Source: Candidatus Trichofilum aggregatum
GTDB taxonomy: Bacteria; Chloroflexota; Anaerolineae; Promineifilales; Promineifilaceae
Length of the DNA: 64,000 bases
NCBI GenBank assembly: GCA_016716885.1
Contig: JADJUV010000025.1
Coordinates: forward strand, 2,688-66,687
Direction of reading: 5' to 3'
The notes under the pieces were generated by a model. It did not search any database. It was given only the letters and a program-made list of their open reading frames with translations, and was not told the DNA's origin. Below, piece after piece: positions 1 through 64,000 of the stretch; positions within the stretch are counted from its first letter, which is position 1, and each line of letters begins with the position of its first letter. Made by a program: the position numbers and the translations under genes.

Positions 1-240
1 CTACTTATTAGGAAGACAACAAGTGTAACAAGTAACCAGTTTGTCCAATTCATTCTCTTTTAAGGCGTTTTGGGTGACGAACAGGGTTTCGGTGGTGAGT
101 TGCAGGTCGAGGAAGATGGTAGACTGGATGGTTTCGCCGGGGGCAAATTCACCCAGCAGGGCATATTCGCGGCCGCGTTCCGGCAAAAAATAATCCGTAA
201 TCGTGCGTGTCTTGGGGTTCGCCAGCCAGTATTCCTTCAT
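1..240 (-). pseudogene. Uma2-family (DUF820) endonuclease-like C-terminal fragment
   Basis: 79-aa ORF starting 1 nt after the stop of the upstream response regulator. The KEYWLANP...TITDYF segment looks like the C-terminal third of ~190-aa Uma2 proteins, and the N-terminal part is absent. Confidence 0.4.
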
Positions 241-241
241 C

Positions 242-883
242 CTACACCAGTCCTCGCCTCACCGCTTCCGCGGCCGCTTGCGCCCGCGTCTGCACCCCCA
301 ATTCGGCAAAAATCTGGCGCACCTTCCGTTTGACCGTGGCATCACTCATAAACATCACCTGGGCGATGTCGCCGTTGCTGGCGCCCTCGGCCAGCAGGCG
401 CAGGATTTGACGCTCCTCTACATCCAGGGCGAGTGTGTCTTTGGGGCGTGTTACCGGCTGACCTAACGCCCGTTGAATGACCTGCTCCGTCACCTGGGGG
501 CTAAAGGCCCGTTCCCCCCGGTGGACGGCCTGAATCGCATTCACCAGCATCTCATCCGACACGTTTTTGAGGATAAACCCCAACGCCCCCACCCGCAGAG
601 CTTCCATGATGTACTCCTCATCATCATACGAGGTGAGCATAAGTACTTGGGCGGTGGGAACTTGTTGCCGAATCTGGCGCAGAACATCCAGCCCCGATTC
701 ACCCGGCAGGCTGATGTCCAGCAAGGTCACATCCGGCGGAGCGTCCTGGAAATAGGCCAACGCCTGTTTGCCATTCTCCGCCTCACCCACCAGTTGAAAC
801 TCCGGGTAGTTGGAGAGCAAACTACGGATGCCCTGCCGCACAATAGGATGGTCGTCTACGACTAAAACGGTGATGGAAGTCAT
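242..883 (-). CDS. NarL/FixJ-family response regulator (receiver + LuxR-type HTH)
   Basis: VLVVDDHPIVRQG receiver start, LLDISLPGESG phospho-acceptor region, and C-terminal ERQILRLLAEGASNGDIA...TVKRKV LuxR HTH. Confidence 0.95.
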   Translation of the reverse strand: MTSITVLVVDDHPIVRQGIRSLLSNYPEFQLVGEAENGKQALAYFQDAPPDVTLLDISLPGESGLDVLRQIRQQVPTAQVLMLTSYDDEEYIMEALRVGALGFILKNVSDEMLVNAIQAVHRGERAFSPQVTEQVIQRALGQPVTRPKDTLALDVEERQILRLLAEGASNGDIAQVMFMSDATVKRKVRQIFAELGVQTRAQAAAEAVRRGLV

Positions 884-896
884 AGGGTTATGGGGG

Positions 897-1000
897 CAAA
901 TAATTAATCGGTGAATGGTTGAATGGGTGAATTGTTAATGAAGTCCGAAATCGCCTCATTAACAATTCACCAATTCACCAAATTCAACAATTAATTATTC
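897..1000. repeat. Long imperfect hairpin built from GGTGAAT-like words, between kinase and regulator genes
   Basis: Perfect 16-bp arms GGTGAATTGTTAATGA (926-941) and TCATTAACAATTCACC (956-971). Outer arms of GGTGAAT/GGTTGAAT words pair with ATTCACC words. Confidence 0.75.
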
Positions 1001-2298
1001 TCTTCTTCTGACACCTGGGTAATGGGCACAAGCAACTCAACATGGGTGCCGTGTGCCAGTTGGGACTGGATGGTAACGCGGCCGCCTAAACTTTCGGCTC
1101 GTTCCTTCATGCCAATCAGCCCCAGGTGGCCGTTGCTGTTCTGGTAAATGCCGGCCATATCAAACCCCCGCCCATCGTCAATGACGGTGAGTTTGAGGGT
1201 GTGGGGGGCAAAAGCGAGAACCACTTCGACATCGGTCGCGGCCGCGTGAACACTCACATTATGCAACGATTCCTGGAGCAGGCGAAACACGGCAATTTCT
1301 ACCTTCGCGGGCAGGCGGGCCGGTTCCCCAAACACCGCCACCCGGCAAGGAACCCCGTTGAACCCTTCAAACTGCTCGGCCAGGCGGCGAATGGCCGGGG
1401 CCAAACCGAGGGCGTCCAGGGTTGGCGGCCGCAAATCATAAATCACCCGCTTAATCTCCGCTTCCACCTGGCGCAAAATATTCTGCACCGATTCCAGCGA
1501 CTCATCCGCCCGCATCCACTCCGCCCGATCTAGCCGTTGCCGCGACGACTTAAGCTCCAGCATAGCCCCGATGAGCAACTGATTGATGCCATCGTGCATA
1601 TCTTGGGCAATTCGTTGCCGCTCCATCTCCTGCACATTCATCGTTTCTGTGAGCAAACGCTGCAACTGAGCCGCTTTCTGGGCCAGATCATCCCTGGCCT
1701 GCTCCAACTGCCAGGTGCGCCGGGCTACCTTTTGCTCCAGCGCTTCATTGGTAGCCTGCAACTGCTCGTAAAGTTGGGCATTGCGGATAACAATGGCTAC
1801 CTGGGCCGCATAGGTCAGGAGTAACTGCTCATGTTCATCCTCATAAGCGTCGGGCCGGTTCGCCACACCTATCATACCCATCGGTTCGTCGCGGATGCAC
1901 AGGGGCACGCCCAAAAATGTGCCCACCGGTGGATGTCCTTTGGGTTGGCCCACTCGCTGGGGGTCGGTCATGGCATCCAGGGAACGGATGGGTCGGTTCT
2001 CAATAACCACCCGGGCGAAAATATTGGGACGTAAAGGGATGAGGCGATTGTGTTCGTAGAAGGGCAGGCTGGGGTGAAAACCTTGAATGGCGACCACGTC
2101 CAGCGCTTTGTCATTGGCGGTAGTCAGGCCAATGAAGCCAAATTGGGAGCCGGTGAGTTCCAGGCAGTGGCGCAGGGCCGTCGCCAGTACCGTGTCCAGG
2201 CTACGCAGGGCGGAAAGTTCAACGGCCATCTGATAAAGAGCCTGCAAACGCTCAAACGGTTCGGTTTGCAGAGGATCGGGGGGTGTCAGGGTTAGCAT
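991..2298 (-). CDS. GAF-domain sensor histidine kinase (HisKA_3/NarX-DesK type)
   Basis: N-terminal GAF-like region, coiled coil, H-box QDMHDGINQLL, and C-terminal HATPase motifs (DDGRGF, GLIGMKERAESLGG). Sits immediately upstream of the cognate regulator. Confidence 0.9.
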   Translation of the reverse strand: MLTLTPPDPLQTEPFERLQALYQMAVELSALRSLDTVLATALRHCLELTGSQFGFIGLTTANDKALDVVAIQGFHPSLPFYEHNRLIPLRPNIFARVVIENRPIRSLDAMTDPQRVGQPKGHPPVGTFLGVPLCIRDEPMGMIGVANRPDAYEDEHEQLLLTYAAQVAIVIRNAQLYEQLQATNEALEQKVARRTWQLEQARDDLAQKAAQLQRLLTETMNVQEMERQRIAQDMHDGINQLLIGAMLELKSSRQRLDRAEWMRADESLESVQNILRQVEAEIKRVIYDLRPPTLDALGLAPAIRRLAEQFEGFNGVPCRVAVFGEPARLPAKVEIAVFRLLQESLHNVSVHAAATDVEVVLAFAPHTLKLTVIDDGRGFDMAGIYQNSNGHLGLIGMKERAESLGGRVTIQSQLAHGTHVELLVPITQVSEEENN

Positions 2299-2400
2299 TC
2301 CCTGATTGTAAGGAGTGGATGGTAATTGTCAACGTGTTGCCAGCAAGCGGGTGTGCGCCAAATTTATGGCTGACTACAAGAGTGGAGAAGAATGAGGTGT

Positions 2401-2633
2401 CAGCCATTCTCAATTTGAGACCATGCGTAGGGGCGGCACAGGGGGGCCAGGATTTAGCCAGAACAGGAAGCCTAACTACAGTTCGTGGCGTACCTACCCA
2501 CCTGTCTCGCCCTCTTGTGAGCCGTCGTGGTAAGAGGGCGAGACGACGCGGAAAGATCGTGGCCCGGTTCATCCGCATTGAACCCGCATCGTCCCGCCCC
2601 TACCCTTGTTGGATGACAAATTGAGAGTTGCTG
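2401..2633. mobile_element. MITE-like 233-bp element, copy 1
   Basis: Terminal inverted repeats CAGCCATTCTCAATTTGAGA / complement of CAGCAACTCTCAATTTGTCA. Internal arms GTAGGGGCGG...CCGCCCCTAC and CCACCTGTCTCGCCCT...AGGGCGAGACGAC. Flanked by the 9-bp direct repeat ATGAGGTGT (2392-2400 and 2634-2642). Second copy at 63139-63341. Confidence 0.7.
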
Positions 2634-2810
2634 ATGAGGTGTATAATTACCTGCACATTCCGTCCTAACCTGGATAAGCCTGAACCAAAGCGGTTTTGCC
2701 ACGAATTAACACGAGTTAGGACGAATGAGAAAAAGATAATTCGTGCCAATTCGTGAAGTTCGTGGCAGATATCCTTGTTTTCTGCACAAGAAATTGACTT
2801 GTAACCTGCT

Positions 2811-2910
2811 ACTCGACTTTGGCAAAAATGAGAACGACCTCTGGAAATCCTCTCGTTGTTTAATCTCTTCGTCTCCAGAGGTGAAATTAAAAACGCCAAA
2901 CTCCAGTAAA
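2811..2910 (+). repeat. ~100-bp nested-hairpin repeat, copy A
   Basis: ACTCGACTTTGGC...GACCTCTGGAAA...TCTCCAGAGGT...CGCCAAACTCCAGT. The same architecture occurs at 17701, 29282 (reverse) and 33229. Confidence 0.8.
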
Positions 2911-2931
2911 ATAGTAAAAAACACGGGTCCC

Positions 2932-4513
2932 ATGATTACTTTAATACGGTGGGTTACGTTTTATGCGGAATCGTTGACCGGGGGATTATTCCTCTGGTTG
3001 GGTCTTTATATTCTTTCGCGAGGTTTTCCGCTGGCTCGTGGGGCTGAAAAACGTTGGTGGTGGCGGCACGGGACTTTTGCGGCGGGATTAAGTTTTGTCC
3101 TGGCAGCCTGGTTTATTTTTGGGATTGCCCTGCGTTCGATTGTGGTTGATCAGGATGAGTATGTCTTGTGGTTACGCTTAACCTGGTGGCCGGTGCCTCT
3201 GGCTTTGGTGTTGTGGTTGCGAGCCGTATGGCTTATTCCGGCGAAGGGTAAACCGGCGGAATTGTCTGATGGGGAGCGCTGGGTGTTGTGGGGCGGGCTG
3301 ACCGCGGCCGCGCTGCTGGCCCTTTCTCAGTTTCACCGCCAACACGGTTTTCCGTTATCAAGATGTTGTCGCTACCGCGGCCGCGTGGACTGATTATTAT
3401 CACATCCCCCCTAACACACCTCCCTATTACCTGTTTATTGCCTTCCTGCTCCTGATTCTCTTCAGCACCGCCCTCTCCCTATATCAGCGTTACCGTTCCA
3501 GCCCTCCGGGTTCCCCGGCCCAACGCGAATTTCGATTGCTGACATGGGGCACGCTACTTTTCATTGTTGGCGCAACCATTGGTGTAGCTGATTCCCTGTT
3601 GGGGCAAAACGCCTGGCAAGAACATGTGGGGTACGCCATTGCGGCCGCGGGCATTCTGTTCCTGGGGCGTGGTGTCTTGCGCTACAATGCCCTCATTGAT
3701 CAGAAGATCATTCAACAGGATTTTGGACGCTCTTTACGGGGGGCGTTGGCGAGTTCCCTACTCTTTCTCCTCATATTCAACGTCGCTTTTGCGGTTACGG
3801 ACAATCCGCTTCCCCCATTGGTTGTGCCGCTCTTAATCTATGTGCCCATTTTTATTACCACTCCCTTACGATGGTTCATCAGCCTGATGGATCAATGGTT
3901 GTTACCTGCCTGGCAAGCCCAGTTCATGTGGCGGCTGACCGAAGTGCGTCAACAGGTGCTCACATCGCCTAATAAGCAAGAAGCTTTGCAACTGGCCATG
4001 GAACAGTTACGCCAGAGCACGCAGGAAGCGCAATTGGGCCAGATTCAGGAAATGATTGGGGCTGAGGTAGCAGCTATTTTCCGCCACAGCGGTTTTAAGC
4101 AGGAATCTGTGCTAACCAAGAGCCAATTGTTTGAGTTAAGTCAGGTTGAACAAGCCCTGAACGCATATTGTCAGGAGCATAACCTGGTGATGGGCTTGCT
4201 GACTAATCGGGAGAAGTCTCGTTTTTTGCAAGGGTTCTTGTCCCATTTCATGCACCAGCATCTTAGGCCATCCGCCCGCCATGCCGACCGTCACCCGATT
4301 GATGACCACGAAATTGAATATTTGCTCCTCTACAAAAGCTACGTTGAAGGCAAGATACGAATGGAAGTCATTCACGAAATAGAGGCTGAGACGGGTTTTC
4401 GCCTGGCGGGGAGTGGAACTGGCGGCCGCGTTTATGCTCAATTTTTGCAGAATGGTCGGCAACGCCTGGCCGAACTTCTATGGCATGAGGAACTCCGTTT
4501 TTACAACAGTTAA
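2932..4513 (+). CDS. Polytopic membrane protein of unknown function, apparently one gene split by a frameshift near 3331-3333
   Basis: ATG at 2932 follows the repeat. The hydrophobic ORF ends at 3393, but the frame of ORF 3536..4513 is open back to about 3302 and reads on as TANTVFRYQDVVATAAAWTDYYHIPPNTPPYYLFIAF. No recognisable family. Confidence 0.5.
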
Positions 4514-4686
4514 CCTCAATTTACCCCCCTTCCACCATCCATCATCTAAAGAGAAACTCCCTTTATCACCTATTGACCCCCTGTAGACAACATTGGGACA
4601 ACATTTGTGGTTGTATTGGACAGCTTTTCGCTCTATGAAAGGGAGTGTTCCTGTTGCGACCTTGCCTGATGATAAGGAGAAATGAA

Positions 4687-5355
4687 ATGCGTCTATTGAG
4701 GTATTGGTACATTTTGTTGGTTGTGGCTGTGGTTATACCCTGTTTAGTCTGGGCGTTTGTCTGGTTTTTGCGCTATTTTCTTGGCCCCGATCTGTGGTTT
4801 GCGTTTGGCTATCTTTACTTCCTGTTGAGCTTGGGAATGAGTTCCAGTTTGTTGTCTTATGGGGCTAAAGCGCTTGTCTATGGGGGAATTGGCCTGGGTT
4901 TGTGGCTTTGGTTGCGGCAAGATGGTCGGTTCGCGGCCGCGCAGGAGCAAGCGCAGATGCAACCCTTGCGGATTTTGGTCTTGGGCCAGGGTGATACCAG
5001 TCTGGAACACCAGTTAATCAAGAAAATGGAGCAAGCTCTACCCGAATGTCATCTAACCTATTTTGACCTGACCGCGGCCGCGGTTGAAGGTTCTCTCCCT
5101 GTCAGCCAACAGTTTGTCGGCATAGACCTGATCATCGGTCGCTGGCCGTTGACCTTGGCCGGGAAAGAGGCTATGCCCCTTACCGACGAAGTAACAGCAC
5201 TCCTCGTCAGTAGCTCTGCACCCAGAATTATCATCCCCCATCAAGTTTCTGGTTCGGACTGGGCGGGACTGATGAATGATAGTGACAATATGGTGATTGA
5301 ATCTGTTGTAGATAAAGTGAAAAAGTTGTCGCTTCGCCAGGCTGCGTATGAATAA
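4687..5355 (+). CDS. Membrane protein, unknown function
   Basis: AAGGAGA RBS 7 nt before ATG 4687. Two to three predicted TM helices followed by a soluble domain. Start uncertain (the ORF opens at 4645). Confidence 0.6.
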   Translation: MRLLRYWYILLVVAVVIPCLVWAFVWFLRYFLGPDLWFAFGYLYFLLSLGMSSSLLSYGAKALVYGGIGLGLWLWLRQDGRFAAAQEQAQMQPLRILVLGQGDTSLEHQLIKKMEQALPECHLTYFDLTAAAVEGSLPVSQQFVGIDLIIGRWPLTLAGKEAMPLTDEVTALLVSSSAPRIIIPHQVSGSDWAGLMNDSDNMVIESVVDKVKKLSLRQAAYE

Positions 5356-5680
5356 AAAAGTGTCGAAAATGGTTTCTTCAGTAGCTGATTTGTTGGCCGT
5401 CATTAGTTGTTTGTGGGGCATGGCAGGGGTGTGTGGTCTGGCATGTGGTCTTAGCTTTGTGGGATTAGAACCCATATTCGTTATTGGTCTCTATGTAGGA
5501 TTGCCCTCTTTTGCAATTGGCATTCTGGCGCTTATTGCTGGTCTTTTGACATACCAGGCGGGAAAGCCACAAACGCAACTAAAGATGGCGATTATCGGGT
5601 TATTCTGCGGGGCATTAGAGATTGCGGCCGCATTTGCGCTCATCACCTATTTCACCTATTTATTCACTTCAATTCATTAG
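5348..5680 (+). CDS. Small membrane protein, unknown function
   Basis: 110 aa with three hydrophobic segments. Overlaps the upstream stop by 8 nt. Confidence 0.55.
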   Translation: MNKKVSKMVSSVADLLAVISCLWGMAGVCGLACGLSFVGLEPIFVIGLYVGLPSFAIGILALIAGLLTYQAGKPQTQLKMAIIGLFCGALEIAAAFALITYFTYLFTSIH

Positions 5681-5770
5681 TCATCGTTCGTTTTTAACTT
5701 AGCGATTTTTAGATTGCGGCAGTCTTCAAGACTGCCGCAATCTAGCGAACTTATTCACGAACGACTACTT
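5678..5770. repeat. Long hairpin with a perfect 16-bp inner palindrome
   Basis: AGATTGCGGCAGTCTT (5711-5726) C AAGACTGCCGCAATCT (5728-5743). Outer arms AGTCATCGTTCG / CGAACGACTACT pair imperfectly. Lies directly after the stop at 5680. Confidence 0.8.
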
Positions 5771-5841
5771 AGTTGTTGGGTTATCCATCAGGCCATTTGT
5801 TGTTGTGGCTTTGGATGTCTCATTCGTGAGGTACGGATATT

Positions 5842-6419
5842 ATGAACCTACACTTACACTGGAAAGAGCAAGTACCGAATGGGCTGACGCTGAGCCGGTT
5901 GGTGTTGACGCCGGGGTTGCTGGTTTGGCTGTGGGTGGATAATCCCAGACTGTTTCTGCTTTACGGGCTGGCTTTGGTGCTGACGGATGTGTTGGATGGG
6001 GTGTTGGCGCGGACGTGGGGCGTGATGACGGATCGCGGCCGCGACCTGGACGGCAAAGCGGATATGGTTTTTCACACTACCTTTTATGGGGGAGCGGTCT
6101 GGTTCTTGTGGGATGAGATCGCGGCCGCTTGGCCCATCGTCTTCTTGCCCATTCTGCTCTTTGCCCTGCTCCAGCCCCTCGGCTACCTGCTCACCGGCAA
6201 ACCGCGCCAGATTCACCTCATCAGCAAAAAATCACCTCAATCGCCTTTGTCCTCTGGATCAGCACCTCGCTCTGGTCACAATTTAACTACCCGTTCCTGA
6301 TGCTCTTCAATGCGTTGACCCTGGCTGTATTTATTGAGGAGATAACCCTCTATTTGATTTTACGGACAAGAATTGATGAGAACCTGGTTTCAATTCTTCA
6401 ACTAAGGAGGCGATTTTGA
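5842..6419 (+). CDS. CDP-alcohol phosphatidyltransferase family protein, frame broken in an A6 run (6226-6231)
   Basis: Signature DVLDGVLAR-x8-G-x3-D-x3-D (TDVLDGVLARTWGVMTDRGRDLDGKADM). After the A6 run the hydrophobic continuation ITSIAFVLWISTSLW... is in the next frame (ORF 6129..6419). Confidence 0.75.
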
Positions 6420-6889
6420 AAAATAAAATAGCTTATCATTGGTTCATTGGTTTGGTTTTTGGGTTAGCGTTAGCGGTTGGGGCCTATTTTAGACAGTCAG
6501 CACAGGCTCACGAAGGGCATACGGTTGACTTGATTTACTTTTTGGCTGAAAGTGACCCGGAGGGAGTGCGATTGGAATGGAGAACTGCCTCGGAGCATGA
6601 CATTGCCGGTTTTCGGGTGAAAAGAGCAACTCAGCCGGATGGCCCTTATGAAACCATTGATGTTGTTTGGAATGGTCAAACGGTTAATATCATTCCGGCG
6701 ATGGCAACATTCCCTGAAACTGGGGAACTGTATGAGGTGTGGGATGTCGCGGCCGCAGGTGGACAAACGTATTGGTACAAACTGGCAGTGCTTGAATTTA
6801 GCGGAATCGAAGTGTTGTTTGGCCCTGTTTCAACTGTTGGTGGTTACAGCCCAAGAATCTATCTACCGCTTTTATTGACTTCATACTAA
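6416..6889 (+). CDS. Secreted or membrane-anchored protein, unknown function
   Basis: AAGGAGG RBS. TTG start overlaps the upstream stop (TTTTGA). N-terminal hydrophobic signal/anchor, a beta-rich body, and a hydrophobic C-terminus RIYLPLLLTSY. Confidence 0.6.
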   Translation: MKNKIAYHWFIGLVFGLALAVGAYFRQSAQAHEGHTVDLIYFLAESDPEGVRLEWRTASEHDIAGFRVKRATQPDGPYETIDVVWNGQTVNIIPAMATFPETGELYEVWDVAAAGGQTYWYKLAVLEFSGIEVLFGPVSTVGGYSPRIYLPLLLTSY

Positions 6890-6969
6890 CTCAGACAAGC
6901 TGGAGAGCTAGAAGGAGAATGCATGGCTTTACGCCTATCTCTTGCTCCAACCTCTCGCTCTAGCTCCCC

Positions 6970-7638
6970 TTAGATCAGCCCTAGTTCTCGTGCCTTAAGG
7001 GCCGCCTGCGTGCGATCCCGCACCCCTAGTTTGCCCAAAATATTGGTGATGTGGTTTTTGACTGTGCCCTCGGTGATGTAAAGGGCGTTGGCGATTTCCC
7101 GATTGCTGGCTCCTTGTGACAGGTGGCGCAAAATCTCTAACTCACGCTCAGAGAGGGGTTCTAGCAGTGGGGTGGACGTTGGCGTGGTTGCGCCGGAAGA
7201 TGGCGAAGAGGTGTCGCCGAGCCGGTAAAATTCGGCTACCAGGCGGGTAGCCACCGAGGGATGCAGGAAGGACTCACCGCGAGCGGTGGTGCGGATGGCC
7301 TCAACCAGCCGGGTTGAAGGCACGTCTTTGAGCAGATAGCCCACGGCTCCGGCGCGTAACCCTTCAAAAACATGTTCGTCGTCGTCGAAGGTGGTGAGGA
7401 CGATGACCTGGATGTGGGGATAGGCCGCCCGCAGGCGCCGGGTCGCGGCCGCGCCGTCTAACACCGGCATCCGCAAATCCATCAACACCACATCCGGTTG
7501 CAGGGCCGCCGCCTGGGTCAGCGCTTCTTCCCCATTCCCGGCCTCACCCACCACCTGCACATCAGGGTAAACCGAGAGCAATGTGCTCAACCCTTCTCGG
7601 AAGAGGGCCTGATCATCAACTAGAAGTACACGAATCAT
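6970..7638 (-). CDS. NarL/FixJ-family response regulator
   Basis: MIRVLLVDDQALFREG receiver and C-terminal ERELEILRHLSQGASNREIA...TVKNHI LuxR HTH. Confidence 0.95.
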   Translation of the reverse strand: MIRVLLVDDQALFREGLSTLLSVYPDVQVVGEAGNGEEALTQAAALQPDVVLMDLRMPVLDGAAATRRLRAAYPHIQVIVLTTFDDDEHVFEGLRAGAVGYLLKDVPSTRLVEAIRTTARGESFLHPSVATRLVAEFYRLGDTSSPSSGATTPTSTPLLEPLSERELEILRHLSQGASNREIANALYITEGTVKNHITNILGKLGVRDRTQAALKARELGLI

Positions 7639-7654
7639 TGATTGTCCTCACTCG

Positions 7655-7682
7655 TGGTGCATGGTGTATGGTGCGTGGTGCA
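7655..7682. repeat. Heptamer array (TGGTGYR)x4 between kinase and regulator genes
   Basis: TGGTGCA TGGTGTA TGGTGCG TGGTGCA, followed at 7699-7717 by GGTTACTGGTTACTGTTCAC, the complement of the GTGAACAG word family. Confidence 0.8.
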
Positions 7683-7717
7683 TAGAACCTGTTAACTTGT
7701 TTGTCATTGGTTACTGG

Positions 7718-8932
7718 TTACTGTTCACGGCCCTCGCTCTTCTCTACGGGTAACGACACGACCAGCCGGAACCCTTTGCCGGGTGTGGTTTCTGTCCGGA
7801 CATGCCCGCCTAACAGAGAGACCCGTTCCTGGATGCCGATGAGACCAAAGCCGTTGTGAGTGCTCGCGGCCGCGCCAATGCCATTATCGGCTACCGTTAA
7901 TTTGATCCACTCCGACCCATAATCCAGCCCCACATCCACCCGAGAAGCCAGAGCGTGTTTGCGCACATTGGTCAGCCCCTCTTGTACGGCCCGGTAGAGG
8001 GTCATCTGTACCTCATGGGGTAGGGGGAGAATGTTACCCGTGACTTGCCACGCGGCCGCGAGGCCCGCTTCCCGGCACCCTTCTATCAGCTCACCAATCA
8101 CATCCGTCAGAGAACGATTATCCAGCGGCGATTCCCGCAACGCTTTCACCGACCGGCGTACCTCATGCAAACCATCCTGGGTCAGTTGTTGGGCTTTCTG
8201 CAACGCCCCCAACCCCTTCTCCCTGTCCTTATCTATTACCGCCTGAGCCGCGCCAAGTTGAACATTAATCACCGTCAGATAATGTCCCAGGCTATCATGA
8301 ATATCGCGTGCCAGCCGATTGCGCTCCTTCGTTGTAGCTAACTCCTCAACCTGCGCCGCATACAGCCGGAGTTTCTGATTGGCTTCATTCAACGCCGTTG
8401 CCAACCGCTCCATATTTTCCCGTGCCGCTCGTTCCCGCTGTGCCATGCGGGTAAACACATTGACAAACAAAATAGCCGGTATCAAAGAAAACACCGTGTC
8501 GGCAGCTACTTCCCAGCCAAAAATTTGCGTGGTTGGCCAGACAAACGTGATCACGGCTAATAGCGAAACGATGGCATTCCAAAATTTAGGGTGGGGCGAA
8601 ATTTCCAGGCTTTGTGACACCACCGGCAACACAATTAGCCAGGTCATGCCAAAATTCTGATCTTGCATGGACACAAAGTTAATAACCGTTGCCAGAATCA
8701 ATGCTGTCGGAAAATAGACGCCGGTAAGCCAGCCAGAAGGGGATTCATCGCCAAGAAATAGGGCCGCCCAAACGTTTATCAGCAGAAAAAGAGCGCCTAA
8801 TATCAGGAGTAAGCTCAGGGTTCCCGAACGATGCTCACCACGAGCAAGGCTCACGACAAATACTGAAACGACCAGCACCAGCATGGCCGTCAGCCCCCCT
8901 TTTTCCCGCTCTATCCGTTGCACTAAACTCAT
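7718..8932 (-). CDS. Membrane sensor histidine kinase (HisKA_3, LiaS/DesK-like)
   Basis: Five to six N-terminal TM segments, H-box RDIHDSLGHYLT, and HATPase_c motifs (DNGIG, GLIGIQERVSLLGG). Confidence 0.9.
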   Translation of the reverse strand: MSLVQRIEREKGGLTAMLVLVVSVFVVSLARGEHRSGTLSLLLILGALFLLINVWAALFLGDESPSGWLTGVYFPTALILATVINFVSMQDQNFGMTWLIVLPVVSQSLEISPHPKFWNAIVSLLAVITFVWPTTQIFGWEVAADTVFSLIPAILFVNVFTRMAQRERAARENMERLATALNEANQKLRLYAAQVEELATTKERNRLARDIHDSLGHYLTVINVQLGAAQAVIDKDREKGLGALQKAQQLTQDGLHEVRRSVKALRESPLDNRSLTDVIGELIEGCREAGLAAAWQVTGNILPLPHEVQMTLYRAVQEGLTNVRKHALASRVDVGLDYGSEWIKLTVADNGIGAAASTHNGFGLIGIQERVSLLGGHVRTETTPGKGFRLVVSLPVEKSEGREQ

Positions 8933-8989
8933 CTTATTTATTCCGCCTTATAGGCCTGTACAGCTTGGCGTAAGTAGGTTGTATGTGTA

Positions 8990-9160
8990 CCTGTATCGGT
9001 TTGTCGCCGGAAACCCCCACCCCCCAACCCCGCCCCCTAGGGCGGGGAACTTTCTAAAGTGCCGGTTTTCGAGCGGCGGCTCGAAAACCAGCACCTTGAT
9101 ATTCCCCTTCCCCGGGAAGGGGGTTAGGGGGATGGGTCTTCCGACTCAATCTCCGAAGGG
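8990..9160. repeat. G/C-run-rich composite repeat, copy 1
   Basis: CCGGAAACCCCCACCCCCCAACCCCGCCCCCTAGGGCGGGG, then hairpin GGTTTTCGAGC-GGCG-GCTCGAAAACC, then CCCCTTCCCCGGGAAGGGGG. Modules recur in reverse orientation at 24110-24215. Confidence 0.65.
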
Positions 9161-9255
9161 CTTAGATAAAGTTGGTCGGGTCTCTCGTCTCCGTGCCGTA
9201 GGTTATTTAATCCTTGATCCTAAGTTAAAACCAACACGACTGACCCCAAAATGTT

Positions 9256-11184
9256 TCACAGGATCCGCCGGGCAATAATTTCCTTCATAATTTCCGTCGT
9301 GCCCCCACCAATGGTGAGGATACGATTATCCCGGTATAGCCGTTCCACCAGATATTCCCGCATAAAGCCGTAGCCACCAAAAATTTGCACGGCTTCATAA
9401 GTCACTTTGTTGCTCACTTCGCAGGCAAAATTCTTGGCCATCGAAACTTCTTTCACCTGGTCTACGCCAGCACTCATTTTGGCCGCCACCCGGTAGGTAA
9501 ACTCCCGACTAACTTCCACCTGAGTCGCCATATCGGCTAATTTGTGGCGCGTCACCTGAAAACCCGTTAAGGATTTGCCAAAGGCTTCCCGCTCCTGGGC
9601 ATAACGCAGCGCCTCATTCAGGGCCATTTCGGCCGTCATGTTGGCTATCACCGCCAGTTGCAACCGTTCGCGCTGGAAGTTGGCCATGATGGCGTAAAAA
9701 CCCATGTTTTCTGGGCCAATGAGGTTTTCGGGGGGTACCTGGCAATCGCTGAAGAATAGTTGAGCCGTATCAGACGCCCACCAGCCCATCTTGCGCAGGG
9801 GTTGAGACACAGAAAAACCGGGCGTATCTCGTTCGATGACCAGCAGGCTGATGCCCTGAGCGCCAGGGCCGCCCGTGCGCACGGCCACTGTGACCTGATC
9901 GGCCCGGTAACCACTGGTGATGAAGGTTTTACTGCCATTAACCACATAGTGATCACCAGCCTGGACAGCCGTCGTCTGTAAGCTGGCTACATCAGACCCA
10001 CCGCCCGGCTCGGTGACAGCCAGGGCGGCAATTTTTTGTCCGGCCAGGACGGGGGGAACAAACCGCTCTTTTTGAGCGGCTGTGCCCAGAAGGATAATGG
10101 GGGGTAGGGCGATGTGCAGTGAGCCTAATCCCGCCACGACACCGGCGGAACCGCCGCGCATGAGTTCTTCCCACACGGCAATCTGGGCGAAGAGGTCGCC
10201 AGGGGAGCCACCTAGCTCTTCAGGATAACCGAGGCCGAGAATCCCGACCGCGGCCGCGTCCTCATACAATTTTCGCGGAAAAGCCCCTGCCTCTTCCCAC
10301 TCATCCACAAACGGCTTGATCGCCTTGGTGACAAACCGCCGGGTGGTCTGCCGGATCATCTCATGTTCAGCGGTGAAATATTCCTGGAAGCTCATTTTAT
10401 TGTTGGTCTTCTCCAGCCATTGGAGAATGTGGTCGGCGACGGACTGCCAGCCAGATTCCAGCATCATATCATGGGCCATGTCGGCGAATATTTTGGCCCC
10501 GGTGCCATAAGCACGAGCCGTCGCGGCAACTTCCTGGGGCGAAAACAGCGTGTCGTCAGCCGCCCCAAGCACTAACATAGGTACGCGGCTAACTTTCTTC
10601 TGTTTGACCAGATCAAGGGCTGTGTAATCCAGGAAACCCATATAGGACTCATCCTGGAGCCGCTGTTGATAAGCCACGACCTGCTCTTCGGGCATAGTGG
10701 GGGAGAAAAAATGGGTGCGGGCCAGTTCAGGGGTAGCGACCAGGGGGTATAGGCTGAGTTTGAGGTTGGCTTTGAGAAAGGGGATGGGGTGATGGCGGAG
10801 CACTTTGAAGACGGTTTTGAGGGTTCCGGTGGGGGGAATAGAAGCGAGTAGGACTGCGGCTGCGGCCGCGTACTTTTCCAAATATTTCTGCGTCACAAAC
10901 CCACCCATCGAATGGCCAATGAGTACCGGTGGGGCGGGTAGCTGGGCTACCACATGGGCCACATCATCCACATACTCCCGTATGCGTGTCCAGCGCAGGC
11001 GTTCCTGGCCGGGGCTGTTGCCATGCCCACGCAGGCTCAGGGCATAACTGGCATACCCATGTTGGGCAAAATAAGGCAGAAAATGTTCATCCCAGCACCA
11101 GGCTCCATGCCAGGCGCCATGAATAAACAAGAGGGGTGTCGGTTTGGCGATACCTTCGGGTTGGCGGTTAATGAGTTCGAGCAT
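9256..11184 (-). CDS. In-frame fusion of an alpha/beta-hydrolase and an acyl-CoA dehydrogenase
   Basis: N-terminal ~260 aa carry HGAWHGAWCW and the nucleophile elbow GHSMGG. From MSFQEYFTAEHEMIRQ onward this is a typical ~380-aa ACAD (AVTEPGGGSD, GGGTTEIMKEIIAR). No stop between them; an internal GGAGAAG + ATG is retained. Confidence 0.75.
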   Translation of the reverse strand: MLELINRQPEGIAKPTPLLFIHGAWHGAWCWDEHFLPYFAQHGYASYALSLRGHGNSPGQERLRWTRIREYVDDVAHVVAQLPAPPVLIGHSMGGFVTQKYLEKYAAAAAVLLASIPPTGTLKTVFKVLRHHPIPFLKANLKLSLYPLVATPELARTHFFSPTMPEEQVVAYQQRLQDESYMGFLDYTALDLVKQKKVSRVPMLVLGAADDTLFSPQEVAATARAYGTGAKIFADMAHDMMLESGWQSVADHILQWLEKTNNKMSFQEYFTAEHEMIRQTTRRFVTKAIKPFVDEWEEAGAFPRKLYEDAAAVGILGLGYPEELGGSPGDLFAQIAVWEELMRGGSAGVVAGLGSLHIALPPIILLGTAAQKERFVPPVLAGQKIAALAVTEPGGGSDVASLQTTAVQAGDHYVVNGSKTFITSGYRADQVTVAVRTGGPGAQGISLLVIERDTPGFSVSQPLRKMGWWASDTAQLFFSDCQVPPENLIGPENMGFYAIMANFQRERLQLAVIANMTAEMALNEALRYAQEREAFGKSLTGFQVTRHKLADMATQVEVSREFTYRVAAKMSAGVDQVKEVSMAKNFACEVSNKVTYEAVQIFGGYGFMREYLVERLYRDNRILTIGGGTTEIMKEIIARRIL

Positions 11185-11223
11185 GATGTTCTCCGAGGGG
11201 AGTTTTAACCGGCTTTATCAGAG

Positions 11224-11305
11224 GAGTGGAGACTTTAGTCGGAACGTCTACCGGCTAAAGCCGCGACTCCGAATTTTTGGGTCTACCGGCTAAAGCCGCG
11301 ACTCC
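11224..11305. repeat. Hairpin plus 35-bp-period direct repeat with an ACTTTAG/CTAAAG core
   Basis: GGAGTGGAGACTTTAGTCGG pairs with CCGGCTAAAGCCGCGACTCC. GTCTACCGGCTAAAGCCGCGACTCC occurs twice (11246-11270 and 11281-11305). Confidence 0.8.
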
Positions 11306-11328
11306 AAAATCAGCCTGAGCCGTTTTCT

Positions 11329-12403
11329 TCAGCATAACGCATCCAGGTGGGAGAGGATACGTTCCGGGTTTTTGAGCCGTTGGGCGGCGGTGCGGGTTTC
11401 GGCAATGGCCTGGGTGATGGGTTGGCCTAGTTGGGCCAGCAGGCGGCAAATCTCCAGACGACATTGACATTCGGTAGCCAGTTGGCCGGTGTTCACCAGT
11501 TCTAACAGTTGTTGTTGGCGTAGTTCCAGGGCGCGGGCTGGTTCGTTAAGGCGAAGGTGGAAAGCACAGAGAGCGTCGTAATAATCCGTGGGGGGTTTGC
11601 CGGGCCAGCGCTCGGCCTGGTTGATAGCCTGCCGGGCGAACCGTTTGGCTTTGGGGGATTTCGTCCTGGTACGCGGCCGCGCACGCCTGCCAGGCCGCAT
11701 AAATAAACCGGTGCGCCGTCCACGACCAATAACTTCGTTCAATGGCCTTCATGCCCAGATTGGCATATTCCGCCAGCTTGCCCCACTCCTTCAGCTTAAA
11801 AACAACCGCACATAGCCCCAGATACACATTGATCCGGTAATCATCTTTGTCATCTTCGGCCCGCGTTTCCAGACGCGCCATCCGGTTTAATTCAATCGAG
11901 AGAGCCTTGTCCGCGTTGCCTTTTTTCAATTCAAACTGGGCACGTTTGCCCAAGAGGCAATGATAACATTCCACTTTGGGGCTGACTTCCTGCTCCATAT
12001 AGCTGAGCGCCTGCTCGATTTGCGGCGCATACCCCAACGGATCGATGCCCATGTAGGCGCGAATCAAATCCTCATGCACGCAGATACGTTGGGGGCAATC
12101 ACGCATGGCCGGTTTGCGGGCGGTTACAGTGGCCTGGATGGCTTTATCCAGAGCCTGACTGTATTCGCCCTTGTCGGCCATCAGGGTGAGCAGGTGCAAA
12201 TGGGTGAAACAGAGTTCCCACCACGGTTCAGCCAGGCGGCGAGCCAGGGTTAACCCTTCGTCCAGCAAACTGAGTTGCCAGTTGGGGTCTACATCCTCAG
12301 CCCGATTAGCGGCGAAGAACAGTTCAACCAGGTGTAAACGCTCCAAATCCTGGGCGTCATACGCCTGTCGGTGATAATCGTCAACCCATTGCCAGATGCT
12401 CAT
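11329..12403 (-). CDS. Helical-repeat (TPR-like) protein, unknown function, frame broken at a G5 run (11653-11657)
   Basis: Start MSIWQWVDDYHRQ at 12403. Removing one base of the C5 run (minus strand) joins ...AAYQDEIP to KAKRFARQAINQAERW... (ORF 11329..11742). Confidence 0.5.
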
Positions 12404-12473
12404 AAGTTTCGAGTTTTGAGTTTCGAGTGATGAAGTGCTGAGTCTCTCAGTCTCCAGTCTCTTAGTCTCTCCC

Positions 12474-13938
12474 CTACAACAATCCAGTCCGATGATTGAA
12501 GTCCTCAATGAGGCGGTCAATTTCGGCGGTGCGGCCGCGTAAACTTGTCCAATACGCTTCATCATACCACTGGGCCTGGATTTCCTCAAAGGTGCGCCCT
12601 TGTTGTTCCACCCAGGTGTAATATTTGAGGTTGTGAATCCGTTTGCGATCCTGGTAGCTGAGTTCCTGCATATTGTCGGTGGTTGTGCCTAGCATATAGC
12701 GATGGAAGGCCGCGGCCGCATCCAATTCCGTAAAGTCTCCCTTCTTCCGTGCGTAACTCCTGCACCCGGCTCCGGTACATCTCCATGGAGTCCGTCGCCA
12801 CCGTCAGCAACACATCCCGCTCCGTCATCTCATAATATTTCGCCATTTTGATAGCCGAGAGTACGTTGGCAATGCCGGAGATACCCAGGCTGGGCAATTG
12901 TTGGATGAGGTCGGGAGAAACCCCTTGTTTGTGCAGATATTCCTGCCCTGTTTCTTCGTTGAAGAGGCGCATCAGCCCCATCGCGGCCGCGTCGTCAATC
13001 GCCACCACCATGTCCGTATTCTTAACGTTGTGAATCCAGGGCACATGTTTGTCGCCAATCCCCTCGATGCGGTGCGCCCCAAAACCATTGTTGAGGAGCG
13101 TGGGGCATTGCAGGGCTTCGCTGGCGGTGATCAGACTGCCCGGATATTGCTCCTTCAGATAATCCCCGGCGGCAATTGTCCCGGCCGAGCCAGTGGTCAG
13201 AGCGACGCCCCGGTACCGATCTTGTGGCCCCATCGCCTGATTCAGGACTTCCTGCATGGCTCGCCCGGTCACTTCAAAATGCCACAAATAGTTGCCAAAC
13301 TCCTCAAACTGATTAAAGATGACCAGGTCTTGACCGGAACGACGTAGCTCCCAACATTTGTCGAAAATTTCTTTGACGTTGCTTTCCGTGCCGGGGGTTT
13401 TGATGATTTCGCCCGCGACCTGTTCCAACCAGGCGAACCGCTCGCGGCTCATTCCTTCGGGCAGGATAGCGATGGATTCACAACCGAGCAGGTTGGAATC
13501 ATAGGCCCCGCCCCGGCAGTAATTACCGGTGGAAGGCCAGACCGCTTTCTGGCTGGTGGGATCAAATTGGCCGGTGACGAGCCGGGGAACCAGGCAACCA
13601 AAAGCGGCCCCAACTTTGTGTGCCCCGGTGGGGAACCATTGGCCCAGTAAAACTAAAATGCGGGCCGGTATACCGGAGAGCGCGGACGGAATTTCCATAT
13701 AGTTAGCCCCGCCAAAACCGCCCCCGAAGGCCGTGGGCTGGTTGTGCCAGGTTATGCGGAACAGGTTGAGGGGATTCAAATCCCACAGTCCCACATCGCG
13801 CAGTTTTTCCTGGACGGCCTGGGGAATGAGGCTGGGGTTAATCATCTGTTGGAAGGTGGGGATAATAATGTGCCGTTCGCGGCCGCGTTGTATGGCGCGT
13901 TCCAGAGCGGCTTCATCATAAATGGTCAGGTCTATCAT
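12474..13938 (-). CDS. PLP-dependent enzyme of the tryptophan-synthase-beta fold (OrtB-like lyase/thiolase family), frame broken near 12738
   Basis: PTGAHKVGAAF putative PLP-lysine motif and a ~470-aa architecture with an N-terminal extension. The tail DFTELDAAAAFHRYMLG...HRTGLL is in ORF 12474..12725, one frame off. Confidence 0.6.
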
Positions 13939-13965
13939 GGGGACTCCTTATCGTGGGACTTTAGG

Positions 13966-14040
13966 AATTTACGATTGACGATTGACGATTGGCAGATGTG
14001 CCCTTAATCGTCAATCTAAAATCGTAAATCGTCAATCAAA
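13966..14040. repeat. Hairpin of heptamer words (ACGATTG)x3 / (AATCGTN)x4
   Basis: ACGATTGACGATTGACGATTG, a loop, then AATCGTCAATCTAAAATCGTAAATCGTCAATC. The right arm overlaps the last codons of thrC. Confidence 0.85.
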
Positions 14041-15286
14041 TAGTTGTTGGACGGCGGCCAGGGTGGGGGGAATGGTTTGCGGCCGCGTGCCCACCGCTTC
14101 TACCCCCTTCATGGCACTGGCGATGTCTTTCAGCCCATTACCGGTGTTGAGGACAACGATGCGTTCTGCGGGGGAGACCAGGTTGTGGGCCACCGCCTGG
14201 ACTAAACCGGCGTATGCGGCCGCGCCCGCTGGTTCCGCAAACACCCCACAGCCTCGCGCCAGGGCCGGAATGGCCGCCAAAATTTCCTCATCCGACACCG
14301 TGACAAAGGCCCCGCCCGTCTCTTTGACCGCAGCCATGGCCTTCAGCCGGTCACGCGGCAGACCGGCGCTGATGCTATCGGCGACGGTGCTGGCCCGGAT
14401 GGGCGTTTTGGTGAGGACATCTTCGCCCTGTGCCCAGGCTTCGGCCAGGTAGTTACTGCCTTCAGCCTGTACCCCAATCAGCCGGGGCATCCGCACAATC
14501 CAGCCCAGGGCCAACAAATCCTTCAGCCCCTTGTGCAAACCCCCGATGATACAGCCATCGCCAACGCTCACCAGAATAACATCCGGGGCCTGCCAGCCCA
14601 ATTGTTCGCAGATTTCATAACTGGCCGTCTTTTTGCCCTCGGTCATGTACGGGTTGTAGCCAGTGTTGCGGTTGTACCAGCCGTAATGGTCGGCCGCTTG
14701 TAGACAGAGTTCAAAAGCGTCGTCGTAGGTTCCTTGCACCAGCAACACCGTCGAGCCAAAGGCCAGCAGTTGGGCGATTTTGGCGGGTGGGGCGGTCTGG
14801 GGCACGAAGATGACGTTTTTCTGGCCGACACTGGCGCACAAATTGCTGAGGGCCGCGGCCGCGTTGCCGGTACTGGCGGTGGTAATCACCTCAGCCCCTT
14901 GTTCCTGGGCCTTCACCACGGCCAGGGCACTGGCCCGGTCCTTGAACGAGGCCGAGGGATTACGTCCATCATCTTTGACCCACACATGGGCCAGCCCCAG
15001 CCCCGCTCCCAGGTGCGGGGCCGGGTAAAGGGGTGTCCAACCGACCTGCAAGGGGGGCGCGGCCGCGTCCGGGCGGATGGGCATTAACGGCCGATAGCGC
15101 CAGATGGAAAAATCTCGACTGGCACTCAGGGTTTCCCGATCTACCTGGAAGCGCAGAGCATCATAATCGTAGATGACATCCAGGATGCCTTCCTTGACCA
15201 TGTTCCGGGCAGATATAAGCCACATCGGTAGGGGTATAGGTGCGGCCGCAAATCAAACAGCGTAAGTGGAAAGTGGGGTGGGACAT
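14032..15286 (-). CDS. thrC: Threonine synthase, N-terminal zinc-ribbon segment out of frame (shift near 15196)
   Basis: PLP motif SFKDRAS with TASTGNAA. Upstream ATG at 15286 encodes MSHPTFHLRCLICGRTYTPTDVAYICPEHG, the usual Cys-x2-Cys ribbon, in another frame just before ...KEGILDVIYDYD. Confidence 0.85.
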
Positions 15287-15305
15287 GAGGCGGGATTATA
15301 ACATC

Positions 15306-15352
15306 GGAACTGTGGGAACTCATGGGAACTCCAGGAACTTGTGGGAACTCAC
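15306..15352. promoter_or_regulatory. Phased GGAACT x5 array (period 9-10 bp) in the thrC/pabB divergent region
   Basis: GGAACTGTG GGAACTCATG GGAACTCCA GGAACTTGTG GGAACTC. The complementary AGTTCC array lies at 18040-18095. Confidence 0.6.
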
Positions 15353-15406
15353 CGTGTCGAGTTTTTACGTTGCGGCCCTGGTTTAGCGGCCGCGAAAGCT
15401 GATACA

Positions 15407-16534
15407 ATGCACAGGATGATTACGTTGTTGACGCCGCGCTGTGTTTTGTTGCAGGTGGGCCGGGTTTGGTGGCAGTTTGAACAGCCGGAAATGGTGTTCG
15501 CGGCCGCAACCCCCACCGATATTCTCCCCGCTCTCCACACGATTGAACAGGCTGTCAACACCCAGGGCCTCTACGCCGTTGGTTTCCTCACCTACGAAGC
15601 CGCGGCCGCGTTCCACCTCACCACCCACTCCCCATCACCTGATAACCTGCCCCTGCTCTGGTTTGGCCTTTTCCGCGAGCCAAAGATTTTGCCGCAGTTG
15701 CCGTCTCCGGCCTCGTCATTTACCCCCACGACCTGGCAACCGTCGCTGGACGCGGCCGCGTACACCACCGCCATCCAGGCCATCAAAGATGAAATCGCCC
15801 AGGGTAACACCTACCAGGTCAACTTCACCTTCCCCTTGCACGCACCTTTTGACGGCGATGCTTACGCCCTGTTTCATCACCTGGCCCTGGCGCAACGAGC
15901 CAGCTACACCGCTTATTTTGACCTGGGTACTCATGCGATTTGCTCGGCGTCGCCGGAGCTGTTTTTTGGCCTGGATGGGGAGCGGCTGTGGTCCAAACCG
16001 ATGAAGGGCACGATGGCACGCGGCCGCGACCCCACCACCGACGAACAAAACCGCCTGGCTCTCTACCATTCCGACAAGAACCGGGCCGAAAATGTGATGA
16101 TTGTAGACATGATCCGCAACGACATGGGGCGCATCTGCCGCCCCGGGTCGGTGCAGGTTCCCCACCTGTTTGCGACGGAACCGTACCCCACGCTGTGGCA
16201 AATGACCTCAACCGTTACCGGCATGACCTCGGCCCCGTTCAGCGACATCATGGCGGCGATGTTTCCCTGCGCCTCGATTACGGGTGCGCCCAAAGTGCGG
16301 ACGATGGAGATTATCAGGGGGTTGGAGCCGCGGCCGCGTTCCCTTTACACTGGCTCTATCGGCTACCTGGCTCCGGGGCGACAGGCCCAGTTCAACGTCG
16401 CCATCCGCACCGCCCTGGTTGACCGGACTGCGGGGCAGGCCAGTTATCATGTCGGCAGTGGCATTGTGTGGGATTCGGATGCGGCCGCGGAGTGGGATGA
16501 GTGTTTGTTGAAGGCGCGGATTTTGGAAGGATGA
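15407..16534 (+). CDS. pabB: Aminodeoxychorismate synthase component I (chorismate-binding enzyme family)
   Basis: Chorismate-binding signatures: NTYQVNFTFP, SPELFF, PMKGT, ENVMIVDMIRND, ITGAPK, SLYTGSIGY. ATG 15407 chosen over the ORF opening at 15341. Confidence 0.8.
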   Translation: MHRMITLLTPRCVLLQVGRVWWQFEQPEMVFAAATPTDILPALHTIEQAVNTQGLYAVGFLTYEAAAAFHLTTHSPSPDNLPLLWFGLFREPKILPQLPSPASSFTPTTWQPSLDAAAYTTAIQAIKDEIAQGNTYQVNFTFPLHAPFDGDAYALFHHLALAQRASYTAYFDLGTHAICSASPELFFGLDGERLWSKPMKGTMARGRDPTTDEQNRLALYHSDKNRAENVMIVDMIRNDMGRICRPGSVQVPHLFATEPYPTLWQMTSTVTGMTSAPFSDIMAAMFPCASITGAPKVRTMEIIRGLEPRPRSLYTGSIGYLAPGRQAQFNVAIRTALVDRTAGQASYHVGSGIVWDSDAAAEWDECLLKARILEG

Positions 16535-16567
16535 GAGGGGAAATAACTGAAGCAGTAACCTGTTTAT

Positions 16568-16918
16568 TTATGAACGGGCAAAACGAACCTGCTTTTCAGT
16601 GACTACCACAAATTGATCGGGAAGTCGGTCAAGATAACTCTCGAATAACTGACGCAGAGTGCTAATTTTTATAACAGAACGATCATTCTCAAGGCGCATC
16701 AAGACAATCCCGCGATGCGGCCGCTTTTCTCGATAAACCTTTTCGCCAAAGTCTTTATCATTGGTAATCAAAATCCAGTTCTCAGCAAAAGCTTTGCGGA
16801 TAATATCTTCGTCATTCACTCCCGGTGACTCTTCATACACAGAGAAAACCTCGTGACCCTGTGCTCGGAGCCACTCAGCGACCGCAGGGCCAGTACATTC
16901 GTCTACCAGGAAACGCAT
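16568..16918 (-). CDS. DUF5615-type PIN-like domain protein (putative toxin)
   Basis: MRFLVDECTG...ILITNDKDFG pattern. Start abuts the upstream stop (TAAATG). Confidence 0.7.
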   Translation of the reverse strand: MRFLVDECTGPAVAEWLRAQGHEVFSVYEESPGVNDEDIIRKAFAENWILITNDKDFGEKVYREKRPHRGIVLMRLENDRSVIKISTLRQLFESYLDRLPDQFVVVTEKQVRFARS

Positions 16919-17167
16919 TTAAGCCAGCTCCACCACAAGTGGCATGAAAGCAGTGTTTTCCAGAGATTTTGTGGCGAACAGAATACACGCCTGAATATCC
17001 TTCTGGTTTAGGGTTTTATATTCATCCAAGATTTCGTCATTCGTCGCCCCATGAGCCAGCAAATTGAGAATATACTCAACGGTCAGGCGGGTGCCGCGAA
17101 TGACCGGTTTGCCAGTCATTACTTTGGGGTTAACGGTTATTCTTTCCAGAAGTTGTTGATCATCCAT
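16919..17167 (-). CDS. DUF433-family protein (putative antitoxin)
   Basis: ITVNPKVMTGKPVIRGTRLTVEYILNLLAHGATNDEILDEY is the typical DUF433 core. Start MDDQQLL at 17167. Confidence 0.7.
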   Translation of the reverse strand: MDDQQLLERITVNPKVMTGKPVIRGTRLTVEYILNLLAHGATNDEILDEYKTLNQKDIQACILFATKSLENTAFMPLVVELA

Positions 17168-17324
17168 AGCTTTTGTTTCCCAAGGGATAGGTCGTTTCCA
17201 GAACAGTAACGAGTTGTTTAAAGTATACAGGGAAGGTACAGATGTTGGAAGGGGAACCGCGGCCGCATCCACCATCCTCACCCGCCCCTCAAACTGCGTC
17301 CACACTATCCCCAAAATTCAATCG

Positions 17325-17678
17325 TTATGCTTCATGATCGGGATTCTTTTGAGTCAATTTGCGGAGGAACGTGTGAATACCTATCAACGGAAGCATCAGG
17401 CACAGCATAAGTAAACCACCCACCATGACGGATATGGGTAATGCGGGGATAGGAGTCTCGAAACCCACAAATACGCGATACACAACCGCAAACACCAATG
17501 TAAAGGAAAGGAGAAAAAGCCCACTAACCAGCAACCATTTCGAGGTTGCTGTCTTTCTGGCATGACGAACAAAGCGGGAAGCCATCTGTGTCGCAATGAG
17601 ACCAGCGATACCTCCCACAACAGCAAATAAGACATCCCAAGCAGTCTCCGGGGGTACAGAATTGGGGTTGGGCATCAC
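17325..17678 (-). CDS. Small membrane protein, unknown function
   Basis: 117 aa with three hydrophobic helices. Confidence 0.5.
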   Translation of the reverse strand: MMPNPNSVPPETAWDVLFAVVGGIAGLIATQMASRFVRHARKTATSKWLLVSGLFLLSFTLVFAVVYRVFVGFETPIPALPISVMVGGLLMLCLMLPLIGIHTFLRKLTQKNPDHEA

Positions 17679-17700
17679 AATACCTCTTTTTCATTAATGA

Positions 17701-17800
17701 TTCGACTCTGGGGAAAATTTGGACGACCTCTGGAAATCTCTTAATCTCTCAGTCTCTTGGTCTCCAGAGGTCAGCACAAAAAACGCCAATGTCGAGTAAT
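17701..17800 (+). repeat. ~100-bp nested-hairpin repeat, copy B
   Basis: TTCGACTCTGGGGAAAATTTGGACGACCTCTGGAAATCTC...GGTCTCCAGAGGTCAGCACAAAAAACGCCAATGTCGAGTAAT aligns with copy A. Confidence 0.8.
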
Positions 17801-18039
17801 GATTCAATACACGATTATACCCCTCGCGGCCGCGACAACCCCTATCCCGTGCCTGGCACAGGGCAGCCCAACCTTCACCCACCAAAACCTCGCGCCCTGT
17901 GCCAGGCACGAATCCCCAAAACCCCACCCTCGTTTTACCACTTCCCCCTTTCGTGATAAAAATAACCATCCACCTATGCCATTCGTAACTACCCCATTTG
18001 CCCTAACCACGTCATCATTACCAGGGCAACCTGAAATAC

Positions 18040-18095
18040 TGGGAGTTTCGAGTTCCCACAAGTTCCTATGAGTTCCTAGAGTTCCTATGAATTCC
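18040..18095. promoter_or_regulatory. Phased AGTTCC x4-5 array upstream of folD
   Basis: GAGTTTCG AGTTCCCACA AGTTCCTATG AGTTCCTAG AGTTCCTATGA ATTCC. Period 9-10 bp, 35 bp upstream of the folD start. Confidence 0.6.
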
Positions 18096-18127
18096 ACCCC
18101 CCATTCCCCCAACCGGAGAAAAATCCT

Positions 18128-19015
18128 ATGACTGCCAAAATCATTGATGGCAACGAAATTGCCAACCGTATCCGCGAAAACGTCCGCCTCGACGTGGCCA
18201 AAATGAAAGCCGAACACGATTACGTGCCCGGCCTCGCCACCGTCCTCGTCGGCGATAGCACCGCCTCCGCCACCTACGTGCGCATGAAACGCAAAGCCTG
18301 CGAAGAAGCCGGCATCAACTCCATCCATCACGAACTGCCCGGCGACATCTCCCAGGCCGACCTCGAAGCCCTCGTCCGCCAGCTCAACGCCGACCCCGCC
18401 GTGAATGGCATCCTGGTGCAACTCCCCCTGCCTGATCCCCTCGACGAAGAAGCCGTGCTCAACGCCATTGACCTCAAAAAAGACGTAGACGGTTTCCACC
18501 CCGTCAACATCGGCCGCCTCGCCATGAAAGGGCGCGACCCCCTCTTCATCCCCTGCACCCCCTACGGCTGTATGGTTCTACTCGAAGAAGCCGGGGCCAA
18601 ACTCAAGGGCGCCAACGCCGTTGTCCTGGGCCGCTCCAACATCGTCGGCCTGCCCATGGCCATGCTCCTGCAAAAAGCCGATGCCACCGTCACCATCTGC
18701 CACAGCCGCACCCGTGACCTCACCGGTTTCCTGCGCCAGGCCGATGTCATCATCGCCGCCGTCGGCCGCGCCGAAATGGTCACGGGCGACATGATCAAAC
18801 CCGGAGCCGTCGTCATTGATGTCGGCATCAACCGCAAAGACGACCCCACCGCCAAACGGGGCTACCGCCTCGTCGGCGACGTGCATTACGAATCCGCCAA
18901 AGAAGTGGCGGGCGCGATTACCCCCGTCCCCGGCGGCGTCGGCCCCATGACCATCGCCATGCTCATGCAGAACACGCTCAAAGCGGCGCAACTTGTTGTT
19001 AATAGTAAGAAGTGA
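18128..19015 (+). CDS. folD: Bifunctional methylenetetrahydrofolate dehydrogenase / methenyl-THF cyclohydrolase
   Basis: Characteristic ILVQLPLP, DVDGFHP, TPYGC, VVLGRSNIVGLPMA and ITPVPGGVGPMT motifs. Confidence 0.95.
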   Translation: MTAKIIDGNEIANRIRENVRLDVAKMKAEHDYVPGLATVLVGDSTASATYVRMKRKACEEAGINSIHHELPGDISQADLEALVRQLNADPAVNGILVQLPLPDPLDEEAVLNAIDLKKDVDGFHPVNIGRLAMKGRDPLFIPCTPYGCMVLLEEAGAKLKGANAVVLGRSNIVGLPMAMLLQKADATVTICHSRTRDLTGFLRQADVIIAAVGRAEMVTGDMIKPGAVVIDVGINRKDDPTAKRGYRLVGDVHYESAKEVAGAITPVPGGVGPMTIAMLMQNTLKAAQLVVNSKK

Positions 19016-19083
19016 ACAGTAAACAGTAAACAGTGAACAGTAGGCCATGACTGTTCACTGACCACTGTTCACTGTTTACTATC
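19014..19083. repeat. Hairpin of heptamer words (TGAACAG/TAAACAG)x4 and complement, between folD and fhs
   Basis: TGAACAG TAAACAG TAAACAG TGAACAG T, loop AGGCCATGA, then CTGTTCA CTGACCA CTGTTCA CTGTTTA CT. Confidence 0.9.
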
Positions 19084-19102
19084 CCATCCCCAGGAGAATC
19101 CC

Positions 19103-20881
19103 ATGAGTCGTTTCAACCGTTTGACCCCCGTTCCTTCTGATCTGGACATCGCCCAGGCGGCTACCCCTTTATCCATCATCGAAATCGCCGCCCAAATCGG
19201 CCTCAGCCCCGACGATTTGATCATGTACGGCAAAACGAAGGCCAAAGTCCATCTGGATGTGCTCAAAAGATTGCCCGAAAAACCCATTGCCAAATATGTG
19301 GACGTGACCGCCATCACCCCCACGCCCCTGGGCGAAGGTAAAACCACCACCAGCGTCGGTCTGACACAGGGGTTGGGCGCATTGGGCTACAAAGCCATCG
19401 CCTGCATCCGCCAACCCAGCATGGGGCCGACGTTCGGCATCAAGGGTGGGGCGGCTGGTGGTGGTTACAGCCAGATCATCCCCATGGAAGATTTCAACCT
19501 GCACCTGACGGGGGATATTCATGCCATCACGGCGGCACATAATCTGGTCGCGGCCGCGATTGATGCCCGCATTTTCCACGAAGACCGCATGACCGATGAG
19601 CAACTGGCGAAAATCGGCCTCACCCGGCTAGACATTGACCCCTACGCCCTCACCTGGAACCGGGTCATGGATGTGAACGACCGCAGTCTGCGTAACGTCA
19701 TCGTCGGCCTCGGCCCCAACGAAGACGGGCGGCCGCGCCAGACCGGCTTCGATATCACCGTCGCCAGCGAAATCATGGCGATTTTGGCCCTGGTCAATGG
19801 CACGGATTACCGTTCCGCTTTGAAAGATTTGCGCCAGCGTTGCGGCCGCATCGTCATCGGCAACAGCAAGAGCAAAAAACCGATCACCCTGGAAGAGTTG
19901 GGTGTGGCCGGAGCCGTGACCGTACTCATGAAAGATGCCCTGCACCCCAACCTCATGCAAACCCTCGAAGGGCAACCGGCCTTCGTCCATGCTGGCCCCT
20001 TCGCCAACATCGCCCACGGCAACTCATCCATCCTGGCCGACCAGATCGCCATGCGCCTGGGCGATTTCGTCATCACCGAATCCGGCTTCGGCGCGGACAT
20101 TGGCATGGAGAAATTCTTCGACATCAAATGCCGCTACTCCGGCCTCATTCCCAACTGCGTGGTGCTGGTGGCGACCATCCGCGCCCTGAAGATGCACGGC
20201 GGCGGCCCCAAAGTGGTGCCCGGAAAACCGCTCGCGGCCGCGTACATCGAAGAAAATATTGACCTGCTCAACGCGGGCATGGCTAATCTGGCGGCCCACA
20301 TTCGCAACGCCAAACGGTTTGGCATCCCCGTTGTCGTCGCCATCAACAAATTCCACACCGACACCCCCGCCGAAGTTGAAGCGGTGCGTCAGGGAGCTAT
20401 CGCCGCTGGGGCAGAAACGGCGGTGATGAGTGATCATTGGGCCTTGGGTGGTGATGGGGCGATGGAACTGGCGGAAGCGGTCGCGGCCGCGTGCCAACAA
20501 CCGTCCAACTTCAGCTTCCTCTACCCGCTGGAGCAATCCATCAAGGCCAAGATTGAGACGATTGCCAAGGAGATGTACGGCGCGGCCGCGGTCACTTACG
20601 AACCCCTGGCCGAGCAACAGATCAAATCCTACGAAGCCAACGGCTTCGGCAACCTGCCCATCTGCATGGCCAAAACGCATCTCAGCTTAAGCCACGACCC
20701 CAACCTGAAAAACGCGCCCACCGGTTTCACCGTCCCCGTGCGCGAAGTACGGGCCTCTGTCGGTGCTGGGTTCATCTATCCCTTGCTAGGCACCATGCGC
20801 ACCATGCCTGGCCTGGGCAGCAAACCCGCCTACATGAACGTAGACATAGACGAAGACGGTCGCGTCCTCGGCCTGTTCTAA
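19103..20881 (+). CDS. fhs: Formate--tetrahydrofolate ligase
   Basis: [13 protein letters not shown]-loop region, [15 protein letters not shown] and ICMAKT motifs. Full length is intact. Confidence 0.95.
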
Positions 20882-20896
20882 AATCCACTTGAACCA

Positions 20897-20935
20897 AATA
20901 GACGGATTACGCCAAACCTGGGTAATCCGTCTATT
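20897..20935 (+). terminator. Stem-loop downstream of fhs
   Basis: AATAGACGGATTAC (20897-20910) pairs perfectly with GTAATCCGTCTATT (20922-20935). The T tract is weak (TATTAATT). Confidence 0.55.
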
Positions 20936-21258
20936 AATTCTCTTCCTTAAACGTCGATTAGATTTGCCTCACTCAGTCCACTTCATTCCCCTCTCGTTTT
21001 TACCTTTTCCTCTCTGGCCAAAGGCCTTTGTATAACCTATCTATACCCCTCACTTGTATCAAGGTACATGAGAAATCGCGGCCGCTACCCTACAGTAAGG
21101 CTAACGTCTGGTCTTGCCCGATGTTTAACCAGGCGATAACCATACAGGCAGTGGGCATAAACAAAGGTTTTCGCCCCGTCACCCCCTCGCTTTGTCGCCG
21201 CGTCGGGCATATATCCCTGTTGGGGAGCCAACCTTGTTTCAGGGAAAAGGAGTATCAC

Positions 21259-23100
21259 ATGAATAAACATCCACTAAATCGCCTGATGCCAGGGCAACGC
21301 CTTATCGCGCTGCTGTGGGGACTGCTGGTAGTTATGATGATAACAGGGTGTGGCACTGGCGCGGCCGCGGACCCCACCCCCACGCCTGATCAAGAGGCTC
21401 AAATCTCCGCCGCCGCCCAAACCTACCTCACCTTAAGCCAGGATGCCCTGGCCCAACAATTAGGTATTCCTCCCCCAGAGATTGAACTGGAAAGTATGAT
21501 TGAACCGTTTGAAGTCGGTGGAACCTTCATCATCAGACTGAACGCCCAGGGCCAAACCTATGAATACCACGGTATGAATAACGAAGTCCTGCTTGTTTCA
21601 GACCCCTTACCAACGGCCGCCGCCACGGTAGAAATAGCGGCCACAACTGATACCACGCTCACCCCTTCCATCCCCACCGGAACCTACACCTCGACCCACA
21701 CTTTCGAGCTAGCGCTGGTAGATGATCTACAAATCATGTTTGATGACGGGGCGCCTGCCCCTGTGAGTGTGTTCATCAGTGGGCAACTACGGGGTGGCTG
21801 CGAAGAAATTTATGAAAGTAGTGCCATCATGGTAAACGACACAACCTTTGTGGTTGATGTGATGACCCGTCGTCCGAATGATGTAGCCTGTACTCTGGCA
21901 CTCGTTCCTTACACCCACACCGTATCGCTGGGCACCGAAGCCGCAGATTTACCCCCTGGCGAGTACACTGTGGTCGTAAACGATGAACACACCACCACTT
22001 TTGCCTGGCCAAACGGCAGTGGCATCAACACACCCTTGCCGCCCACGGTAAGCTTCACCCTGACGGAGACGGTTGCTATCTCTAGCACCACCCAGATCAT
22101 CACGGCCACTGAGGTGACTGAAGACAGGCCGTACTGGGAACTTTTCCCCCTGCATACGGAAATCACATTAGCCGGATATGTCCAGCCAGATTCTTTGCTG
22201 GTCCCGCGCCTTTTGGTTTATCCGGCCAGTGAGTTTGCGCGGCTGAGCGACGCGGCCGCGGCCCAAATTGACGCCCTCAGTGAACTCTTGGCCACAGAGC
22301 CACTACTGGTTGAAGCGCAAACATTGCCATTTCTGCCGCTTTTTAATGCTGCACCCATGTTCCATGCCCAGGGGCAGTATTTGGACTTCGCCAACGGTAG
22401 CGGCATTCGCTACTTGACTCAATACGAACAGGCAACCGTCCCTGTGAACAATCAGGAGCTGTTCTACACGTATCAAGGTTTAACCGATGACGGCGCGTAC
22501 TACGTAGCGGCGGTCTTCCCGGTTTCCCACCCTGATCTGCCCGCCGATATCTCCTCTGTACCAGAGGACATGGCGGATGACTTTGAAACTTATATGAACA
22601 GCGTCATAGAGCAGATGAATGGGGCGGACGCGGCCGCGTTCACGCCGGATTTAGCCACACTTGATGCGTTGGTTCGCTCAATAATGGTTACAGGCCAAGG
22701 TGAACCCGTTGATGAGGGCATTGCCGTCTACACTGGGGCCGATCTGGTACGTGAGCTGGAAAGTGCCGGAGCCACCGTGGCTCTTAGTACCGAACCCATC
22801 TCGGGAGCAGATATCTTTACCGTGTCTGGATACATCCTTTTTGTCAACGGCGAGGAGATTACGCTTTATCAATATGAAAGTGGGGACGCGGCCGCGAGTG
22901 ATGCGGCCCGCATCTCGGCTGATGGATTCATCATTGAGCCGCCTGAAGGCAGTGAAAGCGGAGAGATTGTTGTAGATTGGCTCAATCCCCCCCACTTTTA
23001 CCAGCGCAACAACCTGATCATCCTCTACGTAGGCACGGATGAAAGCATAATAACATTGCTGGAATCTGTGCTCGGCTCACCCTTTGCTGGTGGTCAATAA
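21259..23100 (+). CDS. Large lipoprotein, unknown function
   Basis: AAAAGGAG RBS. MNKHPLNRLMPGQRLIALLWGLLVVMMITGC lipobox followed by a PT-rich linker. No recognisable catalytic motifs. Confidence 0.7.
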   Translation: MNKHPLNRLMPGQRLIALLWGLLVVMMITGCGTGAAADPTPTPDQEAQISAAAQTYLTLSQDALAQQLGIPPPEIELESMIEPFEVGGTFIIRLNAQGQTYEYHGMNNEVLLVSDPLPTAAATVEIAATTDTTLTPSIPTGTYTSTHTFELALVDDLQIMFDDGAPAPVSVFISGQLRGGCEEIYESSAIMVNDTTFVVDVMTRRPNDVACTLALVPYTHTVSLGTEAADLPPGEYTVVVNDEHTTTFAWPNGSGINTPLPPTVSFTLTETVAISSTTQIITATEVTEDRPYWELFPLHTEITLAGYVQPDSLLVPRLLVYPASEFARLSDAAAAQIDALSELLATEPLLVEAQTLPFLPLFNAAPMFHAQGQYLDFANGSGIRYLTQYEQATVPVNNQELFYTYQGLTDDGAYYVAAVFPVSHPDLPADISSVPEDMADDFETYMNSVIEQMNGADAAAFTPDLATLDALVRSIMVTGQGEPVDEGIAVYTGADLVRELESAGATVALSTEPISGADIFTVSGYILFVNGEEITLYQYESGDAAASDAARISADGFIIEPPEGSESGEIVVDWLNPPHFYQRNNLIILYVGTDESIITLLESVLGSPFAGGQ

Positions 23101-23144
23101 CCTGATGCCGCGCCCATCATCATTTATGTTGAGTAAAATAGGAA

Positions 23145-23174
23145 TTGACAACCCTTTGTCAACTGTTTTATAGT
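23145..23174 (+). promoter_or_regulatory. Near-consensus sigma-70-type promoter
   Basis: TTGACA (23145-23150), 18-nt spacer, TATAGT (23169-23174). Confidence 0.6.
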
Positions 23175-23180
23175 AGCAAT

Positions 23181-23387
23181 GTCGATATAGCCTCAGATGA
23201 CAGGCAGTTGACCAGAAAAGTAAGTGGTATTGAATTCCCGCTAGTGTGCCGGAAAGCCTCGACCAAACCAGGATTCGTCCCGGGGTCAGAGCCAACATCT
23301 GTGTCAGTGGCCACCACGGAATTCCCCTGACATACACCCACTTTACCTCTGGCAGTGACACTACCTGATCCATCTGAGGTTTTTTTC
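23181..23387 (+). ncRNA. Candidate ~200-nt structured sRNA (6S-like closing helix), identity unknown
   Basis: Starts just after the promoter. The 5' ~45 nt (CCTCAGATGACAGGCAGTTGACCAGAAAAGTAAGTGG) pair imperfectly with the 3' ~45 nt (CCCACTTTACCTCTGGCAGTGACACTACCTGATCCATCTGAGG). Ends in T7. No ORF. Confidence 0.45.
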
Positions 23388-23569
23388 GTCCTTATGGGCC
23401 ATTAGTATGAGTTTGTTATGAGCAAGTGAGCCAGGGAGCACCTGTGAGAAGATTGCTCTGGACAAAATCCACAAAAGGTGACATACTCCATTCGTTATAT
23501 TGTTTTCCATCTCGGCTCAGTTTGCACTGTGATTTGGTATGGAAGTTAGTTCACTTAGGAGAAGACAAG

Positions 23570-23953
23570 TTGTCTAAGAAAATTTATGTTGGTAATCTGT
23601 CCTTTGAAGCAACAGAGGAGCAAGTTCGAGAGTTATTTGGACAGCACGGCACGGTAGAATCTGTTGCTCTGATCAATGATCGGGACACGGGCAGATTTCG
23701 TGGCTTCGGCTTTGTCGAAATGGAAGACGCTGCGGCCGCTGATGCTATTAAGGCTCTTGATGGCAAAGAAGTAGACGGTCGTGCCCTGCGTGTAAACGAA
23801 GCCCGCCCCCAAGAAAACCGTTCATTCGGTGGTGGTGGCGATCGTGGTGGCCGTAGCAGTGGCGGCAGCGGTGGTTTCGGCGGCGGTCGTCGCGATTCCG
23901 GTAACCGGAGTGGCGGTGGCAGCGGTGGCAACAGTGGTAGCCGTCGTTGGTAA
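23570..23953 (+). CDS. RRM-type glycine-rich RNA-binding protein
   Basis: RNP2 KIYVGNL and RNP1 RGFGFVEM, with a C-terminal RGG/GGS tail. TTG start 8 nt after TAGGAGAAG. Confidence 0.9.
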   Translation: MSKKIYVGNLSFEATEEQVRELFGQHGTVESVALINDRDTGRFRGFGFVEMEDAAAADAIKALDGKEVDGRALRVNEARPQENRSFGGGGDRGGRSSGGSGGFGGGRRDSGNRSGGGSGGNSGSRRW

Positions 23954-23996
23954 TTTCTGAACTGTAACTCAACTGAACCAGATTGGTTCGTTGGTT

Positions 23997-24038
23997 TAAA
24001 AAAGACCGTTTCCTTAACTGGAAGCGGTCTTTTTATTT
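23997..24038 (+). terminator. Intrinsic terminator of the RRM gene
   Basis: AAAAAGACCGTTTCC, loop TTAACT, GGAAGCGGTCTTTTTATTT. Confidence 0.85.
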
Positions 24039-24070
24039 GTAGCTATTCAGCTAATCATTTTGAGTTTTTG

Positions 24071-24237
24071 TTCGTAGTGACCGCTTTTGTTGATTAAATT
24101 TTTAATCGGGTAATGAGGGATCCTCCCCCTTCGCTGGGGGAAGTCGGGTGTGGCGCGCCGAAACCGGTCCGCCCGGGGGCGGGGGGGTGGGGGAAACCGG
24201 TCACCTGACTATTTTCAACTAAAGCGGTCACTACGAA
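24071..24237. mobile_element. MITE-like element with 18-bp inverted termini enclosing G/C-run repeat copy 2
   Basis: TTCGTAGTGACCGCTTTT (24071-24088) and AAAGCGGTCACTACGAA (24221-24237). The interior carries GGGGGCGGGGGGGTGGGGGAAACCGG, the reverse complement of the 9003-9050 module. Confidence 0.6.
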
Positions 24238-24323
24238 TCGTATCTTTTTCTTGAAAGCTATAGCAGGGTGAAGCTGCGTCCTAAAAAATCTGCCTGAAGT
24301 TTCGTTTTCTGGAAGGTGAATCT

Positions 24324-24872
24324 ATGAATGTCTTGGTAACGGAACGGCTGCATTTACGCCACCTTACGATTAACGATGCGCCGTTCATCTTTGAACTACT
24401 GAATGAACCCTCTTTTATCCAAAACATCGGTGACCGGGGGATACGCACGGTAGATGATGCCCAGGCCTATATTTTGAACGGCCCTGTAGCCAGCTACGAA
24501 CGATTTGGTTTTGGTTTGTTTTTAGTCGAGCTTAAAGAAGCGCATACGCCAATTGGCATGTGTGGGCTGATAAAAAGGGATAATTTGCCTGATGTAGACG
24601 TCGGTTTTGCGTTTCTCCCCCGGTTCTGGGGGTTGGGGTATGCCTTTGAGTCGGCTGCGGCTGTGATGACTTATGGCCATGAGGTATTGGGGTTGAACCG
24701 GATCGTGGCTATCGTTTTGCCAGACAACGTTGGCTCCATCAATGTCCTACAAAAAATTGGCCTTACCTTTGAGCGGATGATTCGTTGGACTGATGATGGC
24801 AGCGAGCTTAAGTTATTTGGCCCGCCGGAAAAGCCCACAGTCCTGGCAAACCACCCGTATGCAGAAAAATGA
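24324..24872 (+). CDS. GNAT-family N-acetyltransferase (RimJ/RimL-like)
   Basis: 182 aa with RLHLRHLTINDAPFIFELLNEP... and FWGLGYAFESAAAV acetyl-CoA-binding region. Confidence 0.8.
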   Translation: MNVLVTERLHLRHLTINDAPFIFELLNEPSFIQNIGDRGIRTVDDAQAYILNGPVASYERFGFGLFLVELKEAHTPIGMCGLIKRDNLPDVDVGFAFLPRFWGLGYAFESAAAVMTYGHEVLGLNRIVAIVLPDNVGSINVLQKIGLTFERMIRWTDDGSELKLFGPPEKPTVLANHPYAEK

Positions 24873-25857
24873 GATGTTCATCTGGTTGAAAATGCCCCTG
24901 GTGTCGTAAATCTAATAAACCGGCGAACGCTTTGGCTGAATAGACGGGGTCAAGAAGAATGCCTTCTTGTTGAGCCATGAGACCCATGGCCTGCCGGGTA
25001 GGTTCGTCAAGCTGGCTATAACCGGGGCCAGCATACCGGTTTTCAATGAGAGGGATATCGCGGCCGCGCCAGCCCTCATGCTCCCCCAATAAGCGGCTAA
25101 TCTGCCCGGCCAACCGGGCCAGACTGTCCGGGAATCCCCGCCACAACTTACCAATATCCAACCCCAACACCCGCAAGGGCGAATTGAGCAACCGCAAACC
25201 GGTCATTAGTCCGGCCAACGTTCCCCCTGTGCCAGCAGCGGTCAAAATCGTGGTTTTATCTGGGGGTAAACCCATGGCCTGGACCTGCTGATGCAGTTCA
25301 AGCGCGGCCGCGACATACCCCAAACAGCCCAAAGGTGTATGCCCACCCACCGGCATATAATACGTTCCTGGCCCTACAATGAGCCGAGATACCCACCGCA
25401 CCAGCCGGGTGGTCTGTTCCAGGGTCATTGCGCCGCTACTTTGGCCGCCAAAGGGGATGAAGTGCAGGCTGGCTCCTAATAGGTCATCTAACAGCAGATT
25501 GCCCTCTAGTGGCACCGGGCGCGGCGCGAAGAAAAAAAGATGGGCTTGTAGACCGAGGGGAACGCACGCGGCCGCGGTCATACGAGCATGGTTTGACTGC
25601 AAACCGCCAAAGGTGACAACCTTTTTATAGCCCCGGTTCACGGCTTCGGCCAGCAGAAATTCCAGTTTGCGCCCTTTGTTGCCCCCCATCGCCGGGCCAA
25701 TGCCGTCATCCCGTTTGATCCAGAGGGTGGGGCCAGCCAGTTGTTTTTCCAGCCGCGCCAACCGCTCCAGCGGTGTAGGGTAGCTGCCATAAGTCAGCCG
25801 GGGAAAGCAGTTGAGGCGGATGGCTAGATCGTCAGGAATCATGAGTATAGCTTTCAA
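24808..25857 (-). CDS. ACC deaminase / D-cysteine desulfhydrase family PLP enzyme
   Basis: YPTPLERL..LWIKRDD...GGNKGRKLEFLL..., GGLQSNHARMTAAA and TGGT motifs. The 3' end overlaps the convergent GNAT gene by 65 nt. Confidence 0.85.
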   Translation of the reverse strand: MKAILMIPDDLAIRLNCFPRLTYGSYPTPLERLARLEKQLAGPTLWIKRDDGIGPAMGGNKGRKLEFLLAEAVNRGYKKVVTFGGLQSNHARMTAAACVPLGLQAHLFFFAPRPVPLEGNLLLDDLLGASLHFIPFGGQSSGAMTLEQTTRLVRWVSRLIVGPGTYYMPVGGHTPLGCLGYVAAALELHQQVQAMGLPPDKTTILTAAGTGGTLAGLMTGLRLLNSPLRVLGLDIGKLWRGFPDSLARLAGQISRLLGEHEGWRGRDIPLIENRYAGPGYSQLDEPTRQAMGLMAQQEGILLDPVYSAKAFAGLLDLRHQGHFQPDEHLIFLHTGGLPGLWAFPAGQIT

Positions 25858-25884
25858 GAAAAGGATTTTCGGTTTGTTGTCGTG

Positions 25885-25928
25885 ACTTTAGCCGACCAAC
25901 GGTAGCCCGCTAAAGCGGTCACTACGAA
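25885..25928. repeat. Hairpin with ACTTTAG/CTAAAG core; right arm identical to the 24219-24237 terminus
   Basis: GTCGTGACTTTAGCCGA ... CCCGCTAAAGCGGTCACTACGAA. The 19-nt CTAAAGCGGTCACTACGAA is identical at 24219 and 25910. Confidence 0.75.
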
Positions 25929-25963
25929 CGAAAATTCCAGATGATTATCAGCCCATCTATCAT

Positions 25964-26932
25964 TCAAGCCTTGTTATTTAGCCGCAATTCTTCTACCCAC
26001 CGGCGCAAATCTTCCCTGAACCAGTCCGGCTGTTCAATGGTGGCGCGAGAACCTAATCCTAACAGATGGGCGCGGGCCTGTTCCTGGCTGACAAAGGAGA
26101 GCGTGAGTTGAATCCGACCCTGATCGTCGGTGGGGCCAGCCTGGGCCAGTAAGGTGTGGATGGCGTCGCCGTAGAGTTCGGTGAGGTAGGCCATGCCCGC
26201 GGCCGCGACCCGGGCTACTACCTCAAAACGGGGGAACTGTTGCTCTACGCCAGCCTGCCATTCTTGCCAAAAGGGGGCCAGGTTGAAGGTGTGCGGCCGC
26301 GTAAAGGTTTGCTCCGTCAGGTGGGCTTCCTGAATGCGGGTTACCCGATACACCATGATAGTGCCCCGGTTGCCCACCACCATATACCAGATACCCCCTT
26401 TGGCTACCAAACCATACGGCTCCACCAGCCGCGTAATCCAGCGGCCATCCTGGGTGCGATAAACCATTTTCAGGCGACGATGTTGCCACATCGCTTCTTC
26501 AACCAGCGGCAGAAACGGCGTCGTTTCGGCTGGGCCAAACCAGGGATTATTGTCCACATAAACCCGTTGGCGTACCTGTTCGGCCAAATCTTGTTGCGGC
26601 TTCGGCAAGGAGGCGGTGAGTTTGAGTAAGGCGCTGTTGAGAGTGCGGCCTTCACTCCACGGGGTGTCGGTTTGGGGGATGCTGGCGACAAACAAAGCGC
26701 GAATCTCAGCGGCGGTGAGGCCGGTGAGGCTGGTGCGGTAATTGTCCAGCAGGGCACAGCCGCCATTGGGGCCACGTTCGGCGTAAACAGGCACCCCGAT
26801 AAGGCTCAGGGCTTCGATGTCCCGGTAAATGGTGCGTTCGGAGACTTCCAACTCCCCGGCCAGTTCGCGGGCGGTGAGTTGGCCTCTGGTTTGCAGGAGA
26901 AGGAGAAGGGAGATGAGGCGATCAGCGCGCAT
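25964..26932 (-). CDS. YafY-family transcriptional regulator (HTH + WYL domain)
   Basis: MRADRLISLLLLLQTRGQLTARELAGELEVSERTIYRDIEAL, then a WYL-like core (GIWYMVV). Confidence 0.85.
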   Translation of the reverse strand: MRADRLISLLLLLQTRGQLTARELAGELEVSERTIYRDIEALSLIGVPVYAERGPNGGCALLDNYRTSLTGLTAAEIRALFVASIPQTDTPWSEGRTLNSALLKLTASLPKPQQDLAEQVRQRVYVDNNPWFGPAETTPFLPLVEEAMWQHRRLKMVYRTQDGRWITRLVEPYGLVAKGGIWYMVVGNRGTIMVYRVTRIQEAHLTEQTFTRPHTFNLAPFWQEWQAGVEQQFPRFEVVARVAAAGMAYLTELYGDAIHTLLAQAGPTDDQGRIQLTLSFVSQEQARAHLLGLGSRATIEQPDWFREDLRRWVEELRLNNKA

Positions 26933-27202
26933 AGGATGAGATTAGGAGACTGAGAGATTGAGAGATTAGCGTAATCTTCGCCGGAGTCGTATAAGTGATT
27001 TGCCATAGGGTGTGTTTCCATTTCAGTTGGACAGCAAATAATTGAGTGTGCATTGGGCAGATGAACCTGGGCAGGACATCTCGCCGCCCCGTGCCAGGCA
27101 CTTCTTGCTCAACTCCTTTGAAACATACCTTTGCCATATAGCCAATGGTGACTATTTGTTGTTTACTTAAGCATACCACCATCATCCGGGCAGGAGAAAA
27201 TT

Positions 27203-28159
27203 ATGCTGACAAATCAATTGGTTGAGCGGAATTTTTATGATTGGACGCAAAATTTGCAAGGGCTGTTGTGGCAGGCCGCGGCCGCGATCAAATCGCGTGC
27301 CCCCCAACCTGATCAGCCAGCCCCGGCTCCCCCTGTGATTATGCAACTACGGCGGGGTTATGCCGAAAGCCCGGCCTGGTACATGGTGCAGGCTCTGGAA
27401 TTCGACCCGGAGCCGCTGAGTGTGGCCCGGTTGCGGGTGCGGGCGGTTTATTCGGGGGAACGGATCGCGGCCGCGCTGTTGGAACTTTTGGCGACTGAGG
27501 GTTGGCTTGATTATCAGGGGGATGGGGATTATGTGCCCACTCCGGCGGGGCGGGACGTTATGGAGCGCATGCGCCAGCGTACTGGAGAATGGTTGGGCGG
27601 TTTAGAAACGGAGTTGACGGATCTGGGTGGTTTGGCAATTTTATTGGGGCGGGTGATTGCCAGTTGTATGGCGACGGAAGCGGATGGCCCCTGGTGTTTG
27701 CGTTACTCACGCCGCCGGGCGCCGGGTGATGACGCGGCCGCGGTGCTCAAAATCAACCAATATTGCGCCGACTTCAACGCCTTTCGGGATGATGCCCACA
27801 TGGCCTCTTATCGGCCATACGGCGTGAGTGGACAGGTGTGGGAAATCTTTTGGACCATCTGGCAGGAGCAGGCCAACACGGTAGATGCAATTCACGAGGC
27901 GCTGGTTTACCGGGGGTTGTCGCGGCGGGAGGTGGCCCAGGCGGTTGATGAACTGGTGACAAGGGGCTGGGTCGCGGCCGCGGAAAATAACGACTACACC
28001 ATCACCGAAGCGGGTCGGGCCGTCCGCGAAACCGCCGAACAAGTCACCAATGAACGATTTTATGCCCCATTTGTTTGTTTAAGCGAAACAGACCTGGCTG
28101 ATTTGTTAGAACGATTGGCGCGGTTGCAAACAGAATTGACCCAGTTAGCCGGAGCGTAA
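27203..28159 (+). CDS. Hypothetical protein with two winged-helix-like segments
   Basis: ELLATEGWLDYQGDGDYVPTPAGRDVMERM and DELVTRGWVAAAENNDYTITEAGRAVRETA resemble MarR-type wings. Divergent from the WYL regulator. Confidence 0.5.
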   Translation: MLTNQLVERNFYDWTQNLQGLLWQAAAAIKSRAPQPDQPAPAPPVIMQLRRGYAESPAWYMVQALEFDPEPLSVARLRVRAVYSGERIAAALLELLATEGWLDYQGDGDYVPTPAGRDVMERMRQRTGEWLGGLETELTDLGGLAILLGRVIASCMATEADGPWCLRYSRRRAPGDDAAAVLKINQYCADFNAFRDDAHMASYRPYGVSGQVWEIFWTIWQEQANTVDAIHEALVYRGLSRREVAQAVDELVTRGWVAAAENNDYTITEAGRAVRETAEQVTNERFYAPFVCLSETDLADLLERLARLQTELTQLAGA

Positions 28160-28368
28160 AGCCGGGAATCACACCAGCGAAACGGGCCATGGTGGCTGAG
28201 GTACTGTTGACAGCCCTAAATAGATACATTATATTCTTTTACGACGCACTGCGTCATGGAAGTCTGAATCGAAGAGCCGTCAGCTAAATAGCCTTCTCCC
28301 TAAGCATTTATGCCCGGTTGAAAAGCTGACCGGCTGACTGCTGACAAGCTATTTTAGAGGAGCCAACT

Positions 28369-28962
28369 ATGCCTGCTGAAGCAGGGTTTTCTTTTACGAC
28401 CCATGGCGATCACTTAATCAATGCGCGTAAGCTCAATGAGAACGATATTGATAACCTGATTGACTTGTTTGACCATTTAAGTGCGGAGAGCCGGTATCAT
28501 CGTTTCCATCGTCCCTTGGCTCATCCTTCATTGGAGCAGGTGCGTCAGGGAGCCGAGCAGTTACTCCATGTGGATGGGGTTGCCTGGATTGCCTTTGCTG
28601 AGGTGGATGGCGCGGCCGCGCCCGTGGCTGTGGCCCGTTATGTCCGTCTCAGCCAGGATCAGGCCGAGCCAGCTCTGACAGTGCGGGATGATTTCCAGGG
28701 GCAGGGGATTGGCCGGGTGTTGTTTGCGCGGCTCATCGCGGCCGCGCAAAAAGAGAATATTCGGCAGTTTGTAGCCACCGTGCAGTCTGACAATCAGGCG
28801 GCTGTGCGACTGGTAAAACATGCCGGTTTGCCCACGACGCAAACGGTATCCGATGGGCAAATTGTCCTGACGATTGAGTTAATGGGAGAGGGGGCGGGGA
28901 CGCGGCCGCACAACGGTCATTCTGCCCCGGCCATTCGTCATCTGACCTCGGTTACGGCATAA
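28369..28962 (+). CDS. GNAT-family acetyltransferase
   Basis: DFQGQGIGRVLFARLIAAA acetyl-CoA-binding motif. Confidence 0.75.
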   Translation: MPAEAGFSFTTHGDHLINARKLNENDIDNLIDLFDHLSAESRYHRFHRPLAHPSLEQVRQGAEQLLHVDGVAWIAFAEVDGAAAPVAVARYVRLSQDQAEPALTVRDDFQGQGIGRVLFARLIAAAQKENIRQFVATVQSDNQAAVRLVKHAGLPTTQTVSDGQIVLTIELMGEGAGTRPHNGHSAPAIRHLTSVTA

Positions 28963-28978
28963 TAACGAGCCATATCTC

Positions 28979-29281
28979 ATGTCCCATAAGGAGTCACACA
29001 TGGTTTCTGCCCTGGTATTGTTGAACATCGAACGGAATCGTATCAACGAAGTTGCTGAGGCGCTCGTCGCTATTCGCGGTGTGACCGAGGTGTATTCAGT
29101 GGCCGGGCGTTATGATTTGGTGGCTGTGATACGCGTGGCCGATACGGATGCCCTGGCCGATGTGGTCACTGGCAAAATGCTACAAATAGAAAGCATTGTC
29201 GCATCGGAAACCTTGATCAGCTTCCGCGTTTTTTCGCGGCATGACTTAGAGAGTATGTTTTCGATTGGGATTGAGGAATGA
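28979..29281 (+). CDS. Lrp/AsnC ligand-binding (RAM) domain-only protein
   Basis: VSALVLLNIERNRINEVAEALVAIRGVTEVYSVAGRYDLVAVIRV pattern. The start could be 29000. Confidence 0.7.
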   Translation: MSHKESHMVSALVLLNIERNRINEVAEALVAIRGVTEVYSVAGRYDLVAVIRVADTDALADVVTGKMLQIESIVASETLISFRVFSRHDLESMFSIGIEE

Positions 29282-29383
29282 AATGGAGTTTGGCGTTTTT
29301 TCTGTTGACCTCTGGAGACTAAGAGACTGAGAGACTAAGGGATTTTCAGAGGTCGGACTAATTTTCGCCAAAGTCGAGTAATC
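29282..29383 (-). repeat. ~100-bp nested-hairpin repeat, copy C (reverse orientation)
   Basis: GGAGTTTGGCGTTTTTTCTGTTGACCTCTGGAGACTAAGAGACTGAGAGACTAAGGGATTTTCAGAGGTCGGACTAATTTTCGCCAAAGTCGAGTAAT. Confidence 0.8.
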
Positions 29384-29453
29384 TACTAAAGATTTTTGTG
29401 GAGATACACGAGAGACTGAAGAAGCTCAATCTCCACTCTCTCGTCTCTCTTTC

Positions 29454-30182
29454 TTAGCTTGCTAGAGCGGGGAGGGGGGCAGTCGCACGGCGCACTGCTG
29501 ATTTAGGGCGGGGTAGACGTACCTTACAGACAACGGGTCGGTGAATGGGTTGGTAGCCCATATCGCAGATGCTGGCATTGATAAAGGTTGTGCCGTAGCG
29601 AATGGTAACACCGGCACTGTCGTGGATGTGGCCGAAGAAGTGATAGCGCGGCCGCACCTGTTGCACCACTTCCAATAAATCCTGACAACCAACCCGTTCA
29701 TGGGTCTGGCTAATATAATCCCGAATGCCAAAAGGCGGCCCGTGGGTAATAAGCACATCCGTATCAGGGGGGATCAGGTCCCACTTGGCTCGGATTTCTG
29801 GCCCCCGGTTAAGATTGAAAGCCCAATCTAAGAAGCGGGGTTGCCAGGGGCTACCATAGAACTTTAGCCCTTCGATGGTGACAGATTCGTCTTCCAAATA
29901 GATGGCGTTGGTGAGAAGAGCGCGTGCGGCCGCGGGCTGTTGCTCAAAACACAGGTCATGATTGCCCGCCACTACAATCTTGTAGCGGTGAGGCAAGGTT
30001 CCCAAGAAAGCATTGAACTCGGCGACTTCGCCTAATTCCCCCGTCCAGCTTAAATCACCCGAATGAATCAATACATCCCCCGGGGGAATGTCAATCAGAC
30101 GGTGCATGCCGTGGGTATCACTAATGGCGACGATGGTTAATTCACGAGAGTATAGATAGGATGAGGGAGGTAATGTTCGCAT
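29454..30182 (-). CDS. Metallophosphoesterase (calcineurin-like)
   Basis: ISDTHG, GDLS, GNHD, ITHGPP and GHIH motifs in canonical order. Confidence 0.85.
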   Translation of the reverse strand: MRTLPPSSYLYSRELTIVAISDTHGMHRLIDIPPGDVLIHSGDLSWTGELGEVAEFNAFLGTLPHRYKIVVAGNHDLCFEQQPAAARALLTNAIYLEDESVTIEGLKFYGSPWQPRFLDWAFNLNRGPEIRAKWDLIPPDTDVLITHGPPFGIRDYISQTHERVGCQDLLEVVQQVRPRYHFFGHIHDSAGVTIRYGTTFINASICDMGYQPIHRPVVCKVRLPRPKSAVRRATAPLPALAS

Positions 30183-30314
30183 ATTGCTGGTGACTGAGTT
30201 TCAGAACAAAGGGTCAGTCAACCGGCAGAATTCCAACGACGTGCGGGGGTAGTGCCAGGGTGTATTGGTTATTTGTCATTCTTCATTCTCAAATAGCCAA
30301 TACACCATGATTTT

Positions 30315-33026
30315 TTACCCCTTCAATTCCAACCAGTTGTTACCGGTACTGGCCTCAACTTTGAGCGGAACATCTAATTTGAATGCCCCTGACATGACTT
30401 CTACCACCAGGGATTGAACCGCGTCACTCTCTTCTTGAGGAACTTCCAGTACCAATTCATCATGTACCTGCAATATCATACGGGCACGGAAGCCATCTGA
30501 CAATCTCTTGTGTAGCATTATCATCGCAATCTTCACAATGTCAGCGGCTGTGCCTTGAATGGGGTGATTGACGGCTTCTCGTTCGGCTCGCATGAGTGCC
30601 TGAACGTTGCGTTGCCCAGCCTGGGACTTGAATATGTCAAAATAACGTCGCCGTCCTAATAGGGTTTCGACAAACCCATCCTGGCGGGCCTTTTCTTTGG
30701 TGCCTTCCAGGTAACGTTGGATGCCAGGGAAGCGGGCGAAATATTCTTTGATGTAATTTTCGGCTTCGGCCAGAGTAAATTCGGAATCGCGGGAGAGGCG
30801 GTAAGCCCCCATGCCATAGATGAGGCCGAAGTTGACGGATTTGGCGAAACGCCGTTGTTGAAAGGTTACTTGTTCTACGGGCAGGCGAAACACCGCGGCC
30901 GCGGTGGCCCGGTGAATGTCTTGATCTTCCCAGAAGGCCTGAAGCAACGCCTCATCCTGGGTGATATGGGCCAAAATGCGTAACTCAATCTGGGAATAGT
31001 CAGCGGCAATAAAGACCCAACCCGGCTCTGGCACAAAAGCCCGCCGAATTTTCTGACCCAACTCGGTGCGGATGGGGATATTTTGCAGGTTGGGGGAGTT
31101 GCTGGCAATGCGCCCGGTTACGGAGCCAGTCTGGTTGTAGCTGGTATGGACACGCCCGGTGGTACTGTTGACCATTGTGGGGAGGGCATCCACGTAGGTG
31201 CTTTTCAGTTTGCCCAACTCCCGGTATTCCATCAGGCAGGCGATGATGCCGGTATCGTCACCCGGTTCCAGGCTTTCTAGTACGTTGACAGCCGTGGAAA
31301 AATAGCCCGTCTTGTTCTTTTTCAACCCTTCACGGGGCAGGTTGAGCTTTTTGAAGAGAATGTCGCTCAATTGCTGGGGTGAATTAATGTTGAACGGTTC
31401 ACCCGCCAGGCGATGGATATCGGCTTCTAGTTCGGCGAGCCGTTTGTCTAGCTCTTTGGCCATCTGGGTCAGGAAGGTTACGTCGAGGCGCACGCCAGCC
31501 TGTTCCATGTCTGAGAGGATGGGCATGAGAGGCATTTCGATGTCGAGTATTTTGTCTAACTTGAGGCTAATAATCTCCTGGCGCAGAGGTTCTAACAGGC
31601 GCAAGGTCATGACGGCATCACTGGAACCGTACGCGGCCGCGTCCTCAATCGGCACTTCGGCAAAATTGCGCTGCGCCTTGCCAGTCCCAATCAGCTTCTC
31701 GATGGGGGTCATTTCGACCCCCAACCGATGTCGGGCCAAATCTTTCAGCCCCTTGTGCTTGGTATCGGGGTCAATCAGCCATTCACCGATCATGGTGTCA
31801 AAGGTGATGGGTGTGGCCCGTACTCCCGCTCTATCCAGAATGGTGTAATCATATTTAGCATTGTGAGCAATTTTGGCGATGTTGGGGTTGGTCATGGCCG
31901 GACGGATGGCGTCCAGTACGGTTTGTAAGGCCAGTTGCCCCTCGGCCAACTTACGGTCGCCAGCGAAGAGGTTCATCTGGCCGCTGGTGGTTTGCGGTTC
32001 ATTTTGCAGATGCCCCACGGGGACGTAATAACCCACAGTTGGTTCAACGGCCAGACAGATACCCACAATTTCGGCGTTCATCTTTTCCAGGCTGGTGGTT
32101 TCCAGGTCGAAGCTGATAAGTTTGGCCCGGTTGAGATCGTTGACCAGGGCCTGGAGTTGGGCCGGTGTCTGTACGGTGATGGTTTGGTAGGCGGCACTGA
32201 GGGCTTCTTCTTCCGGGGTGGGGGTGGTCGCGGCCGCGTCTGTCATCTCGGCCAGCAACCGACTCAAGGTGCGGAACTCTAGCTCGCGGAACAGGTCCAA
32301 CACCGGGGCAGGGTCAAAATCATGGGTCAGGCAAGCCTCTAGTTCAAGCGTAATGGGGGCATCGCGCACAATCAAGGCCAATTTATAACTCAAATAGGCC
32401 ATCTCCCGATTCGCTTCCAGCTTTTCGCGCTCCCCTTTTTTCAATTCTAGGGCTTTGAAATCTACGATCTGGAGGGGTTGAAACTGGTATTTTTCTACGA
32501 CTGCGGCCGCGTCAAATTTTTGTGGCTCCCGTTGGAACTTGCCCGCAGGTGGTAACTCAACCAGCGTGTTCTCATCTACCAGTTGGAGCAGGTCACGATC
32601 CCCGGTGATGATATGGGTCGGTACCGCCAAATCTTTCGCCTGCCGGGCCACCGTCCCCAATAAATCATCCGCTTCAAACCCTTCCATCTCCCAAATCGGG
32701 ATATTCATCGTCCGCACTACCTGTTTGATGCGTTCAATTTGCAGACTCAGTTCATCCGGCATTTTAGCCCGCGTACCCTTATATTCTTCGTATAGGGCAT
32801 CACGGAATGTTCCACCCAGGTCAAAAGTAACCGCCAGATAGCGCGGCGGCTGGGGCGACAGAATTTGCTCTAACAAAGTACGCGTAAAACCAAACGTCGC
32901 GTTGGTGGGTTCGCCCTCTTTGGTCGTAAATTGTTCAACCGGTAAGGCGTAGAACATGCGATAGGCCAGGGCATGGCCGTCAATGAGGAGTAGCTTGTGA
33001 ATGGATTGGGGTATAAGTTTAGTCAT
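30315..33026 (-). CDS. polA: DNA polymerase I
   Basis: 903 aa with a 5'-nuclease N-terminus (LLIDGHALAYRMFYA), a 3'-5' exonuclease (SFDLETTSL) and pol motifs (DYSQIELR, RRFAKSVNFGLIYG, QVHDELV). Confidence 0.97.
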   Translation of the reverse strand: MTKLIPQSIHKLLLIDGHALAYRMFYALPVEQFTTKEGEPTNATFGFTRTLLEQILSPQPPRYLAVTFDLGGTFRDALYEEYKGTRAKMPDELSLQIERIKQVVRTMNIPIWEMEGFEADDLLGTVARQAKDLAVPTHIITGDRDLLQLVDENTLVELPPAGKFQREPQKFDAAAVVEKYQFQPLQIVDFKALELKKGEREKLEANREMAYLSYKLALIVRDAPITLELEACLTHDFDPAPVLDLFRELEFRTLSRLLAEMTDAAATTPTPEEEALSAAYQTITVQTPAQLQALVNDLNRAKLISFDLETTSLEKMNAEIVGICLAVEPTVGYYVPVGHLQNEPQTTSGQMNLFAGDRKLAEGQLALQTVLDAIRPAMTNPNIAKIAHNAKYDYTILDRAGVRATPITFDTMIGEWLIDPDTKHKGLKDLARHRLGVEMTPIEKLIGTGKAQRNFAEVPIEDAAAYGSSDAVMTLRLLEPLRQEIISLKLDKILDIEMPLMPILSDMEQAGVRLDVTFLTQMAKELDKRLAELEADIHRLAGEPFNINSPQQLSDILFKKLNLPREGLKKNKTGYFSTAVNVLESLEPGDDTGIIACLMEYRELGKLKSTYVDALPTMVNSTTGRVHTSYNQTGSVTGRIASNSPNLQNIPIRTELGQKIRRAFVPEPGWVFIAADYSQIELRILAHITQDEALLQAFWEDQDIHRATAAAVFRLPVEQVTFQQRRFAKSVNFGLIYGMGAYRLSRDSEFTLAEAENYIKEYFARFPGIQRYLEGTKEKARQDGFVETLLGRRRYFDIFKSQAGQRNVQALMRAEREAVNHPIQGTAADIVKIAMIMLHKRLSDGFRARMILQVHDELVLEVPQEESDAVQSLVVEVMSGAFKLDVPLKVEASTGNNWLELKG

Positions 33027-33228
33027 GAGAAGGTATCTTCACTATTGGTCATTGGTTCGGTGAACCGCGGGAATGCGGCCGCCTGAGGCAAGTTACTGGG
33101 GTGAATTATACCAGACTTGCCCGGTTTTCTGTCTGTCTGGGTATAATCGGGTTTGCCTTTGGTGGATTTTGAGGAAAACCCGCACACCTCTGTAACCAGG
33201 AAGTGACAGGCTCCATTTACACTAACTC

Positions 33229-33322
33229 ACTCGACTTTGGCGAATTTTACGTCTATCTCTGGAAATCTCTCACTCTCTTAATCTCCATAGGTCAACACAA
33301 AAAACGCCAAGCTCCACTAACT
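33229..33322 (+). repeat. ~100-bp nested-hairpin repeat, copy D
   Basis: ACTCGACTTTGGCGAATTTTACGTCTATCTCTGGAAATCTCT...CTCCATAGGTCAACACAAAAAACGCCAAGCTCCACTAAC, in the polA/pat divergent region. Confidence 0.75.
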
Positions 33323-33436
33323 CGATCTTTCACCATCATCATGCCCCGTGCATGACATTTACCCTTGAGCCACCAAAAAAATTCGGGCAAGGCGTGATTT
33401 CTTTCGGTGGACTCATTATTTGGAGAACCATTTATT

Positions 33437-36184
33437 ATGACGCAAACAGTCTCATCCAGAGCACATGACATTCTAGGCGTTCAACGCAAACCTTTGGATG
33501 CCATTTTCGCTCCCCGGAGCGTAGCCGTGATTGGCGCAACCGCTAAAGCTGACAGCGTGGGGCGCACGATTCTGTGGAATCTGATCAGCAATCCGTTTGG
33601 GGGCACGGTTTACCCGGTCAACCCCAAATACAATAGTGTCTTGGGCATCCGCGCCTATCCCAATGTGGCTGCCATTCCGGAGCCGGTAGACCTGGCCGTT
33701 ATCGTTACCCCATCCACCAGTGTGCCGGCGCTCATGCAGGAGTGCGCTGATGCCGGAGTACGCGGCGCTATCATTATTTCCGCCGGGTTCAAAGAAACAG
33801 GGCCAGAAGGGGTGGAGTTAGAGCGACAGGTATTGGAAATTGCCCGTAAAGCGCAGATGCGCGTTATTGGCCCTAACTGCCTGGGGGTGATGAGTCCGGT
33901 GAGTGGCTTAAACGCCACCTTTGCTGGGGGCATGGCCCGCCGTGGTAATGTCGGTTTTATCAGCCAGAGCGGCGCTTTGCTGACGGCTATTCTGGACTGG
34001 AGCTGGCGGCAAAATGTGGGTTTTAGTGCCTTTGTGTCGGTAGGTTCGATGTTGGATGTGGGTTGGGGGGATTTGATCAATTACCTGGGCAATGATCCCA
34101 ATACGCAGAGTATTGTCATTTACATGGAAACGATTGGTGATGCGCGGGCCTTTATTTCGGCGGCGCGGGAAGTGGTGTTTACCAAGCCAATTATTATCAT
34201 TAAACCAGGACGGACGGCGGATGCGGCCAAAGCGGCCGCGTCGCATACTGGCTCATTGACGGGTAGTGACGAGGTGTTAGAGGCGGCTTTCCGCCGTTGT
34301 GGCGTTTTACGGGTGAACGAGATTTCGGACCTGTTTGATCTGGCGGAAGTGTTGGCGAAACAGCCGCGGCCGCGAGGCCCACGCCTTACCCTCATTACCA
34401 ACGCCGGTGGACCAGCCGTGCTCGCCACCGACAGCCTCATCCTTAATGGGGGTGAACTGGCCCAACTCTCCCCGGAAACGGTTGAAGCCCTGAATCAAAT
34501 TTTGCCTGCCCACTGGAGTCATAACAACCCGGTCGATATTTTGGGGGATGCCGGAGCCAAACGGTACGCCGATACCCTGGACATCATCGCCAATGACCCC
34601 AATAGTGACGGGGCCTTGATTATTTTGACGCCCCAAGATATGACCGATGCCACTCAGACAGCCCAGGAGATCAAAACCCGCTTTGGTCGCCCGGCGACAT
34701 CCGGGGTGGGTAAGCCGGTGTTGGCGAGTTGGATGGGTGGTCAGTCGGTGATAGCCGGGGAGACGATTCTCAATGAAGCCAATATTCCTACATACCCTTA
34801 CCCGGACACAGCTACCCGTATTTTTGCCTATATGTGGATGTATAGCCGCCGGATGAAGTTCCTTTATGAGACGCCAGAGTTTATCGCGGAGGTGGAAGGG
34901 CAGGATCCGCCCCGGGTGGTGGCTGAAAGGATTATTGAACAAGTGAGGAAACGCGGCCGCACGCTCCTCACGGAATATGAATCCAAACAGATTTTTAACG
35001 CCTATGGTATCCCCACTGTGGCTACCCATCTGGCGGCTGATGAAAATACCGCTATCCATATCGCCAACGAATTGGGTTATCCGGTGGTGCTCAAAATAAA
35101 CTCTGAAACCATCACCCATAAAGTAGATGTGGGCGGGGTAAAGCTCAACCTGGCGGATGAAAAAGCCGTGCGTCAAGCCTTCCGAGCCATTAAAAAAAGT
35201 GTGACCGAAAAGGTAGGGCGCAAAGATTTTCAGGGTGTGACTGTTCAGCCGATGGCTAAATTGGATGGTTATGAAATCATCATCGGCAGTAGCCTTGATC
35301 CCCAGTTTGGCCCGGTGCTTTTGTTTGGGTCGGGGGGGTCGTTGGTAGAGGTGTACAAGGATAGTGCCCTGGGTTTACCGCCGATGAATAGCACGTTGGC
35401 CCGGCGTATGATGGAGCGGACGAAGATTTACAAGGCGTTGCAGGGGGTTCGCGGCCGCGCTTCCGTCAACATGGCCGAGTTAGAAGCGATTATCGTCCGG
35501 TTCAGCCAGTTGGTGGTGGAGCAACCCTGGATACAGGAGATAGACATTAACCCTCTGCTGGCTTCAGAAGAGCGGTTATTGGCTCTGGATGGTCGCATTC
35601 TGCTGCATCCCCTGGAAACCCGCCTGGAAGACATCCCCGGCCCGGCAGTGCGCCCTTATCCCAGCCAATATGTGAGCCAATGGACCACCAAACTGGGCGA
35701 ACCGGTCACCATTCGTCCCATCCGCCCCGATGATGAGCCACTCATCGCCAAATTCCACCAAACGCTTTCCGATGAGAGCGTATACATGCGTTATTTCCGT
35801 AGTCTCAAACTAGATACGCGTGTGGCTCATGAGCGGTTGACCCGTATTTGTTTCATTGACTATGACCGAGAAATGGCTCTGGTCGCCGAACGCCAAAACC
35901 CCGAAAATGGCGAACGGGAAATCATGGCGATTGGTCGGTTGAGTAAGCAACTATATGGCAATGAAGCTGAGTTTGCCCTATTGGTAAACGATCAATACCA
36001 GGGGCATGGGTTGGGTAAAGAATTACTGCAACGGCTGATTCAGGTAGGTAAGGATGAAAAGATGGAGCGAATTGTGGGGTTTGTTTTGCCGGAGAATACG
36101 GCTATGAAAGCCATCTCCCAGAAACTAGGTTTCCAGATGCATATCAGCCAGGGAGTCGTGGAAGCGGTGTTGCCTTTGTCGTAA
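33437..36184 (+). CDS. Pat/PatZ-like protein: ADP-forming acyl-CoA synthetase domains fused to a C-terminal GNAT
   Basis: CoA-binding start ([10 protein letters not shown]), succinyl-CoA-synthetase-like and ATP-grasp regions, then a GNAT ([17 protein letters not shown]). GGAGA RBS before ATG 33437. Confidence 0.85.
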
Positions 36185-36223
36185 GGTAAAAGGATAAGGG
36201 TCGCGGCCGCGAAATCAAAATTA

Positions 36224-36275
36224 GCTGTTGGGGAACTCAGCGGGTTGCCCCAGAATTCCCCAACAGCCAATTTTG
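36224..36275 (+). terminator. Stem-loop after the Pat-like gene
   Basis: GCTGTTGGGGAA (36224-36235) pairs with TTCCCCAACAGC (36256-36267), followed by CAATTTT. Confidence 0.6.
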
Positions 36276-36593
36276 GTTCATTCGTATCATTCGTGGAAAA
36301 ACCATTTTGTTTCTGATATGCCCAGGTTTTGGTACTTTATGTTACAATAATGATGCCTCGGTTGGTTGGTCTCTATGCTCGGCATCAACTTGATGAATTG
36401 TCTGCCCTGAGCAAACATCTACGCAACACCTACTTCCCACCTCGTTGCGTATCCCGCCTTGACGCTTTCATAAAGAGAAATATTGGGAACGTGTGCAATT
36501 TGCTCAGTTTAGATATGACAAATATCACTCCCCAGTCCCAATAACAAAGGTAACATCATTCACGCATTCACATAGGCTAATGGGTGAATTTTC

Positions 36594-36621
36594 ATGACAG
36601 ACTCAGTATCGCGAGTATAAT
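36594..36621 (+). promoter_or_regulatory. Candidate promoter of the cytochrome operon
   Basis: ATGACA, 16-nt spacer, TATAAT (36616-36621), 55 nt upstream of ATG 36677 within a ~490-bp AT-richer spacer. Confidence 0.4.
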
Positions 36622-36676
36622 GGGCTGAACCGTAATTGTCAGTTCCAGTGTCATAACTGAATGGAGGAATGTCGTT

Positions 36677-37954
36677 ATGCGGCGAACCATCTTGATACTT
36701 TTGGCTTTTATCGCGGCCGCATCTTTTCTCACGGCCTGTATTGAACAACCAGGTCCCATGGGGCCTGCTGGCCCACTAGGGGACCAAGGCCCCCCTGGTC
36801 CCGAAGGCAGTGTGGGTCAAACCGGTGCACCCGGCACACCCGGTCGTGATGGGGCCAGCTATGTTCCGCCCGCCTTTGTTGGTAGTGAAACCTGTGCTGA
36901 ATGCCATGAGAGTATTTACACCGTCTTCCAACAAAGTGGTCACCCCTGGAAACTAACCCCCGTTGTCAATGGCGAACCGCCTGACTATCCCTTCAGTAGC
37001 ATCCCCAGACCACCCGAAGGTTATACCTGGGACGACATCAGCTATGTAATTGGGGGATACAACTGGAAAGCTCGTTTCCTTGATCAGCAAGGTTATATCA
37101 TCACCGGAACGGATGAAAATGCGACGACGCAATACAATCTGCCCAACGATGAATTGGGAACCAATGGTGGCTGGGTTGGGTATCATGCGGGCGAGGCCAA
37201 CTTGTCCTATGATTGCGGAGCCTGTCACACCACTGGTTATAGCCCTGAAGGTCATCAGGATGGGTTGCCCGGCATTGAAGGAACCTGGGCCTTCCCCGGT
37301 GTTCAATGTGAAGAATGTCATGGGCCGGGCAGTCTACATGCTAACCACCCGATGGCTTATGGGATGGAAATAGAGCGGGACGCGGCCGCGTGCGGCGAGT
37401 GTCATGTCCGTGGTGACTTTACCGAAGTTAATGCTGGTGATGGGTTCATTCAGCATCATGAACAATACGAAGAGTTATTCCAGAGTAAACACGCCGTTAT
37501 AGATTGTGTTTTATGCCACGACCCCCATTCCGGTGTTGTCCAACTACAAGAAGCGGGCGAACAAACCACCCGTACCCTCTGTGAAAACTGCCATTTCAAA
37601 CAGGCAGAAAACCAGAACAACGAAGTTCACAAAAGCCTGACCATCGAATGTGTTCAGTGCCATATGCCTCGACTCGTTCGTAGTGCGGAAGGCGACGCGG
37701 CCGCATTCACAGGGGACATTCGCACCCACATGGTCGCCATTGACCCCACCCAGATCAGCCAGTTCAGCGAAGACGGTACGGTGGCCCTGTCCCAGATTTC
37801 TCTGGATTATGCCTGTCGTACCTGCCATCGTCCTGATGGTCTTGGTCTCCCTAAAACAGATGAAGAGTTACTCCAGGTAGCTATTAATTATCACATCCCC
37901 GTACCTGCACCGGTTGAAGCACCTGCTGAGGCCACCGCGACAACAACACCGTAA
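36677..37954 (+). CDS. Octahaem c-type cytochrome lipoprotein with an N-terminal collagen-like Gly-X-Y stalk
   Basis: Lipobox FLTAC and 11 consecutive GXY triplets. Eight CXXCH motifs: CAECH, CGACH, CEECH, CGECH, CVLCH, CENCH, CVQCH, CRTCH. GGAGG RBS. Confidence 0.9.
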   Translation: MRRTILILLAFIAAASFLTACIEQPGPMGPAGPLGDQGPPGPEGSVGQTGAPGTPGRDGASYVPPAFVGSETCAECHESIYTVFQQSGHPWKLTPVVNGEPPDYPFSSIPRPPEGYTWDDISYVIGGYNWKARFLDQQGYIITGTDENATTQYNLPNDELGTNGGWVGYHAGEANLSYDCGACHTTGYSPEGHQDGLPGIEGTWAFPGVQCEECHGPGSLHANHPMAYGMEIERDAAACGECHVRGDFTEVNAGDGFIQHHEQYEELFQSKHAVIDCVLCHDPHSGVVQLQEAGEQTTRTLCENCHFKQAENQNNEVHKSLTIECVQCHMPRLVRSAEGDAAAFTGDIRTHMVAIDPTQISQFSEDGTVALSQISLDYACRTCHRPDGLGLPKTDEELLQVAINYHIPVPAPVEAPAEATATTTP

Positions 37955-37965
37955 GGAGAATTAAG

Positions 37966-39615
37966 GTGCTTCGTCAACGTAGCCGTTTTTTCCCTCTGCT
38001 TTTAACTACACCAGCCCTGTTGTTTATAATGGGGTTGGTGTGGTATTGGCTGGCGCCTTCGTCCGCGGCCGCATCTTCAGCCACCCTTCACCCGTCTATG
38101 GGGATAACCCAGGTAATGGCCCAAACCGAGCCAACTCCGCAACCGGCCGATGATAGTGCCTGTCGGCTCTGTCACAGCGACACGACGGCCCAAATCACGT
38201 TTCCCTCTGGTGAGACGCTACCGGTTCAAGTAACCCTGGACGAGTTGGATAGTTCGGCTCACGGTCAGCACAGCGAGGCCAACCTGGCCTGTACCTCTTG
38301 CCATGCCCCGGCCGAATATCAATATCCTCATCAGCCCATTGAAGCACCGGACCTCCTTTCCTACCAGTTAGCCCAATCTCAGGCTACTTGCGAACGATGT
38401 CACCAAAACGCGCATATTACCAGCCATGAGGAAATTGATGATGTAGCTCCCGTCACCTGCGTCTCCTGCCATTCAGCCCATGATGTCCAGGTTAAAGAGG
38501 CCTGGCATGAAGGGGAAGGGGTAGAAGAGAGTTGTGTGGCCTGTCATGAGAGCAATGAGGTGGGGGTTCGCGGCCGCGCCGAACTCACTCAAGTCATCCA
38601 AAACGGCTTATTCACCACCACCGCCCCCACCAATACCTACTGTGCTTCCTGCCACAGCCTGGAAAACTTCTCGCTCACCCTTGCCAGCGGCGAACTTCTA
38701 GACCTGACCGTTACCGAGGACACCTTAGCCCATTCTGTTCATGGCGAAGGCAACGAATGGCAAGCCCTGGCCTGTGTAGATTGCCACGATGGTTATAGTT
38801 TCCCTCATGAGCCAGTCACCGCTGAAAATCTGCGTGCCTATAGCCTGGAAAAATACCCCGCTTGTGCTGAATGTCACCAACCTAAATACGATCAAGCTCA
38901 GGACAGCGTCCATGCTATCGCTCTAGAAGAAGGTACGTTGGAAGCCGCCGTTTGTACCGATTGCCACGGAGCGCATGACACCCCACCGCCCGCCGAACCC
39001 CGTGAACGCATTGCCCAAACCTGCCGCCAATGTCATAGCACCATCTTTGATGAATATGCCGAAAGCGTTCATGGCGAAGCCCTTCTCAGCGAAGGCAACG
39101 AAGATGTGCCCACCTGTACCGATTGTCACGGCGTTCATAACATTAACGACCCCACAACGGCCCTTTTCCGTGTGCGTTCCCCTGAGTTGTGTGCCAGTTG
39201 TCACGCTGACAACGAATTGATGAACAAATACGAAATCTCGACCGAGGTCTTTGATACATACGTGGCCGATTTTCACGGTACAACCGTCACACTGTTTGAG
39301 CATCAAGACCCAAACGTTGAGACTAACAAAGCGGTTTGTTACGATTGTCATGGTGTTCATGACATTCAAAAACCGGACGATCCTGAATCAGGTATCAAGA
39401 ACAACCTGCTCGAAACCTGTCGCCAATGCCATCCTGACGCCACGGAAAACTTCCCTGACTCCTGGACGAGCCACTTCCGGCCATCCCTGGATAACAACCC
39501 CCTGGTCTATCTCGTAAACTCGTTTTACTGGGTCGTGATTCCGGGAACGCTGGGGTTCTTTGGTTTTCTGGTTGTGACAGATATTTACCGGCGTTTCATT
39601 CTGCGCCGTCGTTAA
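37966..39615 (+). CDS. 14-haem c-type cytochrome with N-terminal signal/anchor and C-terminal TM helix
   Basis: Fourteen CXXCH motifs, many in repeated S-x-HG...C-x-x-CH-G-x-H modules. C-terminal LVYLVNSFYWVVIPGTLGFFGFLVVTDIYRRFILRRR. GTG start after AAGGAGA. Confidence 0.9.
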   Translation: MLRQRSRFFPLLLTTPALLFIMGLVWYWLAPSSAAASSATLHPSMGITQVMAQTEPTPQPADDSACRLCHSDTTAQITFPSGETLPVQVTLDELDSSAHGQHSEANLACTSCHAPAEYQYPHQPIEAPDLLSYQLAQSQATCERCHQNAHITSHEEIDDVAPVTCVSCHSAHDVQVKEAWHEGEGVEESCVACHESNEVGVRGRAELTQVIQNGLFTTTAPTNTYCASCHSLENFSLTLASGELLDLTVTEDTLAHSVHGEGNEWQALACVDCHDGYSFPHEPVTAENLRAYSLEKYPACAECHQPKYDQAQDSVHAIALEEGTLEAAVCTDCHGAHDTPPPAEPRERIAQTCRQCHSTIFDEYAESVHGEALLSEGNEDVPTCTDCHGVHNINDPTTALFRVRSPELCASCHADNELMNKYEISTEVFDTYVADFHGTTVTLFEHQDPNVETNKAVCYDCHGVHDIQKPDDPESGIKNNLLETCRQCHPDATENFPDSWTSHFRPSLDNNPLVYLVNSFYWVVIPGTLGFFGFLVVTDIYRRFILRRR

Positions 39616-39623
39616 GGGGAAAC

Positions 39624-40493
39624 ATGGAAAAAACTGTGCCACAACCTGCAAAAGTCTATCCACGCTTTCGCCTGGGCGCTCGCATTGAGCACTTTATCCT
39701 GATGACCTCATTCACCGTTCTGGGGGTAACCGGATTGGCGCAAAAATATGCGGTCATTGCCCCGGGCGAATGGCTCATTGATGTGATGGGTGGTATTGAG
39801 CTGACAAGATGGATTCACCGCCTGGCCGCTGTCGTTCTGGTTCTAGGGTCTGCTTATCATTTGCTGACATCTGCCTATCGTCTATTTGTGAAGCATGAAC
39901 AGATGCAAATGATTCCTGATAAGAAAGATTTGCAGGATATGCTGGATACGATTCGCTACAACCTGGGTTTGATAAAGCAGCATCCTAAAATGCGAAAGTT
40001 TAATTTTGGCGAGAAATTTGAGTATTGGGCGGTTGTTTGGGGCACGCTCATTATGGCCATTACTGGGTTTGTTTTGTGGAACCCTATCGCGTTTTCCTCA
40101 GTATTTCCTGGGCAACTTATACCGATGGCCAAAGCCGCTCATGGTGGTGAAGCGTTGTTAGCTGTGCTCGCCATTATTCTCTGGCACATGTACAACGTTC
40201 ATATTAAACATTTCAATCCCAGTATCTTTACCGGCAATCTTCCCCGTCATCAGATGGAGGAGGAACATGCCTTAGAACTGGAGCGGTTAGAGGCAGGAGA
40301 GCCACCCTGGCCCGAACTGGCTCTGCCGGTTTTGCAAAGACGCTTACGGGTTTTTGTGGTTGCTAGTATCCTGGTCAGTATTGTTGTTGTTGCTGTTGTG
40401 GTATGGGCCATCACGTTTGAAGAGACAGCTATTACGACCATACCCCGTGTAACGCGTGAAATTTTTGTCCCAGCGGGAACCACAGTCCCATAA
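39624..40493 (+). CDS. Dihaem cytochrome b membrane subunit (FdnI/HydC-like family)
   Basis: Four to five TM helices with conserved His pairs (IEHFILM, WIHRLAAVVLVLGSAYHLL, AHGGEALLAVLAIILWHMYNVH). Starts 8 nt after the upstream stop. Confidence 0.8.
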   Translation: MEKTVPQPAKVYPRFRLGARIEHFILMTSFTVLGVTGLAQKYAVIAPGEWLIDVMGGIELTRWIHRLAAVVLVLGSAYHLLTSAYRLFVKHEQMQMIPDKKDLQDMLDTIRYNLGLIKQHPKMRKFNFGEKFEYWAVVWGTLIMAITGFVLWNPIAFSSVFPGQLIPMAKAAHGGEALLAVLAIILWHMYNVHIKHFNPSIFTGNLPRHQMEEEHALELERLEAGEPPWPELALPVLQRRLRVFVVASILVSIVVVAVVVWAITFEETAITTIPRVTREIFVPAGTTVP

Positions 40494-40574
40494 ACAGTTG
40501 TTCAAGAAACTCATTTATCGGATTGAACGATTGTTTATAGTCTTGACTGCTCCCGTTTAGTAAGGAGGAAGGCA

Positions 40575-42831
40575 ATGAAGCATCACAGAATAAGGCCCTA
40601 CTTGCTAGGGGGGTTGCTTCTGCTGTTTTCTCTGATCCTGGTCGCCTGTTCCCAAGAGCCGGAAACAGTAGTTGAAACCCGAGTTGTCGAAGTTACCGTA
40701 GAAGTTCCGGGTGAAACGATTACAGAAGAGGTCGAAGTTACCCGGGTTGTGGAGGTTGCGCCAGAAGTACCGGCGGGACCTTCTGTACCGTATGAAGAGC
40801 AGTGGGCATCCTCAGCTCATGCTGACGCCAGCGCGGAAGCGTTTGTGCATTGGAATGAGGAAGACCCGGCTGAAGTGCCGGATCGGTGCGCCAAATGCCA
40901 TAGCACCCCTGGCTTCCAGGATTTCCTGGGAGCGGATGGGAGTGAAGCTGGTGTTGTGAACGCGGCCGCGCCCATCGGCTCAACCGTTGAATGTGTGGCT
41001 TGTCACAACGAAGTTGCCTCTCACCTGGATAGTGCGGTTTTCCCCTCCGGGGCTGAACTCACTGGTTTAGGGCCAGAAGCGCGTTGTATTCAGTGTCATC
41101 AGGGCCGCGCATCTACTGTACAGGTCAATGACTCCATCGCCACTGCCGGTCTGACGGAAGCGGACGAGGACGTGGTGAGTGAGGATTTGGGCTTTACCAA
41201 TATTCACTACTTCGCGGCCGCGGCTACTCAATACGGCACCTCGGTCATGGGCGGTTACGAATATGTTGGCAATGCCTACGATGCCCGTTTTGACCATGTC
41301 GAGCCATACAACACCTGCGTGGACTGTCATGATCCCCATACCCTGGAAGTCAAACTCGACGAATGTGTCGTCTGTCATGAAGGCGTTGAAGACGCTGAAG
41401 ATTTGGTAGACATCCGTATGGTTGGCTCCCTGGTCGATTATGATGGCGATGGCGATATGGAAGAAGGAGTTTACTTCGAAATCGAAGGATTGCGTGACAT
41501 GCTTTATCAAGCAATGCAAGCCTATGCTACCGAAGTTCCTGGTACAGCTATCGTTTATGACGAGGCAAACCATCCCTACTTCTTCATTGATAGCAACGGC
41601 GACGGCATTACCGATGAAGCCGAAGTCAACGGCGACAATCGCTTTCAATGCCTGGACAGCCCGTTTAGCCAAAGCGGCTTACAACTACCAGGTTTCCCTC
41701 AAGGATCCGGGTCGTTTCGCGCATGGTGGCAAATATATCATCCAGTTACTGTATGACTCTATCGAAAACCTGAATGCGGGTATGACCACCCCGGTTGACT
41801 TGACCAATGCCAATCGGCTAGATCGAGGCCACTTTGCGGCTTCCGAAGAAGCGTTCCGTCATTGGGATGGTGAAGAAGATGGTGGCATTGTGCCTGGCAC
41901 ATGTAGCCGTTGCCATTCTGCTGCTGGTCTGCCTCTGTTCGTGACCCAGGGCGTAGCCATTAATCAACCCGCTTCCGGCGGTTTGAACTGTGCCACCTGC
42001 CACAATGACCTGACCACCTTCACCCGCTATGAAGTAGCAACCGTGCCCTTCCCCAGTGGTGTCAGACTGACCAATCCGGAAGAAGACCTGGACAGCAACT
42101 TGTGTATCTCCTGTCATCAGGGCCGTGAATCTACGGCTAGTGTCAACCGATTAATCGGTGGTCTGGCCGACGATGAAGTTTCCGAAAATCTGCGCTTCTT
42201 AAATATCCATTACTTTGCCGCTGGTGCTACGCTGTTTGGCACGGAAGCGAAGGGTGCGTATGAATATGAAGGTCAGACATACGTAGGACGCAATGAGCAT
42301 GTAGGGGCGTTCAATAGCTGTAATGAATGCCATGACACCCATGCGTTGGAAGTACAGGTTGAAGAGTGTGCTGACTGCCACGAAAGTGTTGCTTCGGCGG
42401 AAGATCTGGTAAACATCCGTTTTGAGGAAAACACCATTGATTACGATGGCGATGGCGATGTTACTGAAGGTATTGCTCTGGAAATCGCAACAATGAAAGA
42501 GCAGTTGTATGCCGCCATGCAAGTGTATGCCACGGAAACCGTAGGCACCGGCATTCTCTACTCTGAGGCGGCTTATCCGTACTATTTTGCTGATGCAAAT
42601 GGTAACGGCGTGGCTGATCCCGAAGAGCTGAATAATGATGGTCGTTATAACACCTGGTCACCGCGTTTACTCCGGGCCGCGTACAATTACCAGTATGTGA
42701 CCAAGGACACAGGTGCGTTTGCTCACAATGGTCTGTATGTCTTGCAACTCCTGTATGACGGTCTAACCGACTTGGGAGCAGACACCAGTGCCATGACCCG
42801 CCCCGAAGTACCAGCGCCAGCGGCGGAATAA
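40575..42831 (+). CDS. Decahaem c-type cytochrome lipoprotein made of two tandem 5-haem modules, frame broken at TTT 41643-41645
   Basis: Lipobox LILVAC. Module 1 has CAKCH, CVACH, CIQCH, CVDCH, CVVCH; module 2 has CSRCH, CATCH, CISCH, CNECH, CADCH. ORF 40575..41756 and ORF 41422..42831 join as GDNRF|NAWTARLAKAAYNYQ, matching module 2 (NDGRYNTWSPRLLRAAYNYQ). Confidence 0.85.
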
Positions 42832-42920
42832 TTACCCTAACATTATCCCTAGTCCACTGGCTTGAAACCGGAACAGGCATACAGGTGTACGAGCCAGTGG
42901 GTTAGGGGAAAACAGAAAAT

Positions 42921-42954
42921 AAAAATGGGCACCATGTGCCCATTTTTGTTTTCT
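42921..42954 (+). terminator. Intrinsic terminator of the cytochrome operon
   Basis: AAAAATGGGCAC, loop CAT, GTGCCCATTTTTGTTTT. Perfect 8-bp GC-rich stem flanked by A and T runs. Confidence 0.85.
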
Positions 42955-43108
42955 TCCGTCTATTCATCAATGCTCTGTGCTGCTTGCTACAATTTGGCTT
43001 ATCTGACGCTTTGCGTCAAAATTACCTTTCAGGATTTATGGTTAGCACACCATCAGCGTTAGTGCTTCATGAACCTATCCCCTGCATTAACACTTGTTGG
43101 AGGCTTTG

Positions 43109-44944
43109 ATGCGCAAGAAAGTTTTGTTTGCCCTGCTTTTATTTAGCTTGTTCCTGTTGGCCGCTTGTCAGCAGGACAATAACTCCCCAGAAACGGTGGT
43201 CACCCGCATTGTGACCAGCACGAATGAAGTCGTTGTCACTGAAGTTATTACTCAGGAAACGGTGGTTACTCGTGTTGTTGTTGAAGAGCGACTCGTTACA
43301 CCTACACCTACTCCTTTGCCTGCGGGTGGTGAAATTGTTACCGCCTCTCTGGCCGATATCCGTAGTTTGAACCCGGTTCTTAGTAATGATGGTGCATCTA
43401 GCACCGTCACCAGTCAACTTTTTGTGAGCCTGTTGGCCCTTGATGCGCAGACCGGCGCCTTAATGCCGCGCGCGGCCGCGGATTGGACCGTGTCTGAGGA
43501 TGGCCTCACCTACACCTTTAACTTACGCCAGGACATTGCCTGGAGTGACGGCACGCCTCTCACCGCCGATGATGTCGCGTTTACCTTCCAGGCCATCACT
43601 ACCCCTGAGCTAAACTCTCCACACCTGGCTAACTTCGTCAATATCACCCGTTGGCAGGTGGCGAATGCGAACACCCTTGTTGTTGAACTGGGTGCACCTG
43701 ATTGCACGGCCATTTATGCGTTTAATGTGGGCCTGATTCCGGCGCACATATATAACAACGATCCCCTCAATATCCTTGATAGTGAGGAAAACCTGGCTCC
43801 AACGGTCACATCTGGGCCATTCCTTTTTGGGGAATACCAACCGGGGCAGCAGGTGCGCCTGGTGGCAAATCCGACTTATTATGCCGGGCAACCGGTCGTA
43901 AATAGTTGGACGATGAAGATTTACCCCAATGCCATTCCCATGTTGAACGATCTTTTGGCCGGAACCATTGATTACACTACCGTAGATGCGGAGTTTGTGG
44001 GGCGTGTGGAGAGTGCGATGGCGCGGGGAGCTGATGTAGAAATCAATAAGTGGTTTGTCAACGGCTTCACCTATCTGGCGTTTAATCTGGCTGATCCGGC
44101 CAATCCGCAAAATGGCTGGCTGGATGAAAATGAGGATGGCGTGTATAACCCTGGTGAACCAGTGCAGACCCAGGATCCACATCCGGTGCTGAGTGATCTG
44201 GCGGTGCGGCAGGCCATCGCCTTGGCCCTTGATTATGATGACATTATCAGTCAGGCGGTTTATGGGCAAGGTGGCCGCATTGTGGCGGATATTTCACCGG
44301 CGATTGATTGGGCTTATAATGATGCCTTGACACCCTATGAACCAGATATGACGCAGGCTGTTGCCCTGTTGGATGGGGCGGGCTGGGCCTTGGTTGAACC
44401 AGAAGATGAGGAGTTGCCCGCGATTCGGGCCAAGGGGGATGTGCCCCTGGCGCTGACGATTACTTTGAATGCGGGTAACCCTAGCCGGGAACAGGTAGCG
44501 CTGCTGGTGGCGGAGCAGTTGGGGAAACTTGGCTTTGCCATAACAGTCGAAGTTTTGCCGTTTGATGAGGCGGTGTTGAAATTGCGTAATCAGACCTTTG
44601 ACATGGCCGTGGCGGGCTGGTTAGATGTGAACCCGGAGCCGGATGATAGTAATTTTCTCTCGTACACGCAGGATACGGTAGGGATGGGTTTTAATTTCGC
44701 CTCGTATTACAATGAAGCGGTGGAAGATAATTTGGCTCGCGGCCGCAGTGTGGCTGGTTGCGCGGCCGCAGACCGGGCCTCGTTCTATCAGACAAATCAG
44801 GAACTGGTTTATCAGGACATTCCCTACATCCCCCTCTATGCTCCGCTGGTCAATGTCGTTTGGAGTACCCGGTTGCAGAACTTTCACCCCAGCGGTTGGA
44901 ACCTTTTTGCTAATGTGCATGAGTGGTATGTGATTGATCACTAA
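43109..44944 (+). CDS. ABC transporter substrate-binding lipoprotein (family 5, peptide/nickel type)
   Basis: MRKKVLFALLLFSLFLLAAC lipobox, V/T/E-rich tether, then family-5 SBP features (LNPVLSNDGASS, WSDGTPLTADDV, YTFNLRQD). No permease or ATPase genes adjacent. Confidence 0.85.
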   Translation: MRKKVLFALLLFSLFLLAACQQDNNSPETVVTRIVTSTNEVVVTEVITQETVVTRVVVEERLVTPTPTPLPAGGEIVTASLADIRSLNPVLSNDGASSTVTSQLFVSLLALDAQTGALMPRAAADWTVSEDGLTYTFNLRQDIAWSDGTPLTADDVAFTFQAITTPELNSPHLANFVNITRWQVANANTLVVELGAPDCTAIYAFNVGLIPAHIYNNDPLNILDSEENLAPTVTSGPFLFGEYQPGQQVRLVANPTYYAGQPVVNSWTMKIYPNAIPMLNDLLAGTIDYTTVDAEFVGRVESAMARGADVEINKWFVNGFTYLAFNLADPANPQNGWLDENEDGVYNPGEPVQTQDPHPVLSDLAVRQAIALALDYDDIISQAVYGQGGRIVADISPAIDWAYNDALTPYEPDMTQAVALLDGAGWALVEPEDEELPAIRAKGDVPLALTITLNAGNPSREQVALLVAEQLGKLGFAITVEVLPFDEAVLKLRNQTFDMAVAGWLDVNPEPDDSNFLSYTQDTVGMGFNFASYYNEAVEDNLARGRSVAGCAAADRASFYQTNQELVYQDIPYIPLYAPLVNVVWSTRLQNFHPSGWNLFANVHEWYVIDH

Positions 44945-45062
44945 CCCCCGAGAAGCGACGAAGCAGGGAAGAGGTGGGATGCCAAATCGCTGAGCCTTGG
45001 AACCGGCCATAACCTGAGTCCTTTGTCCTACGGGAAATAAGAGCTAGAGAGGATTTGCTTAC

Positions 45063-45539
45063 ATGGCAGACGTCAAACAAATTTTGGTGGTGGATGATCA
45101 TTTTGAGATGCTGGAGTTTATGCGGACGGTGTTGCAGCACAGCGGCCGCGACTACCAGGTATTGGCTGTTCCCTCAGCCGAAGAAGGGATGCTGGAACTG
45201 CTCCGTACTCCCTTTGATCTGCTCATTACCGATGTCCGTCTGCCCGGCATGAGCGGTTTTGATCTCATTCGCCGCGTGCGCCGCGCCCGGCCAGAATTGC
45301 CCGTGATTATGATTTCTGGGTATGGCATTGAACAAGGGCAAAAAGAAGCGGCCGCGTTGGGGGTGGTTCATTATTTTGTCAAACCCCTGGATAGTGACTT
45401 GTTGCTGCTCACGGTTCAACGAACCTTATTTGGTGAACCTGTTGGAAGAACCACCCGCGCCGGAGCCAACACCTGCGCCTGTCGCAGTTCCCTTATGCCC
45501 TCGGCCTCATCTACCGTGAGCGTTGATTGTTACCATTAA
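45063..45539 (+). CDS. CheY-like receiver-domain protein
   Basis: ILVVDDHFEMLEF, LLITDVRLPGMSG and HYFVKP receiver motifs. The C-terminal ~35 aa are of doubtful frame. Confidence 0.8.
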   Translation: MADVKQILVVDDHFEMLEFMRTVLQHSGRDYQVLAVPSAEEGMLELLRTPFDLLITDVRLPGMSGFDLIRRVRRARPELPVIMISGYGIEQGQKEAAALGVVHYFVKPLDSDLLLLTVQRTLFGEPVGRTTRAGANTCACRSSLMPSASSTVSVDCYH

Positions 45540-46810
45540 TCAGCGGTTGCACACCTTGCGCAACGAAATTAGCGCCACCTATGTTGTTCTGGCAGATGCC
45601 AGCGGCCGCATCCAAACTGATTCTGGCATGGGAAAGGGGCTGGCCCTCCTGACCTGCTCAATACCGTGGCTACCAGCCTGCGCCACAACCAGCTCCTGGC
45701 CGAGCAGTTAGGCAACCAGGATGCCATTACGCTGCAATATCAATCAGGCACGAAAGCGGAACTCTATGCCATGAGCGTAGGGGATGCCTATCAGATTCTT
45801 ATCTTTTTTACGGCGGAAACCCGCCGCGGCCGCGTAGGCACTGTCTGGGTATTCGCCCAACGTTTGGTCAAAGAGTTGCTGCCGCTACTCCCCACCAGGG
45901 CAGCGACTCCCTTTGCCCCTGCGCCTGAGGCGCCGACAATCCTCCACGAACTGTCACCCAGGCCCGAAGAGTCGCCGATTTGCCCGATTTTCCATCCAAA
46001 ACACCGCTTCTCAGGTGGAAAGAGCGCTGTCTGATCGTGTGCGCACTCCCACCCGTGCCCCCAGTTACCTCGCCAGAAGCACCCTCCCCCAACCTTGGTT
46101 CCCGCCGAATTTATCCTGGAAGCAAATGAATCAGCCGATGCCGCCACGCTGAACAACTTTTGGGATCAGGCGGTCGAAGAGAGCACGGCCGGTAATGGAG
46201 AGGCGTTCTCCTTTGCTGAGGCGATGCGTCAGGGTCTCATACCCGGTGGGTTGGTCCAGTCTCAAGAGAGTGGTGATGAGGCGGCGGAGGCGGCTCTGGC
46301 AGAATGGCTCGATTTGTCTGATGAGGCTATGCCAGATGAGATGCCGGAAGATTGGTTAGATGACGCGGCCGCGGCGGAACCTGTACCTGGTGATGGTTTA
46401 TCCTTTGCCGAAGCGATGAGCCTCGGTTTGTTGCCTGGTGAACTGACACAAGAATCATCAGGTACCCCGGATGATGCCGCTCTGGCTAATCTGTTTCCTT
46501 GGCCCCGGAAGAAGCCCTCGACCTGGATGCTTTTGGGATGAGGCCATTAACCAGAGCCGGGAAGACCGGGTCAGGCGGATTCCTTCCCCCAGGTTCAAGG
46601 GTCTCATGCAGGGGTGATGATGAGATGTCTATGGACCTGGACGCTTTGTTAAACACGCCGTAGACAGCGCGCTAGACCTGGACGCCCTTTGGGCCAGTGC
46701 GGTTACGGATGAACAAGGGGATGCGGCCGCGACCACTGGCCTTTCTCTAGCTGAAGCCGGGCGAGAAAGGGCTTTTCAAAGCGGATTCGGCCTGGGAGGA
46801 AAGCGAGTAG
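45523..46810 (+). pseudogene. Frame-hopping remnant: Roadblock/LC7-like domain followed by Pro-rich and acidic repeat modules
   Basis: Sensible peptide alternates among frames: INQRLHTLRNEISATYVVLADASGRIQTDSG, then PDLLNTVATSLRHNQLLAEQLG...ILIFFTAETRRGRVG, then repeated LDLDAFWDEAI / FSFAEAMRQGLIPG / LSFAEAMSLGLLPG / GLSLAEAGRE units. At least five frame changes or stops. Confidence 0.5.
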
Positions 46811-46815
46811 ATTGT

Positions 46816-46844
46816 TTGACACACAGACATAGCAGATGTACGAT
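46816..46844 (+). promoter_or_regulatory. Near-consensus sigma-70-type promoter upstream of the phosphoribosyltransferase gene
   Basis: TTGACA (46816-46821), 17-nt spacer, TACGAT (46839-46844). Confidence 0.5.
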
Positions 46845-46954
46845 CTTCCGATTGTTATTTTCCTAGTTTAGGCCAACTCTAGGGTGGCTAGTTACGAAAA
46901 TTATGCCTTAAGGGCAAAAGCCGTTCATTACTCCAAAAGGCGGAAATAAGCGCC

Positions 46955-47479
46955 ATGAAAAAACAGCAACCAACACGCCGTGAAGTACTTACCTGGTCCG
47001 ATGTGGATAAACTCATTGATTATCTGGTGCCACAGATTCACGGACGTTACGACTCCATGATGATCATTACCCGGGGTGGCCTCATCCCTGGGGGTTTGAT
47101 GGCTGAAGCGTTGAATATCACCTATATTCTCACGGCGTCGGTGCGTTTTCCGGCCGATTATGTGGGGACATTGCCGAGTTTGCAGGAAGAGCGGTATGCT
47201 ATCCCGGAATTTTTGCAGTTTCCCAACGATAACCTGTTGGAAGGGCGGCGTATCCTGGTGGTGGATGATGTGTGGACACGCGGCCGCAACATCGTCACCG
47301 TCGCCAGCCGCATAGACGCCGCCGGGGGTACTCCCGAAACCTGCGTCCTTCATTACAAACCCGGCTCATCCCTTTACCCCGGTCACACCCCCACCTACTA
47401 TGCCGCCGTTACCGATGCTTACATCATCTATCCCTGGGAGCTAGATCGTGGCCTGGAAATTCTGGGCGTCTGGAACTAA
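46955..47479 (+). CDS. Phosphoribosyltransferase (purine PRT type)
   Basis: PRPP-binding motif ILVVDDVWTRGRN. 174 aa. Confidence 0.8.
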   Translation: MKKQQPTRREVLTWSDVDKLIDYLVPQIHGRYDSMMIITRGGLIPGGLMAEALNITYILTASVRFPADYVGTLPSLQEERYAIPEFLQFPNDNLLEGRRILVVDDVWTRGRNIVTVASRIDAAGGTPETCVLHYKPGSSLYPGHTPTYYAAVTDAYIIYPWELDRGLEILGVWN

Positions 47480-47550
47480 CGGGCATTCACCGTCACCTCA
47501 TCTAAACTTGCCCGTTCCCTCTCTCTTTGTTACTATCCCCGCTCTACAAA

Positions 47551-47688
47551 TGTGCCCGTGGGGCCGGTGATGACTGGGTCCCTGGCGGCGGGGGCCGTCG
47601 AACCGTGTCAGGTCCGGAAGGAAGCAGCACTAAGGCGTATCCCTCGGGTGACCAGGAAAACCTGGTGATCATCGGTCTCATGGGCACA
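47551..47688 (+). ncRNA. ffs: Signal recognition particle RNA (4.5S type)
   Basis: Contains GTCAGGTCCGGAAGGAAGCAGC, identical to the universally conserved domain IV core. 5' TGTGCCCGTGG pairs with 3' CTCATGGGCACA. Followed by T7. Confidence 0.9.
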
Positions 47689-47767
47689 TTTTTTTGGTAC
47701 ACCCCAAGAATTTGAAGTTTACGACGGTTTCCCATCGTCCAACTTCAATCCCCAACCCTAAATCCGT

Positions 47768-49178
47768 ATGACGCGCCCCGTTAAGATTTTTCTCCTGTTT
47801 TCATTTACCTTGCTGGCGCTAGGTGGACTTTTTGGTCACAGCCTGGGCCTTGTCCCAGGATACCTATGCCGTCTATGTAGATGGGCAGACGGTGCAGGTG
47901 CAGGGGGAGTATGAGACGGTCGCTCAGGTGCTCGCGGCCGCGAACATCATCACTCGTCCCGAAGACATCATCCAACCCGCTCCTTCTGCTCCCATCACCC
48001 CAGATGTGGCTATACAGGTGCAACACGCCACCCCCATCACCTTGCGTAACGAGAACGGAACCCGGACTTATTTCACCCATCAGCTCACGTTGGGCGCGTT
48101 TCTCAACGAAGTTGGCCTCATGGCTCAGCGCACCGATCAGGTCTACGCTGACGGCCTCATCCTTTCCTTCAACCAGATCAATGACACACCCTTACCCCAA
48201 ACCGTAGAAATTGGGGATTTTTTGACTGTGACCATCCACGAAGGGGGCCAGCAGAAAACGGTGCGCACGGCCGTACAGACGGTGGGCGCGGCCATTCAGG
48301 AAGCCGGTATTACCCTTTACGCCGCCGATGGGGTGGAGCCACCGCCGGGTAGCTGGCTCACGCCTGATCTGCACATCTATATCCAACGCTCTCAGCCCTA
48401 CACCATCCTGGTGGATGGTCGCACCATCCAGACCCGGAGCCACAGCACCAGCGTTTTGGCGGTACTGGCCGAGACGGGCATTGGCCTGGTGGGTTTTGAT
48501 TTCACCCGCCCATCGGCGGAAACGTTGCTCCAATCAGGGGGAACCATCCAGGTTGTCCGTGTTACCGAGGATTTTCGGCTGGTGGATGCGCCGGTTCCCT
48601 ACGAAACGCTCTGGCAAGCGACGGATCAGGCCGAAATTGATACGCGCATCTTGCTCCAGGCGGGTGTGCCGGGTATTCAGCGGCAGCGGGTGCGGGTGCG
48701 TTATGAAAACGGGGCGGAAGTGAGCCAGCAGGTGGATGGGGAATGGTTAGCCCAGGAGCCAGTCAGTGAAATCATCGGTTATGGCACCAAAATTGTTTTG
48801 CGGGTGCTGGATACGCCTGATGGGGCGGTGGAATATTGGCGGGTGGTGCGGATGCGGGTGACTTCTTATACGGCATCCAGTTCAGGTAAGGAGCCGGATG
48901 ATCCGGCGTATGGGATTACGGCCAGCGGCTTGACCGCCGGAACCGGTATTGTAGCGGTGGATCGGGCGGTAATTCCGTTTCGGACGTATGTGTATGTGCC
49001 GGGTTATGGGATGGGTTATGCCGGTGACACGGGGGGTGGGGTTCGCGGCCGCTGGATTGACCTGGGTTATGATGAAGAGGAGTATGTGGGCTGGTCTGGA
49101 TATGTGGACGTTTATTATCTCACGCCCGTGCCGCCGACGGAGCGCATCAATTTCCTCATCCCCACCACCTTGCCTTAA
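47768..49178 (+). CDS. YabE/RpfB-like cell-wall protein (DUF348 repeats, G5 domain, 3D domain), frame broken in a T5 run (47829-47833)
   Basis: C-terminal 3D motif (VTSYTASSSG...GIVAVD...IPFRTYVYVPGYG) and a G5-like segment. ATG 47768 encodes the TM anchor MTRPVKIFLLFSFTLLALGGL one frame off from ...LVTAWALSQDTYAVYVDG. Confidence 0.8.
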
Positions 49179-49193
49179 CCGGGAAAGAAGTTT

Positions 49194-49335
49194 CACAGAG
49201 GGCACAGAGAGGAAGACACAGAGACACACAGAGTTTTAAAAGCAGTTTGTTTTCTCTCTGTGAATCTCTGTGTCTTCATCTCTGTGCGCTCTGTGTAACC
49301 TCTTCCTGACTTGCTGTACAAAAAGTTGACTGATT
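49194..49335. repeat. ~140-bp CACAGAG/CTCTGTG hairpin element, copy 1
   Basis: CACAGAGGGCACAGAGAGGAAGACACAGAGACACACAGAG, a loop, then CTCTCTGTGAATCTCTGTGTCTTCATCTCTGTGCGCTCTGTG, plus a shared tail ...CAAAAAGTTGACTG. Homologous to 51459-51600. Confidence 0.85.
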
Positions 49336-49339
49336 ATCT

Positions 49340-50167
49340 ATGAACCCCAAAGCGATTTTGCAACAATATGGGCTGGAGCCAAAGAAAAGTCTGGGGCAGA
49401 ATTTTCTGTTTGATGATCAGGTGCTGGGCAGAATTGTCGCGGCCGCGTCCCTTACTACCACCGATCATGTGCTGGAAATTGGGCCGGGTTTGGGCCACCT
49501 CACCGAACATCTGGCGAACGCGGCCGCGGCCGTCACCGCTGTTGAACTCGATCAACGCTACCTGCCCATTCTGCATGACCGCCTGGGCCATCTGCCCCAG
49601 GTGCGCCTCATCCACGGCGACATTCTGGAGCAAAACCTGGCCCTTCTTTTCCCCCAACAAAGCTACAAAGTGGTCGCCAACGTGCCCTATTACATTACCG
49701 GGGCCATTTTGCGCCACCTGCTTTCGGCGCAGAGCAAACCCTCGCTGATGGTGATGACGGTGCAAAAAGAGGTGGCCCAACGGCTCGCGGCCAAACCGGG
49801 CGACCTGAGCCTGATGGCGGTCAGTGTGCAATTTTACGGCCAGGCCCGGCTGGTGAGCACCATTCGGGCCGGGGCCTTCTGGCCGCGCCCAGAGGTGGAT
49901 TCGGCCATTGTGCGGTTGGACTTGTACCCGGAACCGCTTTTGCCCCTGGCCCAAGAGGATGCTTTTTTCCGGGTGGTGAAGGCCGGGTTTAGCCAGAAAC
50001 GCAAACAACTGAAGAATAATTTGTTGGCACTGGGGATGGGCAGTGAGCGGGTTGCGGCCGCGCTCCAAAAAGCCCATATAGACGGCCAAAGGCGGGCGGA
50101 AACGCTAACGTTGCCGGAATGGGTGGCACTTTATCAAAACTTGAGCGTTGTGGCGGATGATAAATAA
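49340..50167 (+). CDS. rsmA: 16S rRNA (adenine1518/1519-N6)-dimethyltransferase
   Basis: LGQNFL, EIGPGLGHLT and NVPYYIT motifs. Confidence 0.93.
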   Translation: MNPKAILQQYGLEPKKSLGQNFLFDDQVLGRIVAAASLTTTDHVLEIGPGLGHLTEHLANAAAAVTAVELDQRYLPILHDRLGHLPQVRLIHGDILEQNLALLFPQQSYKVVANVPYYITGAILRHLLSAQSKPSLMVMTVQKEVAQRLAAKPGDLSLMAVSVQFYGQARLVSTIRAGAFWPRPEVDSAIVRLDLYPEPLLPLAQEDAFFRVVKAGFSQKRKQLKNNLLALGMGSERVAAALQKAHIDGQRRAETLTLPEWVALYQNLSVVADDK

Positions 50168-50410
50168 TAAGAAGTTCACTCCATATCGCCATAATAATTG
50201 AGAAGGATGATCGAACGCACCTGGATATTTAGGTACGCTTGATCACGATGCATGGGGTTTGTTTTGGTTGGCGGCAGGGAGATTGACCCTAATTGTTGGT
50301 GCTGGTGTTGACGCAGTTTGAGGGGGTGGTGACGGATGATTTGGAGCGGTGGGGGGTTCAGGTGGTGGCGCGTAGGCAGAGTATAAGGGTGGGGGAGTGA
50401 GAGCAAGGGG

Positions 50411-50698
50411 TTGCGGATGCTCACACTTCGGAGACAGTACATGACCATCTATCAGTTAGTCCAGAAATTTCGTAGCATGACAGAAGAGCCTTCTCAGTAT
50501 CAGTTATGGGGCGATAATGAGATCCTTGTGGAGTCGTGTTCTTATACAGAAGGAATTGAACACCTATATCAACTGATAAAACCTGGAGACATATATCGAG
50601 AAAAAGAGATCGGAGCAAAATTTATATCGGAAATTACTTACGCGGAAGTCATACATATCCGAGAACGTGATACCCACTTTAATCGTGGGAAATTGTAG
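50411..50698 (+). CDS. Hypothetical protein (AT-richer ORF)
   Basis: ORF only, with no motifs. The start could be MTIYQL at 50441. Confidence 0.35.
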   Translation: MRMLTLRRQYMTIYQLVQKFRSMTEEPSQYQLWGDNEILVESCSYTEGIEHLYQLIKPGDIYREKEIGAKFISEITYAEVIHIRERDTHFNRGKL

Positions 50699-50707
50699 GT
50701 AGGATTC

Positions 50708-50775
50708 GCGGCCGCGTTCCCCCTCTCATCCTGCCAAAATCAGCGCCTTCAACAAACATTCCTGCCACGCCGTGG
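50708..50775 (-). pseudogene. Remnant of a pabB-like 3' end
   Basis: The minus strand reads ...WQECLLKALILAG-stop versus pabB ...WDECLLKARILEG-stop. The nucleotide match to the reverse complement of 16490-16546 runs about 55 nt. Confidence 0.6.
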
Positions 50776-50805
50776 ACAAAGTTAAAGTTATGCGGAATAT
50801 AAAAA

Positions 50806-51399
50806 ATGCAGATTGATACCATCCTACGCCGCCTCTATACGCTTGCCGTTGTAACGGGGTGGATTCTTCTGGCAGTTATATTATTCTATCTTGCTCGTCC
50901 AAGAGCTGATTGGGAAACCATCACCCATGAACAATATGGCTTTTCTTTTGAATACCCGACTGAGTGGCGGGCCAGAAAATATGGCGAGGATATTTCCTAT
51001 CACGGTGACGAAGAGCTGAAAGTGCTCCTTTCTCTTCCCTGGAACGATTACGCCAGTATCGAAATTCGAGTTGTTCCCATGAACAATCCCACATTAGACA
51101 AAGCGATTCGATGGGGCGAACAGAGAATTGCCCGAATAAACAGGTTATTGGTTTCACGCGGTGACGAACCTATTACGGAACTTTATTGGCGACAAGAAGA
51201 GCTTAACGGGCAAATAATCGCACGCCGACGGTATCAAGGGTACAACGTGAAAACGGGAGAGGTTTATCTGACTGAGGATGTTTACCTTGTCCGTGCGGGT
51301 GACATCATCGTTTTCATGCTTCATAGTCGAGAATCCAGCTTTGAATATTTTACGGATGAGTTTGAACGGATAGTTTCTAGTTTCTCAACGGTTGAGTAG
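50806..51399 (+). CDS. Membrane-anchored hypothetical protein
   Basis: N-terminal TM (LYTLAVVTGWILLAVILFYL) followed by a beta-rich domain (GFSFEYPTEW). Confidence 0.55.
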   Translation: MQIDTILRRLYTLAVVTGWILLAVILFYLARPRADWETITHEQYGFSFEYPTEWRARKYGEDISYHGDEELKVLLSLPWNDYASIEIRVVPMNNPTLDKAIRWGEQRIARINRLLVSRGDEPITELYWRQEELNGQIIARRRYQGYNVKTGEVYLTEDVYLVRAGDIIVFMLHSRESSFEYFTDEFERIVSSFSTVE

Positions 51400-51458
51400 C
51401 GGCCGCGTTCCCCCTTCATCCTTCCTAACCTGAACAAGCGAGAACCAAAAAGAAGGAA

Positions 51459-51600
51459 CACAGAGGGTTACAGAGAAGACACGGAGATACACAGAGTTAT
51501 AAAAACGGTCTTGGCTTTTCTCTGTGAACCTCTACGCTTCCTCTGTGAATCTCTGTGTCATCTCTTTCTTGCTAACTGGTCAAAAAGTTAACTCGTAAGG
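51459..51600. repeat. ~140-bp CACAGAG/CTCTGTG hairpin element, copy 2
   Basis: CACAGAGGGTTACAGAGAAGACACGGAGATACACAGAG, a loop, then CTCTGTGAACCTCTACGCTTCCTCTGTGAATCTCTGTGTC and tail ...CAAAAAGTTAACTCG. Confidence 0.85.
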
Positions 51601-51603
51601 TAA

Positions 51604-52744
51604 CTACATTATTACCGGCGCAGACGAGCATAGGTGCGGCCAGCAATCTCGGCGCGTAATTGCTACCAGTTCGGGGTATTGGTAGAAGAAAAGCACCTTT
51701 TCCTCGGCAATCGTGTCCCCATTTGGTTTGGGTTCCAGGACAAAGGCCATAAACGTTTCCGCGATGTCTTCTGCCGGATTGGTGGCGGCGTAATCGGTCA
51801 CGAACTGATCCTCATACATCTGATAAAACTCATCAGAATCCGGGTCGGATTCCAACCAATCCTCATAGATGTCACCCCAGAAGGTATCAAAAAGACGTTG
51901 ATGTAGGAGTCTCTCAGGCTACAGCCTTCACCAGGGAAAAAAGTAGGACATGAGGCTTCGGCTTCCTGATATAAGTCCTCGTCGTCGGGCTGGGCAAAAA
52001 CCTCGTTATCAAAAGGAACCTGAGATTCATTGAGGGTGAGGACGTGGGCAAATTCATGCACGAGGGTGTAGATGAGTTCATCCTCGTTGGCGGCATCGGC
52101 AATGTCTACGCTCAAAATCCAACGGCTGGGATCATCCGGGTCTGGCTCGACGGCGGCTAATACCTCGTCTACCCCATCGGTAAAGATGACATATTTGGCA
52201 AAATAAGTGCGATGTTCGGCCGGGATGAGGTTGGCAAAGAGAACCCAAATGCGCTGGTGCGCGGCCGCGTCGTCCTGGTACGCCTGTAGGTTACTCGTAA
52301 TGGCCGCCGGTTGCGGGTCGGTAATTTTATTTCCCTGGATGACATAGGTGATGATAGCATCTTCACTGGTAGCGAAGCCCTCTTCGCTGAACTCCTCTTC
52401 CCCGGAAAGGAAAACCCCCAAAACTTCATCTACCAGGGTATAAAACTCTTCATCAATCACTTCACAGTCATCATCCACACATTCCCCGTCATAGATGGGA
52501 TAACACATCTGATCGGCTTCATCGTATTCCTCATCGTCATAACAATCTTCGGGCGACATATAATATTCATCGGCATAAGCTTCATCATCATACAGGGCAT
52601 TTTCGCCTGAGTTGTTCACTCCTCATTGTAGGCATAATCGTCATTATAGTTTTCATATTCGTTGTTGTACGTTTCGGTATTGTTACCGCAAGCAAAAACC
52701 GCCAGGGCGACAAACAAGACCAGGGTAAACCAGAACCATTTCAT
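51604..52744 (-). pseudogene. Acidic lipoprotein with an HExxH metalloprotease-like motif, at least 2-3 frame disruptions
   Basis: ATG 52744 encodes MKWFWFTLVLFVALAVFAC (lipobox) and stops after 42 codons. The body (ORF 51798..52619) has HEFAHVLTL. The tail continues in ORF 51604..51855 after an A5 run (51889-51893). Confidence 0.55.
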
Positions 52745-52887
52745 TGAGCGCATCCTTTATCTCCTTCTCTGGGAAAATTACCCTCTTGCCACTGTGGGCA
52801 CGAATGATTCGTGATTTTGGCAGGTTTTGCCCAATGTGACAATGTGACAATGGGACAGGCAGCAATTCTCATTTTGAGCGAATTTGG

Positions 52888-53038
<151 letters not shown>

Positions 53039-53162
53039 AACCGAGGAATTAAAAATGCGTGGGACAGGCGTCAGGTTGTTTGACGCCGGGCGATGGGTAG
53101 CAGACAATTGGGGTATGGGACGTGTGGCGTGGGGCGTGTTACGTGGAAGAGTGGGAGCAGAG

Positions 53163-54458
53163 ATGGGCAAAACCTTAAATAGAAAAGGGCCTGTATCTAC
53201 GGCTTACATCCGACGCACCACGCACCACGCACCACGTTTATTCCTCTGGCTCACCCTGGTTCTCTGGCTGGTAGGTTGTCGCACCGAAACGGCGGGAACC
53301 GCGGCCGCGGCCCTGCCCTCGCCCATCGCCACCATCGTTTTACCCAGCCTCACCCCCACACCACCGCCCACCTTCACTGCCATTCCCACGGTAACACCCT
53401 CGCGCACCTCAACCCCAACCTGGACCCCTTCACCCACGGCCACCCCCACCCAGACGCCAACCGAAACCCCCACAACCATCCCCACGGCCACCCCCGTGCC
53501 GGTGAATCGGCGTTGCCCGGAGACATCCCCCGCCAAGCCGGAATACCAACGAGGTTTCCTGTCCCCCGAACTGTGGCCGACGCCCAGTGCCGCGGCCGCA
53601 GAACCCCATTTCTGGTTGTCGCGGCCGCTACCGGGAGCCGACCGTTTCCTCACTAATGATTGGTTGCCCTACGGCTGGGATGCGTACCGCTATTTGCTCC
53701 ACAATGGCACCGATGTGGCCGAACCCCAAGGCACACCCTTGCTCGCGGCCGCGGATGGCACTGTCGTCACGGCGGGTGAGGATGTCAACGAGTTATACGG
53801 CTGGCGTTGCGACTGGTACGGCCATCTGGTGGTAGTGCAACTAGACGATTTGTGGCAGGGTCAGCCCGTCTATTTCTTGTACGGCCACGTGCAAAACATC
53901 GTGGTGGAAGTGGGGCAGCGGGTTTACCGGGGCGAACCATTGGCCGAAATTGGCAAGGGCGGCGCGGCCTTACTGCCTCACCTGCACCTGGAAGTGCGGG
54001 TGGGAACCAACGAATTTGGCTCCACGCGCAACCCGATGCTCTGGTATTATCCCGGCACGGCGCGGGGCGTGATTGCCGGGCGACTGCTAGACCCGCAAGG
54101 GCGCCCCTGGCAGGGAATCGTCATTGAAGCGGTAGGGCGTTCAGAGAATAACCTCGAAGAACGACCCCGCACCTGGAGTTATCTGGGTGATCCGCAGGGG
54201 CTGATTAACCCGGATGAGGTGTATGCGGAGAATTTCCTCTTTGCCGACATGAAGCCGGGGCTGTATGAGTTGTTTGTGACAGTGCAGGGGGTGCAATATC
54301 GGGCCGAGGTGGAAGTGTTCGCGGCCGCGGTCAGCCCCATCACCATCATCACCGAGCCGTACCGGGAACCCACCCCCGGCCCCTCTCCCACTCTTGAGCT
54401 ACCCACCCTGGTTCCTACAACCATCATCTCGCCCACCCTCACCCTACCCCCAGAATGA
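53163..54458 (+). CDS. M23 (LytM-type) peptidase lipoprotein
   Basis: LWLVGC lipobox, PT-rich linker, and M23 motifs HNGTDV...GTPLLAAADGTVV...YGHV...LPHLHLEV. The start is uncertain; the ORF opens at 52884 only because of the homopolymers. Confidence 0.8.
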   Translation: MGKTLNRKGPVSTAYIRRTTHHAPRLFLWLTLVLWLVGCRTETAGTAAAALPSPIATIVLPSLTPTPPPTFTAIPTVTPSRTSTPTWTPSPTATPTQTPTETPTTIPTATPVPVNRRCPETSPAKPEYQRGFLSPELWPTPSAAAAEPHFWLSRPLPGADRFLTNDWLPYGWDAYRYLLHNGTDVAEPQGTPLLAAADGTVVTAGEDVNELYGWRCDWYGHLVVVQLDDLWQGQPVYFLYGHVQNIVVEVGQRVYRGEPLAEIGKGGAALLPHLHLEVRVGTNEFGSTRNPMLWYYPGTARGVIAGRLLDPQGRPWQGIVIEAVGRSENNLEERPRTWSYLGDPQGLINPDEVYAENFLFADMKPGLYELFVTVQGVQYRAEVEVFAAAVSPITIITEPYREPTPGPSPTLELPTLVPTTIISPTLTLPPE

Positions 54459-54515
54459 ATGTAATGTCATGGTGGGCATGGGACGGGAAACAGGGCAAAA
54501 CACTTTGAAGACAAT

Positions 54516-54956
54516 ATGCAATCATTAGCTGAAGACGATCTTGGTTATTTCAATGATGCGAAAACTTGGCGTTCTGGACCGAGTTTTCACGCTGTACTCG
54601 TGCAAAAGAATCAGACACCATCCATGAAGCTCATAGATAGCATAATGTCGGATGAATTTGTTCTTGAATGGAATGTTATGTCTGACCTTGTGACACAAAA
54701 TGAGGTGAAATATTGCATCATCTCTGTTCCCGCTCTTATAAACCCTGTTGGAGCCAAACTATTTCAACGCACATATGATCATTATTCGCTGTTGTATATC
54801 AGTATTCCTACCCACCATATGGAAAGAATTTGCGGGACACGGTGGGCGTTTGGTCAATTTGACCTTGACCAAATAGTTGCTTTACACAACACCTTGATTC
54901 ATCTATGTCAAAAAAATTGTAGATCTATCACACGCAACGATTGTATTGATGGATGA
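54516..54956 (+). CDS. Hypothetical protein in a low-GC patch
   Basis: 146-aa ORF with no motifs. Local composition is clearly AT-richer than the neighbours. Confidence 0.4.
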   Translation: MQSLAEDDLGYFNDAKTWRSGPSFHAVLVQKNQTPSMKLIDSIMSDEFVLEWNVMSDLVTQNEVKYCIISVPALINPVGAKLFQRTYDHYSLLYISIPTHHMERICGTRWAFGQFDLDQIVALHNTLIHLCQKNCRSITRNDCIDG

Positions 54957-55110
54957 AGTCTGGGCATGGCCAACGAAAACAGAAAATCTGCCGGTGGGGA
55001 TATTAGCAAAGCACCAGATTGCTCTACATGCTGGATGGAATATTAAGTTACTGTTGCCAACAGGCTATGCGTTAATACCTTTTCCAATTAACGAATCGGA
55101 TTGAATCTGG

Positions 55111-56280
55111 TCACTGGTGACGGGTCACTTGTAACTTCTGCAACCGCTCCGCGGCCGCGATCAGCACCGCATCCTGTTTACAAAAGGCAAACCGGGCCAG
55201 CCCCGCGCCATCGGCCGGGTTGTGGTAGAAGGCACTGGGGGGAATAGCCGCCACCCCGATTTCGGTGGTCAGGTAGCGGCAAAAGGCCACATCGTCAGCA
55301 AAACCCAGGTCGTGAATATCTACCATGACGAAGTAAGTGCCTTGTGGGATGAGCGGCCGCAACCCCGCCTGCTTCAGCCCGTCTACCAACAAATCCCGTT
55401 TGGCCTGGTACATGACCCGCAACTCCTCATAATAGGTGGTAGATGTTTCCAGAGCCACCGCGGCCGCTTCCTGGAACGGCGCCGCGCCACAGAAGGTCAT
55501 AAACTGGTGGGTGCGAAACGCCGCCTGAATCAGTTCCGGTGGCGCCACGATCCAGCCCACTTTCCAGCCCGTGGCGCTGAAGGTTTTGCCCAGGCTGGAG
55601 ATGTGCAGGGTACGCGGCCGCATTTCCGGCAAATTCGCCATCGTCACCTGCTGGTGCTCATCAAACATGATATGTTCATACACCTCATCAACCAGGGCCA
55701 GCACATCATGTTCAATACACAACGCGGCCATCCGGCTCATTTCTTCGGCGGTAAACACCTTGCCGGTGGGGTTGTGGGGGGTGTTGATGAGGATCAGTTT
55801 GGTTTTGGCGTTGAACAATCCGGCCAGATGATCAAAATCAATCGCCCAGTCTGGCGGCTGAAGCTGATAAAAGCGGGGAATGCCCCCGGCCATTTGCACG
55901 GCAGGCAGGTAGGAATCGTAAAACGGTTCGCCGATAATCACCTCGTCGCCGGGATTGATCAGTCCCAGAATGCTGGCAAAAATCGCTTCGGTGGCCCCGT
56001 GGGTGATGAGCACTTCGGTGTCCGGGTTGACGTTCAGGCCATAATCGCGGGCCATTTTCTGGGCCACCGCCTGGCGCAGACGCGGCCGCCCCACGCTGGG
56101 CGCATACTGGTTAATCTCCTGGTTAATGGCGTTGATGGCCGCTTCCTTGAGAAACGCCGGGGCGGGAAAGTCGGGGAACCCCTGGCCCAGGTTGATAGCC
56201 TGATGTTGGCTGGCGAGTTGGGTCATTTCGGCAAAGATGGAAGTGCCCAGGTGGCGGATACGTTCAGCCTGATAGCTCAT
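55111..56280 (-). CDS. Class I/II aminotransferase (YbdL/MtnE/kynurenine-aminotransferase-like)
   Basis: INLGQGFPDF, NQYAPSVG and the PLP-lysine region SLGKTFSATGWKVGW. Confidence 0.88.
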   Translation of the reverse strand: MSYQAERIRHLGTSIFAEMTQLASQHQAINLGQGFPDFPAPAFLKEAAINAINQEINQYAPSVGRPRLRQAVAQKMARDYGLNVNPDTEVLITHGATEAIFASILGLINPGDEVIIGEPFYDSYLPAVQMAGGIPRFYQLQPPDWAIDFDHLAGLFNAKTKLILINTPHNPTGKVFTAEEMSRMAALCIEHDVLALVDEVYEHIMFDEHQQVTMANLPEMRPRTLHISSLGKTFSATGWKVGWIVAPPELIQAAFRTHQFMTFCGAAPFQEAAAVALETSTTYYEELRVMYQAKRDLLVDGLKQAGLRPLIPQGTYFVMVDIHDLGFADDVAFCRYLTTEIGVAAIPPSAFYHNPADGAGLARFAFCKQDAVLIAAAERLQKLQVTRHQ

Positions 56281-56332
56281 AGTGACCTCTGGTGGAATGG
56301 ATGGGTGCGTACTATACTATGCCAGGGGAATT

Positions 56333-56490
56333 TAACCACAGATTTCACCGATTCACACAGATTTTTGGAGAGGGTTAACCACAGATTTCGCAGATTCGCA
56401 CAGATTTTTGGAGAGGTTTAACCGCAGATTTCGCTGATTAACGGCGATTTTCTCTGTGTTCTCTGTGCCTTCTCTGTGCTCTCTGTGTCC
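56333..56490. repeat. 43-bp tandem repeat (x2.8) followed by a CTCTGTG word array
   Basis: TTAACCACAGATTTCACCGATTCACACAGATTTTTGGAGAGGG, then TTAACCACAGATTTCGCAGATTCGCACAGATTTTTGGAGAGGT, then a partial unit, then CTCTGTGTTCTCTGTGCCTTCTCTGTGCTCTCTGTG. Confidence 0.9.
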
Positions 56491-56511
56491 TATTTTTTGG
56501 GAGATTGAACC

Positions 56512-57309
56512 ATGAAGGTAACGATAGCTTTGGGGCAGATGGATGTGATAGTAGGGGAGCCGGAACGGAACTGGCAGACGGTGCAACAACTGGCCCAGGA
56601 CGCGGCCGCGCGCCAGGCTGATGTTCTGGTTCTGCCGGAGTTGTGGTCAACGGGGTACGATTTGGAGCACGCGGCCGCGCACGCCACCCCTGTAGACACG
56701 GGTATGTTCGCCCGTGTGGCCGATCTGGCCCGCGAACATCACTTGCACATCCTGGGATCATGCCTGTCGCTGTTGGGGGAAAATCGGTTTGGCAACACCC
56801 TGACCTGGTTTGATCCGCAGGGGCAAAATTTGGCAACCTATAGCAAAATCCACCTGTTCCGCCTGATGGCAGAGGAGCAGTTTCTCACGGCGGGGGAGAA
56901 GTTGACCACCCTGGAAACGCCGTGGGGCAAGGCCGGGCTGGCGATTTGTTACGATTTACGCTTCCCGGAGCTGTTTCGGGCCTATGCGTTGGCGGGGGCG
57001 CGGCTGGTGTTTTTGCCCTCGGAGTGGCCCCATCCCCGCTTGGCTCACTGGCAGACGTTGGTACGCGGCCGCGCTATCGAAAATCAGATGTTCATGATCG
57101 CCTGCAACCGGGTAGGTACATCCAAAAACACCCACTTCTTCGGTCATTCCTGCATCATTGACCCCTGGGGAGAAACGGTCATCGAGGGCGACGAGTCGCC
57201 CCAACTGCTCGTCGCCACGATTGACACGGCGTTAGTAGACACCGTCCGGGCCAAAATCCCCGTCTTTGCCGACCGCAGGCCAGAGCTTTATGAAATGCGT
57301 GATGCGTGA
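56512..57309 (+). CDS. Carbon-nitrogen hydrolase (omega-amidase / Nit2 / MtnU-like)
   Basis: Nitrilase-superfamily Glu-Lys-Cys pattern (LVLPELW, YSKIHLF, GLAICYDLRFPE). Confidence 0.88.
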   Translation: MKVTIALGQMDVIVGEPERNWQTVQQLAQDAAARQADVLVLPELWSTGYDLEHAAAHATPVDTGMFARVADLAREHHLHILGSCLSLLGENRFGNTLTWFDPQGQNLATYSKIHLFRLMAEEQFLTAGEKLTTLETPWGKAGLAICYDLRFPELFRAYALAGARLVFLPSEWPHPRLAHWQTLVRGRAIENQMFMIACNRVGTSKNTHFFGHSCIIDPWGETVIEGDESPQLLVATIDTALVDTVRAKIPVFADRRPELYEMRDA

Positions 57310-57372
57310 TGCGTGATGCGTTCAGCAGGCCTCGCGGCCGCAACCAACAATGAGCGATCTCACAATAGACCA

Positions 57373-57440
57373 TCAAACAAGCGATTCGAGTCTTGCGGCC
57401 GCGTCCAGCATGACGCCGGGAACCAGCCCTATCTTGTACA
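57373..57440 (-). pseudogene. Duplicated 3'-end remnant of the amidase gene
   Basis: Reads ...GLVPGVMLDAAARLESLV-stop versus the amidase ...GLVPGLMLACRPGSEGVLLDAAARLESLI-stop. Nucleotide identity is high apart from a 33-nt gap. Confidence 0.8.
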
Positions 57441-57489
57441 GATAGCAGAGCGGTGAACTAAACTTTGTCGAACATGGTAGAATTGGCAC

Positions 57490-57818
57490 ATGAGCGAAGG
57501 CAAACGGTGGACGGGTCGTGACCGATATGGTCATATGGTATACCTGACTCAAGAGCGGTGGGAACACATTATTGAGCCAATCAACCATCCCGAAATGACG
57601 GATTTTGAAGAACATCTGAAGGTCCGTTGCAAGAGGGTAGAAGACAACAAGACCCCCTCAACCCAAGAAAGTACCGCTATAGTAAAGCCTTTGCTGATCT
57701 CGTCCTGGACAACACCCACATTGTTGTCATCGTTCTGTTTGGGTTTGGTACAGGGGAAAACAACGAACCCATTCCCAACAACTACATCGTGACCGCTTAT
57801 CAGAAAGAACTTGGGTGA
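57490..57818 (+). CDS. Small toxin-like protein (DUF4258-like, tentative), frame broken near 57627
   Basis: ORF 57490..57792 and ORF 57627..57818 join to give ...HPEMTDFEEHLK|LQEGRRQQDPLNPRKYRY...NNYIVTAYQKELG. Confidence 0.45.
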
Positions 57819-57820
57819 AA

Positions 57821-58200
57821 ATGATGAACAAACCACACTTTAATTATGATGAACCCAGCGACACGCTGTATGTCTCATTCTCTCCAGGTGAATCGGCCAC
57901 GGGCATTGAGTTGAATGAACATATTTTGTTGCGGATTAACAACACAAGAACGCCGGGCGATTAGCTCACTTTTTTGATTATTCAATTTTGGCCGAAACAA
58001 CAGAGGTTGGCCCACGCAGTTTTCCCATTGCAGGCCTGTCTGAATTATCGGTTGATATGCAAGAAATGGTCTGGGAAATTTTGCGCCAGCCGCCCGTCAG
58101 TGAGGTGTTGGGCTTGTTGGCTTATACGCCCTTGATTGCTACAGAAATGACCCCATTACATTTCTACAACCTGCCATCATGGCCTGAGGTGGTTAGATAA
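57821..58200 (+). CDS. DUF2283-like putative antitoxin, frame broken near 57950
   Basis: MMNKPHFNYDEPSDTLYVSFSPGESATGIELNEHILLRINN then, one frame off, ...GRLAHFFDYSILAETTEVGPRSFP.... Starts 2 nt after the upstream stop. Confidence 0.45.
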
Positions 58201-59572
58201 GTGATTCGAGCCTCGCGGCCGCGTCCAGCAACACCCCCTCGCTTCCCGGCCTACAGGCCAGCATGAGGCCGGGAACCAACCCGGTTTTGCGGTCAATGTC
58301 GTACCAGGACGGAATGGAAATGGCCGACAAATTGAGGATGTTGATGAGCAGGGTGGGAGTAAACACGCCCGGAACCCCAGGCCGAAGCACCGTCGCGGCC
58401 GCTTTGCCGTGTTTCATTGCCAACGCCCCGCTCGTGGGCAGAATCAGCACCCCATCCGCGCCTAATTTCTCGTAATACTTTTCCCGTGCCGCCGTGAATC
58501 GCTCCTCAATAGCTAAGGCTTTGCGCTCATTGGGTTTGATAAGGGGAGCCGCTAATAGCATGTTGAACACATATTTATGCACCGTGGGGCGGCGCAACAA
58601 CTGCCTCTGCCCTTCACCCGCCAACGATAGTTTTTCCCCTTCAGCCGTGGTGAGCAGGTTAAAGAACGGATCGGCCAGGCAGTAGGCAATGTAGCTGATG
58701 TAATCTTGCACCAGGGGGCCGACTTCGGGGATGTCGAGTGTTTCGCTGGGTAGCCCTTCGCCTTGCCATTCGGCAATGCCCCGTTTGAGGGCGGAAGCTA
58801 CGGCGTTGTCTTGCACATTCATGCGGAAGTTGGGGCGGTGATGAAGCCGTGCCGCGGCCGCATCCCCCCCCTCTCCCAACGGCTCGTCCGCAATCACACT
58901 GTAAACCAGCCGTGCATCCCGCACCGAACGAGTCAGGGAGCCTAAAGCCAGCATCGAGCCAATCATGCCGTCCATAACCGGCCAGGTTCCTTGCCGGTTG
59001 ATTGCGGCAGAATGGGGTTTGAAGCCCACCACGCCACAACAATGGGCCGGGTATCGAATGGAGCCGCCAATGTCTGACCCCACGCCAAACACCGTCGAGC
59101 CAGAAGCCACCAGGGCCGCTTCGCCGCCGCTGGAGCCACCAGGAGAGTGATCCAGGTTGAGTGGATTGTTGGTACGGCCATAACGCAAATTATCTGATTC
59201 ATACGTCATGGCGAACTCCGGCAAATTACTACGGGCGATGATGATGGCGCCAGCCTCACGTAACCGGCGCACAATTTCGGCGTCTTGCTCATGGGGAATG
59301 GGGGGCATCCGCATCGAACCGGCGGTGACGGTTTCCCCAGCCAGGCCAAAGGTCTCTTTGACGCTGATGGGTAAACCAGAAAGTGGGCCGGACTGCGGCG
59401 TGCGGGCCTGGGCCAGGGCTTCTTCGCGGAAGATGTGTACGGCGGCGTTGATGCGGGGATGTTGTGTCTCCAGGCGCTGGAGATACTCACTTACCACACC
59501 CTCAGCACTGCGTTCGCCACTCTGAATCTGCTTGAGCAACTCGGTGGCATCGGGTAGGGTCAGATAATTCAT
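58193..59572 (-). CDS. Amidase-signature family amidase
   Basis: GGSSGGEAALVASG and GSDIGGSIRYPA signature. Start MNYLTLPD chosen at 59572. Confidence 0.9.
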   Translation of the reverse strand: MNYLTLPDATELLKQIQSGERSAEGVVSEYLQRLETQHPRINAAVHIFREEALAQARTPQSGPLSGLPISVKETFGLAGETVTAGSMRMPPIPHEQDAEIVRRLREAGAIIIARSNLPEFAMTYESDNLRYGRTNNPLNLDHSPGGSSGGEAALVASGSTVFGVGSDIGGSIRYPAHCCGVVGFKPHSAAINRQGTWPVMDGMIGSMLALGSLTRSVRDARLVYSVIADEPLGEGGDAAAARLHHRPNFRMNVQDNAVASALKRGIAEWQGEGLPSETLDIPEVGPLVQDYISYIAYCLADPFFNLLTTAEGEKLSLAGEGQRQLLRRPTVHKYVFNMLLAAPLIKPNERKALAIEERFTAAREKYYEKLGADGVLILPTSGALAMKHGKAAATVLRPGVPGVFTPTLLINILNLSAISIPSWYDIDRKTGLVPGLMLACRPGSEGVLLDAAARLESLI

Positions 59573-59701
59573 AAAGAGCCTCTTCAATTGGCGGGGTTGA
59601 GATGTTCCATTGGCAAACAAAACGGAAAGAGCCGTTTAGCTTGCCTATTGTACAAGTTCTTTCACTTCATCACATAAATCTGAAGTGAACTCTAGCCCGT
59701 A

Positions 59702-61390
59702 TCAAACGGGTAAGGCTTCATCGTTGGCGAGGGCGCGGGCGTGGGCGGCGTCCATTTCGGTGATGAGGTCAATGGGGGTGGCGGCGAAACGGAGCGCGGC
59801 CGCACGTGCCCGTCCATCCTGCTCATAATCCAACGACCATTGCCCATGTTCCACCAGTAAGGCCAGCGACAACGCCCGGCCTAGCGTCATAGCAAAACGG
59901 CGTGCGCCAGCTTCGAGCGCGGGCTGGCCTTGCTGCGCGGCCGCGTTCAACCACGCCTGAGCATTAAACAGCGCTCGCTGAGCCGTGCGACCCGCGTTGC
60001 TGAGACGAGTATCACGAGCCGCCTGCACGGCTTGATCAATTTTAGCCTTGATGGCATTCAAACCAGTCCCATCCGACAGCCCGCGCAGTGTGTCCAGAGA
60101 CAACACGTTCGTCGTTCCTTCCCAGATGGGCAACACCTGGCTATCACGAAGCAGCATGGGCAGCCCGGTGTCTTCCACATAACCTGCACCGCCAAATGTT
60201 TCCAAAACCTCGCTGGCGACAGCCACCCCTTGTTTGCCGGTCGTCAATTTGGTGATGGAGGTCAAAATACGCAGCAGATCAGCCTGCTCCCCTTGTAATT
60301 CGTTGGCCTCATGCCGTCCAATCAGGTCAACCAGATAGAAACTGAGATGAAAGGCCGCTTCGCTCTCGGCCTGAAGGGTCGCCAGGGTGTCGAGATGCAG
60401 GGGTTTTTCGTTGAGGGTGCTGCCGAAGGCGAAACGACGTCGGGCATAATCACGAGCCAGGGCCAAGCCACGACGCATGAACGCGGCCGCGGTGACAGCG
60501 TTCCAGGTACGGGTCAAATGTAACATGGGCACGATGTTGCGCACGCCGTTTTCTAGCCCCATCAGTGGCTCGGCGGGCGTGCCGTTGAGCATCAATTCGG
60601 CGGTGGGCACTTTCCGGGTGCCCAGTTTGTCCTTGAGCCGGTTGACGGTAATGTTGAGTAAGCGGCCGCGGTCGTCACGCGTTTCCAGGTAAAACAAGGC
60701 CAACCCCTTGCCACCAGGGCCGTTGCCTTCGGGCCTTGCCAGAGTCAGGGCCACTTGCGAACTGGCCGCCGAGGTGAACCATTTGCGCCCATAGAGCCGC
60801 CAGACACCTTGTTCATCCTGCCGGGCAATGGTTTCCGAGAGACCCACGTCAGAGCCACCCGTGAACTCTGTCATCCATTGGCCGCTGGTCCAAAAGAAGC
60901 CGGGGTTACGGCTGGTGAGGTGGGAAACGGCCCGGCTGATGAGTTTTTGGTTGCCGGAGTTGATTAGCGTGCGGGCGGCGCCGTCCGTCATAGCCAGGGG
61001 GCAGGTGTAGACATCGGTCGAGGGGTGGAACAGGTAGGCGAGTGCGAACTGATGGGTACGGGCGAAATGGCCGAGCTTGGGTTCGTACGCGGCCGCGACC
61101 ACCCCCATTTCCGCCGCGATTTTCTCCGCTCGTTGCCACAGGGGCGTCAGCTCAATCTCATCAAGCCGGTTCCCCCAGGCATCCCACTGATTCAACACCG
61201 GTTCATTAAGCCGGTCAGCTAATTGCAGCCGGTAAAGTTCACCCCCGGCTAATTCACCCATCGTAAACAAGTCCGTTTCTATCTCTTTCAACACATCGGC
61301 GGGCAAATGCCGCCGCAAATAAGAGCGCAATACACGGTCTTCCACATATTGATTACCAAGTTCGGGTGGCGTCTGGTTAAACAGTTTCAT
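59702..61390 (-). CDS. AidB-like acyl-CoA dehydrogenase family protein
   Basis: 562 aa with an N-terminal AidB-type extension (NQYVEDRVLRSYLRRHLP), the ACAD middle and C-terminal domains (FTGGSDVG, WEGTTNV). Confidence 0.85.
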   Translation of the reverse strand: MKLFNQTPPELGNQYVEDRVLRSYLRRHLPADVLKEIETDLFTMGELAGGELYRLQLADRLNEPVLNQWDAWGNRLDEIELTPLWQRAEKIAAEMGVVAAAYEPKLGHFARTHQFALAYLFHPSTDVYTCPLAMTDGAARTLINSGNQKLISRAVSHLTSRNPGFFWTSGQWMTEFTGGSDVGLSETIARQDEQGVWRLYGRKWFTSAASSQVALTLARPEGNGPGGKGLALFYLETRDDRGRLLNITVNRLKDKLGTRKVPTAELMLNGTPAEPLMGLENGVRNIVPMLHLTRTWNAVTAAAFMRRGLALARDYARRRFAFGSTLNEKPLHLDTLATLQAESEAAFHLSFYLVDLIGRHEANELQGEQADLLRILTSITKLTTGKQGVAVASEVLETFGGAGYVEDTGLPMLLRDSQVLPIWEGTTNVLSLDTLRGLSDGTGLNAIKAKIDQAVQAARDTRLSNAGRTAQRALFNAQAWLNAAAQQGQPALEAGARRFAMTLGRALSLALLVEHGQWSLDYEQDGRARAAALRFAATPIDLITEMDAAHARALANDEALPV

Positions 61391-61557
61391 GACGATCTCC
61401 TGGGAAGGACGGGATGGTAAACAGTGAACAGTTAGGAATCAGCAGATAAAAGCAGTATAGAATATGATAGAATTGCTTCAAGTGGCAAATAGTGAGTTTG
61501 ATTGTCTAGACCGGATTGTGTAGACAGCACTGTTACATTTAGTCAGGGAGCATAAAG

Positions 61558-61902
61558 ATGGATGTCATGTTCGAGACAGTAGCCCCACCCGATATTGGTT
61601 TTTGGGAGCTTAACATTCAGCAAAAAATTGAGATTAAAACCAGTCGAGATGTCGCCCGTCGCCGGGTGAGTATTTTTGTGGGGGAGCAAATTGCTCATCT
61701 ATTATACGGAGAGCCACCAACACTGGTTTTGCGTGGTGACAGAGCTTTTTGGCGGGTTCCAGTCGCTCTAGCCACCACCACTCTCGGCCGAATTGGCCAG
61801 GTAGGCGCATGGAGTGTGTCCTGTTGGAATGTGCAAAGGGGATCCGAAACCATGCCCAACGCCTGGCTGCCGGTGCCGCACTTTGAACAAAGTCGCGACT
61901 GA
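61558..61902 (+). CDS. Hypothetical protein
   Basis: ORF only. Confidence 0.35.
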   Translation: MDVMFETVAPPDIGFWELNIQQKIEIKTSRDVARRRVSIFVGEQIAHLLYGEPPTLVLRGDRAFWRVPVALATTTLGRIGQVGAWSVSCWNVQRGSETMPNAWLPVPHFEQSRD

Positions 61903-61980
61903 AGGTCCGCAGACAGTGGTTTGGGACAGTTTTTTGGCCGTCTGGGCAGAATATGACGAGAAAGCGGTGGTTATTAAACT

Positions 61981-63024
61981 CTAAGAACGTAGCCCAGTGA
62001 CAAACGCGGCCGCAACCTCACCTAACGCTTTACCCTCTGAATACCCCCCTTCCTGAATCGCTAACACTGGCAGGCCCACCCCGGCGATGAGTTGGCCCAT
62101 CTGTTGAAAATTATCCGGGGTGAGTTGAAACTTGCCGAGGGCATCGGTCGCGGCCGCGTCCAAACCAAACGACACCACGATGCACCAGCAATCCTGCTTC
62201 ACCACCTGATCCAGCGCCTCTTGCAACGATGGCCGATAAACCGACCAATCGGTCGTGTGGAGGGGCAGAGGGTAGTTGCGATTAAAACCCAGCCCCGCGG
62301 CCGCGCCGGTCTCTTCGGCGTAGCCGGAGAAATAGGGATACTCTTCATCAGGGTCGGCGTGGATGGAGAGGAATAAAACTTCGTCGCTGTGGTAGAAGAT
62401 TTCCTGCGTGCCATTGCCATGGTGATAATCCACGTCCAGAATGGCGACGCGGCCGCGTTGGGACAATTTTTTCCCCGCCAGCGCGGCATTATTGAAGTAG
62501 CAGTAGCCGCCGTAGCGGCCGCGCATAGCATGATGACCGGGCGGACGGCACAGGGCATAAGCCCGCTCATTTTCCCCCGTTAAAAAAGTCTCCGCCATAT
62601 CCAGGGCTAACGCGGCCGCTTGCCGGGCAATGCGGTTGGTGTGCGGACCGATGGGTGTGGCCGTGTCCAGGCAATAATGCCCTGCGTGTACCGGCAACCA
62701 GCGTGGCAGGCGGGTCGTAGCCGCCACCGGCGTAAACGCCTCCGGTAACAGCTCCTGGCCGGGATAATCCTTCTCCCACTGACCATACGCCTCAGCCAGA
62801 AAATGGATCAGCTCCGCACTGTGTACGGTGAGCAGTTCGGCATCGGTAGCCTGGCGGGTGTGGGCGATGGGCCTGATGTGGGGTAAGGCCTGGATGGCGG
62901 CCAGGGTTGCGGCCGCGCGATAAGGCTGCTCCGGGTTGCGTTCACATTGGCCAAAACTCACTTGCATTTGTGGATCATGCCACCGGTGTTCGGGCATGTA
63001 GGCGAGAGGGAAAAGGTTGGTCAT
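61981..63024 (-). CDS. Histone-deacetylase-family enzyme (acetylpolyamine/acetoin-utilisation type)
   Basis: RPPGHHA, YCYFNNAA, DVDYHHGNGTQ and EGGY motifs. Start MTNLFPLAY at 63024. Confidence 0.88.
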   Translation of the reverse strand: MTNLFPLAYMPEHRWHDPQMQVSFGQCERNPEQPYRAAATLAAIQALPHIRPIAHTRQATDAELLTVHSAELIHFLAEAYGQWEKDYPGQELLPEAFTPVAATTRLPRWLPVHAGHYCLDTATPIGPHTNRIARQAAALALDMAETFLTGENERAYALCRPPGHHAMRGRYGGYCYFNNAALAGKKLSQRGRVAILDVDYHHGNGTQEIFYHSDEVLFLSIHADPDEEYPYFSGYAEETGAAAGLGFNRNYPLPLHTTDWSVYRPSLQEALDQVVKQDCWCIVVSFGLDAAATDALGKFQLTPDNFQQMGQLIAGVGLPVLAIQEGGYSEGKALGEVAAAFVTGLRS

Positions 63025-63138
63025 AGGATTGGATTCGGGTAAATTAAAGGCCCTGGACAAGACAATTTGAGGGTTGCGGCCGCGCCACGTCAACTTTAGC
63101 ACAAAAAGCCAGCATCGAACCAGGAATTACCCACCTGA

Positions 63139-63341
63139 CGGCAATTCTCCATTTAAGACCATTCGTAGGGGCGGGACAGGTGGGCCAGGATCGGGTCAAG
63201 CAGGGAACCTATTTTCCCACCTGTCTCGCCCTTTTTCAGTAAGAGGGCGAGACGACACGGAAAGATCGTTTCCAGTTCATCCTCATTGAACCCGCGTCGT
63301 CCCGCCCCTACTATCATGGTCTGTCAAATTGAGAATTGTTG
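63139..63341. mobile_element. MITE-like element, copy 2
   Basis: CGGCAATTCTCCATTTAAGACCATTCGTAGGGGCGGGACAGG...CCCACCTGTCTCGCCCT...AGGGCGAGACGAC...GTCGTCCCGCCCCTAC...GTCAAATTGAGAATTGTTG aligns along its length with 2401-2633. Confidence 0.7.
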
Positions 63342-63371
63342 TCGCATAACATTTACGCTTACAAGGAGTCC

Positions 63372-64000
63372 TATGAACACGCAAGCTCTATTCAGTTACT
63401 TAAATGCTTATCTTCGCGTTGATGAGATAAAGGATTATGGGCCACAGGGGTTGCAGGTGGAAGCCGAGAAGAGCGACATCCACAAAATAGCCCTGGGGGT
63501 GGATGTGTCACCGGCGATTATCCAGAGCGCGGCCGCGTGGGGGGCCGATATGCTGTTGGTGCATCATGGGATTCTGTGGCGCAACGTCGAGTGCTTGAGC
63601 GGAGCCTTAGGCCAGCGCGTGCGTTTGTTACTCAAACACGACATCCATTTGTACGCCGCCCATCTTCCCCTCGATGCCCACCCCGAAGTGGGCAACAACG
63701 CCGTGCTGGCCCAGATGCTAGGCGTCGCCGTCGCCAACTGGTGGTGCTCCCCCACCAACGCACCCCTGGGCGTTTTTGGTCTTTTGTCTCAGCCCGTGCC
63801 CGTCACCGACCTCGTCACCCTGCTCAACGAGCAGTTGCCTACCCAGGCACGTCTTTTGGCCCACGGCCCCGCCCAGGCCGAGCGCGTCGCCATCCTGTCC
63901 GGTTTTGGGGCCGATCAGGTAGCCGACGTGAGGAAATTGGGCGCGGACACCTACGTCACCGGTGAAACATCCCATGCCCACTACTGGGCAGCCTCTGATT
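63372..64000 (+). CDS. Nif3-like dinuclear-metal-centre protein (YbgI family), 3' partial
   Basis: Own translation from ATG 63372 gives MNTQALFSYLNAYLRVDEIKDYGPQGLQVE...ADMLLVHHGILW...YAAHLPLDAHPEVGNN...YVTGETSHA. Open to the window end and absent from the ORF track. Confidence 0.8.

Follow-up and report, generated by a model that had tools for sequence, protein, structure and literature searches.

The octameric palindrome GCGGCCGC, which pervades the 64-kb stretch of DNA analyzed here (referred to in the following as the window), is very probably an element of the highly iterated palindrome (HIP) class that acts at the DNA level and spreads by substitution. The CGGCCG-based system of the Chloroflexota, of which it is one dialect, is an independent counterpart of the cyanobacterial HIP1. 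Knowledge of HIP1 dates back three decades, and its function is still debated, with roles in methylation-directed repair, in chromosome structure and as a DNA-uptake signal under discussion. In the literature that we searched, highly iterated palindromes are described from cyanobacteria only, and no description of a CGGCCG-type HIP of Chloroflexota was found.

An initial annotation of the window had counted about 130 copies of GCGGCCGC by eye, against about three expected. Exact search yields 133 copies, all coordinates quoted at that time being correct, and this corresponds to ~2 copies per kb or ~2,080 per Mb (Table 1). Shuffled sequences of preserved dinucleotide content contain 2.18 copies on average and never more than 6, so that the observed number is a 61-fold excess; the per-strand Markov expectations of orders 0, 1, 2 and 3 are 1.8, 2.2, 3.7 and 7.9, equivalent to excesses of 72-, 60-, 36- and 17-fold, whereas models from order 5 upwards already incorporate the motif and therefore carry no information. 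Among all octamers of the window, GCGGCCGC ranks first, followed by its own one-base shifts (102 and 96 copies), and the next independent palindrome reaches 14 copies. Of the 133 copies, 101 are preceded by C (position -1) and 95 are followed by G (position +8). The palindromic 10-base form CGCGGCCGCG accounts for 72 of them; the statement that most copies are extended in this way thus holds for just over half. The conserved unit comprises GCGGCCGC and about 2-3 bases on each side, nucleotide identity to relatives is raised only within ~6 nt of the sites, and a comparison of repeats and flanks in the window revealed no longer shared unit.

About 90% of the copies are genic, with representatives in 39 of the 44 curated genes of the window, and about 12 copies (~9%) are intergenic; the respective densities are ~2.2 per kb in coding and ~1.5 per kb in intergenic DNA. 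The copies at 40962 and 41214 are intergenic by one gene calling, while the curated calls place them within a cytochrome ORF (40575-41756). As the initial annotation had read them, coding copies specify Ala-Ala-Ala (AAA; 78-82 sites, about two thirds) or, in the other frames, the Arg-containing peptides x-Gly-Arg (22-23) and Arg-Pro (16), counts that vary with the gene calls used. Conversely, 83 of the 99 AAA tripeptides in the window (84%) are spelled GCG-GCC-GCN, and the motif spelling also underlies 23 of the 29 [SGRC]GR and 16 of the 25 xRP[LPHQR] peptides; GCGGCCGC sites fill almost every peptide context that is able to encode them. The third Ala codon at AAA sites is GCG in 66, GCA in 14, GCT in two and GCC in no case, against an overall preference for GCC among the Ala codons. 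At these frame-0 sites, position -1 is occupied by C (68), T (9) or A (5), and neither G at -1 nor C at +8 was ever found. Since the motif spelling is preferred, the third Ala codon runs against the preference for GCC, and all three frames, genes of both strands and intergenic DNA are occupied, the force behind GCGGCCGC acts at the level of DNA and not at that of protein or codons.

How individual copies come into being can be followed in fhs (19103-20881) and polA (30315-33026), for which the six and four copies listed by the initial annotation, together with the quoted peptides, were all recovered. The fhs comparison set 108 relatives with less than 88% identity against 12 close relatives with at least 88% identity. 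Alignments of both genes with their orthologues show that lineage-specific amino-acid replacements created three fhs sites out of six and a single site in polA. At 20234, the distant relatives mostly possess L-D-K-A-Y-T, while 11 of the 12 close relatives read L-A-A-A-Y and one reads LAVAYT. V-V-A-A-C-E in 71 of the 108 relatives corresponds at 20483 to V-A-A-A-C in the GCGGCCGC clade, and S-A-G-E-V or N-A-A-E-V of the relatives corresponds at 20582 to G-A-A-A-V in the close clade. The proline replaced at polA 31633 is kept in ~50 relatives, including distant Anaerolineae; nearly all relatives read E-D-A-A-P-Y-G, and GCG GCC GCN is present at this alignment column only in the window and in the relatives L001 and L002. 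Next to the polA site at 32503, relatives with the A..T dialect (see below) read D-E-T-A-V, spelled ACG GCC GTN; the site of L001 and L002 is two codons off the position at 32230, and the conserved T-A-A-A-V at 30895 is encoded in relatives as GCGGCCGT or with a different choice of Ala codons. Wherever a site was gained or lost, the alignment with the orthologues is gap-free, without a single indel. These alignments show that GCGGCCGC copies arise singly through point substitutions in existing sequence, and that the DNA motif is strong enough to force amino-acid replacements, as had been proposed when a DNA-level drive overriding protein sequence was first suspected.

Shared GCGGCCGC sites make up 67-100%, as compared with 12-33% for generic octamers, at nucleotide identities of 71-86%; the fractions of window sites conserved are 18/20, against 30% of ordinary octamers, in L068, 5/6 in L069, 6/7 in L073, 6/6 in L074, 4/6 in L001 and 6/8 in L002. 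Once made, the sites seem to stay in place even among relatives that differ strongly at other silent positions, but part of this conservation could represent convergent re-creation on conserved AAA peptides. Independent assemblies of relatives contain 0.9-2.2 copies per kb, also in genes absent from the window. The same motif positions recur in assemblies that were built independently from separate runs (SRR8569141, SRR17055913 with three others of its series, and SRR33233609) and in the GenBank MAGs JAGNBF01 and JAHDWJ01, and hence the motif is confined neither to the window nor to this assembly.

Table 1. Coordinates of the GCGGCCGC copies and associated features in the window
Feature	Position	Strand	Basis or remark
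GCGGCCGC, all 133 copies	starts 169, 270, 1078, 1238, 1425, 3304, 3377, 3641, 4422, 4933, 5074, 5624, 6035, 6121, 6749, 7445, 7866, 8052, 10250, 10862, 11673, 12531, 12712, 12983, 13879, 14079, 14216, 14855, 15059, 15242, 15386, 15500, 15602, 15752, 16020, 16330, 16481, 16717, 17259, 17826, 19550, 19729, 19842, 20234, 20483, 20582, 21078, 21361, 22252, 22630, 22888, 23732, 25060, 25304, 25568, 26199, 26293, 27278, 27467, 27734, 27974, 28612, 28738, 28902, 29648, 29926, 30895, 31633, 32230, 32503, 33075, 34232, 34366, 34953, 35451, 36203, 36713, 37382, 37697, 38065, 38570, 40962, 41214, 43472, 44739, 44762, 45142, 45348, 45602, 45826, 46365, 46723, 47280, 47934, 49045, 49439, 49520, 50054, 50708, 51399, 52261, 53301, 53592, 53621, 53745, 54321, 55151, 55353, 55460, 55614, 56082, 56602, 56671, 57065, 57334, 57395, 58215, 58395, 58854, 59796, 59937, 60483, 60662, 61089, 62006, 62150, 62297, 62449, 62515, 62612, 62909, 63076, 63529	none (palindrome)	exact search of 1..64000
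Two intergenic sites, 57334 and 57395, 61 bp apart	57334..57402	none	gene calls
Further intergenic copies	169, 33075, 36203, 45602, 46723, 51399		gene calls
Site at edge of 59-nt inverted repeat	16481..16488	none	partner site 50708
Intergenic site at edge of 59-nt inverted repeat	50708..50715	none	partner site 16481
fhs site V-A-A-A-I-D	19550..19557	+	synonymous recruitment on pre-existing conserved peptide; VAAAID in 69/108 distant relatives
fhs site D-G-R-P-R-Q, frame 2	19729..19736	+	conserved peptide; alignment
fhs site R-C-G-R-I-V, frame 1	19842..19849	+	alignment
fhs site L-A-A-A-Y-I	20234..20241	+	created by two amino-acid replacements
fhs site V-A-A-A-C-Q	20483..20490	+	created by Val->Ala
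fhs site G-A-A-A-V-T	20582..20589	+	created by Gly->Ala and Glu->Ala
Lineage-specific 2.24-kb insertion, 690-aa ORF	21028..23100	+	comparison of relatives
polA site on conserved T-A-A-A-V	30895..30902	-	alignment column 899
polA site E-D-A-A-A-Y-G	31633..31640	-	created by Pro->Ala; alignment column 645
polA site T-D-A-A-A-T-T, variable linker	32230..32237	-	alignment column 409
polA site D-A-A-A-V	32503..32510	-	alignment column 279

The nearest polA and fhs sequences belong to Chloroflexota MAGs labelled Ardenticatenaceae or Promineifilaceae, and the host is an Ardenticatenia/Promineifilaceae-type Chloroflexota bacterium; the earlier view of a gene content that is not cyanobacterial agrees with this assignment. 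Across this clade, the CGGCCG core is enriched 5.6-20.7-fold, and no such enrichment is present in outgroup Anaerolineae. The hexamer is invariant clade-wide, and the pair of bases next to it on either side varies by lineage, giving rise to branch-specific flank dialects (absent, W..W, A..T, T..A, C..G, G..C); most lineages use A..T, the window G..C. One subclade (L011/L018/L022/L025/L026/L054) has lost the enrichment, and L029 has swapped the core and uses TGCCGGCA instead. GCGGCCGC is one dialect of a clade-wide system, as seen with relatives sampled over 2-23 kb each, pooled loci that share orthologous genes, and a single-protein neighbor-joining tree that lacks support values. The dialects differ in the mark that they leave on the proteome: the observed/expected ratio of AAA is 5.3 in G..C-dialect genomes versus 1.45-1.5 in relatives, and that of Thr-Ala-Val (TAV), spelled ACGGCCGT in 282 of 299 cases, is 6.7 in A..T-dialect genomes versus 0.8-1.0 elsewhere.

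The lineage-specific 2.24-kb insertion, which is missing between fhs and the gene for an RRM protein in L068, L069 and L073-76, encodes a 690-aa ORF without a family match and harbors five GCGGCCGC sites, four of them read as AAA, a density that is already normal. IMG/VR contigs bear the A..T dialect at 3-4 copies per kb, and contigs classed as viral or ICE-like have a motif density that is equal or higher.

GCGGCCGC matches the HIP class in being the top octamer, in an observed/expected ratio in the tens, and in its dispersed, substitution-spread and position-conserved occurrence; the likeness to HIP1 with a different core, noted from the outset, is therefore real. HIP1 (GCGATCGC) is likewise a perfect octameric palindrome, the commonest octamer of its own genome, dispersed over coding and non-coding DNA by substitution without indels, frequently extended to 10 bases and conserved in position between relatives (PMC5861425). 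Its quoted density of 300-2,700 per Mb (PMC4390886) brackets that of GCGGCCGC, both octamers contain nested 4-mer and 6-mer palindromes, and six of their eight bases are identical (GCG-xx-CGC). They differ in the center, which is AT with nested GATC/CGATCG in HIP1 and GC with nested GGCC/CGGCCG here, and in the main coding reading, Ala-Ile-Ala in the cyanobacterial hosts and Ala-Ala-Ala in the Chloroflexota. HIP1 proper can be rejected, since GCGATCGC has 0 copies in the window and the host is of another phylum. Further traits ascribed to the HIP class are a core targeted by co-occurring (orphan) DNA methyltransferases and a large-scale periodicity of 10-90 kb along the chromosome, for which 64 kb of sequence is too short. 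Cyanobacteria also possess alternative HIPs (TCGATCGA, GGGATCCC, CAGGCCTG, GGCGCC and others; Elhai 2015, PMC4390886), in which, by lineage, the core is kept with changed outer bases, the palindrome is replaced, or it is lost, as in the clade studied here. By comparison, the Chloroflexota series of octamers or decamers is more graded, running from the bare hexamer via W..W to A..T, T..A, C..G and G..C within one order-level clade, and it is set apart by the tripeptide signatures of its dialects.

Studies on HIP1 indicate that its sites are under selective maintenance (PMC5861425), that HIP variants follow methyltransferase repertoires (PMC4390886), and that natural transformation is 7- to over 100-fold higher with methylated HIP1 sites (bioRxiv 10.1101/2024.09.10.611283); a role as an uptake signal has been proposed (bioRxiv 10.64898/2026.06.24.733823). 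We slightly favor, as the best overall explanation, a HIP-class motif that evolved in the Chloroflexota and is maintained by a drive of the following kind. A dimeric, sequence-specific protein would read the symmetric site through a fixed 3-bp inner and a drifting 2-bp outer half-site, and fixation would be biased towards the site. By analogy with HIP1, an orphan DNA methyltransferase may mark the nested GGCC/CGGCCG core, and marked sites would be at an advantage when DNA passed between members of the lineage is taken up, homologously recombined or repaired. The outcome would be a molecular drive like that of DNA uptake sequences, with the flank dialect setting the partners for DNA exchange. 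The coupling of recombination or uptake to methylation is advanced as a tentative proposal, somewhat short of an even chance. Motif screens and Pfam/NCBIfam searches found no DNA methyltransferase, Vsr or restriction genes in the window or in the motif-dense fetched loci; as the DNA screened represents only a small part of any single genome, methylation is tied to GCGGCCGC purely by analogy.

The DUS dialects of Neisseria and the USS of Pasteurellaceae resemble GCGGCCGC in a density of ~1-2 per kb, a mostly genic location with preferred frames, lineage dialects around a conserved core, and upkeep by drive and not by transposition. Unlike GCGGCCGC, a perfect palindrome that is rarely intergenic, DUS and USS lack symmetry, measure 9-12 bases and frequently form inverted pairs in terminators; a cognate competence machinery and receptor with biased uptake is a further trait of these sequences.

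The best surviving rival, which we regard as unlikely, is a repair-driven mutational bias without DNA exchange, in which a CGGCCG/GGCC cytosine methyltransferase together with very-short-patch or mismatch repair would turn near-sites into sites. Repair of this kind is performed by Dcm/Vsr at CCWGG in E. coli, and a methylated palindrome could conceivably gain copies by such biased correction; however, Vsr-type bias leads to modest enrichment, which that of GCGGCCGC, at 17-72-fold, exceeds by one to two orders of magnitude. One-off variants of GCGGCCGC that keep the center (positions 1-2) are depleted about 2-fold (23 observed versus 50 expected) and those that break it are not (50 versus 44), as repair bias would have it, but the transition (deamination) derivatives GTGGCCGC (6 observed/9.2 expected), GCGGCTGC (8/7.6) and GCGGTCGC (5/4.1) show no specific depletion, all of these counts being small. 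The saturation of synonymous opportunities fits this explanation, as does the host dialect on viral and mobile contigs, which is expected if all DNA replicating in the cell meets the same repair; the nesting GGCC < CGGCCG < GCGGCCGC moreover parallels GATC < CGATCG < GCGATCGC (PMC4390886). Yet intergenic DNA, free of protein constraint, is no richer in sites than coding DNA, and the negative screen for Vsr and methyltransferase genes in the window and fetched loci also tells against it.

Still less probable is direct selection for dense binding sites of a dimeric protein that is nucleoid-associated or acts in segregation or replication; every site would bring a benefit of its own, without methylation or gene flow. 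A symmetric site of ~10-12 bp with drifting outer bases is what a dimeric DNA-binding protein would be expected to leave, positions are kept far above background, the distribution over genes and over the window is even (3-13 copies per 4-kb bin, none empty), and a role in chromosome structure has been proposed for HIP1 (PMC5861425). Sites also seem to repel each other at short range, with 11 closer than 100 bp versus 24 expected, in the window only, a deficit that would also suit a function requiring one site per fragment; this regularity fails to recur in relatives, as it is absent from A..T-dialect loci, bare-core loci and mobile-element contigs. Loss of the motif in one subclade and the swapped core of L029 are hard to square with an essential structural role, and the equal or higher motif density on viral and ICE-like contigs also speaks against this reading.

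Selection for Ala runs or a codon pair at the protein or translation level could draw on the predominance of AAA readings and the 5-fold over-representation of this tripeptide, but it is contradicted by sites in the other frames, on genes of either strand and between genes, by flanks that are symmetric at the DNA level against codon preference, and by relatives of identical Ala content with normal AAA and enriched TAV, and its probability is negligible. Equally negligible is an artefact or mobile repeat, be it contamination with NotI linkers or adapters (GCGGCCGC being the NotI cloning site), a join in the assembly, or an element of the REP/MITE type: a 59-nt inverted repeat (arms at 16485-16543 and 50717-50775, 86% complementary) does start at two GCGGCCGC sites, in keeping with the repeat-edge copies reported earlier, but the gap-free, in-frame sites in conserved genes, their recurrence in independent assemblies and the lack of a longer shared unit contradict this reading. 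REP/REPIN and MITE sequences are also short, palindromic and highly repeated; they are imperfect palindromes of at least 20-40 bp, intergenic only and spread by transposases. GCGGCCGC is an 8-10-bp perfect palindrome, mostly coding and made by substitution, and is neither confined to intergenic DNA nor part of a longer imperfect palindrome; it is not a mobile element.

Beyond the favored HIP-type drive, we consider a wider proposal possible, though improbable: an order-level clade of Chloroflexota would have evolved its CGGCCG HIP independently, with the flank dialect serving as a lineage-specific DNA-exchange tag that a dimeric protein or a methyltransferase, evolving along with it, recognizes; a dialect switch would rewrite thousands of sites and remodel the proteome (Thr-Ala-Val versus Ala-Ala-Ala), and mobile elements would copy the host dialect.

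A second, independent occurrence of HIPs in another phylum permits comparative tests that are beyond the reach of one phylum, aided by a different core, graded flank dialects, lineages with loss and one with a swapped core; methyltransferases, competence genes and DNA-binding proteins could be tracked against the motif in both phyla. The system also offers a clear measure of a DNA-level force on proteins, with one tripeptide raised 5-7-fold whose identity is set only by the motif flanks, and with residues conserved in most relatives, such as the polA proline, replaced in the creation of sites. In practical terms, NotI and EagI are no rare cutters in HIP-bearing Chloroflexota genomes, and binning, as well as the assignment of phage and plasmid contigs to hosts among the filamentous bacteria of wastewater and sediment, gains a strong marker in the dialect. 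If the wider proposal is true, dialects would mark units of gene flow, and this clade would provide a second, independent system in which the function of HIPs may be solved.

The palindromic octamer GCGGCCGC, built around a CGGCCG core, is present in 133 copies (exact count) in the 64,000 bases of the window, a DNA segment with a G+C content of 54%. Markov models of order 0, 1, 2 and 3 predict 1.8, 2.2, 3.7 and 7.9 copies per strand, respectively, which corresponds to a 17- to 72-fold excess, and dinucleotide-preserving shuffles of the window contained 2.2 copies on average and six at most. Models of order 5 or 6 match the observed count because the motif already sits in their parameters; as 7-mers already hold its signal, they are uninformative in this respect. 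GCGGCCGC is the most frequent of all octamers in the window, ranks two and three are occupied by its own one-base shifts, and any other palindromic octamer is present in at most 14 copies. The hyper-abundance claimed in the initial annotation is thus borne out, and an exact search found the motif at every position at which a copy had been placed. The extended form CGCGGCCGCG accounts for 72 of the 133 copies, and over all 133, position -1 is occupied by C in 101 and position +8 by G in 95.

Within the window, the sites are distributed over the entire stretch (3-13 per 4-kb bin, with no bin empty), and at least one is found in 39 of the 44 curated genes. By the curated gene calls, 116-121 copies lie in coding sequence and about 12 in intergenic DNA. 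The genes named at first sight indeed carry them: six copies are present in fhs and four in polA, and others were found in the neighbors of folD, in the gene for a thrC-like PLP enzyme, in pabB and, as judged by Pfam and NCBIfam, in genes for two-component kinases and multihaem cytochromes. Further site-bearing genes encode two-component regulators, KsgA and acyl-CoA dehydrogenases. The reading as Ala-Ala-Ala (GCG-GCC-GCN), which had been noticed, is the most common one (78-82 sites), and the remaining frames yield x-Gly-Arg (xGC-GGC-CGC; 22-23 sites) and Arg-Pro (xxG-CGG-CCG-Cxx; 16 sites). It should be noted that long shadow ORFs lie opposite true genes in the window, and naive longest-ORF calls misframe a few sites. 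A 690-amino-acid ORF accounts for an insertion of 2.24 kb that separates fhs from the gene for an RRM protein; it is missing from all close relatives examined, yet this gene, specific to the window lineage, already possesses five sites.

Several other elements were observed in the same DNA (see the table). A homopolymer block that can pair as long G:C hairpins could be either a structure-prone element or an artefact of assembly or basecalling. A dispersed repeat of about 95 nt (four copies; 79% mean column identity) contains an internal hairpin (GACCTCTGGAGA...TCTCCAGAGGTC), carries no GCGGCCGC and has no Rfam match at the gathering threshold; it could represent a regulatory leader or a small MITE. 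A gene for the small SRP RNA was detected, while no tRNA gene is present in the window.

Coordinates of individual features in the window and in one relative's locus
Feature	Position	Strand	Remarks
Repeat of about 95 nt, copy 1	2810-2893	+	in or beside intergenic DNA
Repeat of about 95 nt, copy 2	17697-17789	+	in or beside intergenic DNA
ORF, 690 amino acids	21028-23100		no Pfam or NCBIfam match
Repeat of about 95 nt, copy 3	29290-29382	-	in or beside intergenic DNA
Repeat of about 95 nt, copy 4	33229-33320	+	in or beside intergenic DNA
Bacterial small SRP RNA	47572-47670	+	Rfam RF00169, 70.5 bits
Homopolymer block	52889-53038		intergenic, just upstream of an M23-peptidase gene (ATG at 53056); G31, A8, 9-nt spacer, C18, GC, G41, 23-nt GC-rich spacer, C18
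Aminotransferase gene	55111-56280	-	true gene, opposite the shadow ORF
Shadow ORF	55222-56421	+	no family match
Tandem array, locus L038 (CAVVFA010000001.1)	4218-7700		about 40 copies of an 83-bp unit

Loci of relatives (2-23 kb each; polA was fetched from one genome per species) place the palindrome in an evolutionary context. The closest fhs proteins, encoded on short contigs, are 89-99% identical to that of the window, while the closest polA protein in a scan of genome collections reaches no more than 77% identity. The nearest fhs loci stem from assemblies made independently from public sequencing data (L068 from SRR8569141, L069-L072 from four SRR170559xx runs, and L073-L076 from four other runs); their DNA is 76-86% identical to the window and contains 1.4-2.2 copies of GCGGCCGC per kb, including in genes that lie outside the window. 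The phenomenon is hence not restricted to this window, and an artefact can be rejected as an explanation because the motif is dense in independently assembled relatives. Between 94 and 100% of the CGGCCG cores in these loci are embedded in GCGGCCGC (30 of 30 in L068, 17 of 18 in L069). The GenBank MAGs L001 and L002, whose PolA proteins share 77% (local) or about 80% (full-length) amino-acid identity with that of the window, carry about one site per kb.

Individual sites are kept in position to a high degree (18/20 in L068, 5/6 in L069, 6/7 in L073, 6/6 in L074, 4/6 in L001 and 6/8 in L002); the same alignments give 12-33% for generic octamers. Elevated sequence identity extends no further than about 6 nt from a site, so that neither a longer conserved unit nor a conversion tract is visible. 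Among the near-identical strains represented by L069-L072 and L073-L076, no polymorphic octamers were seen.

Alignments of orthologs revealed how sites come into existence and, in fhs and polA, bore out the suspicion that lineage-specific amino-acid replacements create some of them. For three of the six fhs sites, the underlying peptide (VAAAID, GRPR or CGR) was already in place, being conserved in 108 relatives; the other three are confined to the close clade and needed replacements (LDKAYT to LAAAY, VVAACE to VAAAC, and SAGEV to GAAAV). In PolA, about 50 relatives, distant Anaerolineae among them, keep the proline of the segment E-D-A-A-P-Y-G; the window and its two nearest relatives alone have changed it to alanine (E-D-A-A-A-Y-G, spelled GCG GCC GCN). 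At a second position, the window has D-A-A-A-V, and many relatives have D-E-T-A-V, spelled ACG GCC GTN. All gains and losses of sites between relatives align without gaps; therefore, the palindrome is not an inserted or mobile element, and a mobile repeat can be dismissed on these grounds and for want of a longer conserved unit around the sites.

The polA relatives are Chloroflexota MAGs labelled Ardenticatenaceae, Promineifilaceae or Anaerolineae (NCBI lineage Chloroflexota; Ardenticatenia; Promineifilales). In octamer counts, most of them possess a hyper-abundant ACGGCCGT instead of GCGGCCGC, at a maximum of 60 copies in 23 kb. CGGCCG is enriched 5- to 20-fold throughout the clade, and the flanking bases, which we refer to as dialects, vary. 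On a neighbor-joining polA tree without support values, a basal group (L031-L036, L033 among them, and L050) uses the bare hexamer at 3-4 copies per kb without any flank preference; W..W is preferred in L039 and L006, A..T (often AACGGCCGTT) in a large clade, T..A in L024, C..G in L009, and G..C in the clade of the window. The enrichment is absent from a high-GC subclade (L011, L018, L022, L025, L026, L054) and was not found in the more distant Anaerolineae loci fetched. In L029 (OZ244996.1; Promineifilaceae chromosome 2), the core is swapped: 44 copies of TGCCGGCA, with the core GCCGGC, are present in 22.8 kb along with not a single CGGCCG, and the iterated palindrome thus looks completely replaced. 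MAGs that exemplify the other states are JAGNBF01 and JAHDWJ01 (G..C), CAVVFA01, JACKBX01 and SLGK01 (A..T), JAHDGV01, JBLIMP01 and JAHDEN01 (bare core), and DATHSI01, JBMCFH01 and CAYLJW01 (enrichment lost).

In the window, pairs of GCGGCCGC less than 100 bp apart are scarce (11 versus 24 expected; P about 0.0005), a deficit that the spacing test did not reproduce in loci of other dialects; spacing is therefore not relied on as evidence. An excess of 36- and 47-bp spacings in A..T-dialect loci traces back to the tandem array of L038, in which each unit carries two AAACGGCCGTT sites, 36 and 47 bp apart in alternation, with the A..T-dialect palindrome at the borders of the units. A reading of this array as CRISPR was rejected, since both inter-site segments are conserved, as is proper for a tandem repeat. 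Related hexamers behave differently from CGGCCG: GGGCCC (the ApaI site) does not occur in 124 kb of G..C-dialect DNA (about 46 expected) and is reduced to 0.0-0.3-fold in the other dialect groups, the subclade that lost the enrichment and the outgroups; AGGCCT reaches only 0.2-0.7-fold in the window and the fetched loci. The avoidance of GGGCCC does not depend on the CGGCCG enrichment and hints at a widespread restriction pressure specific for this sequence.

Nearly every peptide able to host a site does so. In the proteins of the window, 83 of 99 Ala-Ala-Ala tripeptides are spelled GCGGCCGC, as are 23 of 29 [S/G/R/C]-Gly-Arg and 16 of 25 x-Arg-Pro-[LPHQR] peptides. Read in gene orientation, the third alanine codon is GCG in 66 cases, GCA in 14, GCT in two and GCC in none, although GCC is the most common alanine codon overall, and the base preceding the motif is C in 68 cases, T in nine, A in five and never G. 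At the level of DNA, the flanks are therefore symmetric, and the recognized unit comprises about 10 bases. The 99 Ala-Ala-Ala tripeptides of the window compare with 17 expected from composition. Pooled over G..C genomes, their observed/expected ratio is 5.3 (1.45-1.5 in relatives of equal alanine content), while that of Thr-Ala-Val is 6.7 in A..T genomes (282 of 299 occurrences spelled ACGGCCGT) and 0.8 in G..C genomes; the pooled loci share orthologous genes, so that these counts are not fully independent, but the contrast between the groups is very large. The tripeptide content of the proteome follows the flank dialect, and DNA, rather than proteins or codons, is the level at which the force acts; selection at the protein or codon level is contradicted by the data.

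Contigs from IMG/VR, chosen for having sites and viral by database label, include five (L099, L147, L077, L092, L079) with the A..T-dialect ACGGCCGT at 3-4 copies per kb. Among these, L099 resembles an ICE or plasmid (FtsK/SpoIIIE, ParA, transglycosylase), while L077, L092 and L147 have small, mostly unassignable genes. UViG_3300033417_000002, UViG_3300048592_001391 and UViG_3300037515_000543 belong to the IMG/VR contigs considered. In the corresponding scan for the G..C dialect, chance hits of high GC content dominate and only L201 (13 GCGGCCGC in 4.6 kb; 58% GC) looks genuine; PLSDB holds no annotated Chloroflexota plasmid. It seems that these hosts and their mobile elements have one dialect in common.

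The data show a substitution-based, site-specific fixation bias at the DNA level, with long-term retention of a symmetric site of about 10 bp. Across the clade, the inner CGG/CCG is fixed, while the outer two bases of each half-site drift, an architecture that would be expected if a dimeric sequence-specific protein reads the site. GCGGCCGC differs from HIP1, the highly iterated palindrome of cyanobacteria (GCGATCGC), solely in the central two bases, and both have a nested design (GGCC within CGGCCG within GCGGCCGC here; GATC within CGATCG within GCGATCGC in HIP1). In cyanobacteria, an orphan m5C methyltransferase modifies the core of HIP1, and the HIP variant of a lineage goes along with its methyltransferase repertoire (PMC4390886; PMC6105098). 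Selection maintains HIP1 sites (PMC5861425), and methylated sites raise natural transformation 7- to >100-fold, apparently at the stages of both uptake/processing and recombination (10.1101/2024.09.10.611283); HIP1 has therefore been proposed as an uptake signal (10.64898/2026.06.24.733823). Because of the shared design and these precedents, we tentatively favor a drive in which recombination or uptake would be coupled to methylation of the palindrome, a scenario that we regard as possible rather than probable. All six-frame ORFs from the window and from each fetched locus were screened for m5C, N4/N6 and Vsr motifs, and about 60 ORFs were compared with Pfam, NCBIfam and PHROGs; no DNA methyltransferase, restriction or Vsr gene was detected in the window or in the motif-dense fetched loci (2-23 kb per relative).

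A purely repair-based bias appears unlikely to us. The near-sites that bear on it are small in number: one-off variants that keep the center (changes at positions 1-2 or 7-8) occur 23 times versus 50 expected, those that break it 50 times versus 44, and the transition products of cytosine deamination show no specific depletion. Direct selection for a structural binding site, in keeping with the symmetry of the unit, is in our view somewhat less likely still, and the list must be kept open for something not yet conceived.

The density of GCGGCCGC, 2,080 copies per Mb in the window, falls inside the range of 300-2,700 per Mb for HIP1 in most cyanobacteria (Elhai, PMC4390886). The HIP literature searched treats the phenomenon as cyanobacterial, and the searchable literature, subscription-only papers being outside its scope, contains no mention of an over-representation of GCGGCCGC, ACGGCCGT or CGGCCG in Chloroflexota or Promineifilum. 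The palindrome and HIP1 are elements of one kind that occur in different phyla and have different cores. The flank dialects form a more graded series than the cyanobacterial HIP variants do, and an effect of the palindrome on the proteome has been measured.

Follow-up and report, generated by a model that had tools for sequence, protein, structure and literature searches.

The window examined here, a 64-kb stretch of DNA, carries long hairpins built from short tandem words at junctions between genes of the same orientation, and the question these raise is what such structures are and what, if anything, they do. The host, a bacterium of activated sludge (wastewater), is a Promineifilaceae-like member of the Chloroflexota, and the nearest relatives of the window are Ca. 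Leptovillus, Ca. Leptofilum, and Ca. Promineifilum (Promineifilaceae, Chloroflexota). A sequence-only reading had pointed to three such junctions; all three hairpins are present where it placed them, with the words it described, and the flanking genes are co-oriented at each of the three, which we refer to as sites 1, 2, and 3.

Site 1 (19011–19082, forward strand) separates folD, encoding methylene-THF dehydrogenase/cyclohydrolase (18128–19015, forward strand; PF00763, PF02882), from fhs, encoding formate-tetrahydrofolate ligase (19103–20881, forward strand; PF01268 in orthologues). The element reads AGTGAAC AGTAAAC AGTAAAC AGTGAAC AGT, then a loop of ~7–8 nt, then the complement: four AGT[GA]AAC heptamers form the 5′ arm (19011–19042), which includes the folD stop codon TGA (19013–19015), the loop lies at ~19043–19049, and complementary words fill the 3′ arm (19050–19082). 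The words of the array fall in phase with the terminal codons and stop codon of folD, and an RBS-like GGAG lies in the 20 nt that separate the hairpin from the fhs start codon. As RNA the hairpin is predicted to fold at −36.9 kcal/mol (z −6.76; 0 of 200 shuffles equal). The folD leader carries a direct 10-mer array, GAGTTCCTAT repeated 4.7 times (18050–18095, forward strand), whose word recurs upstream of thrC at 15302–15351, oriented alike with respect to the gene.

Site 2 (13966–14040, with the reverse strand as sense; −30.5 kcal/mol, z −6.94) lies downstream of thrC (threonine synthase; 14032–15225, reverse strand) and upstream of a gene for a second PLP-dependent (PALP) enzyme (12586–13938, reverse strand). 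Its sense strand reads GATTGAC GATTTAC GATTTTA GATTGAC GATT, a loop, and AATC GTCAATC GTCAATC GTAAATT, and the thrC stop codon TGA falls in the first word; because thrC homologues are 417–419 aa long, the true start of this gene is probably upstream of the listed ORF. At site 3 (893–1000, reverse strand; −47.8 kcal/mol, z −9.60), 44 bp are formed from GGTGAAT/TTGAAT-type words of 7–8 nt each between a GAF/HisKA_3/HATPase histidine kinase gene (991–2298, reverse strand), which is upstream, and a LuxR-type response regulator gene (242–883, reverse strand), which is downstream. The stem contains the perfect 16-bp core that had been described, GGTGAATTGTTAATGA / TCATTAACAATTCACC, and its base overlaps the terminal codons and TAA stop of the kinase gene.

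The claim that all three elements are made of heptamers stood in part. Formal autocorrelation gave a clean period of 7 at sites 1 and 2, where lag-7 identity is 0.68–0.88 against ~0.2 at the remaining lags; the best period at site 3 is 8 (0.64–0.67), with lag 7 reaching just 0.42–0.48, so this element is a mixed 7/8-mer array and not a heptamer array. Fold stability relative to shuffled sequence gave z-scores of −6.8, −6.9, and −9.6 at sites 1, 2, and 3, and these three hairpins and one at 49180–49310 span z −6.8 to −11.3, with 0 of 200 shuffles folding equally well; together with control DNA, these scores exclude a chance origin. CRISPR was rejected because the units are contiguous words without spacers, and protein-coding repeats were rejected because every element is intergenic and many words contain stop codons. 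A scan of the window against Rfam 15, at the gathering score or above, found no family at the hairpins, and its sole match was an SRP RNA at 47572–47670.

Word hairpins beyond these three occur elsewhere in the window. The largest, made of CACAGAG/CTCTGTG words (49180–49310, forward strand), has 49-nt arms, a predicted −79 kcal/mol, and z −11.3, and sits between a gene for a G5/3D-domain protein and rsmA; a second hairpin of the CACAGAG family (51455–51565, forward strand; z −3.7) occupies a convergent junction. The other two are a period-10 hairpin of CACGAATTA / TAATTCGTG words (2700–2755, forward strand; z −4.5), whose AATTCGT word is also present in the relative L179, and a weakly periodic hairpin with 17-nt arms (30259–30306, reverse strand) located 8 nt past the stop codon of the upstream gene. 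Unpaired direct arrays of the same class are also found: the spacer after the second PALP gene (12405–12471, reverse strand) is filled by GAGACTNN four times and then C[GA]AAACT three times, stopping 1 nt short of the next ATG. Separately, a dispersed element of ~90 nt is present in the window at 29288–29375 and 33225–33310.

The architecture is family-wide in Promineifilaceae-like Chloroflexota. One locus of Ca. Promineifilum breve carries 6 word hairpins in 21 kb, including three consecutive co-oriented junctions (gene orientation at two of the P. breve junctions being that of database gene calls). Word periods across the family range from 7 to 11 (7, 8, 9, and 10–11 in relatives), and with the value of 8 at site 3 this means that a fixed period of 7 does not hold. 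The window has 2 inverted paired arrays in its 64 kb, as do the closest genomes in 63 kb, whereas Anaerolineae at a greater distance have 0 in 142 kb and other phyla have 1 in 1195 kb; automatic hairpin catalogues are sensitive to their parameters, and one run missed site 1. Period-7 arrays occur at ~17 per 100 kb compared to 2.3 in controls. The words are also dispersed: several genomes of the lineage carry dimers of them at loci that are not orthologous, and 1.85 Mb of control DNA contained dimers of 2 of 11 word families, at one site each. We found no account in the literature of such repeats in Chloroflexota or Promineifilum.

Every word hairpin catalogued in the lineage lies between genes, and none of ~17 independent word hairpins, from a catalogue that is partly manual, lies in a divergent spacer, compared to 19% of spacers being divergent (P ~0.03). 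The same words form unpaired direct arrays in about one-third of all spacers, in every orientation class.

The abundance of some arms raises the possibility that these are self-propagating miniature mobile elements of the REPIN/MITE kind, in which a trans-acting enzyme would copy or move hairpin cassettes into gene-end spacers. Across four metagenomes the arms of site 3 (898–943 and 956–1000) reach 13–36 times the depth of their flanks and join many different flanks, and one arm of site 2 (14006–14040) reaches ~20 times flank depth; the arms are sharply bounded, with varied flanks and loops. At site 1, no clear copy excess was seen in X1. The two related ~110-nt CACAGAG hairpins lie 2 kb apart in the window, and they, like the ~90-nt dispersed element, would fit such mobility. 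So would a contig that matches the window perfectly along 199 nt of coding DNA and carries a different cassette at site 2, as well as a 37-nt palindromic insert that is polymorphic for presence among the strains L164–166. Nevertheless, comparison of alleles with and without the element revealed neither target-site duplications nor word-independent terminal inverted repeats at the swap boundaries of sites 1 and 2, and the apparent abundance may come merely from arrays of one word aligning with each other in any register. The arrays at sites 1 and 2 moreover share the phase of the last codons of folD and thrC and, judging from this phase and from a proto-array in the outgroup L170, appear to be seeded locally by the upstream gene. 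We therefore consider mobility decidedly unlikely.

Among relatives, both presence/absence and copy-number variation, which the sequence-only reading had predicted, are seen at sites 1 and 2. Exact look-up found no contig with a FolD identical to that of the window, a genome scan found no synteny with the window beyond folD, and in the one metagenome scan with FolD the relatives among the matches listed had at most 72% identity and were unusable for orthologous junctions. The window and L164 differ by 25.8% at four-fold sites and 8.5% overall. Over the 87-nt folD–fhs spacer they differ by 2 changes, one at the bulged, unpaired base 19021 and one outside the hairpin, so that 0 of 54 paired bases have changed (P ~1e-7 if the four-fold rate is applied, 0.008 with the overall rate); the 146-nt block of low divergence around site 1 could reflect a recombination tract instead of purifying selection. 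The site 1 stem is conserved within the species-level clade.

L082 has G instead of A at position 4 of the word in all aligned words of the 5′ arm and C instead of T at the partner position of the 3′ arm, and despite this word change its hairpin is still a perfect 20-bp stem. Among relatives other than L164, the folD–fhs junction holds the same hairpin with both arms made of AGCAG words, an element of unrelated words, or a bare spacer. A structureless 38-nt spacer is found in L170–172 and in the abundant L181–188 type, and the hairpin is thus dispensable there; the outgroup L170 has just a proto-array, GAGCAGT AATTAGT AAGCAC, across the stop codon. The site 2 position in L173 is occupied by an unpaired direct array (z −1.2), and in L176 one arm is longer by one 7-nt word; the direct arrays after the second PALP gene differ in copy number between the window and L173, and orthologous direct arrays have 3.4 and 6.4 copies. 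Where cassettes have been swapped, the exchanged stretch reaches from the final codons of one gene to the RBS of the next. Whatever the function, these loci offer a natural example of the birth, maintained complementarity, and replacement of long hairpins, in the order bare spacer, stop-codon proto-array, paired array, compensated word change, and cassette replacement.

One may postulate from such turnover that the hairpins are a functionless by-product, with lineage-specific slippage of 7–11-nt units and template switching littering tolerant spacers and the hairpins persisting as harmless. This possible but somewhat unlikely scenario would sit well with the unpaired arrays of the same words in about one-third of spacers regardless of orientation, with the many different words and periods in use, and with the fact that one junction can be bare, hold a direct array, or hold an unrelated element among close relatives. 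A further point in its favor comes from predicted RNA stability, which is higher for the sense strand in 7 cases and for the antisense strand in 10; this absence of sense-strand bias gives no support to selection at the RNA level, in a test of low power given that most stems are near-perfect. It accounts less readily for site 1, where no paired base has changed at 25.8% four-fold divergence and the sole change within the hairpin is at a bulged base, and for divergent spacers, which lack hairpins yet carry direct arrays. The words are, moreover, common to several genera.

The claim that the hairpins lie within operons was borne out at site 1, where RNA contigs run from folD through the hairpin into fhs in six metatranscriptomes from two studies, covering 18989–19140 or 18920–19140. 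RNA depth is little or none upstream of ~18050, a stretch that is covered in DNA runs, and RNA coverage at sites 2 and 3 is essentially nil in the metatranscriptomes examined. These contigs bear on the idea that the hairpins are terminators or attenuators without a U tract, which would set the ratio of upstream to downstream expression. The stems are very stable, lie directly 3′ of stop codons, and are confined to co-oriented or convergent spacers, as would be expected of terminators. No U tract, however, follows site 1 (tail CUAUCCCAUCCCC), site 2 (tail AAAUUCCUAAAGUCCC), or site 3 (tail UGCCCCCAUAACCC), although canonical U-tract terminators occur elsewhere in the window (e.g., at ~24000 and 42914–42954). 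A consensus terminator scan likewise gave no excess over shuffled sequence, its sole match at site 1 being antisense, and in all six metatranscriptomes the contigs traverse site 1 into fhs at similar depth on either side, though as assembled contigs they cannot reveal partial termination. On this evidence termination is very improbable.

The elements might instead act as DNA, through a cruciform or as arrays bound by a word-specific protein, with effects on replication, recombination, or the nucleoid. Stability that is symmetrical between strands and a limited vocabulary common to several genera could be viewed in this light, as could the direct 10-mer arrays that precede thrC and folD, in which each unit spans one helical turn; the occurrence of many unrelated words in one architecture argues against a single sequence-specific binder, and we regard an explanation at the DNA level as extremely improbable.

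The reading we favor, which may as easily be wrong as right, is that these elements belong to a lineage-wide class of 7–11-nt word arrays in the spacers of Promineifilaceae-like Chloroflexota, with an origin in slippage and template switching and a possible role in the stability or processing of mRNA. At the 3′ end of a gene, an array that is often begun in or at the stop codon is followed by an inverted copy of itself, and the spacer would then be transcribed as a long, near-perfect stem-loop ending 10–30 nt before the next start codon. Growth and shrinkage of arrays may proceed by replication slippage, in which a word that contains a stop codon would be expandable downstream without change to the protein, and strains may exchange spacer alleles by recombination via the conserved flanking genes. 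Purely local slippage would not account for words that are common to several genera. The inverted arm may be born and held complementary through fold-back template switching, a process that can create and maintain RNA hairpins (Monttinen and Loytynoja, PMC8794818). It yields a reverse-complement copy adjoining a sequence and fixes both sides of the stem in one event (PMC8794818); this is a general mechanism and not an element family, and the role that we infer for it would explain how the inverted arm was born as well as the compensated word change between the window and L082.

As to what the stem-loop would do, we suggest tentatively, and by analogy, that within a polycistronic mRNA it may serve as a barrier to 3′-to-5′ exonucleases or as a processing site, and not as an intrinsic terminator. 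It would then set the relative stability of neighboring cistrons in the manner of REP sequences in E. coli, which stabilize upstream mRNA against 3′ exonucleases. Against such a role count the bare folD–fhs junctions of relatives, the unpaired array of L173 at site 2, and the lack of sense-strand bias in predicted stability. If the stems do act on mRNA in this way, they would provide a simple and rapidly evolvable means of tuning relative expression inside operons, and this in abundant, poorly understood wastewater filaments.

Among known systems, the sequence-only reading had likened these arrays to the STRR sequences of heterocystous cyanobacteria. The units of STRR include CCCCAGT, TTGGTCA, and CAACAGT, and nif intergenic regions of Anabaena were reportedly called 'highly variable but structured' in 1995. 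The likeness is upheld in form: several word families of tandem units, 7 nt in STRR, are scattered over many intergenic loci, can form stem-loops by pairing between genes that are transcribed together, and differ at a given junction between close strains. The CAGT core of STRR is also found in several of the present words (AACAGT, AGCAGT, GGCAGT). Here, by contrast, the hosts are Chloroflexota, the units are 7–11 nt and not strictly 7, the arrays are anchored on the upstream stop codon, and the paired form is common. For Calothrix PCC 7601, three tandem heptanucleotides (STRR) have been reported, as cited in PMC4692102.

The GGGAATC heptamer arrays of Xanthomonas campestris and X. axonopodis are also intergenic, and they are found for the most part between aligned genes and seldom between divergent ones (Rehm et al. 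2015, PMC4692102). These include 70–75 cases of two nearby convergent arrays able to form stem-loops or cruciforms, and their length varies between related genomes, whereas an array that is single or an inverted pair in one genome is usually so in the other (PMC4692102). Both systems have intergenic regions in which two neighboring arrays of one unit converge, and because inverted heptamer pairs between co-oriented genes have thus already been described, the architecture is not new in kind. Xanthomonas, however, uses a single G-rich word that forms G-quadruplexes, whereas the many words here (AACAGT[GA], GATTGAC, GGTGAAT, and others) are not G-rich and lack a G3 tract, and replacement of a whole cassette by other words at one junction is seen here, unlike in Xanthomonas. 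The direct TAACTGA heptamers of marine Beggiatoaceae, some cyanobacteria, and some Bacteroidetes (MacGregor 2015, PMC4679880) are also spacer repeats and often end a few nucleotides from a start codon with no evident Shine–Dalgarno sequence (PMC4679880), and the C[GA]AAACT array of the window (12405–12428) similarly ends 1 nt before an ATG; they occur as 169 direct sets and one inverted set (PMC4679880), in contrast to the inverted, hairpin-forming arrays after stop codons described here. REP/BIME sequences and REPINs (PMC3116915) resemble these elements as extragenic palindromic hairpins that are often within operons and in many copies, although each REP family has one conserved, imperfect palindrome of ~20–40 nt and is tied to a RAYT (IS200/IS605-like) transposase, whereas the present arms are periodic arrays of many words. 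The elements of the window are best read as a new variant, in which STRR-like tandem-word arrays are paired into intercistronic stem-loops.

A more ambitious reading, which we consider unlikely, is that shared words of 7–11 nt form a limited vocabulary in an organized, family-wide system of cassettes that can stand in for one another at gene boundaries, with purifying selection acting on them within species and exchange occurring among strains, and amounting to a lineage-specific post-transcriptional code or a new class of self-propagating hairpins. Direct arrays would abut start codons and inverted arrays stop codons, and the code would be read by RNA-binding proteins or RNases; the system would be convergent with cyanobacterial STRR, with the HIP-like octamer GCGGCCGC co-occurring in one genus. 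To our knowledge, the lineages with heptamer arrays in bulk, namely heterocystous cyanobacteria, Beggiatoaceae, and these Chloroflexota, are all filamentous or multicellular, and a link between such arrays and this habit would call for explanation if the reading were true.

Regardless of function, the arrays break short-read assemblies, as in the contigs L174 and L175, which terminate inside an array, and they remodel the C-terminal codons of upstream genes; they thus matter for the quality of MAGs and for annotation in Chloroflexota. The palindrome GCGGCCGC, which the sequence-only reading had named beside the heptamer repeats as a second cyanobacteria-like phenomenon, is indeed in ~70-fold excess (133 copies in 64 kb), but this excess is confined to the genus-level clade of the window itself, whereas the word arrays reach much further, and the two phenomena are not coupled.

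Three hairpins assembled from short tandem words were found in the window at the positions where a sequence-only reading had placed them, and the flanking genes agree with those it named. Site 1 (19011–19082, plus strand), between folD and fhs, consists of AGTGAAC AGTAAAC AGTAAAC AGTGAAC AGT, an 8-nt loop and the complementary words. Site 2 (13966–14040, minus strand) separates thrC from the gene of a second PALP enzyme; its sense strand is GATTGAC GATTTAC GATTTTA GATTGAC GATT, a loop, and AATC GTCAATC GTCAATC GTAAATT. Site 3 (893–1000, minus strand) separates the genes of a GAF histidine kinase and a LuxR-type response regulator and forms a 44-bp stem from GGTGAAT/TTGAAT-type words, with a perfect 16-bp core. 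The hairpins are real and highly non-random: their RNA folds reach −36.9 (z −6.8), −30.5 (z −6.9) and −47.8 kcal/mol (z −9.6) for sites 1 to 3, and none of 200 shuffles was as stable in any case. An additional word hairpin lies at 49180–49310 (−79 kcal/mol, z −11.3), with other hairpins at 51455–51565, 2700–2755 and 30259–30306. The proposed heptamer periodicity held at sites 1 and 2, which gave a clean period of 7 by autocorrelation; site 3 has a period of 8 (identity 0.64–0.67 at lag 8 vs 0.42–0.48 at lag 7), and in Candidatus Promineifilum breve (locus L177) periods of 7, 8, 9 and 10–11 occur among six word hairpins in 21 kb. Three of these six occupy consecutive co-oriented junctions of a single gene cluster, with examples such as (CGCAGATTT)x3 against (AAATCTGCG)x3 and (CTAGGGG)x4 against (CCCTAGC)x5.

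Inverted paired arrays detected with TRF numbered two in the 64-kb window, two in 63 kb of the four closest genomes, none in 142 kb of more distant Anaerolineae and one in 1195 kb of other phyla; period-7 arrays reach a density of ~17 per 100 kb, compared with 2.3 in other phyla. Direct arrays occupy about a third of spacers whatever their orientation. Paired arrays were seen only in co-oriented or convergent spacers (divergent, 0 of ~17 independent cases vs 19% expected; P ~0.03, from a partly manual catalogue). Dimers of the words (AACAGT, AGCAGT, GATGCGT, GATTGAC, CGCAAAG, AATTCGT, GGAACT, GAGACT, CACAGAG and GAAACT) recur at non-orthologous sites across different genera of the lineage; control DNA (1.85 Mb) has almost none of them, with one site each for two of the 11 families tested, and none was found in 169 kb of other Anaerolineae. 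Window DNA is present in wastewater metagenomes, and in four sludge metagenomes both arms of site 3 (898–943 and 956–1000) and one arm of site 2 (14006–14040) have 13–36 times the depth of single-copy flanks, with sharp edges and many, differing flanking sequences and loops. The sequence-only reading had named a lack of copies elsewhere in the genome as evidence against its proposal; the recurrence of the dimers and the far greater depth of these arms than of their flanks speak against that outcome. The closest FolD and ThrC proteins belong to uncultured activated-sludge Anaerolineae/Promineifilaceae (Ca. Leptovillus, Ca. Leptofilum and Ca. Promineifilum breve), with the window's ThrC sharing 78% identity with its P. 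breve counterpart.

At each of the three sites the 5′ arm begins at or within the stop codon of the preceding gene: the folD TGA lies within the word AGTGAAC, the thrC TGA lies within GATTGAC, and the stem base at site 3 spans AAT AAT TAA. The 3′ arm ends 10–30 nt before the next start codon, leaving the ribosome-binding site free. Direct reading of site 1 finds TGA or TAA in every word, such that with a period of 7 the stops cycle through all three frames. Among close relatives the FolD C-terminus varies (..VVNSKK*, ..ALNS* and ..VVSSN*; window 18995–19015, L082:3085–3098 and L170:10870–10885, L-numbers denoting loci of other genomes compared with the window), and FolD length ranges from 292 to 295 within a single 90% identity cluster, the variation falling precisely at the overlap between word array and stop codon; ThrC ends likewise differ (..LFD* vs ..IFAH*). 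From these sequences, the last codons of folD, and likewise of thrC, appear to be remodelled by the word arrays.

The earlier suggestion that the hairpins lie inside operons is borne out by RNA at site 1, the site to which this evidence applies. In six metatranscriptomes from two studies, assembled contigs (18989–19140 and 18920–19140) run from the folD 3′ end through the entire hairpin into fhs, although partial termination or processing would be invisible in such contigs. They differ from the window at three positions, exactly those of the L164-type relative. Upstream of ~18050 the same RNA runs have little or no depth whereas DNA runs do cover the stretch, and we therefore regard the contigs as transcripts rather than contaminating DNA. 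A canonical terminator was rejected, as all three hairpins lack a following U tract and RNA contigs read through site 1; ordinary U-tract terminators are present elsewhere in the window. An Rfam search of the window matched none of the hairpins; its sole match was a bacterial small SRP RNA at 47572–47670 (RF00169, 70.5 bits).

The strain-to-strain variation anticipated from sequence is evident at sites 1 and 2, where word copy number, presence and replacement differ among relatives. L164–169 (folD 94%, fhs 90% nucleotide identity) share the 87-nt folD–fhs spacer with two changes, one at a bulged unpaired base (19021) and one outside the hairpin (19083). None of 54 paired bases has changed, although the two genes have diverged by 25.8% at four-fold sites (P ~1e-7 if the four-fold rate is taken, 0.008 with the overall rate of 8.5%); the low-divergence block including site 1 spans 146 nt. 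L082 (folD 88.5%) has the window's architecture with a perfect 20-bp stem, in which word position 4 is G rather than A in all aligned 5′-arm words and the 3′ arm carries the complementary T-to-C change. L081 (folD 91%) has an unrelated 130-nt element of CGCAAAG words; in L170–172 (fhs 79%) and the abundant L181–188 type the spacer is an unstructured 38 nt, with a proto-array GAGCAGT AATTAGT AAGCAC across the stop codon. At site 2, the hairpin of L176 (ThrC 91%) is the same but for an additional 7-nt word in one of its arms; in L174 and L175 (93%) the words are ordered differently and both contigs stop within the array; L173 (96%) instead has a GGAACT direct array whose fold is non-significant (z −1.2). 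Since contigs from two metagenomes match the window exactly for 199 nt in the downstream gene and then continue into the L173-type cassette, site 2 alleles are exchanged between very close strains. Other repeats also vary: L164 encodes a FolD identical to that of L165 and L166, yet a 147-nt tandem repeat (L164:2647–3143) differs in copy number among them, and a 37-nt palindromic insert (CGTGGTTTTTCGGGGCCTTCGCCCCGAAAAACCAYGC) nested in it is present or absent by strain. In more distant genomes GC-rich palindromes follow folD or thrC in place of word hairpins (L083:5345–5420, GAGACGCCCC..GGGGCGTCTC, two times; P. breve L177:11262–11340, GTAGGGCGGGTTGG.AACCCGCCC, as inverted copies).

These results show that tandem words form a family of intercistronic stem-loops, which at site 1 is transcribed and is conserved within a species-level clade; its members vary by whole words, alter both arms together, and are replaced or lost among relatives. 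The most likely explanation is that arrays lengthen and shorten by replication slippage on 7–11-nt units, and that an array containing a stop codon could extend downstream while leaving the protein unchanged. The inverted arm may be born by fold-back template switching, a documented mechanism (PMC8794818) that would also correct arm against arm. Recombination through the conserved flanking genes would then shuffle spacer alleles. Stems of this kind might act as a 3′ exonuclease barrier or processing site and so determine how stable neighbouring cistrons are relative to each other, an established effect of REP elements; we hold this role to be somewhat doubtful. Against a function, the hairpin is dispensable in sister species, and predicted RNA stability has no sense-strand bias (sense favoured in 7, antisense in 10). 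In form the arrays are like the STRR heptamers of heterocystous cyanobacteria, and the earlier interpretation is right in part: a dispersed, strain-variable, STRR-like repeat, at site 1 in a transcribed operon, is upheld, whereas its period of 7 was too narrow and the RNA role it put forward stays hypothetical. Closest of all are the GGGAATC arrays of Xanthomonas, with 70–75 convergent inverted pairs, mainly between aligned genes, and lengths that vary among related genomes (PMC4692102); direct arrays that run up to start codons recall the Beggiatoaceae TAACTGA repeats (PMC4679880). The present system differs from these in its phylum, its many words and periods, its stop-codon anchoring and its whole-cassette replacement, and we found no Chloroflexota precedent in the searchable literature.

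Several other repeats accompany the word hairpins. GCGGCCGC has 133 copies in the 64-kb window (e.g., 15242, 19550, 50708 and 51399), or once per 481 bp, against 1.8 copies expected from base composition and 14 for the runner-up 8-mer palindrome. Its excess extends through the window's genus-level clade (L164, L170, L173, L176, L179 and L082; 12–27 per 10 kb), is absent in L001–L004 and is almost absent in P. breve; it is a non-cyanobacterial HIP1-like highly iterated palindrome. Immediately upstream of both thrC (15302–15351) and folD (18050–18095), in matching orientation, are direct 10-mer arrays, (G)AGTTCC(C/T)AT(G) x4–5, which recur with varying copy number in orthologous leaders (L081:706–750, L082:2149–2185, L173:1549–1585, L174:2274–2304 and L176:3208–3248); with one helical turn per unit, they may be a cis-regulatory or leader element common to both genes. 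Downstream of the second PALP gene, the spacer (12400–12475, minus strand; compare L173:4426–4503 and L179:13195–13222) consists wholly of direct arrays, GAGACTNN x4 then C[GA]AAACT x3, and lacks a Shine-Dalgarno sequence; copy number varies between the orthologous arrays (3.4 vs 6.4). As these arrays stop 1 nt short of the next ATG, ORF 11546–12589 is too long at its 5′ end. A dispersed element of ~90 nt (29288–29375; inverted at 33225–33310; partial at 17700–17768) has ends resembling CTCGACTTTGGCGAAAATT and a core with the 8-mer words GAGACTAA/TCTCTTAA, and a small family, TTCGTAGTGACCGCTTTAGC.../GGAGTCGCGGCTTTAGCCGGTAGAC, forms tandem or inverted copies at about 11400–11470, 24060–24330 and 25880–25950. 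Homopolymer hairpins at 52889–53038, where a dubious ORF (52884–54458) begins, comprise G31, A8, a short spacer and C18, followed by G41, another short spacer and a C-rich run; they may be a genuine palindrome or may have arisen as an artefact of assembly or sequencing. A 690-aa ORF (21028–23100) that had no Pfam match separates fhs from the RRM-protein region; because the flanks homologous to 20882 and about 23124 are nearly adjacent in L164 and L170, it was either gained by insertion in the window's genome or lost from these relatives by deletion. Finally, a DUF433/DUF5615 (PIN-like) gene pair at 16568–17314 is probably a toxin-antitoxin module.

Follow-up and report, generated by a model that had tools for sequence, protein, structure and literature searches.

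The window analysed here, a stretch of 64,000 nucleotides from Candidatus Trichofilum aggregatum, contains a four-gene operon (g1-g2-g3-g4) encoding three multihaem cytochromes c and a dihaem cytochrome b. Sequence comparison suggests that, on balance, the products form a menaquinol-linked extracytoplasmic electron conduit at the outer face of the Chloroflexota cytoplasmic membrane. It is best read as an analogue of both the Cbc complexes of Geobacter and the OcwA system of Thermincola.

Organization of the operon

The four genes all lie on the + strand, with gaps of 11, 8 and 81 nt between consecutive genes and GGAGG-type Shine-Dalgarno sequences 5' of all four starts, and they are bounded by two strong hairpins. 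They constitute a real operon, as the initial annotation had claimed from these gaps and ribosome binding sites, but the intact fourth reading frame of that annotation does not stand, due to a frameshift. The features are as follows.

36215..36276, + strand: hairpin, likely terminator of the upstream gene (dG -33.5 kcal/mol, z -6.2)
36594..36621, + strand: candidate sigma-70-type promoter, ATGACA-16 nt-TATAAT (11/12 matches)
36677-37954, + strand: g1, 425 aa, 8 CXXCH, lipoprotein with lipobox LTAC (Cys21)
37966-39615, + strand: g2, 549 aa, 14 CXXCH, N-terminal signal or anchor, C-terminal transmembrane helix
39624-40493, + strand: g3, 289 aa, no Cys, FdnI-type dihaem cytochrome b
40575..41645, + strand: g4 first part, frame 0; lipobox LVAC (Cys25), tether, pentahaem module 1 and helical bundle
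41643..41645, + strand: g4 frameshift site, TTT run with one extra T compared with close relatives
41644..42831, + strand: g4 second part, +1 frame; end of the module 1 bundle, pentahaem module 2, the other 5 CXXCH
42914..42957, + strand: intrinsic terminator hairpin (dG -28 kcal/mol, z -6.6)

None of 200 shuffled sequences folded as well as the upstream hairpin, which is followed by UUUUGGUU. It is likely the terminator of the upstream acetyl-CoA-synthetase/acetyltransferase gene, and delimits the transcription unit on its 5' side. The leader (36185-36676, 492 bp) has 43.9% GC, compared with 52.2% for the operon. A promoter in an AT-richer leader had been proposed, and the composition and the ATGACA-16-TATAAT hexamers agree with this, but the promoter scan was no richer than shuffled sequence, which makes the promoter evidence weak. 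A relative with ~80% identity in g1 (L004) has ATGCCA-17-TATAAT at the aligned place, so that hexamers and spacing are kept while the flanks have diverged. At the 3' end, the GC-rich stem of the terminator (GGGCAC/GTGCCC) is extended by A/U pairs and followed by a U-rich tail, confirming the strong terminator annotated there.

The membrane module: g3 and g2

g3 has five transmembrane helices (residues 21-39, 64-82, 142-160, 168-186 and 243-261) followed by a conserved C-terminal tail that is predicted to be extracytoplasmic. The Pfam model Ni_hydr_CYTB (PF01292) matches residues 14-197 with 42.1 bits, exceeding its gathering score of 30.1, and FdnI (chain 1kqf_C) is matched with E = 1.3e-12. 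H23, H65, H173 and H188 align with the FdnI haem ligands H18, H57, H155 and H169, and are invariant in 52 sequences. The loop KFNFGEK, invariant or nearly so in the 52 family members, aligns with the FdnI quinone-site loop KYNAGQK. The earlier assignment of g3 as an FdnI/HydC-type dihaem cytochrome b is therefore borne out. Equivalence to the gamma subunit of formate dehydrogenase-N was considered and rejected, with TIGR01583 giving 67.4 bits against a cutoff of 115.85, and NF007558 57.4 against 339.

In E. coli formate dehydrogenase-N (FdnH/FdnI; 1KQF) the partner of the cytochrome is held by a single C-terminal helix, as appears to be the case for g2. All four FdnI helices align with g3, with haem ligands and quinone-site loop conserved. 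g3 has in addition the fifth helix and the outside tail, a 14-haem cytochrome c replaces the FeS subunit FdnH, and FdnG is absent; the operon contains no molybdopterin or FdnG/FdnH-type gene.

The 14 CXXCH motifs of g2 are followed by a hydrophobic helix at about 513-541 and then by RRFILRRR, a positively charged predicted cytoplasmic tail, in agreement with the annotation, which gave g2 14 haems and a membrane helix at its C-terminus. We retrieved 7847 g2 homologues, and the helix was scored as present in 67 of the 74 in which it was assessed. Fourteen non-motif histidines are invariant in the homologue alignment, for 14 haems. g2 matches the MtrA chain 6r2q_A with E = 4e-8, with sub-threshold similarity to the NrfB and DmsE models. 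It thus resembles the MtrA-type linear haem wire of Shewanella MtrCAB, but unlike MtrCAB there is no MtrB porin gene here, and the Chloroflexota host cell is presumed to have no outer membrane.

g2 is the predicted partner of g3. Relatives of g3 exist in which 1, 4, 8 or 10 CXXCH motifs are fused to the cytochrome b after TM5, placing the C-terminus of g3 outside and physically linking the b and c modules.

These fusions, and the arrangement of g3 and g2, agree with the Cbc-like logic that had been recognized earlier, i.e. a b-type subunit paired with a tethered multihaem cytochrome c. Like g3-g2, CbcBA and CbcL of Geobacter sulfurreducens combine a dihaem b-type quinone subunit with a multihaem cytochrome c facing away from the cytoplasm, and the b domain of CbcL has been called HydC/FdnI-like (PMC6295460). 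CbcA is anchored by a C-terminal transmembrane helix like g2, a likeness of architecture only (bioRxiv 10.1101/2021.04.15.440034). The differences are substantial. g2 has 14 haems, CbcA 7 and CbcL 9. All four haem-ligand histidines reside in g3 itself, whereas the fourth ligand of CbcB is proposed to come from CbcA (bioRxiv 10.1101/2021.04.15.440034), and g3 has a fifth helix. CbcL/MtoC/MtrH are single polypeptides with an N-terminal c domain and a C-terminal six-helix b domain, whereas g2 and g3 are separate genes, and in the fused g3-like relatives the order is opposite to that of CbcL, with b first and c last. Finally, two lipoprotein cytochromes are co-encoded here and a porin-cytochrome partner is absent, unlike the Geobacter setting. 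A survey in 2018 listed no CbcL homologues in Chloroflexi (PMC6295460), and cbcB-cbcA fusions in Chloroflexi are mentioned in passing in the CbcBA paper (bioRxiv 10.1101/2021.04.15.440034).

g1, an OcwA-like octahaem lipoprotein with a probable collagen-like stalk

g1 was annotated as an eight-haem lipoprotein, and its eight CXXCH motifs and lipobox Cys21 are both present. Residues 26-59 form a collagen-like segment of 11 uninterrupted Gly-X-Y triplets, which leads into an octahaem domain that resembles OcwA and contains a beta-sheet insert. Across the homologues Gly is invariant with a period of three (positions 29, 32 ... 59) and indels comprise whole triplets only. X positions are enriched in Pro, and Y positions are polar or charged. 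In 116 of 120 homologues there are 11-15 triplets, beginning 0-8 residues past the lipobox Cys. The g1 profile matches collagens with E = 4e-7 and Scl models weakly, while g1 of the window taken alone scores 24.1 bits with the Pfam collagen model, just below the cutoff of 27.2. Uninterrupted Gly-X-Y repeats are likewise found in Streptococcus Scl1/Scl2, Bacillus BclA and phage fibres, but unlike those of bacterial collagen-like proteins the segment in g1 is short, and it has a lipid anchor on one side and a multihaem cytochrome on the other. For this combination of lipid anchor, Gly-X-Y segment and multihaem cytochrome, no paper came up in a full-text search.

OcwA (6i5b) is matched by the single g1 sequence with E = 1.7e-13 and by the profile with E = 1.2e-18. 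Residues 63-249 align with OcwA 12-199 including the beta-sheet insert, and the C-terminal half aligns weakly. An AF2 model of g1 has a pLDDT of 44, and is confident only in the beta region, residues 92-168. The Pfam MtrC/MtrF domain II/IV model matches both g1 and g2. For its 8 haems g1 has 9-10 invariant non-motif histidines in the homologue alignment, so that all may be bis-His.

g4 and its frameshift

The ten-haem lipoprotein of the initial annotation has its lipobox Cys25, but it is not a single reading frame, an extra T having been read through silently. As written, the frame-0 ORF is 40575-41756 (393 aa, 5 CXXCH), with its last ~36 residues out of frame and a stop at 41754-41756. The window has CGCTTTCAAT where L001 and L002 (relatives 97-99% identical) have CGATTCAAT. 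Minus one T, g4 is a protein of 751 aa with 10 haems, 99% identical to P0121. Intact g4 has 751 aa in L001, and thousands of homologues are single proteins of typically 730-750 aa, the two parts being contiguous in all relatives. The count of 32 c-type haem sites given previously holds only for repaired g4; as written, there are 27 in exportable frames.

The one-base insertion means either that the assembly is wrong here or that g4 was recently inactivated. If the insertion is real, only a truncated lipoprotein with 5 haems is made from g4, and this strain has lost the function of the operon in part or altogether, which we consider a real but minor possibility. The extra T is absent from L001, L002 and the thousands of intact homologues, and the second half of g4 has no signal peptide of its own. 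However, the insertion lies in a run of T and is the sole indel relative to L001 in 6.2 kb of an otherwise well-conserved operon, in which g1, g2 and g3 show no disruption and match their relatives exactly or almost exactly. Moreover a neighbouring gene, encoding a 589-aa response regulator in L001, is also broken into several ORFs by many single-base indels, a pattern typical of assembly error.

Repaired g4 would comprise a lipid anchor, a tether rich in Glu, Val and Thr (residues 26-70), and two modules. In an AF2 model (pLDDT 74.7) each module consists of a pentahaem region and a helical bundle. There are 10 invariant non-motif histidines for the 10 haems, and module 1 holds five invariant distal His candidates. 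The haem core of g4 is homologous to that of g1 (hhalign probability 96%). Foldseek and sequence-profile searches with g4 gave no significant match to an enzyme, no structural match at all was significant (best Foldseek E above 6), and no solved relative was found for the tandem modules of pentahaem region and helical bundle. In outline MtrC resembles g4, with ten haems in two modules, but there is no detectable homology.

Electron transfer or catalysis

A wire rather than an enzyme had been suggested for the operon. The products contain no CXXCK, CX3-4CH or CX15CH motifs, and every haem of g1, g2 and g4 has a conserved candidate distal His, although such counts cannot prove six-coordination and spin state is not readable from sequence. 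No NCBIfam enzyme model came near its cutoff. NrfA-type models gave no reported match for g1 or g4, where only NrfB and NrfH models match, far below cutoffs. These comparisons, and the lack of a conserved catalytic partner, are consistent with the earlier view of the subunits. Yet the g1 profile has weak matches (E = 1e-5 to 1e-3) to octahaem nitrite reductase (ONR), NrfA and MccA, g1 contains the CHMP motif typical of the NrfA/ONR/OcwA superfamily, and the g4 modules resemble the plan of a pentahaem domain plus helical bundle. g1 and g4 thus appear to be remote members of a superfamily that includes enzymes, and for this reason a wire is favoured, and no more.

The operon might instead encode an enzyme that draws on quinol to reduce a soluble substrate, for example nitrite, NO, hydroxylamine, sulfite or tetrathionate, with g1 and/or g4 catalytic and g3-g2 acting as the quinol dehydrogenase in the manner of NrfH or NrfBCD for NrfA. 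We think this rather unlikely. The profile matches and CHMP motif of g1 are in its favour, as is the homology of the g4 and g1 cores, with modules that combine pentahaem region and helical bundle like NrfA (PMC6703420). Two of the haems of OcwA are high-spin, and its C-terminal part is a three-helix bundle; it reduces nitrite and hydroxylamine in vitro, but with nitrite it turns over only about once per minute (PMC6703420). Many of the hosts are predicted users of N-oxides (PMC10746286). Unlike NrfA, ONR and MccA, however, the products here have no CXXCK or CX15CH, reach no family cutoff and have candidate sixth-ligand histidines throughout. With a soluble substrate it is also hard to see the need for a wire of 14 haems, for lipid anchors and for a stalk. 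Molybdopterin, copper and sirohaem genes were found neither in the window nor in the conserved neighbourhood of 41 loci, in keeping with the annotated absence of such a catalytic subunit.

A model for electron flow

In the conduit that we favour, the menaquinone site of g3 would be the homologue of the FdnI site on the cytoplasmic side, and electrons exchanged there with menaquinone would be carried across the membrane by the two b haems of g3. The C-terminal helix of g2 would hold it against g3, as FdnH is held against FdnI, and its 14 haems, each with a bis-His candidate, could form a wire of ~10 nm pointing away from the membrane. g1 is predicted to trimerize through its 11-triplet stalk, ~9-10 nm long, which would bring the OcwA-like octahaem head roughly level with the distal end of g2. 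g4, with its two pentahaem modules on a lipid-anchored tether, may be a second head or a relay. We infer that flow is most likely outward, from menaquinol via the b haems and g2 to g1 and g4, and then to acceptors unable to enter the cell, such as Fe(III)/Mn(IV) minerals, humic substances, electrodes or partner cells. With the quinol site on the cytoplasmic side this step would be neutral with respect to pmf or would consume it, and it would therefore suit low-potential acceptors.

Counting against a conduit of this kind, cytochromes b of the FdnI type are known above all from enzymes that reduce quinone. The chain might then run inward, taking electrons from donors outside the cell (reduced humics, FeS or other low-potential minerals, cathodes or syntrophic partners) and passing them by way of g1, g4 and g2 to the b haems, reducing menaquinone at the cytoplasmic side and generating pmf as in formate dehydrogenase-N. 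We regard this as distinctly improbable. The nearest match of g3 is FdnI, which anchors a redox-loop enzyme that reduces quinone; the quinone-site loop is conserved, and many hosts respire O2. CbcL/MtoC/MtrH homologues occur in metal reducers and metal oxidizers alike (PMC6295460), and cathodic current has been seen with Ardenticatena maritima, another member of the Chloroflexota (PMC5808234). But with Fe(II) or Mn(II) as the donor, menaquinone could not be reduced against the membrane potential, leaving low-potential donors only, and in the loci examined there is no linked gene for carbon fixation or for a Cyc2-type or other known oxidation. Multihaem chains are in any case reversible, and direction is not decidable from sequence alone.

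The outward conduit has a counterpart in Thermincola, where a multihaem chain, ImdcA-PdcA-CwcA-OcwA, likewise crosses the wall of a cell with no outer membrane (PMC6703420, PMC7911101). The surface reductase OcwA and g1 are homologous in sequence across an N-terminal region of ~190 residues. g1 has 8 haems rather than 9, and it has a lipid anchor and collagen-like stalk, whereas no stalk is mentioned for OcwA in the part of the report used (PMC6703420). Entry from the membrane is by cytochrome b and the 14-haem protein rather than by ImdcA, all parts are in one operon, and there is no homologue of the OmcS-like CwcA.

Conservation among the Chloroflexota

At least 584 genomes at species level, nearly all of them from the Chloroflexota, contain relatives of g2. 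A survey of distribution and synteny had been proposed with the initial annotation, which had missed this wide conservation (the operon is not a one-off) as well as the collagen-like stalk. Among 41 loci with room on both sides the order g1-g2-g3-g4 is kept in 37. No conserved non-cytochrome gene and no porin gene is present within or beside the four-gene unit in these loci. Recurrent neighbours are Ccm haem-maturation genes, a GerE-type two-component system and a second quinone module, comprising an 8-haem cytochrome, a DsrO/QrcC-like FeS protein and a QrcD/NrfD-like membrane protein. A literature search found no paper describing the four-gene set, in line with the earlier statement that it matches no characterized system.

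The hosts are largely filamentous, belonging to the Promineifilaceae, Caldilineaceae and Ardenticatenaceae (see also PMC10746286). Several lineages, including Litorilinea aerophila and Ca. Leptofilum, are described as aerobes or facultative anaerobes using O2 or N-oxides (PMC10746286), which counts against the favoured conduit. The filamentous habit would fit an envelope-bound haem capacitor or a cell-to-cell conductor in place of a terminal conduit, as would the total of 32 haems in each protomer set and the predicted trimeric head, and haem staining along the filaments of A. maritima prompted a similar idea (PMC5808234). Nevertheless we find this highly improbable. The signature of a polymerizing cytochrome (OmcS/CwcA homology) was not found in the operon products. 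Moreover none of the cytochromes of A. maritima 110S, a cultured iron reducer of the Chloroflexota, contains over 7 haems (PMC5808234), and this strain therefore does not have the operon, a point that also counts against the conduit favoured above.

In two of the four loci that depart from the standard order, g4 is replaced by a 6-haem, distantly g4-like protein. In L039, where this was checked, the replacement has a collagen-like segment of its own.

Organization of the operon

The genes, termed g1 to g4 in order, and the elements around them lie as follows.

Features of the operon and its borders (window coordinates)
36215-36276, hairpin after the upstream gene, dG -33.5 kcal/mol, z -6.2
36594-36621, promoter-like site, ATGACA-16-TATAAT
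36677-37954, plus strand, g1, octahaem lipoprotein, 425 aa, 8 CXXCH
37966-39615, plus strand, g2, 14-haem cytochrome, 549 aa, 14 CXXCH
39624-40493, plus strand, g3, cytochrome b, 289 aa, no cysteine
Start 40575, plus strand, g4, fourth reading unit, frame 0 to 41756 and +1 frame to 42831
42914-42957, 3' terminator hairpin, dG -28 kcal/mol, z -6.6

As the initial annotation had described, four consecutive plus-strand genes are separated by gaps of 11, 8 and 81 nt, with a GGAGG-like Shine-Dalgarno sequence upstream of each of the four starts. The strong terminator that it proposed is also present, and the operon is bracketed by both strong hairpins. The 492-nt leader has a GC content of 43.9%, compared with 52.2% for the operon, and gave no match in an Rfam search. 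A candidate promoter had been placed in this AT-richer leader, and the site has an equivalent (ATGCCA-17-TATAAT) in L004, a relative's locus with ~80% identity in g1 where the surrounding leader is divergent. Support for it is nevertheless modest, because the consensus scan is overall no richer than that of shuffled sequence.

The 925-aa product of the upstream gene (33407-36184) joins an ADP-forming acetyl-CoA synthetase-like protein to a C-terminal GNAT acetyltransferase. Its CoA-binding, succinyl-CoA-ligase-like, ATP-grasp and GNAT domains are arranged like those of Pat-type protein lysine acetyltransferases. A strong hairpin lies between this gene and the operon, and their adjacency is not conserved in other genomes. 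The sole Rfam match in the window is a small bacterial SRP RNA at 47572-47670 (RF00169, 70.5 bits).

The fourth gene had been taken as a single 10-haem open reading frame. In the window it is split; frame 0 reaches a stop at 41756 after 393 aa and five CXXCH motifs, and the +1 frame, which ends at 42831, holds the five remaining motifs. At this point the window has CGCTTTCAAT, compared with CGATTCAAT in two relatives that are 97-99% identical. Removal of one T gives a 751-aa, 10-haem product 99% identical to the database homologue P0121. In the relative's locus L001 g4 is intact with 751 aa, and members of the family are typically 730-750 aa in length. The insertion is the sole indel within the operon with respect to L001. 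The next gene but one in L001 encodes a 589-aa response regulator, which in the window (45063-46541) is split into three ORFs of 158, 122 and 148 aa with many single-base indels. Strong divergence of that region or an error-prone window assembly would account for this, with a bearing on the g4 frameshift. Given the lone indel in the operon, the intact relatives and the broken response regulator nearby, a genuine pseudogene seems less likely than an assembly error. Programmed +1 frameshifting at UUU-C, where a slip of tRNA-Phe onto UUC would restore the conserved protein, was considered and rejected; the extra base is missing from the relatives, and no stimulatory element can be seen.

A predicted collagen-like stalk on an OcwA-like cytochrome

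The product of g1 is an eight-haem lipoprotein, as predicted, in which the lipobox Cys21 is followed by 11 unbroken Gly-X-Y triplets. In an alignment of 34 sequences the glycines at positions 29, 32 ... 59 are invariant with X and Y freely variable, and the only indel in the segment is one whole triplet. Runs of 11-15 triplets, starting 0-8 residues past the lipobox cysteine, are present in 116 of 120 g1 homologues, the other four being double-length proteins with 15-16 haems. Pro occupies 44% of X positions, and Y is mostly Pro, Ala, Gln or Asp. The family profile matches collagens with E = 4e-7. This stalk is a surprising structural feature of the operon; we found no report of collagen-like multihaem cytochromes in the literature searched, and if the segment is indeed a stalk it would be a new means of setting the distance of a redox protein across the cell wall.

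Residues 63-248 of the family profile match Thermincola OcwA (6i5b) with E = 1.2e-18, and there are weaker matches to octahaem nitrite reductase, NrfA and MccA. OcwA, a nonahaem cell-surface reductase of a Gram-positive electrogen, combines a beta-sheet insert with a helical bundle like that of NrfA (PMC6703420). In the 34-sequence alignment of g1, 9-10 non-motif histidines are invariant, compared with 8 haems; the AlphaFold2 model made from it (pLDDT 44) was unusable for a fold search.

The cytochrome b and the 14-haem chain

The g3 protein scores above the Pfam Ni_hydr_CYTB threshold and matches E. coli FdnI, a subunit of formate dehydrogenase-N (1kqf_C), with E = 1.3e-12. The four haem ligands of FdnI, H18, H57, H155 and H169, have their aligned counterparts in H23, H65, H173 and H188 of g3, which are invariant in 52 family members, and a fifth helix (243-261) is followed by a conserved tail. 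The proposed FdnI/HydC-type dihaem cytochrome b is thus borne out. The nearly invariant loop KFNFGEK aligns with FdnI KYNAGQK, which together with H169 reportedly lines the menaquinone/HOQNO site on the cytoplasmic side in the 1KQF paper. We rejected g3 as a formate dehydrogenase subunit; it falls outside the formate dehydrogenase gamma equivalogs, far below the cutoffs of those models, and genes for FdnG and FdnH are absent. In relatives of g3, 1, 4, 8 or 10 CXXCH motifs are fused C-terminal to the fifth helix. This argues that the C-terminus of g3 must lie outside, and that the b module would work directly with c-type haems.

The g2 protein begins with a signal or anchor and, as annotated, ends its 14-haem sequence with a membrane helix, after which comes RRFILRRR. 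There are exactly 14 invariant non-motif histidines for the 14 haems in an alignment of 22 sequences, and the closest solved relative is MtrA (6r2q_A, E = 4e-8). The C-terminal tether parallels that of FdnH on FdnI, and the layout parallels that of Geobacter CbcA as predicted to sit with CbcB (bioRxiv 10.1101/2021.04.15.440034).

Distribution and variants of the operon

The initial annotation had suggested a survey of distribution and synteny across the Chloroflexota. A pattern scan with one genome per species found relatives of g2 encoded in at least 584 genomes. The best 80 loci are almost all from Chloroflexota, including Promineifilaceae (Ca. Promineofilum, Leptofilum and Leptovillus), Ardenticatenaceae, Caldilineaceae, Litorilinea and other Anaerolineae. 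Of 41 loci that have a long-type g2 and enough flanking sequence on either side, 37 keep g1-g2-g3-g4 collinear. In two of the exceptions (L005, 12922-13944, and L039, 9540-10619) g4 is replaced by a 6-haem protein of ~340-360 aa, a distant relative of a single g4 module, and in the other two g4 is triplicated or inverted. The 6-haem protein of L039, the one tested, has its own collagen-like segment (aa 23-73), and collagen stalks therefore recur in a second cytochrome family of these clusters. Protein searches gave 7847, 4861 and 2170 clusters for g2, g4 and g1 respectively, annotated only as 'cytochrome c3 family', 'multiheme c-type cytochrome' or 'hypothetical'.

The locus also occurs in variant forms. 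In the Caldilineaceae version (L038, L040-L042, L046, L052, L053, L056, L057, L075 and L080) two further cytochromes lie between g1 and g2, one with 13 haems and the other a heptahaem protein that is anchored at its N-terminus and has an NrfH/NapC-like start. Its flanks, where present, encode CcmE, CcmF, proteins resembling CcmH and thioredoxin, and a dihaem protein of 640 aa; the first four, assigned to Ccm haem maturation, are recurrent neighbours, the CcmH-like and thioredoxin-like calls resting on a weak NrfF match and sequence motifs only. One MAG that is assigned to a cultured species, Litorilinea aerophila (L057), has the core of this version. The ~560-aa 7-haem proteins of Caldilineaceae were rejected as cytochrome b fusions, having one N-terminal helix, the NrfH/NapC-like start and no homology to g3. 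The short variant (L055, L058, L060, L061, L065, L068, L074, L076, L077, L079 and L083; also L071, L078, L081 and L082) pairs two 9-haem cytochromes with a g3-like cytochrome b that bears 1, 4, 8 or 10 fused c-haem motifs, and g4 is not adjacent.

In many relatives (L016, L018, L022-L024, L033, L035, L064 and L084; for example L084:9905-15266) g1-g4 stand beside an extended island encoding an 8-haem cytochrome of ~310 aa, a DsrO/QrcC-like FeS protein, a QrcD/NrfD-like membrane protein and a small ORF of ~130 aa. The first three form a second quinone-interacting module. A GerE-type response regulator and a GAF-HisKA_3 kinase in the island are a likely regulator. A record labelled Sulfomarinibacteraceae, outside Chloroflexota, has the full island. 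Window-wide tblastn with the neighbour families found no ccm or NrfCD-like genes, and the second quinone module and GerE-type regulator are absent from the window.

Conduit or enzyme

The region had been read as a wire rather than an enzyme, with no molybdo-, copper- or sirohaem-containing catalytic subunit. In the loci examined, no conserved molybdopterin, copper or sirohaem subunit was found near the operon. The CXXCK motif is absent from the operon products, none of which is an NrfA-type enzyme, and each of the 32 haems (with g4 repaired) has an invariant histidine as candidate sixth ligand. Sequence and structural comparison gave homology to OcwA, FdnI and MtrA and no PDB match for g4; none of the four products reached a curated NCBIfam cutoff, and enzyme family models were nowhere near threshold. 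All of this favours a wire, but counting histidines is not proof, because OcwA has two open haems despite CXXCH motifs throughout (PMC6703420). Even so, a reductase of a soluble substrate seems unlikely; the stalk, the tethers and the 14-haem chain would be hard to explain with a diffusible substrate. A quinone-coupled conduit is the best-supported model.

By analogy, such a conduit would work on the principle of Geobacter CbcBA/CbcL together with a Thermincola-type surface reductase, on an FdnH/FdnI-like membrane plan. The operon does not have the fused architecture of CbcL, and the fused relatives run b then c, the reverse of Geobacter CbcL. Neither is it a porin-cytochrome conduit. The literature searched contains no description of the operon, OcwA or CbcL in Chloroflexota. 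No CbcL homologues from Chloroflexi are listed in a survey of the quinol oxidases that serve extracellular electron transfer (PMC6295460), the CbcBA paper names Chloroflexi cbcB-cbcA fusions in one sentence (bioRxiv 10.1101/2021.04.15.440034), and reviews of Chloroflexota refer to abundant multihaem cytochromes in general terms only (bioRxiv 10.1101/2021.08.23.457424; PMC7399161). Cytochromes are unmentioned in the description of Ca. Leptofilum, Leptovillus and Promineofilum. Ardenticatena maritima is a cultured Chloroflexota iron reducer (PMC5808234); strain 110S was rejected as a characterised host, its largest cytochrome having 7 haems and the operon being absent. The subunit set thus matches no characterised system described in the literature searched, as had been supposed, and the operon, the collagen-stalked cytochrome and the g4 family are all undescribed there.

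Mechanism and direction of electron flow

In the conduit model g3 would exchange electrons with menaquinone and pass them across the membrane via its two b haems. g2 would be docked through its C-terminal helix with its 14-haem chain extending outward, and g1 and g4 would act as lipid-anchored distal heads or relays. The 10 haems of MtrA span ~8 nm, and by scaling the 14 of g2 might reach ~10-11 nm. A stalk of 11-15 triplets, each of ~0.86 nm, could measure 9.5-13 nm, which would place the OcwA-like head close to the distal end of g2; if the stalk is a triple helix, g1 would be trimeric and hold 24 haems. Conduction along the length of a filament, or storage, looks very improbable as the role of the haems.

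The energetics of both directions were considered assuming a quinone site on the cytoplasmic side, as in FdnI. With outward flow, protons would be released inside and electrons would move along the membrane field, so the step would cost energy or conserve none. This would suit low-potential acceptors, a niche that has been proposed for CbcL and CbcBA. Were the flow inward, it would build up proton-motive force, but only donors well below menaquinone would do, which excludes Fe(II) and Mn(II); uptake from low-potential donors is in our view quite improbable. On these energetics we lean towards outward extracellular electron transfer.

Anaerolineae and related bacteria rank with the most abundant groups of wastewater plants, sediments and bioelectrochemical reactors. 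Their genomes are rich in multihaem cytochromes, yet to our knowledge a pathway has still to be defined for them. With g2 relatives in at least 584 species-level genomes, the four-gene operon offers a concrete, testable candidate for coupling the quinone pool to external redox partners, and this wholly computational finding provides a widespread candidate pathway for an abundant, poorly understood group. More tentatively, the operon could be the main, unrecognised electron-exchange route of filamentous Chloroflexota lacking an outer membrane, which are abundant in activated sludge, sediments and hot springs; it would combine a b/14-haem wire, a collagen-held trimeric OcwA-like head and a tandem pentahaem protein. 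If true the architecture would be new, with a wire of ~10 nm and, held at a matching height through the cell wall, a trimeric head as its cap.

The g4 family and its tether

Repaired g4 has a lipobox Cys25, a conserved Glu/Val/Thr-rich tether and two homologous modules, each with 5 CXXCH motifs and 5 invariant non-motif histidines at equivalent positions. In the AlphaFold2 model (pLDDT 74.7) each module has a haem-binding region followed by long helices. A Foldseek comparison of the model with the PDB had no hit with E below 6, and its NrfA rows (TM 0.23-0.36) were not significant; the sequence profile had no matches among PDB sequences. By hhalign the haem core of g4 (101-274) is linked to that of g1 (174-310) with 96% probability. 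Together these comparisons point to g4 as a divergent tandem member of the broad superfamily of g1, with no solved or characterised relative. As a large multihaem family with no solved structure, g4 is, like the stalk, attractive for structural work and as a read-out of Chloroflexota activity in metatranscriptomes.

Variants of g4 have three modules or Ig-like domains. Forms of ~1030-1080 aa (P0126, P0127, P0130, P0137 and P0156) probably have three modules; one is from Ca. Abyssubacteria, where the gene is at a contig end and its neighbourhood is uninformative. Forms of ~1260-1290 aa (P0129, P0143, P0151, P0153, P0207 and P0208) carry bacterial Ig-like (Big_2) domains. The long and Big_2-bearing forms point to surface exposure or adhesion in some lineages.

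The tether motif is kept in g4 homologues, with V32, T35 and E43 invariant. An SBP_bac_5 solute-binding lipoprotein encoded downstream (43094-44944) and g4 (40575-40790) have similar Glu/Val/Thr-rich repeats immediately after the lipobox cysteine, built on ETVVTRVV / VEVTRVVEV, and this segment may tether or sort lipoproteins in the envelope in a way specific to Chloroflexota.
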